A DNA stretch of 27,743 nucleotides from a virus. Lineage: Duplodnaviria > Caudoviricetes. Positions 1 through 27,743 of this stretch are shown one piece after another; position 1 is the stretch's first letter; every line of letters starts with the position of its first letter. The stretch covers positions 1-27,743 of the IMG/VR virus record IMGVR_UViG_3300028283_000176. One strand, written 5' to 3'. The position numbers and the translations under genes were made by a program. The notes under the pieces were generated by a model that worked only from the letters and a program-made list of their open reading frames with translations, did no database searches and was not told the DNA's origin.

Positions 1-95
1 GATTCACTGAGACTCTCCAGTATGTAAGACCTAGTAATCGATTCAACTACTGATAGTTGAGTATTGGCATCAGATTTTGGTATGAGAGCTTGCAT
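1..95 (-). CDS. N-terminus of a protein running off the left edge, possibly a Cre-like tyrosine recombinase
   Basis: Not in the ORF track. GGAGG RBS (cctcc 101-105), ATG at 95, open frame MQALIPKSDANTQLSVVESITRSYILESLSES. 'RSYILESLSES' resembles the ..YI..SLSENT(RRAY) start of the integrase N-terminal SAM-like domain. The gene start is well supported; the product is inference from about 31 aa. Confidence 0.45.
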   Translation of the reverse strand, partial: MQALIPKSDANTQLSVVESITRSYILESLSE

Positions 96-114
96 TTTGA
101 CCTCCAAAAAAAAG

Positions 115-147
115 TTAGTTCCGAATCCAGAAGGTTATCGGAAGTAA
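115..147. other. Candidate tyrosine-recombinase core site (13-7-13 bp, loxP-like geometry)
   Basis: TTAGTTCCGAATC-CAGAAGG-TTATCGGAAGTAA. The outer 10 bp of the arms are inverted repeats with 9/10 identity around an asymmetric spacer, 20 bp upstream of the putative recombinase start. Confidence 0.5.
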
Positions 148-157
148 TCTTGAATAG

Positions 158-173
158 TTTATCGGCCGATAAA
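158..173. repeat. Perfect 16-bp palindrome TTTATCGGCCGATAAA
   Basis: Read directly. Its half-site TTATCGG is identical to 135-141 in the candidate core site. Confidence 0.75.
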
Positions 174-229
174 TCTTTTCATGACGCCAAAATATTGTAG
201 ACTAGCCTCCTCAAACCGAGGGTAATTTT

Positions 230-880
230 ATGCGATTTAGAACGGCATTGGCAGTGGTAGTGATGGTTTTCGTGGGAAGCACAAGGGCAGAGGAGATTTT
301 AGGGAAGGTCACGGGAGTACACGACGGCGATACGATTACTGTATTAACACCTGCAAACAAGCAGTACAAGATTAGGCTTGGTGAGATTGACACGCCAGAA
401 TCTAAGCAGCCATGGGGAACAAATGCAAAGAAGGGGCTATCTGATCTGGTGTTCGGTAAAGAGGTTAGAGTGGTCGTGCAAAACGCTGACCGTTATGGCA
501 GAACTGTTGGAAGGGTGTATGTGGGGAGTGTGGACGTAAATTTGGAGATGGCGAAGTCTGGTAATGCGTGGGTATATCGGCAATATGCTAAAGATCAGGC
601 GTTATTCAAAGCCGAAGATGAAGCGAAAGCAGCTAAACGCGGTTTGTGGTCTTTACCAGAAGCTGATCGTATGCCGCCGTGGGAGTGGAGAAGTGGTGGG
701 TTCACTAAGAACACAGTGGCTCCAGCGGACACATCTAGCTTCAAGTGCGGTGCTAAGAAGATGTGCAAAGAAATGACTTCGTGTGACGAGGCAAAGTTTT
801 ATCTGGTTAAGTGTGGTGTGTTATCTCTGGACGGCAACAAAGACGGCGTACCATGCGAAGCGTTGTGTAAAGGACAGTAA
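230..880 (+). CDS. Thermonuclease (SNase-family) with signal peptide and C-terminal Excalibur Ca-binding domain
   Basis: Motifs VHDGDT, IRLGEIDTPE, DRYGR, AKAAKRGLW, PPWEWR; C-terminal CKEMTSCDEA...LDGNKDGVPCE; hydrophobic N-terminus. Confidence 0.93.
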   Translation: MRFRTALAVVVMVFVGSTRAEEILGKVTGVHDGDTITVLTPANKQYKIRLGEIDTPESKQPWGTNAKKGLSDLVFGKEVRVVVQNADRYGRTVGRVYVGSVDVNLEMAKSGNAWVYRQYAKDQALFKAEDEAKAAKRGLWSLPEADRMPPWEWRSGGFTKNTVAPADTSSFKCGAKKMCKEMTSCDEAKFYLVKCGVLSLDGNKDGVPCEALCKGQ

Positions 881-888
881 GCGAAAGT

Positions 889-2250
889 ATGACCACTCAC
901 GTTACCCTGTCTGGTTTCTTGCAGCCTTTGGCTAATGCTGTAAAGTCTGTGGCTATTAGTACGTGGGTAACGGCAGAGATTAGCGACGTACAGGACAAAG
1001 GACATGTTTACATTACGCTGATAGAGACTGACGCTGTTGGCGTAACCGTTGCGAAATTAAAGTGCTCTATTTGGGCTGGCTATAAAAAGAAGGTGATCTC
1101 TCGTTTCCATGACGGCACGGGAGGTGAGAAATTACGGACAGGCATAAAGGTGTTGGTACTCCTTAAACCGTCTCTAAGCCTGAGCTATGGCTTAGGTGCG
1201 ACTATTGAGGACATTGATCCGTCGTTTACTCTTGGAGAAGCTGCACGACTGCTTATTGTTTTACGTGATCGTCTAAAGAGTGAAGGGATATACGACAATC
1301 AACGCAAATTTAGAACACCCACAGAATATACCCGCGTTGCCGTGTTATGCCCAGAGGATTCGGCAAGCCTAGGAGATTTTAGATCACAAGCTGATCCTCT
1401 TAACGACGCTGGTATTTGCCGCTTTGAGTATTTCTCGGCAGCATTCCAAGGTGACCGCGCTGCTATTGAGATTGTTAATTCTCTCCGTTCTATTTACCGT
1501 TTACATATATATAAACCATTTGACGCTCTGGTTATTATTAGGGGTGGAGGGCCGCAGTCTGATTTGTCGTGGTTAAATGAGTACAAAATCGCGGACGCTA
1601 TTACTAAGATGCCTCTTCCCGTTTTCACTGCTATTGGACATGAGCGCGACTCTACAATTCTCGACGAAGTAGCACACAAGAGCTTTCACACGCCTTCAAA
1701 AGTGATATTAGCCATTGCAGAAGACATCTGGAAAAACACGTGTGACGCACAATCAGATTTCGACTACATTATGTCTGTTGCTGGTTTTTCAGTCGAGCGA
1801 GCAACCTTGAACTGTGACGCTTGTTTGGCAACTGTTAAGGAAGTTTCGAATAGGCAAGTACAGGTTACAAAAGGGAATATCGAATCTGGTATCAGTAGTG
1901 TAGATTCTTATGCCAAGAAGCGTATATCGTCAACTGAGCAGTGGCTATCTCGTAGCAGAGAGTCTATACGTGGTGGGGCCACAACGGCTTTATCAGTGTC
2001 GAGCAACAATATCAGTACGCAACGTAACTTGGTTCGTGATCGATCAGAATCGGCTATTCAGAGAGTACAAGATCGGTTGCGGGAAAGTGTAGAGTTTGTT
2101 ATTGGCGTCGGCCCCGGCAATACCTTGCAACGAGGATTTGTAATAGCTAGGTCTAAAGGGAAGGTTATTACTAGAAAAGCGCACGTTGAAAGCGGCGACC
2201 GTGTCGATTTACAGTTTGCAGATGGTAACCTAAGCGCAACAGTTGAGTAG
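889..2250 (+). CDS. xseA: Exodeoxyribonuclease VII large subunit
   Basis: OB-fold start (WVTAEIS..GHVYITL), ASLGDF, IIRGGG..DL, AIGHERD, TPS, helical region, and the C-terminal TLQRGF...FADG signature. Confidence 0.92.
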   Translation: MTTHVTLSGFLQPLANAVKSVAISTWVTAEISDVQDKGHVYITLIETDAVGVTVAKLKCSIWAGYKKKVISRFHDGTGGEKLRTGIKVLVLLKPSLSLSYGLGATIEDIDPSFTLGEAARLLIVLRDRLKSEGIYDNQRKFRTPTEYTRVAVLCPEDSASLGDFRSQADPLNDAGICRFEYFSAAFQGDRAAIEIVNSLRSIYRLHIYKPFDALVIIRGGGPQSDLSWLNEYKIADAITKMPLPVFTAIGHERDSTILDEVAHKSFHTPSKVILAIAEDIWKNTCDAQSDFDYIMSVAGFSVERATLNCDACLATVKEVSNRQVQVTKGNIESGISSVDSYAKKRISSTEQWLSRSRESIRGGATTALSVSSNNISTQRNLVRDRSESAIQRVQDRLRESVEFVIGVGPGNTLQRGFVIARSKGKVITRKAHVESGDRVDLQFADGNLSATVE

Positions 2251-2255
2251 TTTAC

Positions 2256-2453
2256 ATGTCAGAATCCGAAACGTTCAAATCTCATTACGACAATCTACGC
2301 AAGATTGCCGAAACTATGCGATATCAGCAAGAAACAGATATTGACCAGCTAATCCCAATGGTTGACTCTGCCTTGACCAGCTACAGGGTATGCAAAGAAC
2401 GTCTGGACGTGGTTAAGAAGCTACTCGATGACCGCTTCAAAGATAGCGACTAA
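2256..2453 (+). CDS. xseB: Exodeoxyribonuclease VII small subunit
   Basis: 65 aa helical protein, TFKSHYDNLRKIAE...IDQL..MV...YRVCKERLDVV pattern, 5 nt after xseA. Confidence 0.85.
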   Translation: MSESETFKSHYDNLRKIAETMRYQQETDIDQLIPMVDSALTSYRVCKERLDVVKKLLDDRFKDSD

Positions 2454-2768
2454 CTATCTGAGTAACGATTCTTTATACGCAACCTTTAGCTTCTCAACGT
2501 TTGTTTTCTCTCCGAGCCTGAGTAACATTTTAATCACGTCCGTTTTAGCCACTTCGCGTTCAAATCCCATTTCTACTATTATTCTTTCTAGCCTCTCGAG
2601 CTTCTCAATATCAGATAGCCGAAGACGGTAGCACCTTTTAGCCATTGAGATTCGTTTCTTGCGCTTCACTAGTCCAAGCGGTTTTGGTGGCTTTGTTATT
2701 TCCTCTAAGACCACGGTATTGGATAACTTCGTAGTTGATCCCGATCCCAATTTACCAACCACCGTCAT
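2454..2768 (-). CDS. Small basic ParA partner, probable ribbon-helix-helix centromere-binding protein (type Ib ParG-like)
   Basis: Overlaps the parA 3' end by 17 nt with an AGGAGG RBS. Flexible basic N-terminus, then strand-helix-helix pattern KRCYRL-SDIEKLERL-AKTDVIKMLL. No ParB/Srx motif. Confidence 0.6.
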   Translation of the reverse strand: MTVVGKLGSGSTTKLSNTVVLEEITKPPKPLGLVKRKKRISMAKRCYRLRLSDIEKLERLERIIVEMGFEREVAKTDVIKMLLRLGEKTNVEKLKVAYKESLLR

Positions 2769-3507
2769 TTACCTCCTGCGCTAACTTCTGAAAATCAATA
2801 GCCCCGTGGCTTTTGGGATTAAACACCGAAACAGGGACTCCGTTGATTTGTGATTGGTTTATAGACTCATTCTTACGTATCACGGTATTCAGTAGCTGAA
2901 ACGTTTTTAGCTGTTCCTCCACAAAGCTATTTGTAGAAGTCGTGCGAGTATCAAGAGAGTTTCGCAAGATTCGATAGTCAATTCTCCGTTCTTCGTATAT
3001 CTCACAAAGCGTGGCAAATAGGTCTCCCACACCGTCCAGCGCGTACCTTCCGTAGCTGGTTGGGATAAGAATCTTGTCGGCAGTGTAGATGGCATTGACT
3101 GAAATCACGCCCAGCGTTGGCGGACAATCAAACAATAAATAGTCGTATTCAGATTCAATCTTTTTAAGAAGATTGTGCAAAATACGCTCACGAAAGTTTC
3201 TCTGTGAGATTGCCTCGGCCACTATTCCAAGTTTCAGACTAGACGGAACAATAGAAAAGTTTGGCACCTCTTCTGATCTAACTTTCGCTGTAAAAATGAT
3301 TGGATTGATATCTACACCATTGCGAACTAGAGCATCTGCAATGCTTAAGCCGCTATGGTTTGGTAGGTAGATAACCGTGGAGTGTGCCTGCGAGTCAAGG
3401 TCTATCAGTAGAACGCGGCGTTTTAGTCGTGTCAACTCATACGCTAGATTGACCGCTACGGTTGTCTTCCCAACCCCGCCTTTTTGGTTAATAACCGCAA
3501 TTTTCAT
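2752..3507 (-). CDS. parA: ParA/Soj-family partition ATPase (no N-terminal HTH)
   Basis: Deviant Walker A NQKGGVGKTT, LLIDLDSQA, Walker B LFDCPP; 251 aa; GGAG RBS. Confidence 0.95.
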   Translation of the reverse strand: MKIAVINQKGGVGKTTVAVNLAYELTRLKRRVLLIDLDSQAHSTVIYLPNHSGLSIADALVRNGVDINPIIFTAKVRSEEVPNFSIVPSSLKLGIVAEAISQRNFRERILHNLLKKIESEYDYLLFDCPPTLGVISVNAIYTADKILIPTSYGRYALDGVGDLFATLCEIYEERRIDYRILRNSLDTRTTSTNSFVEEQLKTFQLLNTVIRKNESINQSQINGVPVSVFNPKSHGAIDFQKLAQEVNDGGW

Positions 3508-3624
3508 TCTAAAATCTCCAAAATCTCAATAGGTTATCTGTGTTTTTGTGCGGCACCTAGTGTACTTGCCACATTCCCTTATACTGCCTATCTATCTACT
3601 CCCAAAGAACCTCTAAGCATAGGT

Positions 3625-3674
3625 GCGACATGACATCACTAAAAATAAAATAACACAACACACAATGACGTCGC
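3625..3674. repeat. Phased degenerate pentamer array upstream of parA (candidate centromere/operator)
   Basis: GCGAC ATGAC ATCAC TAAAA ATAAA ATAAC ACAAC ACACA ATGAC GTCGC in one unbroken 5-bp register; the first and last units (GCGAC/GTCGC) are inverted repeats. Confidence 0.45.
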
Positions 3675-3677
3675 AAT

Positions 3678-3766
3678 GAAGGGACAAGTAGAGTACGATA
3701 ATTTTCTATTAGAATCAGATATTTACGTTACTTTTGGCAGGCATGAAGGGACAAGGAAGGGACAAG
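3678..3766 (+). repeat. Three exact 11-bp direct repeats GAAGGGACAAG
   Basis: Copies at 3678-3688, 3745-3755 and 3756-3766 (last two tandem); the first two are both preceded by AT. Confidence 0.8.
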
Positions 3767-3833
3767 GATAGATAGTAGTCAAGGCTAAAAATCGGTGCTA
3801 GATTATGACAATCAACTATTACTAGGTGACAAC

Positions 3834-4298
3834 ATGAACAAAGCGATTGTTAGCGCAACACTGATGTTTGTGAGCATGAGTGCCGTGGCCGCGAGTTTTT
3901 ACAAGTGCACGGATGCCAGCGGCAACGTTAGTTACGTTACTGACCCATGCACTGGGACGTCTGCCGTTGTCAATGTCCCAACCTCTCCCAAAGTAGATAC
4001 TGAGCAGTTAAAAACACAGGCAAAGAAGAACACAGAGGCCGATGAGAGAATTTCTAAGACACTTGCGCAGGAAGAGAAGGATCGGAAGATTCGGGTATTA
4101 AAGTCTCGGATTGGTTCTGCACAGAGCTCGATGGAAATCGAAATGTACAGGCTTAGCCGAAAGAAATCTTATGCCATGAACAATTTAGCGGGAGCGACTT
4201 ACGAGCAAAGCATATCTGCGGAAATGCAAGCAGTGGCCGCAAAATACGATTCCGAAATTAGGTCTTTGCAAGCCGAAATTGATTTGGTTTCGAAATAG
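3834..4298 (+). CDS. DUF4124-like exported protein with C-terminal coiled coil
   Basis: Start moved to ATG 3834 (AGGTG RBS). Signal peptide MNKAIVSATLMFVSMSAVA, then FYKCTDASGNVSYVTDPC, the typical DUF4124 motif. Confidence 0.75.
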   Translation: MNKAIVSATLMFVSMSAVAASFYKCTDASGNVSYVTDPCTGTSAVVNVPTSPKVDTEQLKTQAKKNTEADERISKTLAQEEKDRKIRVLKSRIGSAQSSMEIEMYRLSRKKSYAMNNLAGATYEQSISAEMQAVAAKYDSEIRSLQAEIDLVSK

Positions 4299-4419
4299 TT
4301 TTGATTGAGGTTTCAGTTTGAGGGTAAAAGGCACGGTGCGCGTGTGATTGATTCTGGGAAGCATCACAGCAACGGCTCTATGGTTCAGCAGCTACGCTGG
4401 TCACGTGACGTGTTTGCGT

Positions 4420-5079
4420 CTATTCCCCCGAAGAGGAGTCTGCTTTCTTAGTATCTGAAGCTAGCTCTACACTAGCACCAACAAACTTAAGCAGCTTGTA
4501 CGCGGTCTTGCAGTGTTCCCCTTCTCTTTCTATTAACGTGCAATCCAAATCGAGCTCAGCGGCTGCTAGACCCGTTACGCCTGATCCTGCGAATATGTCC
4601 ACTACACTCTTCACCTCGAATGATCCGAGTATGTCCGTCCACGCTTGTGTGTTCTTAGCATACCCGTGCTCTCTCTTAACCATATCCGAACCTTTTGGAG
4701 CACGAAACAGCGTAGGCCAGTAGTGGTTATCAAAGAACACGTCTTGCCTAGCCCTTAGTTTTCTATTGAACGCACTCTTCCTACCCTTCGCTTTCCAGTA
4801 CGTGCCCGTGTTATGAGCATAATTGGGAGACTTGTAGGACATTGATCGTTCTTGAGATACCGTATCCAACACGAAATCAAAGCAAAACTCCATTTCAGTT
4901 ACTTTGCTAAAAGTTAGTAATTGCCGCATTGAGGACACCAACACCAAGTGCTTTATCTCGTAACGTTTAATGGCGTCGTTTAGTTTCAGCCCGCACATTT
5001 CGAATGGTGGATCGGTCATCATCAGGTCAAACTTTCCTGAGTGTAGCTCTGCGCTGCTGTTGATTATCTTGATTGCCAC
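4420..5079 (-). CDS. DNA amino-methyltransferase (N6A/N4C, beta-class motif order), compact
   Basis: Motif IV DLMMTDPPF near the N-terminus; H...K and motif I VVDIFAGSGVT near the C-terminus; overlaps the helicase end by 16 nt. Confidence 0.8.
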   Translation of the reverse strand: MAIKIINSSAELHSGKFDLMMTDPPFEMCGLKLNDAIKRYEIKHLVLVSSMRQLLTFSKVTEMEFCFDFVLDTVSQERSMSYKSPNYAHNTGTYWKAKGRKSAFNRKLRARQDVFFDNHYWPTLFRAPKGSDMVKREHGYAKNTQAWTDILGSFEVKSVVDIFAGSGVTGLAAAELDLDCTLIEREGEHCKTAYKLLKFVGASVELASDTKKADSSSGE

Positions 5080-6674
5080 TTTCTATAGGCTCCCAGTGCC
5101 TTTTTGGTATTCGTTTCCTGCAAATCTCTTATTGTGAAATGATCCGTCCAAAACTTGTGATCGTGTAATATCTCGCGTTTTCTTAGAAACTCGTTTAACT
5201 CACGAGGAGGGATATCTTTCTTTATGCTTTCAACGAACCAACAAATTAGCTTTTTGCACAACTGACTAATAACATCGGTTCTCCAGTGAATCTCTGGTAT
5301 TACCACTTCTTTTCCCATTCTCTGGCTATCTTCCTTCTCTAATAGTTTTTTGTCTAACTCTCTTCTATGTACCTCTACTATTCTAGCATCAATACGTTCC
5401 TGATTTACGTAGTGACCACCAACTGTGCACCTAGACAATAACGGATTGTCATCGCTGCATTCAGGACACATCAATAGTTTCATGTTGTAAATAGCTCGAC
5501 ATTTTGGGCAAGGCAAATACTGGCTTGCACTCTTTGAGAACCTATCGTTAATTGACCATTTCACGTGCTCATCAGGAAAACCGTGGTGTGCAATGTTTCC
5601 AGCACAGTCTAAGATGATTGCGTGTTCCTTGCCTGCATTCGTCCTCAATGACCTACCAATCCATTGGCGATATAGAATGAACGAGTCAGTTTTTCTAAGT
5701 AGAATCATTCCATCAATACCGGGCATATCAAACCCTTCACCAATCATATTCACGTTGCACAACACTTTTATTTCTCCACTTGCAAATGCGTCCATTCGGT
5801 TTCCTATTTCCGTGTCGGTTAATGAGGACGCAATAAATGAGGAGGGTATACCATCACTTCTAAAACTCTCTGCGCACTCCTCCGCATTGTTGATTGAAAT
5901 ACACATGACAACGACTTGCTTGCCTTTCATTATCTTCTTGTAGTGCTCGACCGCGTCACCAAAGATTTGTTTATCGAATGCCGCTAGCAAAGAATCTTGT
6001 GTGTAGTCACCGCCTATAATCTTTAGTGACTCCACTTTGATCTTATTCACTGCTGCGTAGCACTTGAAGCCAGACAGCGTGCCTCTTTTGATGAGTGTTT
6101 TTACGCTGTCCACTTTCAGTTCTTCAGACTGTACTAGCCTTTCGAATAGCCCACCGTCTTTAATGCCTAAGCTATTGCCGTCATGGCGAGCTGGAGTAGC
6201 AGTAAACCCGATGATCCTAGCATTCGGAAGTATCTCCTTTACCTTCCCCCACTTGTTCTTTTCAAGTGCGTGGTGTGCCTCGTCGATTACGATAACCCAT
6301 GGGGTATTGGTATCTAAAGCGATATCACACCTTCTTTTCATTGCAAGCAAGCTATCAATACTTGCTACTAGCTTTGTTTTATTTCCTCTCTCGATGTAGT
6401 CTACCCCGTGTTTTCTAATATGAGATAGTTGGCAGGATCGGCGGGTATGTTCAGTGCTAATTGTGTCGTGTGGTATTTTGAACGCGGCTAGCTTTTCGCT
6501 AATTTGAGTAATGAGGATGTTACGGTGCGCAACAAGCATCACGTGTGAATAGTGAAGTGCAAGCATGGCTTCAATGATTGTTTTACCTGCACCTGTATCT
6601 AATTGAACTATGTCATGTGTATTGCTTGATATTAGACTGTTAAAGATTTCTTGTTGATAGTCGCGAGGTTTCAT
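5064..6674 (-). CDS. SF2 DEAD/DEAH-box helicase (phage/RadD-like) with C-terminal Zn ribbon
   Basis: PRDYQ, LDTGAGKT, IDEAHH, GFTATP, EGFDMP, QWIGRSLR, ILDCAGN, CPKC...CPEC. Start placed at ATG 6674. Confidence 0.92.
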   Translation of the reverse strand: MKPRDYQQEIFNSLISSNTHDIVQLDTGAGKTIIEAMLALHYSHVMLVAHRNILITQISEKLAAFKIPHDTISTEHTRRSCQLSHIRKHGVDYIERGNKTKLVASIDSLLAMKRRCDIALDTNTPWVIVIDEAHHALEKNKWGKVKEILPNARIIGFTATPARHDGNSLGIKDGGLFERLVQSEELKVDSVKTLIKRGTLSGFKCYAAVNKIKVESLKIIGGDYTQDSLLAAFDKQIFGDAVEHYKKIMKGKQVVVMCISINNAEECAESFRSDGIPSSFIASSLTDTEIGNRMDAFASGEIKVLCNVNMIGEGFDMPGIDGMILLRKTDSFILYRQWIGRSLRTNAGKEHAIILDCAGNIAHHGFPDEHVKWSINDRFSKSASQYLPCPKCRAIYNMKLLMCPECSDDNPLLSRCTVGGHYVNQERIDARIVEVHRRELDKKLLEKEDSQRMGKEVVIPEIHWRTDVISQLCKKLICWFVESIKKDIPPRELNEFLRKREILHDHKFWTDHFTIRDLQETNTKKALGAYRKWQSR

Positions 6675-6686
6675 AATCTCTTTTGT

Positions 6687-6713
6687 AACAAACAAAAGCC
6701 CGATTTCTCGGGC
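6687..6713 (-). terminator. Intrinsic terminator
   Basis: Minus strand GCCCGA-GAAA-TCGGGC followed by TTTTGTTTGTT, just after the 6737-7291 gene. Confidence 0.75.
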
Positions 6714-6736
6714 AACGTAGTTACATCTGGTAAAAA

Positions 6737-7291
6737 CTAGAAATAAATCCCATTCCTCATTATCATGTCTTTCCCTGTTGCTTCTTTGAGAGCACGCAAC
6801 ACCTCCTTTTTTGCTATATCCTTTCTCCAGGCAAATGACACTGACACCGTCAAGTCGTGCTTTACCGACCGTACTACGCCGTCCTTGTATACCACCCGCG
6901 CTCTATACACATTTCCTGCCACCATCACGGGAACCTCTATTTCATTCTCCTTGCTCCACTTGCCCCATTCCACTCCCTCAAATTCCAGGCCTTCCGACGT
7001 ATTCTCTGCCACGTTTTCAATCTCATTCGACAAAAGCCCGAACGAACTGCACGACCTCGCCTTCTCCCTGTCGTTCCAGTGCTTCCTGTTCATTCGCCAG
7101 GTTTTGTCCGCGTCTTGCAGTGAAATCTTAACTCCCCTCTCTTTGAAAAACCGACTAAACAAATACTTGTTCTTTGCAAATAATTCTATGATCCTGTCGC
7201 ACTGCTCATATGTCAACAACCCTGCCAACGACCTATCGATCAACGATGATACAACAATCTTCTTTACTGCAACTTGTTTGTACTTGTTCAT
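6737..7291 (-). CDS. Hypothetical protein (basic, 184 aa)
   Basis: ATG with purine-rich RBS, co-oriented with neighbours, followed by a terminator. No family recognised. Confidence 0.75.
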   Translation of the reverse strand: MNKYKQVAVKKIVVSSLIDRSLAGLLTYEQCDRIIELFAKNKYLFSRFFKERGVKISLQDADKTWRMNRKHWNDREKARSCSSFGLLSNEIENVAENTSEGLEFEGVEWGKWSKENEIEVPVMVAGNVYRARVVYKDGVVRSVKHDLTVSVSFAWRKDIAKKEVLRALKEATGKDMIMRNGIYF

Positions 7292-7305
7292 AACTTCTCT
7301 CTCTT

Positions 7306-7333
7306 AAAAGTAACCCACGATTGAATTCGTGGG
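7306..7333 (-). terminator. Hairpin / weak intrinsic terminator
   Basis: Minus strand CCCACGA-ATTCAA-TCGTGGG then TTACTTTT, 9 nt after the 7343 stop. Confidence 0.55.
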
Positions 7334-7342
7334 GGAATTGGA

Positions 7343-8296
7343 CTACTTGGAAATCAGCTTGAGAATTGCACGCGAGCCAATCTCTCTATTCTCGATCCAG
7401 AACTTCGAAGTACCTGCTTCTTTCGATGCCGCAATCAATTCAAGATCTTCAGCATTAAAACTCTTCAGGAACTCTGCGCGTATCGTCTCAGCCCATATCT
7501 TTTGCTTGGCAGTGCCAGTCAATGCTTTCAGACCGACGGCCTTTGAGACTTTCTTAGAAACGGCTGCAGCTTCTGCGTTCTTAACTGCGCGTGACTTGTC
7601 TCGTGCTTCGTAACAACGATTCTTAACTTCGGCTTCGATTGAGATAAGATACGAAAGGTCTTTCTCAAGACGTGCGACAAACCGAGCGTCTTTTGCTCTC
7701 TCAAGCAGCTTTACTGCTAATTTCGTATAGTAAACTTCCGACTTAAAGCATTCTTGAAGCTCGCACACGGGAAAGTAGTCCACTCGATATTCTAAGTCGA
7801 TAAACGAGCTCAGCAGACGTCGCATTCTCAAAAGCCCTTCAGTGTTGTCTGTCGTGACAACCTCGACTTTCTTTTCTTCGAGATCGCATGCTTTCTCTGA
7901 CTCTTCTAATATGTCGACCACCGTTTCTTCTATCATTTCAATGTACTCTTCGGGTGAGTGAGTGTTCCAAAACGTCTCTGCTTCTAGTTCGATTGCCTCG
8001 ACCTTCTTTTGTTGCAAATACAACAAGCAGTTTGGGCAAGCTACAGAGAAGGTTTCTGTGTACTTGTCGAAAAACTTGTTCTTGCGAAGACCTTTGAGCG
8101 ATGCAACTGAACTACTGTTTGAGTGACCGCAGGTATGGACGGCTGGAAGTGAACGAACTTTCTTTACTGAAGAGAAGCTAGACAGGTTATTTGAAAACAC
8201 AACCCTCTGGTCATTGTTTTCAATAACGATCGACACCGTAGAACTATCAACAGCTACTTTCTTCGGTGTGCGGGTTTTCTTTGTTTGAGTTTCCAT
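7343..8296 (-). CDS. Conserved phage-type hypothetical protein with HxCGH...CxxC and LxGTxKQxxWAxxIR...FWIENR motifs
   Basis: GGAG RBS at 8304-8307, ATG 8296. Motifs HTCGH, CPNC, LTGTAKQKIWAETIR and SKFWIENR match a pattern I recognise from uncharacterised phage/MGE proteins. Confidence 0.75.
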   Translation of the reverse strand: METQTKKTRTPKKVAVDSSTVSIVIENNDQRVVFSNNLSSFSSVKKVRSLPAVHTCGHSNSSSVASLKGLRKNKFFDKYTETFSVACPNCLLYLQQKKVEAIELEAETFWNTHSPEEYIEMIEETVVDILEESEKACDLEEKKVEVVTTDNTEGLLRMRRLLSSFIDLEYRVDYFPVCELQECFKSEVYYTKLAVKLLERAKDARFVARLEKDLSYLISIEAEVKNRCYEARDKSRAVKNAEAAAVSKKVSKAVGLKALTGTAKQKIWAETIRAEFLKSFNAEDLELIAASKEAGTSKFWIENREIGSRAILKLISK

Positions 8297-8313
8297 GTCC
8301 GTTCTCCATGCTT

Positions 8314-8396
8314 TCAAGTGCGTTCACTTGATAGAGAACAGTCTACAGTTTATTTTGTTTTGTTGTATACCTATAAAGAGATATATTAGAGATATA
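8314..8396 (-). promoter_or_regulatory. Putative sigma70-like promoter with upstream direct repeats and downstream inverted repeat
   Basis: Minus strand TATACA(8369-8364)-18 nt-TAGACT(8345-8340); AGAGATATA repeated at 8377-8385 and 8388-8396 (11-bp period); perfect IR TCAAGTG-cgtt-CACTTGA at 8314-8331. Confidence 0.45.
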
Positions 8397-8406
8397 ACAG
8401 GTTAAT

Positions 8407-8778
8407 TTAGAACCAAACTTCACCATCTTTTGAGCTTTGCAGCGTGTGAGAAAAAGAAGGTGTGACGTTCACAGTAACGCTTTCAACTGGATTAGATAGA
8501 GCAATTCCGATCCACCTTGGGTAAACGCTGCGATCAGAGAATCCGCCGACCCTGTCGCCTTCTAACTCACCGTTTAACCCAACAAACTCCACTACTGGTA
8601 TTGTTTCGCCTGTGCCCTCTTCAAACTTTACCCGCCAGTGGTGGTACTTCTCTGTTGCCGCGGTTCCGTTCTCTAGTACGTAGTTATCTCTCTCGATTAA
8701 CGTAGAAATCCAGCTGCGTATCGATGTAAGAGGTACTGCGCTAATGTCTTCTGGCAGATCAATCGTTGGTATTGTCAT
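8407..8778 (-). CDS. Last gene of virion operon; hypothetical, possibly a degenerate discoidin/F5-8-like domain
   Basis: 2 nt from the upstream gene. HWRV...VVEFVG...W.G...PV..V...LQSSKDGEVW resembles discoidin-like tail domains. Confidence 0.5.
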   Translation of the reverse strand: MTIPTIDLPEDISAVPLTSIRSWISTLIERDNYVLENGTAATEKYHHWRVKFEEGTGETIPVVEFVGLNGELEGDRVGGFSDRSVYPRWIGIALSNPVESVTVNVTPSFSHTLQSSKDGEVWF

Positions 8779-8780
8779 AG

Positions 8781-9005
8781 CTAGATACTCAAAGTGGTTA
8801 CTGAACCAGCAGGTGCTAACCCAGTGATTTTTCCGTTCTGCACATAAACCCTCGATCCTTGGGCGAACCCGACACCACTAACAGTGGAATACGAGTTGGA
8901 AGGTAATAGCTTCACTAATGAGGTATCCGAATAGACGGTTACTATTTCACAGACATAGATCGGATATTGCTTTACTAGAGATTGAAATGCTTTGTATGCG
9001 TTCAT
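8781..9005 (-). CDS. Small tail-tip protein (OB-fold-like)
   Basis: MNAYKAFQSL...GSRVYVQNGKITGLAP pattern and position after the hub-like gene; ATGA overlap. Confidence 0.6.
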   Translation of the reverse strand: MNAYKAFQSLVKQYPIYVCEIVTVYSDTSLVKLLPSNSYSTVSGVGFAQGSRVYVQNGKITGLAPAGSVTTLSI

Positions 9006-10939
9006 AACATGAATGTCTCTATATTCTGCGTAACACTGAGCATACCACCTCCACTCACGCCCGCTTTAATAGATACGGAAGTGACTAGACCACGGTAAGA
9101 CTCGAAGCCTGTACCTGTGATTTGTAGCATCTGGCCGGGGAGAATTAACCCAACCCCGTCGGGCTCTTGAGCTATATCTAAAACAAATGAACGGTGAGAT
9201 AAGCTAACTGATTCCGCAACCTCTTTTGATGCTCTTGCCATAGCGGCGTATGGACTGGTAATAAGATGATCGGAGACCGTGGCGGCTATTTTAGAGCCAT
9301 CCGTGCCATCAATCGTAGCAATGAATACGTCGCCAGACTTCTCGTTGGTTACTACTATCGAGTTGCAATCGTTTCCGTTTACTGCCTGTGAACCAACGCT
9401 AGTAATATAAGCCGCTGGCACGCCAAATAAAATCTCTGCATTATCCCAAAGCCACGGGCTAATAGTCCATTTCGGAATCACGTGCAAAATCTTCTCGATC
9501 CGATCCGATTGAACCACTGCACCGCACGCGCTCGCAATTTGCATGATGATACTAATCGCTGTTTTATTCTGACAACTGAACGTGCCCGCGGGAATTATCC
9601 AGTCTACGCACTTCCAATCTAATGACCAGCCTTGGGGCAATAAGTCTAAACAGATATTTTGTGCGTTCTTTTCGCCTTCCTCTGTAAACGTAACTGGCTC
9701 AGACCACGGTTCGTGCATAATAGAACTAATTGATCTACCAGACATTAAAGCTTTATCAGAACGGAAACTACGAGACGGGCTTACACTATCCAATTTAGCT
9801 AAGAATTGGAACCCGTTAATCGTGGCCTTTACCTCGGAACCTCTTGAAATAGCAGGTAAAAGTATCTGGCTTTCTGCACTGAGTGTCCAGCACCAAGAGT
9901 CTAAATTAGATGATAGGCTAATAGAAGAAACGGGTATATCTGAATTATTTGATACTAAAACTAGCGATCCACTATTCATAACATAGTACGCATTCGTTAT
10001 AGGGAGAATGAATTGGCATCTGCGCTTAAACTCCAATTTTTTCGGATGATAACAGAAGTTTAGCACACCGCGGTTTGGATAGACGGGAATTGGTATTATT
10101 TGAGCACCATGGCCTGACCTTGGCCATTTACTCGGAATCCAAGGAATCCTCCAATACCTACGGATACTTTTAGAACTACCCCAACGATTTCCTTTTGATT
10201 CCTTGACCGTCTTGCTTAATCCGTAACGATTCCTGAAACTCCAGAACCTCTCAACTAGTATATCAACGCTTGACCTTGTGAGATTCGACTTCGTGGCAGA
10301 CAATGACCAAGGAATCAATTTTGGCTTGTCTAGCACCTTCTGTAGCGTCGTTTTTCCGTTAGTCTTGGTTAGATGTTCCTTTCCGCTTTCCCACGTTATA
10401 CGACCGCCTGATGGCCTTATATCACACGTTAGCCAGTCTGCCCTAGCTTCGTGCAAAAACTCCTTAGCTTCTCCGCTTTCTACTCGTGTACTACTGTCTT
10501 TGTGCTTACTGATTCCCCACGCTAATCGTTCAGTAGATAACACCTTGCTAGAAACGGACGTTTTGGAAATAACTGATGTTGCAGCACCTCTCGGCACTGA
10601 GTTTACGTATTCGTAAACAAACTGAGCATATGGAAGATCACTAATACCAGAAAAACCCATTGCTATAGCAGATACTAAGTGTACCGATCCTGATATACCG
10701 CTGAACGAACCAGAAGCCTCTAGGACGCGCGCTGACGCAAAATCAAGGTTGCGAGTAGGACTGCTCCAGTTTCCCGAAATGGCGAACCTAGGAACCAATC
10801 CGAATGCTATTTGTACAGCAGGTTTGCTAAACTGGCCGTCTATTCCCAACGCCCGTTGCGGGGGAGTCGGAGCGTTGGCTCCAAAGTCTAAGAAACCAGT
10901 ATGTACTGGCGTTCTTAGGTCTAACGACCATCTTTGCAC
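9002..10939 (-). CDS. Tail tip / baseplate hub-like protein
   Basis: C-terminal half has DSWCWTLSA, WSLDW..VDWIIP, IASACGAVVQSD, GLILPGQML motifs typical of tail hub proteins; central 14-aa RxxW repeats. Confidence 0.7.
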   Translation of the reverse strand: MQRWSLDLRTPVHTGFLDFGANAPTPPQRALGIDGQFSKPAVQIAFGLVPRFAISGNWSSPTRNLDFASARVLEASGSFSGISGSVHLVSAIAMGFSGISDLPYAQFVYEYVNSVPRGAATSVISKTSVSSKVLSTERLAWGISKHKDSSTRVESGEAKEFLHEARADWLTCDIRPSGGRITWESGKEHLTKTNGKTTLQKVLDKPKLIPWSLSATKSNLTRSSVDILVERFWSFRNRYGLSKTVKESKGNRWGSSKSIRRYWRIPWIPSKWPRSGHGAQIIPIPVYPNRGVLNFCYHPKKLEFKRRCQFILPITNAYYVMNSGSLVLVSNNSDIPVSSISLSSNLDSWCWTLSAESQILLPAISRGSEVKATINGFQFLAKLDSVSPSRSFRSDKALMSGRSISSIMHEPWSEPVTFTEEGEKNAQNICLDLLPQGWSLDWKCVDWIIPAGTFSCQNKTAISIIMQIASACGAVVQSDRIEKILHVIPKWTISPWLWDNAEILFGVPAAYITSVGSQAVNGNDCNSIVVTNEKSGDVFIATIDGTDGSKIAATVSDHLITSPYAAMARASKEVAESVSLSHRSFVLDIAQEPDGVGLILPGQMLQITGTGFESYRGLVTSVSIKAGVSGGGMLSVTQNIETFML

Positions 10940-10941
10940 AG

Positions 10942-11346
10942 CTATTGCTCAGTAAGAGATAACGTAAGAGCAGCTATGTAGCCACCTTGGTAAATCGGTA
11001 CTTGGTCGACGGTAAAGACTGCTCCGCCTCCAGCCACTCCTGCATTTGCGTCTACTAGCCACGCGCCAGTTGAATCTGCAATGCGTCCCCACGTGGGTGT
11101 GCCAGTGGCTGTTATCTGGTTTAGAGCGTTAGCCAGTACAAAGGTGAGGGTTGAGCCGTTAACCGTAGCTGGAGTGGATGCTAGTGCGGCAGATAGCAGC
11201 ATGGTCTGGTTAGTCACTGCGCCACCAGCTGATGGTTGCGTGCCATCGTATAGCTTGATAGTAAGCGGTGCAGACCTAGCTTGCATTGTTGTTAGTCGGG
11301 ATTGCGCAGCAGCTGCTTTCATGTCATTAGAAATATAGAGAGCCAT
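10942..11346 (-). CDS. Virion/tail structural protein
   Basis: IKLYDGTQP...ATGTPTWGRI.DS.G pattern recurrent in tail-tip modules; TAATG coupling. Confidence 0.65.
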   Translation of the reverse strand: MALYISNDMKAAAAQSRLTTMQARSAPLTIKLYDGTQPSAGGAVTNQTMLLSAALASTPATVNGSTLTFVLANALNQITATGTPTWGRIADSTGAWLVDANAGVAGGGAVFTVDQVPIYQGGYIAALTLSLTEQ

Positions 11347-11642
11347 TATGGCCTACTCCCATCAAAAGTTGCGTACCGATCACCGATAGCCGCCACGTCA
11401 TAATTGTTGTTGTAATCCATGGCTACTAATAAGAACGGAATGGTCATATCTAAGTTTGAGAAAGTAACTGATCCTGATAGATCACTCCAAGCAGTCTTAA
11501 CCACAGCTCCCGTAAATTGTACGTGTAACCGAACCTTCCTTTTCACTGGTACACCTAATTGAGTAACCGATTCTGTGATCTTGCCGCTTCCCGTGTACAG
11601 CGTGTTCCCTGCATATATTTTGCTGATTAGTTTCCCAGCCAT
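11346..11642 (-). CDS. Small tail-fibre-associated beta-sandwich protein
   Basis: RKVRLH...TGAVVKTAWSD.SG...FSNL prealbumin/carboxypeptidase-regulatory-like pattern; lies within the operon. Confidence 0.55.
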   Translation of the reverse strand: MAGKLISKIYAGNTLYTGSGKITESVTQLGVPVKRKVRLHVQFTGAVVKTAWSDLSGSVTFSNLDMTIPFLLVAMDYNNNYDVAAIGDRYATFDGSRP

Positions 11643-11648
11643 ACTTAT

Positions 11649-12806
11649 TTACCTCCATGGGCCGACAAGATCAAAAGCCGCCGTACTTGCGATGGGCTGG
11701 TCGTTATAGCCGGCACCTCCGATAATACTCACTAAAATACTTCCAGACATACCTGCCACATCATTTATTATTGTTTTATTTGCAATACTTCCGTTCACAT
11801 TTTGCATCATACAAAACAACCCCGGGAATGTGCCTCTAAATATGTTTCCTCCTTGCATAACCAATACTGGGGAAACAAAAACCATAGAGCCAGACTCAGA
11901 TGGGTATGCAAAACCGTTGTTATAACCCATGTTTGTAGGAGGCCAGTATCGAGAGCTAGCAACGCTTGTCCCTGCCCCAGTGTACGAACGCTCTATAAAC
12001 TGACCACCTGACGCATTTTGTTTTGAAAACAACGAAGCACCCTGCGTAGTGGGAAGCTGTGCATATGAAACATCACCAAAAATCATGCACTTATAAACAT
12101 CATTGCTGCTGTGCGGTGCAAAATCTCCAAAAAAATAACCGCCGTACCACCACGAGCTGTACCAAGAAGTAGCTACCATGATATGTATTGCAAAAGAGTC
12201 GGCGACTATAAACCAGTTAACAGCGTAGTCTCTGCCGTAATGCTTAGTGAAATATAAACCACCCGCCTGTTGCGCTTCAGTCGGAAACTTAGCAGACCAA
12301 GTGTTGATATTTGTCATAGTTTCACAGCCGATCACTCTTGCCACATAAGCATTCGTATCATCTACGCGCAACAAACATCCACTGCCCACTACATCACTAG
12401 CTTTATAGGCTTTTAGGTTTGTACCTGAATATGGAGCGGTCCAACCCAACGGAGAGACTTTCGTAGTGATAGTACCCGTGGCCGATCCATTCGATACTCC
12501 TACCGCAAGAAACGTGAATTGAGAGGCAGATACCACGCTTGCTACTGTCTGTTCTCCGTTTAGCACAGCCCACGCACCAGAACATCCAGCTACTGTAATG
12601 ACACGCCCGTCACCAGCTAAATAACCATGGCCTGCACCTACCGTACAAGTTGCCACGTTATTGCTTACCACAATGCTATCTAACGTCTTGAGGTTATAGC
12701 CATTAAGCAACACGGCATCTAATAGCGCAATTAGAGAGCCTGTAGTGCCAGTAAGTGATGGCGCGCCTGTTTGTGCGTTGTCGTAGTATTTTACGTAGGT
12801 AGTCAT
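11649..12806 (-). CDS. Tail fibre / receptor-binding-like protein
   Basis: N-terminal GAPSLTGTTGSLIALLDAVLLNGY and PLGWTAPYSGTN..AY motifs; aromatic-rich beta C-terminus ending DLVGPWR. Confidence 0.65.
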   Translation of the reverse strand: MTTYVKYYDNAQTGAPSLTGTTGSLIALLDAVLLNGYNLKTLDSIVVSNNVATCTVGAGHGYLAGDGRVITVAGCSGAWAVLNGEQTVASVVSASQFTFLAVGVSNGSATGTITTKVSPLGWTAPYSGTNLKAYKASDVVGSGCLLRVDDTNAYVARVIGCETMTNINTWSAKFPTEAQQAGGLYFTKHYGRDYAVNWFIVADSFAIHIMVATSWYSSWWYGGYFFGDFAPHSSNDVYKCMIFGDVSYAQLPTTQGASLFSKQNASGGQFIERSYTGAGTSVASSRYWPPTNMGYNNGFAYPSESGSMVFVSPVLVMQGGNIFRGTFPGLFCMMQNVNGSIANKTIINDVAGMSGSILVSIIGGAGYNDQPIASTAAFDLVGPWR

Positions 12807-15800
12807 AGGTCGGTATCTCCGATTAACTCAATAGAAACTTTATCTGGCTCGTTAGAACTCGGCCCGCACTGCAAACAACGAAGCAAGGCAATCGGATAAT
12901 CAGAAGAGATCGTATTGAACCTAAGCACGTTATTCGATACCCATCCGACAGACCAACCTTCCCAATGGATTGTGAAATAAGGAGTGGACGTACTAGGGTT
13001 CGTGGGATGAAATATCCCTGTAGTATTCCCAACACCTACCTGTCCAAGTGTTTCGCCAATAAGGTTGTAGGTAGTAGGGCTAGTAAAGACGATCGCCCAA
13101 CGTTCCTGTACTGTTCCGTTATTCGATACCACAATCGGGTATAAGGTGCTGTTGTATTGACCAGAGATCACGGAGCCGCTACGAGTATCTGACCAATTTG
13201 ATCCCCACGTCTGTTGCGCAAAAGGTACCGTGCAATGCGATCCCATATCTCCAAGCATCATGGAAGAGGACACCTTGGATTCATTGGCTGGAAAATGGTG
13301 TGTTAGTTGTGAAGATATTTTCATTGTCCCGTCAATCGACACGTCAGTCACTAAGAATTCATCAATGATCGTATCTTTGACAATGATTGGTTGTACGTAG
13401 CCAGACAAATTGAGTGAAGAAACAAACGTGATCGTGCCTGCGTCTAAATTAGTTGTGTATTTAGTATCTGGTATTCGTAGACCGTTGGTGTCGTAGACTC
13501 TAATGCGTGCAATGCGAGTGCGACCGAGATCGACTGTTGTATTCCCAGACAGCGGATTGGTCATGGTATGAGAGACCGTGTGATGCAGTGCCGCCGTATC
13601 ACCTAACCTAAAGCAGGGTACTTTCCCGTCTACTGGTAGCTTCACTGGGTCTAAACCTAGTAAAGCGGCTTGTAGTGGTATGCGTGAGTACACTACACAG
13701 TTGAAGCGTTCAGTGGTTGGGAACACAGGAGTAGGCCGCCAGATATATCCGTCTTGCCGAACATTGGCCGCGTTGTACCATGGCTCAAGTTTCTCCGCGT
13801 TCGTTAGGTTTGCGTTGACTACCCACGCACCCCATTTCGTGACAACCTGCCCGAAATCATAGATAATTGATCCTTCCGCGTCTCCTGAGATAAGGCCATT
13901 CATATCTGCCGATGCCGCTAATACGGAGCCATCAATCGCGGTAGCCGATATCTGCAATCCCCCGGGTTTGATCGGTGCTCCCGGCGTTCTAAAGTAAACG
14001 TCAGACGCCCATGGTTGATTTGGGATAGTTACTAGAGAATTAACGGTGAGCACCGTAGAGGATCCCGACCAATAACTCAGTACTACCTCGCCCGTCTCAT
14101 AATCTATAGAGCCAGCCGCGCCGCCAGAATAAGACATCACGCCTTCGTTGTCTTGGTACACAACACTTCCCAGCGTGATCCGTACGCTTCCTGCCGCAAT
14201 AACATCATCGGTAGATGTGGTAATGTCTAGCTTTACTGACTGTATCGCGCCAGTTTCAGTGACGGAGTCAGGCGATCCAGAGGATGCTCTAACTCGCCAA
14301 AATGCTTGTGATGGTGAAAATGGAAGATTAGCCGTTACATATGCGCCAGTAAATGCGTTGTAATAAGTACGAGACTGAGACTTCAAGAGAATAGAAATCT
14401 CACCCGTGGTGTAATTGATAGACCCAGACGTAATTAGATTGCCTAATAGATGTCCTTGGCCATCATCTGATAGCGTATACGAGCTGTATTTGTGGTAGCC
14501 ATAACCTGTTACATACCCGCTAATTACGATATAGGCCGTACCACTTTCCATTGGAAGGCAGTCAACATTCCCTATTGCAAAAGTTTTATTGCCGCCGTTA
14601 TTTCCAAAAGAATAAACGGTTCCAGAGTACACTGACTTCTTATTGTAAGAGACCGAATACCCAGAAGCCGCGGCTGGCAAGGCCACTGGGTGAAGTATTA
14701 TCTTCCCTGAAGAGTAGTCCACCGTCCCTGATCCATCACCACTTAATAGACCGATGATTGCGGTATCCGTAGCCGTCTTTTGTTGTCCGTTAGATGTCCA
14801 CGTAATAGAAACAGTTTGAGGAGATAACCCTTGGTAGCCGCACGTGTGCTTAATGGAAGGTATGACAGTGATAACGCCGCCGCTTCGGTTCGTGTAGGCA
14901 ACCGACGTACCCCATTGGACAATAATGCTAGATTCAACATCTGGCAGCTCTTGTAGTGTGACGGCGCATGATCCCGTGGTGTAGATGATCTGGCCAGACC
15001 CGTTACCCGTAAGAGTTCCTGTGCCAGCCAAGTCTTTTATCTCGTACCATTTGCCATTGGATCGATAACTAACTACGGTAGACGTTTGTGACGGCTTAGG
15101 GATTAAAGAGAAAACGTAGCTACTCTGTCGATTATTCGCTGCAATTTTTAGTTCTTTGGTTTGTGATGCTTGGCTAATAGAGAAGGTCCGAATGCCCGTA
15201 TTCACTAAAATACTAGATGCGCCAGTGGCACTCACGTCCAATACGGGGATTTCGGATTCAGTGGAAGGAACCAAACGAGTGAATATCGAAGAGGCTTTAA
15301 TAGATAGGTCTCCGATCTCGCCATCTTCTACCAAGTCTACGATTCCCTTTACACTCGCAGAGTCCGCAATCGTGGTGCCACGGACAACGGTAGTCGGGAA
15401 TCCTAGCGCGCTTGATCTTGCGGGAGTAGACCCGGGAAAGCTGTGGTAGAGCTTGTCAGATATCCCCAACGTGAACCTAGACTTGTTGTATGTTTTGCCC
15501 TCTGGGTCTGTGAGCGTCAGAGTGTCTTTTTCTACTTTTGTGATCTGGATATACTGCGAGTACGAAACGGCACCGCCGCTATTTTCATAGCTCAATACGA
15601 ACACTTGGCCAATCTCTGGAGTTTTAGTACTAACGTCACTAAATACCATCACCATTCTTTGCCCAAGCACGTGATTATAGTAAAGAGTGTAATCAGATAC
15701 GCCGCCTGCCACTTGATAGCTTTCTACGTATTCTTGCATTTCTAGTCTTGAATCTGTGTAGCTACCAGTAGAGAACATAGCAACGGACACATACGGGTCT

Positions 15801-16042
15801 GATGGTGCCTCTGTGAGTATCACTCTTGCAGCACGCAATCTGTCAACGTTCTCAGAACGCACGCCCGCATAGATTTTTCTAAGCCAAATACGACCGATAA
15901 TTCGATCGCCACTTGCAATTACTGGGAAGATATTATTTGCAACGTTGTCAACGATTTCATTAGAGGTTACTCTTCCTCCGCCGTCGCTATCATCCGTCAT
16001 TCGTTCTGATGCTAGTATTTTTAGATCGCTATCGTAAATCAT
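12803..16042 (-). CDS. Large tail-tip virion structural protein (1079 aa)
   Basis: DLKILASERMTDDSDGGGR...DRIIGRIWLRK N-terminus, five GxIxYxxG repeats, LLGLDPVKLPVDGKVP, GWVSNNVLRFNT; ATGA overlaps at both ends. Confidence 0.75.
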   Translation of the reverse strand: MIYDSDLKILASERMTDDSDGGGRVTSNEIVDNVANNIFPVIASGDRIIGRIWLRKIYAGVRSENVDRLRAARVILTEAPSDPYVSVAMFSTGSYTDSRLEMQEYVESYQVAGGVSDYTLYYNHVLGQRMVMVFSDVSTKTPEIGQVFVLSYENSGGAVSYSQYIQITKVEKDTLTLTDPEGKTYNKSRFTLGISDKLYHSFPGSTPARSSALGFPTTVVRGTTIADSASVKGIVDLVEDGEIGDLSIKASSIFTRLVPSTESEIPVLDVSATGASSILVNTGIRTFSISQASQTKELKIAANNRQSSYVFSLIPKPSQTSTVVSYRSNGKWYEIKDLAGTGTLTGNGSGQIIYTTGSCAVTLQELPDVESSIIVQWGTSVAYTNRSGGVITVIPSIKHTCGYQGLSPQTVSITWTSNGQQKTATDTAIIGLLSGDGSGTVDYSSGKIILHPVALPAAASGYSVSYNKKSVYSGTVYSFGNNGGNKTFAIGNVDCLPMESGTAYIVISGYVTGYGYHKYSSYTLSDDGQGHLLGNLITSGSINYTTGEISILLKSQSRTYYNAFTGAYVTANLPFSPSQAFWRVRASSGSPDSVTETGAIQSVKLDITTSTDDVIAAGSVRITLGSVVYQDNEGVMSYSGGAAGSIDYETGEVVLSYWSGSSTVLTVNSLVTIPNQPWASDVYFRTPGAPIKPGGLQISATAIDGSVLAASADMNGLISGDAEGSIIYDFGQVVTKWGAWVVNANLTNAEKLEPWYNAANVRQDGYIWRPTPVFPTTERFNCVVYSRIPLQAALLGLDPVKLPVDGKVPCFRLGDTAALHHTVSHTMTNPLSGNTTVDLGRTRIARIRVYDTNGLRIPDTKYTTNLDAGTITFVSSLNLSGYVQPIIVKDTIIDEFLVTDVSIDGTMKISSQLTHHFPANESKVSSSMMLGDMGSHCTVPFAQQTWGSNWSDTRSGSVISGQYNSTLYPIVVSNNGTVQERWAIVFTSPTTYNLIGETLGQVGVGNTTGIFHPTNPSTSTPYFTIHWEGWSVGWVSNNVLRFNTISSDYPIALLRCLQCGPSSNEPDKVSIELIGDTDL

Positions 16043-16443
16043 GTGTGTGCACTCGCTTGGCCAGCGGCTATCATTGCCAATAGTCGTTTTAGTAACTCTT
16101 CCTCGGTTATAGGCTTATTCAAGGAATCTATTGGTGTATTGGAACTTCCTGCACCTGATGATTTTTTGGTGCTTGTTGAACTACTAGAGCCAGATGATTT
16201 TGTTCCGCTACCCGATGTTTGAACAGTGGAAGCCGATTGGCCTTTTTGCGATACAGTGGCAGCGGCCATGGTCGCGGCAATGGAGTCAACAGACGCTTTA
16301 GCGGCTGCTATGTCTGCCATCATTTTTACGTGCGCTGTGGATGCTGCCTGCATGTTTTGTGCAAGCAATGAAGAGCCAGACACGAGATTTACAAGTCTGC
16401 TTGAGATTGTATCTGAGATAGAATCGGAGTCGTTACTAGGCAT
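16039..16443 (-). CDS. Ser/Ala-rich hypothetical protein, possibly a detached tape-measure C-terminal piece
   Basis: Ala-rich helix, S/G/T/K linker, terminal amphipathic helix EEELLKRLLAMIAAG; stop overlaps the next ATG. Confidence 0.6.
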   Translation of the reverse strand: MPSNDSDSISDTISSRLVNLVSGSSLLAQNMQAASTAHVKMMADIAAAKASVDSIAATMAAATVSQKGQSASTVQTSGSGTKSSGSSSSTSTKKSSGAGSSNTPIDSLNKPITEEELLKRLLAMIAAGQASAHT

Positions 16444-16448
16444 ACGAG

Positions 16449-16691
16449 CTACTCACTTCCCGCGTCGCTAGATTCATTTCCAGCCTCCGAACCTTCCTTC
16501 GTACTTTCACCACCTTCGCCTCCAGATTCACCATGCTCGCCTCCAGATTCTCCTTGCTCTCCGTGCTCGCCCGCTTTTACCGTCATCATAATTGGTGCCT
16601 TCATTACTGCGTAGGTTGCATGTCCGATTCCAGAGATTAGACCGCTTACCTGATCATTTAGAGACTGAACGGAATCGGTGACTGTGTCCAT
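16449..16691 (-). CDS. Small acidic Gly/Glu/Ser-rich hypothetical protein
   Basis: TAATG coupling; GEHGEQGESGGEHGESGGEGGES repeats; exact 14-bp DNA repeat at 16516-16529 and 16537-16550. Confidence 0.6.
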   Translation of the reverse strand: MDTVTDSVQSLNDQVSGLISGIGHATYAVMKAPIMMTVKAGEHGEQGESGGEHGESGGEGGESTKEGSEAGNESSDAGSE

Positions 16692-16987
16692 TACTTTTGC
16701 TCTTGAAAAACGCTTAGGAGTTCATTACGTATAGATATATGTTTATTAGTCATATCATCATTATACGCCAATACGTATTCGTTCAAAAGCATGGCTATCT
16801 CGGACTTAATAATCCTTCCAGCTTCTAACAAACTACTAGAGTTTACGCATACTCCGAATTTCCCTTTAACCTCATACCGTTCGTTTTTGGCATCATATCT
16901 CACCTCGTAAACAAACGGCCTCTTTGTTTTGAAAACCTTTCCACAAACTTTGATTTCTTTAATTTCAACTTGAGTTACTATTGGCAT
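16691..16987 (-). CDS. AT-rich 98-aa hypothetical protein, HicB-like fold suspected
   Basis: TAATG overlaps at both ends. FGVCVNSSSLLEA...IKSEIAMLLNEY...DDMT....IRNELL resembles HicB-like domains. Hand counts: 20/60 G+C in line 16741 and 16/60 in line 16921. Confidence 0.55.
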   Translation of the reverse strand: MPIVTQVEIKEIKVCGKVFKTKRPFVYEVRYDAKNERYEVKGKFGVCVNSSSLLEAGRIIKSEIAMLLNEYVLAYNDDMTNKHISIRNELLSVFQEQK

Positions 16988-19900
16988 TAGATATGACCCT
17001 TCATTTTTACTAATTCACCATTACACTTAACCAGAAGATCGTAAAAGTTTTGGATGGCACTTACCATCTGGGTAGGTAAGGAAGACATTGTTTTATAAGC
17101 GTCCGCCATTTCTTTGAGAGCGGCGGTAGATAAAGTGGTAGTTGATTTCGTAGCGTCCAGTGCCGTGTTAATGGCTTTTCCTGATTCGTCAATAGATGCT
17201 TTATGAGATATTTTGGTGAGCTCTATTTGATGCCGTATTTCCTCTTCACGTTTTGCATATTCTAGTACGCGCTTATCCTCTGCACTGCCTATTTCTGACA
17301 AATCCTTCAGTTTCGCCAAAGTCTCTTCGTGATACTTTTCTTCGTTGAACTTTGCAAGTGATTCCGTTTCGCCCTTTGCTTCCAAAAACTTTGTGTGAAC
17401 GTTATCTGCAAAACTAGAAACTTGATCGGTTGCCTGCTTAATACTGTCTCTAACGCTGTCTATCTGGCCTTTGAGCGAAGACAGGTCGCTATCATCTAGT
17501 AGCGTAAAACTGTTGGACAACGCATAATTAGCGGCATTCAGGTCATACGTAGTAACCTTGCCCGACCCTAGTTTATCTAATAACTTCTCGTATTCGATCC
17601 GTTGTTCTAAGTAAGCTTTTTGTGCAGTTTCACTAGCCACCATCGTTTCGGCAGCCATTTTATTCATTACGCCACCCACGGTGTCCGTAGAATTGATTAA
17701 CTTTAGATTGGTTCCTAGTTCTATATTAACTTTATCTAATTCTGCTTGTAGTGCGCCAACGTTGCCACTTGCTATTCCAACTTCTTGGTTCCATGCTTTT
17801 GATTGATCCGTGGCACCACGCAACTGGTCAAAATAATCCTTTACCTTCTCCCCAAACCTTGACGCTGCTTCGGATGCTATAGTTAGATTTGCACTAAAGA
17901 ACGATCCAAGTGATGCTAATTCTTTTTCTGTATTTTTCGAGACGTCATTAAGCTCGGCCATTTTCTTGCCAGCTTTTTCCATTCCGTCTTCTAATTCCTT
18001 TCCTGAGATTTTCCCCTCTGCACCTAATACCTTAATCCGTTCTATAACGTCTTTAAGTTCCTCTGGGGTTTGAATGCTCGAAATACTACTAACCAGTGTT
18101 TTGTATTCCTCGCTCGTATATGCAGCAGCGCGTGCCAACAGGTTAAACGCATCTTTTTCATTCTCTAGTGCAGTAACATGGTTTTGTGCTGCTTCTGCCG
18201 CTTTCTTTTTCTCTTCTATTTCCGAAGAGATTAGATCAATCCTTGCTTGTTCGTTCTTGTCTATTCCTCTTCCATCTAATTGTGCTTGTGCAATCGTGAT
18301 GTCGAGTTCTTTTTGTTTTTCCTGAACCAGCAGGTTAATTTTTTCAACTTCTAATTGAGCATCGCTAATTGCAAGAGCCCGCTGTTTTCTTTGTTCGTCC
18401 CTTCCGCTTTGTTCTCTTCCAAGTGCCGCATAGACCTGTCCAAGAGATTCGGATACTTCGGCATATCCCCTAAGCTCTTCTTGAGAAGAGGAAATGCTTT
18501 TGGCTTTAGCGTCATACACAGAACCCAGTCTGTCTTTTTGCCTTTCCAGCTCGGTTGAATAAGCAGAGGACACGGCAATAAGATTATTAGTAGACTCGTT
18601 TAGGTGCTCATTGGTGCCTATCCCTGCCCTTACGCTCGCCTGTGTTGCGTCATATTCGTTTCTTGTCTCCTCGTATAATTTGCCGAGATTAGATATTCCC
18701 GTTGACTCATTAGCAATTGCAACCGCAGCCCCAGCCCTGCTTGCCACGTCACGTTCTAATGCTTGAGTTTCTAGCAACTGCTGTTTATAGTTCTCTTCGG
18801 CAACTTTAGCCGCAATTTCTTTTACTTCAGTTGTCTTTTTAATTCCTGCCGCAACTTTCGCGTCGATATCAGGCCTGCTGAGTGCTATTTCGGCCTGTTC
18901 TTTATCAATCTCAGATAATCGAGCCTTCGTTTCTGCTTCTGTTTTTAGGGAAGCTAGAATTAGCTTAGAACCCTCTAATTTCTTTTCTACTGACTTAGCC
19001 TCTGCCTCGTACCTCTCAGTAAGTGTTCCGATGGCCTTGGCAACCTCTAATACCTGCTCTCCCTCTTTTTCTAGTGTGCTCGCAACTTCTTTGCTTGTTT
19101 CCTTGTTTTTTTCAAGAATGCCAATACGTTTTGAGAGCGCAGCGGACTCCTTATCCAGCTCTCCTTGGTGTGCCTTTGAAGCGTCTGTTAATCCGCTTGT
19201 AGATTTTATAAGTTCGTCTTGTGCCGATTGTAATAAAGATTTGCTGTGCGTTAATTCTTTAGTTGATTCTAATAAATCTCTCCGTGCATCTTTTCCAGCT
19301 TTACCTGCTTGATCTTCAGAAGACATTGAGTCCAACAACGCTTTAGATTTGTCGATCCTATCTTGTATTGCCTTAATCTCTTCTTTCTTATTGTTACTAA
19401 ATTCTTTTAGCTGGTCATTATTGAGCTTATAAAAATCACTCTGCGTAGACATGAGGTCGTTATGAGCTTTAGTAGCATCACTTGCCTTTTGTTGTTCAAC
19501 TTCATATGCAGCCAAACCCCCAATCACTGCCGCGAGACCAACTCCAATTGCGGTCATCACTGGATTGGCTAAAGCAAGGCTAGTGGCAAAACCAGTCGCA
19601 GCAGCACCAGCCGCAACTAGACCCGCACCTAATACCGCCTCTACCGCTACTCCAACAGTGTCGATATTATTCGCAAAAAGTTCCAACGCACCAGTAGCCC
19701 CGTCAAGAGCTGTTCTTGCTACTGAATCTTTTGCTAAAAACTGAGAAAACTTGTTCGATACGTCTTGTAACGCTTGGTCAAACTTGACTGGTAATCCCGC
19801 GGCTTGTGTTTTCCAACTTTCAGCCATGTCATTTACTGAATTGAGTACAATTGTACTTGTTAATGCGCCCTGCCTTGCTAGCTCTTTTAATTCACCGCTT

Positions 19901-20763
19901 GATACTCCGATGTGACCTGCAATGGCTTGCATGACCACACCCAGTTGTGACGCGACACTATTAAACTCCTGTCCATGAAGCCTGCCTGCCGCCATCGCTT
20001 GAGACAATTGAAGCAACGCTCCTTCTGCCTCTTTTGTATTAGCCCCTGAGAGCCTAATCCCATTTCCCAATGCCTCTACAAACTTTAGCGTTTCACTCTG
20101 CGAAACCCCCATATTCTGGGTAGCCGCAGTAACTCTATAGTACATTTGTCCGAGTGAATCTAGCGAGGAGTGCGTACGATCTGCAATTCCTTCTAGCCCT
20201 GCCATCGCCTCGTTTGCTTTTTCCTGATCTCCAAGAAGAGTACCAAGGCGTGTTTTAAGTAGACTATAAGAATCCGCTAGTTCAGCGAGTGATTTTACGT
20301 AGCTCTCAACTGTTTGAGCCATCGAAACTAACTGATTAAAGCTAAATACTTGCTTATTAAAACCAGATAGGAGGCCGTCCGAAGTTTTTGCAGTGCCCCC
20401 CAATTTATCAACGCCATCGCTTGCGTTCTTAGCCGAATTTCCAAACGCGGCATTATTTGTTGCGCTAGTAATAGAGGCTGCATTAAGGCCACTCACGTTG
20501 ATTTCTGCTGCCTTCACTGATGAAGCAAGAGAGCCAACAGAGTTTTCTGCGGTCTTTGCTGAGTTTGATAATGAGTTGATATCTTTTGATGGCTCTTTTG
20601 ACACCACTAAGTTTTTTAATTCATTACCAAGTACCGATATTATCCCTGACGTCTGTTGTCCTGTTTGCCCCAGCGACTCAATAGAACCGATTGTTACTTT
20701 AATGCTAGTTTCCGCACCAGAGCTATCCCCTTCAATCTTGATACCGATCGTTTCAGTTGCCAT
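16987..20763 (-). CDS. Tail tape measure protein
   Basis: 1258 aa, helical; tape-measure N-terminal domain signature LSGA...AEGALLQLSQAMAAGRLHGQEFNSV; hydrophobic Ala/Gly segment; long coiled coils. Confidence 0.93.
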   Translation of the reverse strand: MATETIGIKIEGDSSGAETSIKVTIGSIESLGQTGQQTSGIISVLGNELKNLVVSKEPSKDINSLSNSAKTAENSVGSLASSVKAAEINVSGLNAASITSATNNAAFGNSAKNASDGVDKLGGTAKTSDGLLSGFNKQVFSFNQLVSMAQTVESYVKSLAELADSYSLLKTRLGTLLGDQEKANEAMAGLEGIADRTHSSLDSLGQMYYRVTAATQNMGVSQSETLKFVEALGNGIRLSGANTKEAEGALLQLSQAMAAGRLHGQEFNSVASQLGVVMQAIAGHIGVSSGELKELARQGALTSTIVLNSVNDMAESWKTQAAGLPVKFDQALQDVSNKFSQFLAKDSVARTALDGATGALELFANNIDTVGVAVEAVLGAGLVAAGAAATGFATSLALANPVMTAIGVGLAAVIGGLAAYEVEQQKASDATKAHNDLMSTQSDFYKLNNDQLKEFSNNKKEEIKAIQDRIDKSKALLDSMSSEDQAGKAGKDARRDLLESTKELTHSKSLLQSAQDELIKSTSGLTDASKAHQGELDKESAALSKRIGILEKNKETSKEVASTLEKEGEQVLEVAKAIGTLTERYEAEAKSVEKKLEGSKLILASLKTEAETKARLSEIDKEQAEIALSRPDIDAKVAAGIKKTTEVKEIAAKVAEENYKQQLLETQALERDVASRAGAAVAIANESTGISNLGKLYEETRNEYDATQASVRAGIGTNEHLNESTNNLIAVSSAYSTELERQKDRLGSVYDAKAKSISSSQEELRGYAEVSESLGQVYAALGREQSGRDEQRKQRALAISDAQLEVEKINLLVQEKQKELDITIAQAQLDGRGIDKNEQARIDLISSEIEEKKKAAEAAQNHVTALENEKDAFNLLARAAAYTSEEYKTLVSSISSIQTPEELKDVIERIKVLGAEGKISGKELEDGMEKAGKKMAELNDVSKNTEKELASLGSFFSANLTIASEAASRFGEKVKDYFDQLRGATDQSKAWNQEVGIASGNVGALQAELDKVNIELGTNLKLINSTDTVGGVMNKMAAETMVASETAQKAYLEQRIEYEKLLDKLGSGKVTTYDLNAANYALSNSFTLLDDSDLSSLKGQIDSVRDSIKQATDQVSSFADNVHTKFLEAKGETESLAKFNEEKYHEETLAKLKDLSEIGSAEDKRVLEYAKREEEIRHQIELTKISHKASIDESGKAINTALDATKSTTTLSTAALKEMADAYKTMSSLPTQMVSAIQNFYDLLVKCNGELVKMKGHI

Positions 20764-20781
20764 TATATTTTCCTAATGCGA

Positions 20782-21210
20782 TCAAATAGAAACAAGCTTG
20801 ATACTGCTAATCCTATACACATACGAATCCCCGGGGTCGGCAGGCGAAAATGAATTGCAAATCGGGATTGGTTCTGCTTTTAATGCGCCTGATTCGCCTT
20901 GTAACGGCCTTACCGTGAATTGCCTACTATCGTGTAACGTGAGAGTAAATACCGCGCCAGCCGTCACCAAAGCCGCGTAGAGAGCCTTTAACGCAAGCCT
21001 AGACATTTCCACAGTGTGATTAGTACCGTCCTGTTGACCAATTAGAGTAATTGGCCTACCCGCTTGTTTGGTTGCTTCTCGTACAATAATTGCGCCAGTG
21101 ATCGTATATTCTGTAGATTGCGCAGTGGGAGACCATAAAAACTCATCAGACCAGTAGAGACCGTTTGGTAAAATAAAACTTCCGAGAGAAACACTAGTAA
21201 GCGTAATCAC
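20782..21210 (-). CDS. Distal-tail (Dit)-like protein
   Basis: LP.GLYWSDEF.WSP.AQSTEYTITGAIIV.EA.KQAGRPITL...LTLHDSRQFTV motif; GTG start overlapping the upstream TGA. Confidence 0.7.
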   Translation of the reverse strand: MITLTSVSLGSFILPNGLYWSDEFLWSPTAQSTEYTITGAIIVREATKQAGRPITLIGQQDGTNHTVEMSRLALKALYAALVTAGAVFTLTLHDSRQFTVRPLQGESGALKAEPIPICNSFSPADPGDSYVYRISSIKLVSI

Positions 21211-21665
21211 TCAAATAGCCTCCAACTTTCTTGAGAAGAGAAACTACCAAGCGTGTCATATCGCACAATTCCAGTTTGTGATCCACAATACGGTACTAAA
21301 TAAACATACCTGCCATCGAAGATTGCTTTTGAACCATTGAAATCTGCTGATGACATATCGAAATCCTGTGGCACACCCAAACTCGGAATAGCTGGTGTCA
21401 TATTAGAAACTACCGACCTTAACACTGAGAACAGTAAATCCTTTAGGGAGTCTAGGTTAGTTTCTGTTACCGTGCCTGTAGCTATCTGGCCAGTTTCACC
21501 ACGCGGCCCTGGTGTTCCGATATTAAAAATCCTTTCAGAATCACCAATCGTTACGTTAATATCGGGGGGCGAAATAGAAACTGGAAGTTCTGGGTTTTCA
21601 ATAGCAACTACTAAAGCATTTCTTAGATCAACTAATACCGAAATTTCGGCTGTATCCAAAGACAT
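21207..21665 (-). CDS. Short fibre-like protein with collagen-like GxP triplets and one FDGRYVY beta-propeller-type repeat
   Basis: GTPGPRGETG then AIFDGRYVYLVPY...VRYDTLGSFSSQESWRLFE. Confidence 0.55.
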   Translation of the reverse strand: MSLDTAEISVLVDLRNALVVAIENPELPVSISPPDINVTIGDSERIFNIGTPGPRGETGQIATGTVTETNLDSLKDLLFSVLRSVVSNMTPAIPSLGVPQDFDMSSADFNGSKAIFDGRYVYLVPYCGSQTGIVRYDTLGSFSSQESWRLFE

Positions 21666-21666
21666 T

Positions 21667-22038
21667 TCAGGTACTCCGGGTAACGTCTTCGATCACCATT
21701 ACCTGTCCGATATCAAGCGTACGAATAGTGGACGGCGTATCAGATTCCGCGACTTGGAAATCATAATAATACCGTCCCGGGGTTACTAATGACGTGTCAG
21801 ATGCGGGTATATGTATCCACACAATCCCGCGTTCTGGGTTATCGTTTGCGTTATCGCCTGCAGTGCTCGTAAATTGAAGATCGGCATCCGCATCTTCTTT
21901 TGATAAGTCGCTTTTTAGTGTAACCCAGAATTTCCAGCCAGTTAAATCAACTGTGCTCGAATTAACCCCCGTTATATTTATCTTCCTTTCCCATGTGTCA
22001 CCCCGAACAATAGTTTTCGAGAAAAATAATTGAGACAT
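21667..22038 (-). CDS. BppU N-terminal-like Ig-fold fibre adaptor
   Basis: IVRGDTW...VDLTG...I.I.ASDT....GRYYYDFQV...G.V.V..DVT pattern. Confidence 0.7.
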   Translation of the reverse strand: MSQLFFSKTIVRGDTWERKINITGVNSSTVDLTGWKFWVTLKSDLSKEDADADLQFTSTAGDNANDNPERGIVWIHIPASDTSLVTPGRYYYDFQVAESDTPSTIRTLDIGQVMVIEDVTRST

Positions 22039-22047
22039 GGGAGTCCG

Positions 22048-22824
22048 TTATGCAGATAGGTCGAGGTACTCAAAAGCCCATGGGGAAGAATAACTAGACG
22101 GTGTAATTAAGTCGCCTGCTAGTTTACCGTTTAAGTACTCTCCCTTGACTGGGTCAATAGTTCCGTTTGGTGCTAATTGCGCCTTGTGCACCAACACTCG
22201 TACTTTCTTCTGTGTTGACATTTCAGTACCAGTACCTAGCAGCATGATATTTGCGCTACTCACTTTTCCTGATGCGTAAGATTCGCCTGCACGCGTTGAC
22301 TTCGTATAACTAATCTTTGTAATAGTTACGCCTGTGGCCGTGGTGGCTTTGAACAAACCATTTACCAAGTCCACCTCGTAATTAACTGGATCAATGGTGC
22401 TAGAGCCCGCTTTTGCGGTAATCTCAGTACCTGTTCCATCTGGGGTAATGTATTTATTCGCAAGGGGAATCCATGCACCTAGTACTGGTGTAATCAGCTC
22501 GTCCGCTACCGCACCACTGGTTTGTGAAATAGTAGAGGCATTAGCACCGAGCAATAGAGATAGCACATTGCCAGTCATGCTGTTGAATTCAACGTTAATC
22601 TTTGCGGCGTCTTTTGGCACAAACTGAGAGTCTAATATCTCACCGTAGCTACTTAGCATATTAGATTTTAGCTTTACAATTTCTTGCGTTGCGCCCGTGA
22701 TTTCAACTTTCGTTAAGTTTATCGGACCGTAAAAGATTGTTGGTGCGGTTGCTCCATTCCAAAAGCCGTATTTGAACTCACAGCGTAGGTAAATAGAACG
22801 ATTAGTAGTAACGTCAATGGCCAT
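22048..22824 (-). CDS. Major tail tube protein
   Basis: Start moved to ATG 22824 (GGAG RBS). Follows the gp37-like gene; beta-rich with an inserted domain (YEVDLVNGLF) and C-terminal LAGDLITP...PW. Confidence 0.75.
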   Translation of the reverse strand: MAIDVTTNRSIYLRCEFKYGFWNGATAPTIFYGPINLTKVEITGATQEIVKLKSNMLSSYGEILDSQFVPKDAAKINVEFNSMTGNVLSLLLGANASTISQTSGAVADELITPVLGAWIPLANKYITPDGTGTEITAKAGSSTIDPVNYEVDLVNGLFKATTATGVTITKISYTKSTRAGESYASGKVSSANIMLLGTGTEMSTQKKVRVLVHKAQLAPNGTIDPVKGEYLNGKLAGDLITPSSYSSPWAFEYLDLSA

Positions 22825-22825
22825 A

Positions 22826-23245
22826 TTATTCTCCAATAAAATAATTAGTTCCAAAATTGATAGCGATCGCTAATATCCCGTCTATAAAAATTGGTGGTGG
22901 TGAGCTTTCGAGTTTGAGTGGGTAAGCCATTTCTGCATTCGGAGACCAACCATTTAGCGTTGCGCAAACTTTGTTGATAATAGATTGAGCATCTGAACGA
23001 GCAGATTGGCCGTCTTTTGTTTCATGTGCATTTCTAACTACAATTTGTATTTGCCAATGAACCAGCATTTTTGAAATGTAGTCACCTTCTTCAGATTCCG
23101 CGGTCATTCCGTTATACAAAACATAAGCACAGGGCATAGGCCGCGATAATTCAGATTTACCTGTTGGAATTCCGTATACCCCTAATAGCTCAGGTACTTT
23201 AGATTCCAGCCGACCACGAATAGCCTGTTCAAAACGCAATGGCAT
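22826..23245 (-). CDS. Mu gp37-like tail terminator/completion protein
   Basis: EQAIRGRL...P.AYVLYNG...WQIQIVVRNA...LNGWSP pattern and position. Confidence 0.7.
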   Translation of the reverse strand: MPLRFEQAIRGRLESKVPELLGVYGIPTGKSELSRPMPCAYVLYNGMTAESEEGDYISKMLVHWQIQIVVRNAHETKDGQSARSDAQSIINKVCATLNGWSPNAEMAYPLKLESSPPPIFIDGILAIAINFGTNYFIGE

Positions 23246-23246
23246 T

Positions 23247-23717
23247 TCAGATTCCCAGATGATTCTTTATTTCACGAAGTACGTTGTCTTTCCATTCCTG
23301 AGACATTAAACCGTTAGAGGTAATGAGCATTTGTCGTGCTGGAATATCTCCCCATGGCGCATTTCCTCCGAAACTTCCTTTCTTTGCTCCGAATTGTTGC
23401 GTAGTCGCATAGATAACATCCGTGCCGATTGTGACGCTCTTATTTGTCGCCGTGTACGCAAACGAATTAGCAAGTTTGCCCGTGTCATATAAAATCCTGT
23501 TAGATTGATTGCCACGAAGTTTTCTACGTTTAAGCGTAACGGGAGATAAAACAGCCCACGGTGTGCCTATTGGATTCCTTTCCCCCTCAAACCTCGACGC
23601 TATATTTTTCAATTCCGTTTCACCTAGGGACGCCATTACTGGTGTCATATCTAATAGCTTCGATAACAGAGAAGAAAACGCATTAAATGAGCTTCGAGTT
23701 TCTATGCTAAATTTCAT
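23247..23717 (-). CDS. Phage virion morphogenesis protein (Mu gpG-like)
   Basis: RFE.E.NP.GTPWA.LSP.T..RR, IL.DTGKL..S, IGT.V.YA..QQFG, IPARQML. Confidence 0.9.
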   Translation of the reverse strand: MKFSIETRSSFNAFSSLLSKLLDMTPVMASLGETELKNIASRFEGERNPIGTPWAVLSPVTLKRRKLRGNQSNRILYDTGKLANSFAYTATNKSVTIGTDVIYATTQQFGAKKGSFGGNAPWGDIPARQMLITSNGLMSQEWKDNVLREIKNHLGI

Positions 23718-24135
23718 ATTTCGCTAACCATGAGCTATTAAAAACAATGGTTTTAGTACCGACGGATATTTGAGAAGAGCCTGCTGTTGTTGTCTTTTGA
23801 ATTTCTGGTGCTAGGCTTGCCGATCCATTTGCAATTTCTTTAAGAGACTTCATTGCCGAATCGTAACGTTTAGAAACATCTTCGGGCGTTTGCCCATTTA
23901 CCATTGCTAATTGATACCACGCGATTTCAACTGCAATATCTAATATTTCTGGTGGTAGTGAACTAAAAGGAACCACATACCTAGCCCTAAGGTGCCTGTC
24001 GATAATTGATTGAGTAGTGAAAACCGCTACATCTAATCTCGCGAGATCAGGAAATCCAGTGCCGTCATCCAGTATTTGTTCTACTGTTTGTAGTCCGTAT
24101 ACCGAATCTAAATCTTCGCGAGTTAGATAGGCCAT
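23707..24135 (-). CDS. Mu gp36-like head-tail connector (DUF1320)
   Basis: YLTREDL...IDRHL.ARY.VP....P..L...A..IAWYQL...RY..A.K.L..IA.G. Confidence 0.88.
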   Translation of the reverse strand: MAYLTREDLDSVYGLQTVEQILDDGTGFPDLARLDVAVFTTQSIIDRHLRARYVVPFSSLPPEILDIAVEIAWYQLAMVNGQTPEDVSKRYDSAMKSLKEIANGSASLAPEIQKTTTAGSSQISVGTKTIVFNSSWLAKYEI

Positions 24136-25115
24136 TAGCTAATCGTCAGTTTGATAATTGCAGCGGGTCGAGTAACTAAATTAAGCGGATTGCTCTGTGC
24201 TTCAATTACGTAGCCTTTCCCTAATTCGATTGGCTCTGATTTCGCGTAATACGGCAGGCCGAGCGTATTTACAGTTTCCACATAGTTAGCAGGAGCAAAG
24301 CGGCTAATACAAAGACCGGGAACGCCAATCGGAATTGCATATGCGTCATTACCAAGGTTTACTGAAGACGTGCCTCGATACCATTCCCAATTTGCACCAA
24401 AAGCAGTAAAAGACGCTTCAGGATTGCCGCGCAGTTCATTTGCTTGGATTTGATTTAGGTACGTTGCCTTGACGTCTTTATCCTCTAGTAACGCTGCCCA
24501 GAATGCGTCGCCACACAACACCGTAATACCGTTATACGAAACGCCGTCTAGTGCGCTATTCACCTTCTGCAAAACCTCAAACATCTTTTTACGGATGGCC
24601 GAGGAAACGGTGGTAGAGAGTGCTAGTGCATGCGTCTGTTGAGAAACGCCAAACGTGGTAAATAGGCTTTGCAAGTCTCCATTTGCGTCGTAGTAATTAC
24701 CCATTACCGCTTGTGTACGGTGAGATTCAATCGTGTAGTCAATGTTCCGACGCATAATAGAAAGACGGTCATTGATTCGAGAAGTAAGCATCTCGGACTG
24801 GCTTTCCATTCCGAACACTCGCACGCCTTGCACTTCATCAGCGAGAATTAGCGCGCGTTCTGGCAAGTGAGGAATTCGGAAGCTCCGAATTTTTCGCTTT
24901 TGTCCAGTAACTGGTTTTCCGGGAGCGCCTCGGGGTTGAATATCAACGAGAGATAGAATTCCGTCTTGCTCTTCGATAGCAACGTCTAATGTAGATACCC
25001 CTGACTCTTCAAACACTTTTGAGAAACGAGCTGGGGTATATTTGAGATTATTGATTGCGCCAGTAAGTGTGTTAAGACTAAACGCAGAAGGCGTGAATGG
25101 ATCGACCATAGCCAT
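24135..25115 (-). CDS. Major capsid protein (lambda gpE-like family)
   Basis: Start moved to ATG 25115 (GAGGAG RBS). FSLNTLTGAIN, PRGAPG, PHLP....ILADEVQGVR.FG, FAPANY.ETVNTLGLPYYAK, QSNPL...TRP. Confidence 0.93.
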   Translation of the reverse strand: MAMVDPFTPSAFSLNTLTGAINNLKYTPARFSKVFEESGVSTLDVAIEEQDGILSLVDIQPRGAPGKPVTGQKRKIRSFRIPHLPERALILADEVQGVRVFGMESQSEMLTSRINDRLSIMRRNIDYTIESHRTQAVMGNYYDANGDLQSLFTTFGVSQQTHALALSTTVSSAIRKKMFEVLQKVNSALDGVSYNGITVLCGDAFWAALLEDKDVKATYLNQIQANELRGNPEASFTAFGANWEWYRGTSSVNLGNDAYAIPIGVPGLCISRFAPANYVETVNTLGLPYYAKSEPIELGKGYVIEAQSNPLNLVTRPAAIIKLTIS

Positions 25116-25117
25116 AA

Positions 25118-25489
25118 TTAACTCCTCACAAAAACTGAAAGTGCTGCGAGATCGGCAATGCCTGCGGTTTTGTCTCCAGCTGAATTTGCAGATGCCCAAA
25201 CGATTTTTTCGCTTGCCACTTCTGCATCACGACAAATCATTACTGCGTCTTGATCTGCACTAGTCGCATTAACCGAGTTATATAAAATTCCCGCGAGCAG
25301 TTGTGTACCATCCGTTAGATTGTTGTCGTATACGTTATATTTCCCAGTCGCGGTAACCTTCCCTAGTGCTGTACCTGATTCCAATATGCCCGCGCCACTC
25401 GCCACTACCACCACTTCTCGACTAATAGTTCCATTAGCTTCTGCGAGAATGAATTCACCCACGCGATTCTTTTCTGTTAGAGTGCTCAT
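25118..25489 (-). CDS. Head decoration protein (gpD-like)
   Basis: EFIL.EANG.ISRE...L.SGT.LGKVTATGKY...DG.Q..AGILY...RDAEV; lies between protease and capsid. Confidence 0.85.
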   Translation of the reverse strand: MSTLTEKNRVGEFILAEANGTISREVVVVASGAGILESGTALGKVTATGKYNVYDNNLTDGTQLLAGILYNSVNATSADQDAVMICRDAEVASEKIVWASANSAGDKTAGIADLAALSVFVRS

Positions 25490-25878
25490 TACTTACCTCC
25501 TCGACGAACTGAATAAATAGACGCAGTGTCTAGGCCAGTCTCTTTTGGAACAGTGTCGCCAATGGCCTGCTCTTGCATTAGGTTTAAAGGTAATGGACGC
25601 TTAGCAATCGATAGTAAATCCGAGGAAAGCTGCTCAAATACTTCTTGAGAAAGAGATATGTACATCTTTTCTTGAGAGTCCGTAATTTGCCGTCCCAAGC
25701 TTTTGAACAAAGACAAAACGGCAGATTTTCGAGTAGCCGCGCGTTCATTAGACAAAGCCGATTCAGCAGCGATTGCACGGGTTTTCCACTCGTCCAGCTT
25801 TGCGGATAGCTCCAATACTTTGTTGTCTGGCAAAACCGCTTTGGTCTCGACAGAGTCGATTTTTACTGTGTCAGTCAT
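25489..25878 (-). CDS. Nested in-frame scaffold protein (internal start)
   Basis: In-frame ATG at 25878 preceded by AAGAAGGAAATAACAAC, just after the protease domain, as in Mu gpI/gpZ and lambda gpC/Nu3. Confidence 0.6.
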   Translation of the reverse strand: MTDTVKIDSVETKAVLPDNKVLELSAKLDEWKTRAIAAESALSNERAATRKSAVLSLFKSLGRQITDSQEKMYISLSQEVFEQLSSDLLSIAKRPLPLNLMQEQAIGDTVPKETGLDTASIYSVRRGGK

Positions 25879-26409
25879 GTTGTTATTTCCTTCTTTTTTA
25901 ATTGCGGAAAAAAACGAAGCATTCGTAAATCTGTCTGCTCCGAGAGATACGATAGAAACCTCTCTTACTACACCGTTTCTTAGAACCGATACCGGAGCCT
26001 CAAAGTCGCGATTGTTGATTTTTGTTGTACCCTTCGAAATCGTTTCAAAATCGAAATCAAAGATGCCAATGGACATTTGATACGTAGCACCCCTGAAGGC
26101 CTTTTTAGCTATGCCAGCTGCGGTCTCGTCGATATCAGAGAACAGCACGCCAGACACTTTCAGAGTCGCGCCATCATTCGACACGCTAGAAATAAACCCG
26201 ATTACCTCGTCGTGCTCATGCTGAAAAAGCAGTGGGAGACTTTCGGCAATCTGGGTAGTAGCAAGGTCAATTAAAACTCCACCATCAACTGCTGATCCCG
26301 AATACGCGACACCCTCGAATTTCGTGGGTAGGTCAGTATTCTCTTGGTCTAACTTGACAACAGAAGAAAGGTAAAAAGTCTTTTCAGATTTTGGTATACT
26401 ATTTGGCAT
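25489..26409 (-). CDS. Prohead maturation protease with C-terminal scaffold
   Basis: FEGVAYSG, PLLFQH...VIG, QMSIG, REVSIVSLGAD..T, followed by a helical scaffold region. Confidence 0.85.
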   Translation of the reverse strand: MPNSIPKSEKTFYLSSVVKLDQENTDLPTKFEGVAYSGSAVDGGVLIDLATTQIAESLPLLFQHEHDEVIGFISSVSNDGATLKVSGVLFSDIDETAAGIAKKAFRGATYQMSIGIFDFDFETISKGTTKINNRDFEAPVSVLRNGVVREVSIVSLGADRFTNASFFSAIKKEGNNNMTDTVKIDSVETKAVLPDNKVLELSAKLDEWKTRAIAAESALSNERAATRKSAVLSLFKSLGRQITDSQEKMYISLSQEVFEQLSSDLLSIAKRPLPLNLMQEQAIGDTVPKETGLDTASIYSVRRGGK

Positions 26410-26502
26410 AACACTTGACCCTGTAATTTATTGATACAGAATAAAGTGCCAATCTAAGTAAGCAATAGAAATAAGTTTCGTTTTTTATTTCGCGAGGAAT
26501 TT

Positions 26503-27609
26503 ATGAGATTTCAGATTACAAAGGCAGACTTATTGCCAGCACTTAAGAAAGTTGCGAGCATTGCTGAGAAAAAGAATCGGCTTCTAATTCTCGACAACAT
26601 ATTGCTAGAGGCTGATGATTCGCGGATTGTTCTAACGGCTACGGATTTGGAGGTGGGCTTATCAGCTAACGTACAGGTTCGATCTTCTGAGAAAGGCCGC
26701 ATTACCGTGTCTGCCAAAAAGTTTTTGGATATTGTGAAAGCGTTACCTGAGGATGCGGATTTAGATTTTTCCGTAGACACTCAACGTGTTACATTGCGAT
26801 CTGGCAAGAGCAAATTCACATTAACCACGCAGCCTGCAGAAGAATATCCGAATATCGAAAGCGTAAAGGACGGGAAAAGGTTTCAAGTACCTCAATCCGT
26901 TTTGAGAAGTCTATTCTCCCGAACCAGTTTCGCCATGGCAGCTAATGATGTGCGCTATGTTTTGATGGGAGTGTTATTGGAGGTAGAACATGGAAAGCTT
27001 CGAGTATGTGCAACGGATGGGCATAGAATGGCATTCTGCGACATGACAGAGCACCTTGAATCCATTCCTAATACTCAAGTCGTTATTCCTCGCAAGGGTG
27101 TTATGGAGCTATTAAAGCTATTGCAGGATTCAGAATCTCTTGTAGAAGTGATCATCGGCATCAATCACATTTGCGTAGTTTTCCCAGAAGTCACCTTCAC
27201 ATCAAAACTGATAGACGGTAAGTTTCCAGAATACAAGCGCATCATTCCACAATCGAGCCCAAACACAGTAACCGCAGACCGTGACGAGTTAAAACGCGCC
27301 ATCCAACGTACCGCTATTATTTCTAACGAGAAAGTGCAAGGCGTTCGGATTCAAGCGGAAGACGGGAAATTGATCATTAAAACAGACAATCAAGAAGGAG
27401 AAAACGCAGAGGAAGAAATGAGCGTCAGCTACGAAGGAAGCCCCATAGAGATTGGCTTTAATGTGAAATACGTTTTAGACGCGCTAAGCAGCAGTATTAA
27501 GACCGATTACGTAGAGATTGGTCTCACATCACCAGACAATAGCGCGACGTTCAAAGACCAAGGCTCCGATACTTGCGTGAACGTCATAATGCCGCTTAGA
27601 CTGAAATAG
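26503..27609 (+). CDS. dnaN: DNA polymerase III beta sliding clamp
   Basis: 368 aa; ATDLE, FAMA.NDVRY.L.G, ATDGHR, IPRKGV.EL, KLIDGKFPEY.RIIP, IGFNV.Y.LD, VIMPLRL; GAGG RBS. Confidence 0.97.
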   Translation: MRFQITKADLLPALKKVASIAEKKNRLLILDNILLEADDSRIVLTATDLEVGLSANVQVRSSEKGRITVSAKKFLDIVKALPEDADLDFSVDTQRVTLRSGKSKFTLTTQPAEEYPNIESVKDGKRFQVPQSVLRSLFSRTSFAMAANDVRYVLMGVLLEVEHGKLRVCATDGHRMAFCDMTEHLESIPNTQVVIPRKGVMELLKLLQDSESLVEVIIGINHICVVFPEVTFTSKLIDGKFPEYKRIIPQSSPNTVTADRDELKRAIQRTAIISNEKVQGVRIQAEDGKLIIKTDNQEGENAEEEMSVSYEGSPIEIGFNVKYVLDALSSSIKTDYVEIGLTSPDNSATFKDQGSDTCVNVIMPLRLK

Positions 27610-27617
27610 CAGGCTAG

Positions 27618-27743
27618 ATGAGCGAGACAATCCAAATTGGGGAGATTTCGATTCTGGTCACGAGGAAGGACGTCAAACATGTCCACCTTTCGGTTTATCC
27701 TCCAGACGGCCACGTTACGTTGGTCACTCCAAGCGAGACGCGA
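27618..27743 (+). CDS. N-terminus of YgjP/DUF45-like (SprT-type) metal-dependent hydrolase, runs off the right edge
   Basis: Not in the ORF track. ATG 8 nt after the dnaN stop; MSETIQIGEISILVTRKDVKHVHLSVYPPDGHVTLVTPSETR matches the RK.(I/V)K..HLSV.PP.G.V N-terminal motif of this family. Confidence 0.75.
   Translation, partial: MSETIQIGEISILVTRKDVKHVHLSVYPPDGHVTLVTPSETR

Follow-up and report, generated by a model that had tools for sequence, protein, structure and literature searches.

The window analysed here, a viral stretch of 27,743 nt (27.7 kb), encodes a siphophage-type virion operon that is linked to plasmid-type partition genes and to a Cre-type recombinase with a lox-like site of the same family. 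The presence of virion genes beside plasmid-type partition and Cre-like genes makes it likely that the element lies dormant as a plasmid in the manner of phage P1. The best explanation, to which we assign a probability of roughly 55%, is that the window comes from a circular phage-plasmid that belongs to none of the ten defined types, a temperate siphophage of about 62 kb that carries a ParA pair and a Cre-type recombinase and likely persists at low copy number. The P1-like maintenance proposed in the preliminary description is strengthened by the Cre-like recombinase, its family-conserved site and a ParA pair resembling those of plasmids.

Assembly and general features

The window is a piece of an element of about 62 kb that is represented by separate assemblies of 61,760 and 61,897 bp, and the near-equal total size of the two is no more than suggestive of circularity. 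The portion read amounts to 35.1 kb (57% of the element), which leaves 26.6 kb (43%). In a pairwise comparison a stretch of the 61,760-bp contig matches the window at 13,606 of 13,606 bases, and the 61,897-bp contig records ParA, xseA, SNase, the tape measure protein and dnaN together. Positions 1–10,000, from the recombinase to the tail tip, form a single contig with zero base differences in two of the four sequencing runs, which may themselves be the source sample of the window; the par, helicase and tail pieces are also covered in a third run at similar depth (about 2.6–7). The GC content of 0.42–0.48 is alike in plasmid-like and virion genes. Between the two blocks no att repeat, junction or composition step is seen, and no repeats were found at the block boundary.

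A promoter/operator element (8312..8400, reverse strand) occurs in three copies, the others lying 2.3 kb beyond the window's right end and in a contig of equal depth, and is common to both sides of the virion operon. These flanking copies and the similar GC content fit a single, long-integrated replicon. Within positions 1–9,000, promoter and terminator counts equal chance expectation, and no RNA data sets are listed as containing the window sequence. The right end of the window holds the start of a YgjP-like gene (27619..27743, forward strand; PF01863), found in the 61,760-bp contig stretch, which is probably a repeat that interrupted assembly. To the right of the window an AAA_25 gene is split, a possible sign of decay. 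The element also encodes an Ant (antirepressor) domain and Gp157. No chromosomal operon was found in the 35.1 kb read, and the host is probably a gammaproteobacterial lake bacterium.

Cre-type recombinase and lox-like site

The leftmost gene encodes a Cre-type tyrosine recombinase of 317 aa that runs on to the left of the window, which holds only its first 31 codons (95..1, reverse strand). A 40-residue open-frame query from the left end retrieved one protein, the 317-aa product with a PF00589 domain on the 61,897-bp contig. The putative recombinase of the preliminary description is therefore real, and its best solved relative is Cre (E 5e-19); Cre and its derivatives fill the first 17 PDB rows, with XerD far behind. 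Alignment to Cre shows that the R, K, H-x-x-R and Y residues are kept, with H where Cre has W. By sequence, the protein thus has the size (300–400 aa) and the catalytic R-K-H-R-(H/W)-Y set that PMC10250229 gives for Cre-type recombinases, and no match to an arm-binding domain was found in its 317 residues.

Homologs are found in 183 plasmid records at E<=1e-40, the best being a Methylomonas plasmid (54%), and in 28 phage records at E<=1e-15, most of them P1-like. The gpE capsid was not found in the five genomes holding the closest recombinase homologs. A sister recombinase that is 95% identical sits on a 9,470-bp contig, and one run contains a contig identical to window positions 1–175 that diverges thereafter, so the recombinase cassette occurs in other contexts. 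When viral contigs were scanned with the recombinase, the one match was an unrelated contig of 9.6 kb, and no matching site was seen in 400 bases of it. An exact-match search of viral contigs with the start of the window gave no match. Two further ORFs of 324 and 184 aa were rejected as recombinases since no library supports it.

The lox-like site (115..147, reverse strand) lies about 20–50 nt upstream of the recombinase start. Its half-site is present upstream of 12 of 20 recombinase homologs compared with 10% of random stretches, and the site is identical in contigs from three of the four sequencing runs. The site announced in the preliminary description therefore holds as a conserved upstream element, but not as a 13-8-13 site: the homologs have 13-8-13 sites, whereas here an extra base separates the arms in comparison with the six closest homologs, and a window-wide scan for that geometry did not pick the site up. 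Because of the extra base and a degenerate proximal arm, it may not recombine. The Methylomonas AM2-LC plasmid CP157007 and its relatives encode recombinases that are 53–55% identical and carry the same arm sequence at the same upstream place, with one base fewer between the arms. A perfect 16-bp palindrome (159..174), seen in the sequence and in the half-site scan as two lox-type half-sites, is a possible second binding site for the recombinase. The left end of the window was rejected as a recombination junction inside the lox-like site, as contigs of three runs cross it unchanged, and a loxP-arm look-alike at 7717 was rejected because it lies within an ORF and is without a second arm. A by-product that may prove more useful than the phage-plasmid itself is a family of Cre-type recombinases whose site is clearly conserved while its spacers vary, and in which one member's site is a base longer.

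Partition block

The parA gene (2752..3507, reverse strand) encodes a short Walker-type ParA (PF13614, E 5e-45) that is 51% identical to the ParA proteins of Skermanella pSM-4 and Rickettsia felis pRF. Its best matches are plasmid ParA genes, each then followed by a homologous small ORF and, in Skermanella, located beside RepA. The partner gene in the window (2454..2768, reverse strand) encodes a 104-aa protein similar to these small ORFs, with 31% identity to the ORF after ParA on pSM-4 (E 6e-10) and 26% to pRF p04 (E 5e-5), and is likely a centromere-binding protein. ParA with a homologous small partner, arranged as on pSM-4 and pRF, would provide the partition system expected of a phage-plasmid. 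Of the proposed ParA and ribbon-helix-helix (RHH) pair, ParA and the homologous partner stand, whereas the RHH fold found no family or PDB match; Atlas leads scored 0.88–0.89, under the bar. The only full-length relative of the partner among 1.84 billion representatives is a 98-aa protein (E 1e-4).

Upstream of parA, an 11-mer is present in three copies starting at 3678, 3745 and 3756 (span 3678..3768) and occurs nowhere else in the window. These copies, to which the repeat arrays reported earlier reduce, are a candidate parS or operator; no iteron array was found in the window. At E<=1e-55 ParA was not found in 401 genomes of one order, and a viral-contig scan with ParA found no locus.

Nuclease genes, early operon and sliding clamp

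The genes to the right of the lox-like site encode a thermonuclease (SNase) with an Excalibur domain (230..880, forward strand; PF00565, E 4e-27; PF05901), a plasmid-type exonuclease VII large subunit, XseA (889..2250, forward strand), and the small subunit, XseB (2256..2453, forward strand). XseA matches 88 plasmid records at E<=1e-20, the best at 39%. A DUF4124 protein (3795..4298, forward strand; PF13511) follows the partition block. The next genes (4420..8317, reverse strand) are likely an early operon and encode the 324-aa and 184-aa ORFs, an SF2 helicase and a DNA methylase-like protein (phrog_16, E 2e-75; PF01555); no family beyond phrog_16123 is named for the 324-aa ORF. The beta sliding clamp gene dnaN (26503..27609, forward strand) is located outside any dnaA-recF context. 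The closest other clamp proteins are 66% and then 52% identical, and a viral-contig scan with the 66%-identical clamp found no locus. The element's own ExoVII and clamp, noted previously, all exceed the family cut-offs (xseA, TIGR00237; xseB, NF045605 with 80.6 bits against a cut-off of 40; dnaN, TIGR00663).

Virion morphogenesis module

All 32 window ORFs were scanned against protein-family libraries (PF, NF/TIGR, phrog), and the head, neck and tail genes expected of a phage-plasmid are present on the reverse strand. The operon begins with a prohead protease, followed by a head decoration protein (25118..26409; phrog_3244, E 1e-23; PF02924). The major capsid protein (24135..25115) belongs to the gpE family (PF03864, E 3e-76) rather than to the gpT type of Mu-type phages, and is 62–64% identical to contigs in Chromatiaceae MAGs. 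The neck (22826..24135) consists of a gp37-like terminator (PF23840, E 1e-19), a gpG-type completion protein (PF05069, E 2e-24) and a gp36 adaptor (PF07030, E 1e-23). The next gene encodes a siphophage-type tail tube (22048..22854; NF052337, 104 bits with a cut-off of 60; phrog_807), followed by three small ORFs (20782..22038; phrog_4408, phrog_1084) and a tape measure protein of 1,258 aa (16987..20763; PF20155, E 6e-49). The tape measure protein is also recorded under a source labelled 'gem', which may mean that the contig was binned with a genome. The tail-tip module (8407..16042) encodes proteins of 1,079, 385, 98, 134, 645 and 74 aa and one further ORF, assigned by phrog profiles (phrog_6128, 9998, 27013, 3758, 6079, 5076), with homologs in RS138, AS1, S1, PCA1 and pHm21. 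These family matches bear out the virion operon of the preliminary description, as does the lack of any tail sheath family among the 32 ORFs; that description was also right that the window has no transposase, and none was found in the 35.1 kb read.

Terminase, portal, MuF, holin/endolysin, Rep, repressor, MuA/MuB and Mu ends were likewise not found in these 35.1 kb (57% of the element). In a profile search with two related terminases, the best 120 of 631 matches included no protein from the contigs of 61,897 and 61,760 bp. The missing portal is not diagnostic of decay, since the protease is without a portal directly before it in three close relatives as well. Among seven whole relative contigs with this head, one of them a chromosomal prophage and one a provirus, none has a ParA or Cre-like match. 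At E<=1e-80 the capsid was found in two of 251 genomes of one order, both already known.

The earlier view overstates the link between Mu-type neck genes and transposable phages, as the set is also present in integrase-type phages and a chromosomal prophage; judged by gene content, a Mu-like neck does not imply transposition. As the set of DUF935 portal, gp36, gpG, gpE capsid and tail also occurs in integrase-type temperate phages, the pairing of virion and plasmid genes is an ordinary module swap and involves no contradiction.

Comparison with known phages and phage-plasmids

Phage P1 likewise encodes a Cre-type recombinase with an adjacent palindromic site, a Walker ParA and an antirepressor Ant domain, the site in the window deviating in geometry by one base. 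The repeated operator also recalls the C1 operators of P1, which are repeated at dispersed promoters. P1 Cre is only about 25% identical to the recombinase of the element, however, and P1 has ParA/ParB where the element has a short ParA and a small partner. P1 is a myovirus of about 95 kb, whereas the element has about 62 kb, a gpE-family capsid and a siphophage tube above cut-off, and matches neither a sheath nor a ParB family.

Kingella potus p1Npotu (NZ_CP091517) and Acinetobacter pANC7933.2 (NZ_CP156782) are circular records that also have a DUF935 portal, a gpG-type protein, a capsid, a tape measure and this tail-tip module; the Kingella record has an annotated gp36 as well. Unlike the element, they encode a site-specific integrase and lambdoid control genes, have no ParA or Cre match and no annotated ParA, and share only four and five of 40 proteins with it (27–39%). 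Table S1 of PMC12977533 includes the Kingella record among its phage-plasmid communities as a putative member. The N15-like phage-plasmid pHm21 of Aeromonas veronii (NZ_CP059397) also has the tail-tip module and a gpE-family capsid, and it has ParA/ParB and Rep; unlike the element, it has a protelomerase, a lambda-type portal, an S49/ClpP protease and no Cre-like match, and shares eight of 40 proteins at 21–36% (50 kb compared). The 35.1 kb read yielded no protelomerase, the neck of the element is Mu-type as opposed to the lambda-type head-tail of the N15 type, and there are no Enterobacteriaceae N15-like records among 39 plasmid capsid matches. The Halomonas qaidamensis XH36 plasmid (NZ_CP080628), a listed phage-plasmid community member, has the best plasmid capsid match (42%), a short ParA followed by small ORFs, and a tyrosine recombinase, but has a lambda-type head and another kind of tail and shares three of 40 proteins.

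Ralstonia RS138 and Marinobacter AS1 (Virfam neck type 1, cluster 8) are sheath-less, transposable Mu-related phages with a Mu-type neck and tail-tip homologs of 31–33%; compared with them, the 35.1 kb read lack a transposase, MuB and a gpT-type capsid. A Mu-like prophage with the same tail module is present inside an Aeromonas plasmid. The presence of a sheath varies among Mu-related phages, according to PMC4362835.

None of the records examined joins such a virion with ParA and a Cre-like gene. The tyPPing paper names ten types (AB_1, P1_1, P1_2, N15, SSU5_pHCM2, pMT1, pCAV, pSLy3, pKpn, cp32) and 355 putative singletons, and calls for new types. None of the ten was recognised among the plasmid matches listed, the best identities being 42% for the capsid and 38% for a tail protein.

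Alternative origins

An ordinary plasmid with a Cre-type resolvase, xseAB and a ParA pair may instead have received a temperate phage, either excisable or transposable, or defective, without packaging genes and helper-dependent. This explanation carries a minor but real share of the probability. The plasmid-type genes form one left block (1–4300), each with plasmid homologs, and the protease is the first gene of the operon, neither a portal nor a terminase having turned up in the 35.1 kb read, although three close relatives share the protease without a directly preceding portal. The Mu-like prophage in the Aeromonas plasmid, the split AAA_25 gene and the recombinase cassette in other contexts (the 9,470-bp sister contig and the contig diverging after 175) are also consistent with insertion, but the blocks are joined without junction, att repeat or composition step, and about 62 kb would leave little room for a full plasmid and a 40–50-kb phage.

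It is improbable that the element is an integrating temperate phage or prophage island with captured plasmid genes, in which the recombinase serves as integrase and ParA as a passenger or as stabiliser of the excised circle. The closest virion modules come from integrase-type phages and chromosomal prophages, the asymmetry of the site might mark a hybrid att-like junction, and the 'gem' label may reflect binning with a genome. The 317-aa recombinase is however Cre-type, with no arm-binding domain matched and homologs abundant on plasmids; in addition, two assemblies end at nearly equal total size and the 35.1 kb read hold no chromosomal operon. That the assembly fused a plasmid and a phage unrelated to each other is very improbable, for although the assembly forks at both ends (the recombinase gene and YgjP) and the junction-spanning runs may be the source sample, positions 1–10,000 are one contig without differences in two runs, a third covers pieces at similar depth, and the block boundary has no repeat.

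Proposed lifestyle and significance

As a phage-plasmid, the element would be segregated during lysogeny by ParA, the 104-aa partner and the 11-mers acting as a type Ib-like system. Dimer resolution, and perhaps the circularisation of DNA on entry, would fall to the recombinase, the roles that Cre has in P1. Several dispersed early promoters would be kept shut through the repeated operator by a repressor from elsewhere in the element, and the Ant protein could relieve this repression. In the lytic cycle, replication and recombination would draw on the helicase, Gp157, the element's own clamp and ExoVII, while the products of the virion operon would assemble into a particle with a gpE-type head, a Mu-type neck and a long tail of the non-contractile kind; the other 26.6 kb presumably hold the genes for terminase, portal, Rep and lysis.

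A more far-reaching claim is unlikely as it stands, namely that the element is the founding member of a phage-plasmid type not yet described, one from lake Gammaproteobacteria in which the P1 strategy arose independently. Such a type would unite a Cre-type resolvase that has moved to a site with a 9-bp spacer, a par pair of the Rickettsia/Skermanella type, dispersed repressor operators, its own clamp and ExoVII, and a Mu-neck siphophage particle with a head operon split from the packaging genes.

Defined phage-plasmid types are few and mostly enterobacterial. The phage-plasmid reading is no conceptual surprise, since aquatic phage-plasmids with ParA were reported earlier (PMC4490671). With a complete example from an uncultured lake host, the P1-like strategy of Cre-type resolution plus partition would reach a virion lineage otherwise represented here by integrating and Mu-like phages, and such an extension would show lifestyle modules moving independently of the particle.

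Probable phage-plasmid assignment

The 62-kb element to which the window belongs is somewhat favoured as a phage-plasmid outside the defined types (probability of about 0.55), and the anatomy given in the preliminary description proved mostly right. Provided that the inferred steps are correct, the element would be maintained in the manner of P1, although it is no P1 itself.

Parent contig and sample

The window and its database entry coincide, as one virus record of 27,743 bases. Searching metagenome contigs with the capsid recovered L002, a piece of a 61,760-bp contig (Ga0268284_1000156), in which 13,606 of 13,606 bases overlapping the window are identical by DNA comparison. By coordinates the window would occupy bases 12,070–39,812 of that contig, only the right half being compared as DNA. 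Nine window proteins, the recombinase among them, are assigned to contigs that reach 61,897 bp in length, and the 61,760-bp contig carries a variant of one window protein. L002 extends the sequence rightwards by 7,369 bases to a readable total of 35.1 kb (57%), the remaining 26.6 kb being unread. Lake-water metagenomes contain window DNA, three of the five listed runs having most of it, and two runs may be the source. Since positions 1–10,000 are found in one piece and without differences in two of the four runs compared, the data argue against a chimera, though not independently of the source. The window stops 127 bases past position 27,616, in the start of a YgjP-like gene, and the contig of one run stops 30 bases past that position in the same gene; the stretch at 27,617–27,743 is probably a repeat common to another replicon.

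Virion morphogenesis module

Family scans, which took in 32 ORFs of the window, place the virion operon on the minus strand from 26,409 to 8,407. Its first gene encodes a protease, and the operon also encodes a decoration protein, a gpE-family capsid, gp36, gpG-type and gp37-type neck proteins, a tube that passes the threshold of a siphophage tube model, a tape measure protein of 1,258 aa and a tail-tip module. No match to a sheath family was present among the 32 ORFs scanned. Three short ORFs without family match, two of them of low complexity, lie between the tape measure and tail-tip genes (16,039–16,987).

No terminase, portal, MuF or lysis genes are present within the 35.1 kb read. Among relatives, such a head comes after a Terminase_6 gene and a portal of the Mu type in locus L003, genome G004 and contig G001:C90, and loci L001, L004 and L022 have no portal directly before the protease. 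A profile built from two such terminases retrieved no parent-contig protein among the best 120 of 631 matches. The gene order of L004 is rearranged (412–8518 and 11,049–20,975): its tail-tip genes lie ahead of those for the head, and very long fibre-like ORFs come downstream. Two relatives encode an ADP-ribosyltransferase domain fused to the MuF head protein (L108 2597–4735 and L118 5170–7218), and at L131 2–1150 an insertion apparently interrupts a MuF-like ORF, with an overlapping ORF on the opposite strand.

The head and neck had been described as Mu-like. Mu-type neck proteins are indeed present in the operon, but the label marks a type of neck and not a lifestyle, and reflects a widespread neck module. 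The same portal-neck-capsid-tail set is found in the circular records Acinetobacter pANC7933.2 and Kingella p1Npotu, which have annotated integrases and lambdoid control genes, in a G001:C90 prophage beside chromosomal genes, and in G010, a virus record of 97% completeness in which no scanned ORF matched a transposase family. By itself, the tail module is also seen in a Mu-like prophage carried on an Aeromonas plasmid and in pHm21, which bears a protelomerase. Mu itself has a capsid of the gpT type, whereas that of the window is not of this type. The Mu-related neck cluster mixes sheathed and sheath-less phages, according to PMC4362835.

Early region

To the right of the window, family scans identified YgjP, a ligase-like remnant, a SLOG protein, phrog_19042, Gp157, a split AAA_25, a TSCPD reductase domain and an Ant antirepressor. 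The AAA_25 helicase/primase-like gene (L002 2440–3211) is split into two pieces in different frames, and a 258-aa ORF (L002 5967–6743) is weakly similar to part of an NAD-dependent ligase family (phrog_3869, E 2e-9). A repeated element that resembles a promoter and has a palindromic core lies at window 8,312–8,400 and L002 5,077–5,147, with 33–35-base matches. When up to 2 mismatches are allowed there are two matches, compared with an average of 0.27 over 30 shuffles, a biased count, as the pattern was drawn from one copy. A third copy is located in contigs of matching depth (13.5 against 14.2; 55.6 against 55.8). We infer that the copies are repressor-controlled early promoters, an arrangement that presumably parallels the dispersed operators of P1.

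Maintenance module

The ParA protein is 51% identical to the ParA proteins of Skermanella pSM-4 and Rickettsia felis pRF, and its best phage matches reach 37%. The pSM-4 ParA adjoins RepA, and the small ORFs following the pSM-4 and pRF genes are homologous to the 104-aa partner beside parA in the window (pairwise E 6e-10 and 5e-5, respectively). ParA and a homologous small partner stand as described, but the proposed RHH fold was confirmed by no library searched; in our reading, the partner's alignment has a strand-helix-helix look. The "repeat arrays" reported earlier reduce to three copies of one 11-mer upstream of parA (3678–3768), found nowhere else in the window by pattern scan, which form no array and are a candidate centromere or operator. 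The element's own ExoVII is borne out: xseA is real and has 88 plasmid matches, which makes ExoVII frequent cargo of plasmids. The clamp gene (dnaN) product is 66% identical to that of one relative and ≤52% to all others. In the related phage contig L011, too, a clamp gene lies next to genes for reductase, SSB, lysozyme and terminase; L011 (1–6021), which shares its IMG set with L001, additionally has a TSCPD protein and a Mor-like gene.

Comparison with known elements and host

No ParA or Cre-like matches were found in seven whole relative contigs, or at 90 capsid- or protease-anchored loci; the latter comparison is a weak one, the flanks spanning ≤10 kb against a distance of 21 kb here. A portal of this head family matches 6 of 72,556 plasmid records, and among two of these six no small ParA-bearing circle was evident by annotation. 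Ten comparison replicons, four of them compared in part only, have ≤8 of 40 proteins in common, mostly at 25–45%. In the portion of Table S1 of PMC12977533 consulted, the Kingella, pHm21 and Halomonas records are members of sparse communities and none is in a defined type. No published description of such an element was found in the literature as far as accessible, which does not establish absence from print. The Halomonas XH36 record (L010 25638–27319) encodes a reverse transcriptase and a four-helix-bundle gene beside tail genes, with the look of a diversity-generating retroelement.

The host is likely a gammaproteobacterium. The capsid is 62–64% identical to contigs in Chromatiaceae MAGs and 54–57% to Methylococcaceae MAGs, the recombinase is closest to Methylomonas, and the relatives of the clamp are labelled Gammaproteobacteria.

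Recombinase and lox-like site

P0128, a 317-aa recombinase, accounts for the 31 codons at the window's left margin (95–1, minus strand), and the Cre assignment made from these codons was correct. In a PDB search, the best match is Cre (E 5e-19) and the top 17 of 20 rows are Cre or Cre-derived, with XerD at E 2e-7. At E≤1e-40 P0128 matches 183 plasmid records; its 28 phage matches are mostly P1-like, at ~25% identity. In two gammaproteobacterial orders, homologs were found in 5 of 401 genomes of one and 14 of 380 of the other.

The lox-like site (115–147, minus strand) lies upstream of the recombinase start. Its half-site is present ≤250 bases upstream in 12 of 20 homolog loci, three of the 20 having no usable upstream DNA, compared with 10% of 2,000 random stretches. 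The six closest homologs, one of them apparently that of a Methylomonas plasmid, come from five genomes and have the two arms at a common position in a 13-8-13 geometry with differing spacers, a target-site geometry described in PMC10250229. The arms are conserved upstream of homologs, but the window site has one extra base between them and a degenerate proximal arm, and the contigs of three runs agree in both features. The site may function with a longer overlap, may serve only as an operator, or may have decayed.

Contigs of three runs that cross the site all have their start 321 bases beyond the window's left end, and a contig of one run is identical to window 1–175 and diverges thereafter. 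P0249, a sister protein encoded on a 9,470-bp contig, is 95% identical to P0128 (identical over residues 1–113, then ~92%). The sister recombinase and the common start suggest that, within the population, the sequence continues leftwards in two alternative ways; P0249 and the diverging contig suggest recombination or strain variation around the recombinase cassette. Across loci L139–L144, L146, L147, L150 and L153–L155, the Cre-type recombinase family has a conserved upstream palindromic site with differing spacers. This family, from two gammaproteobacterial orders, offers ready-made candidate recombinase/site pairs.
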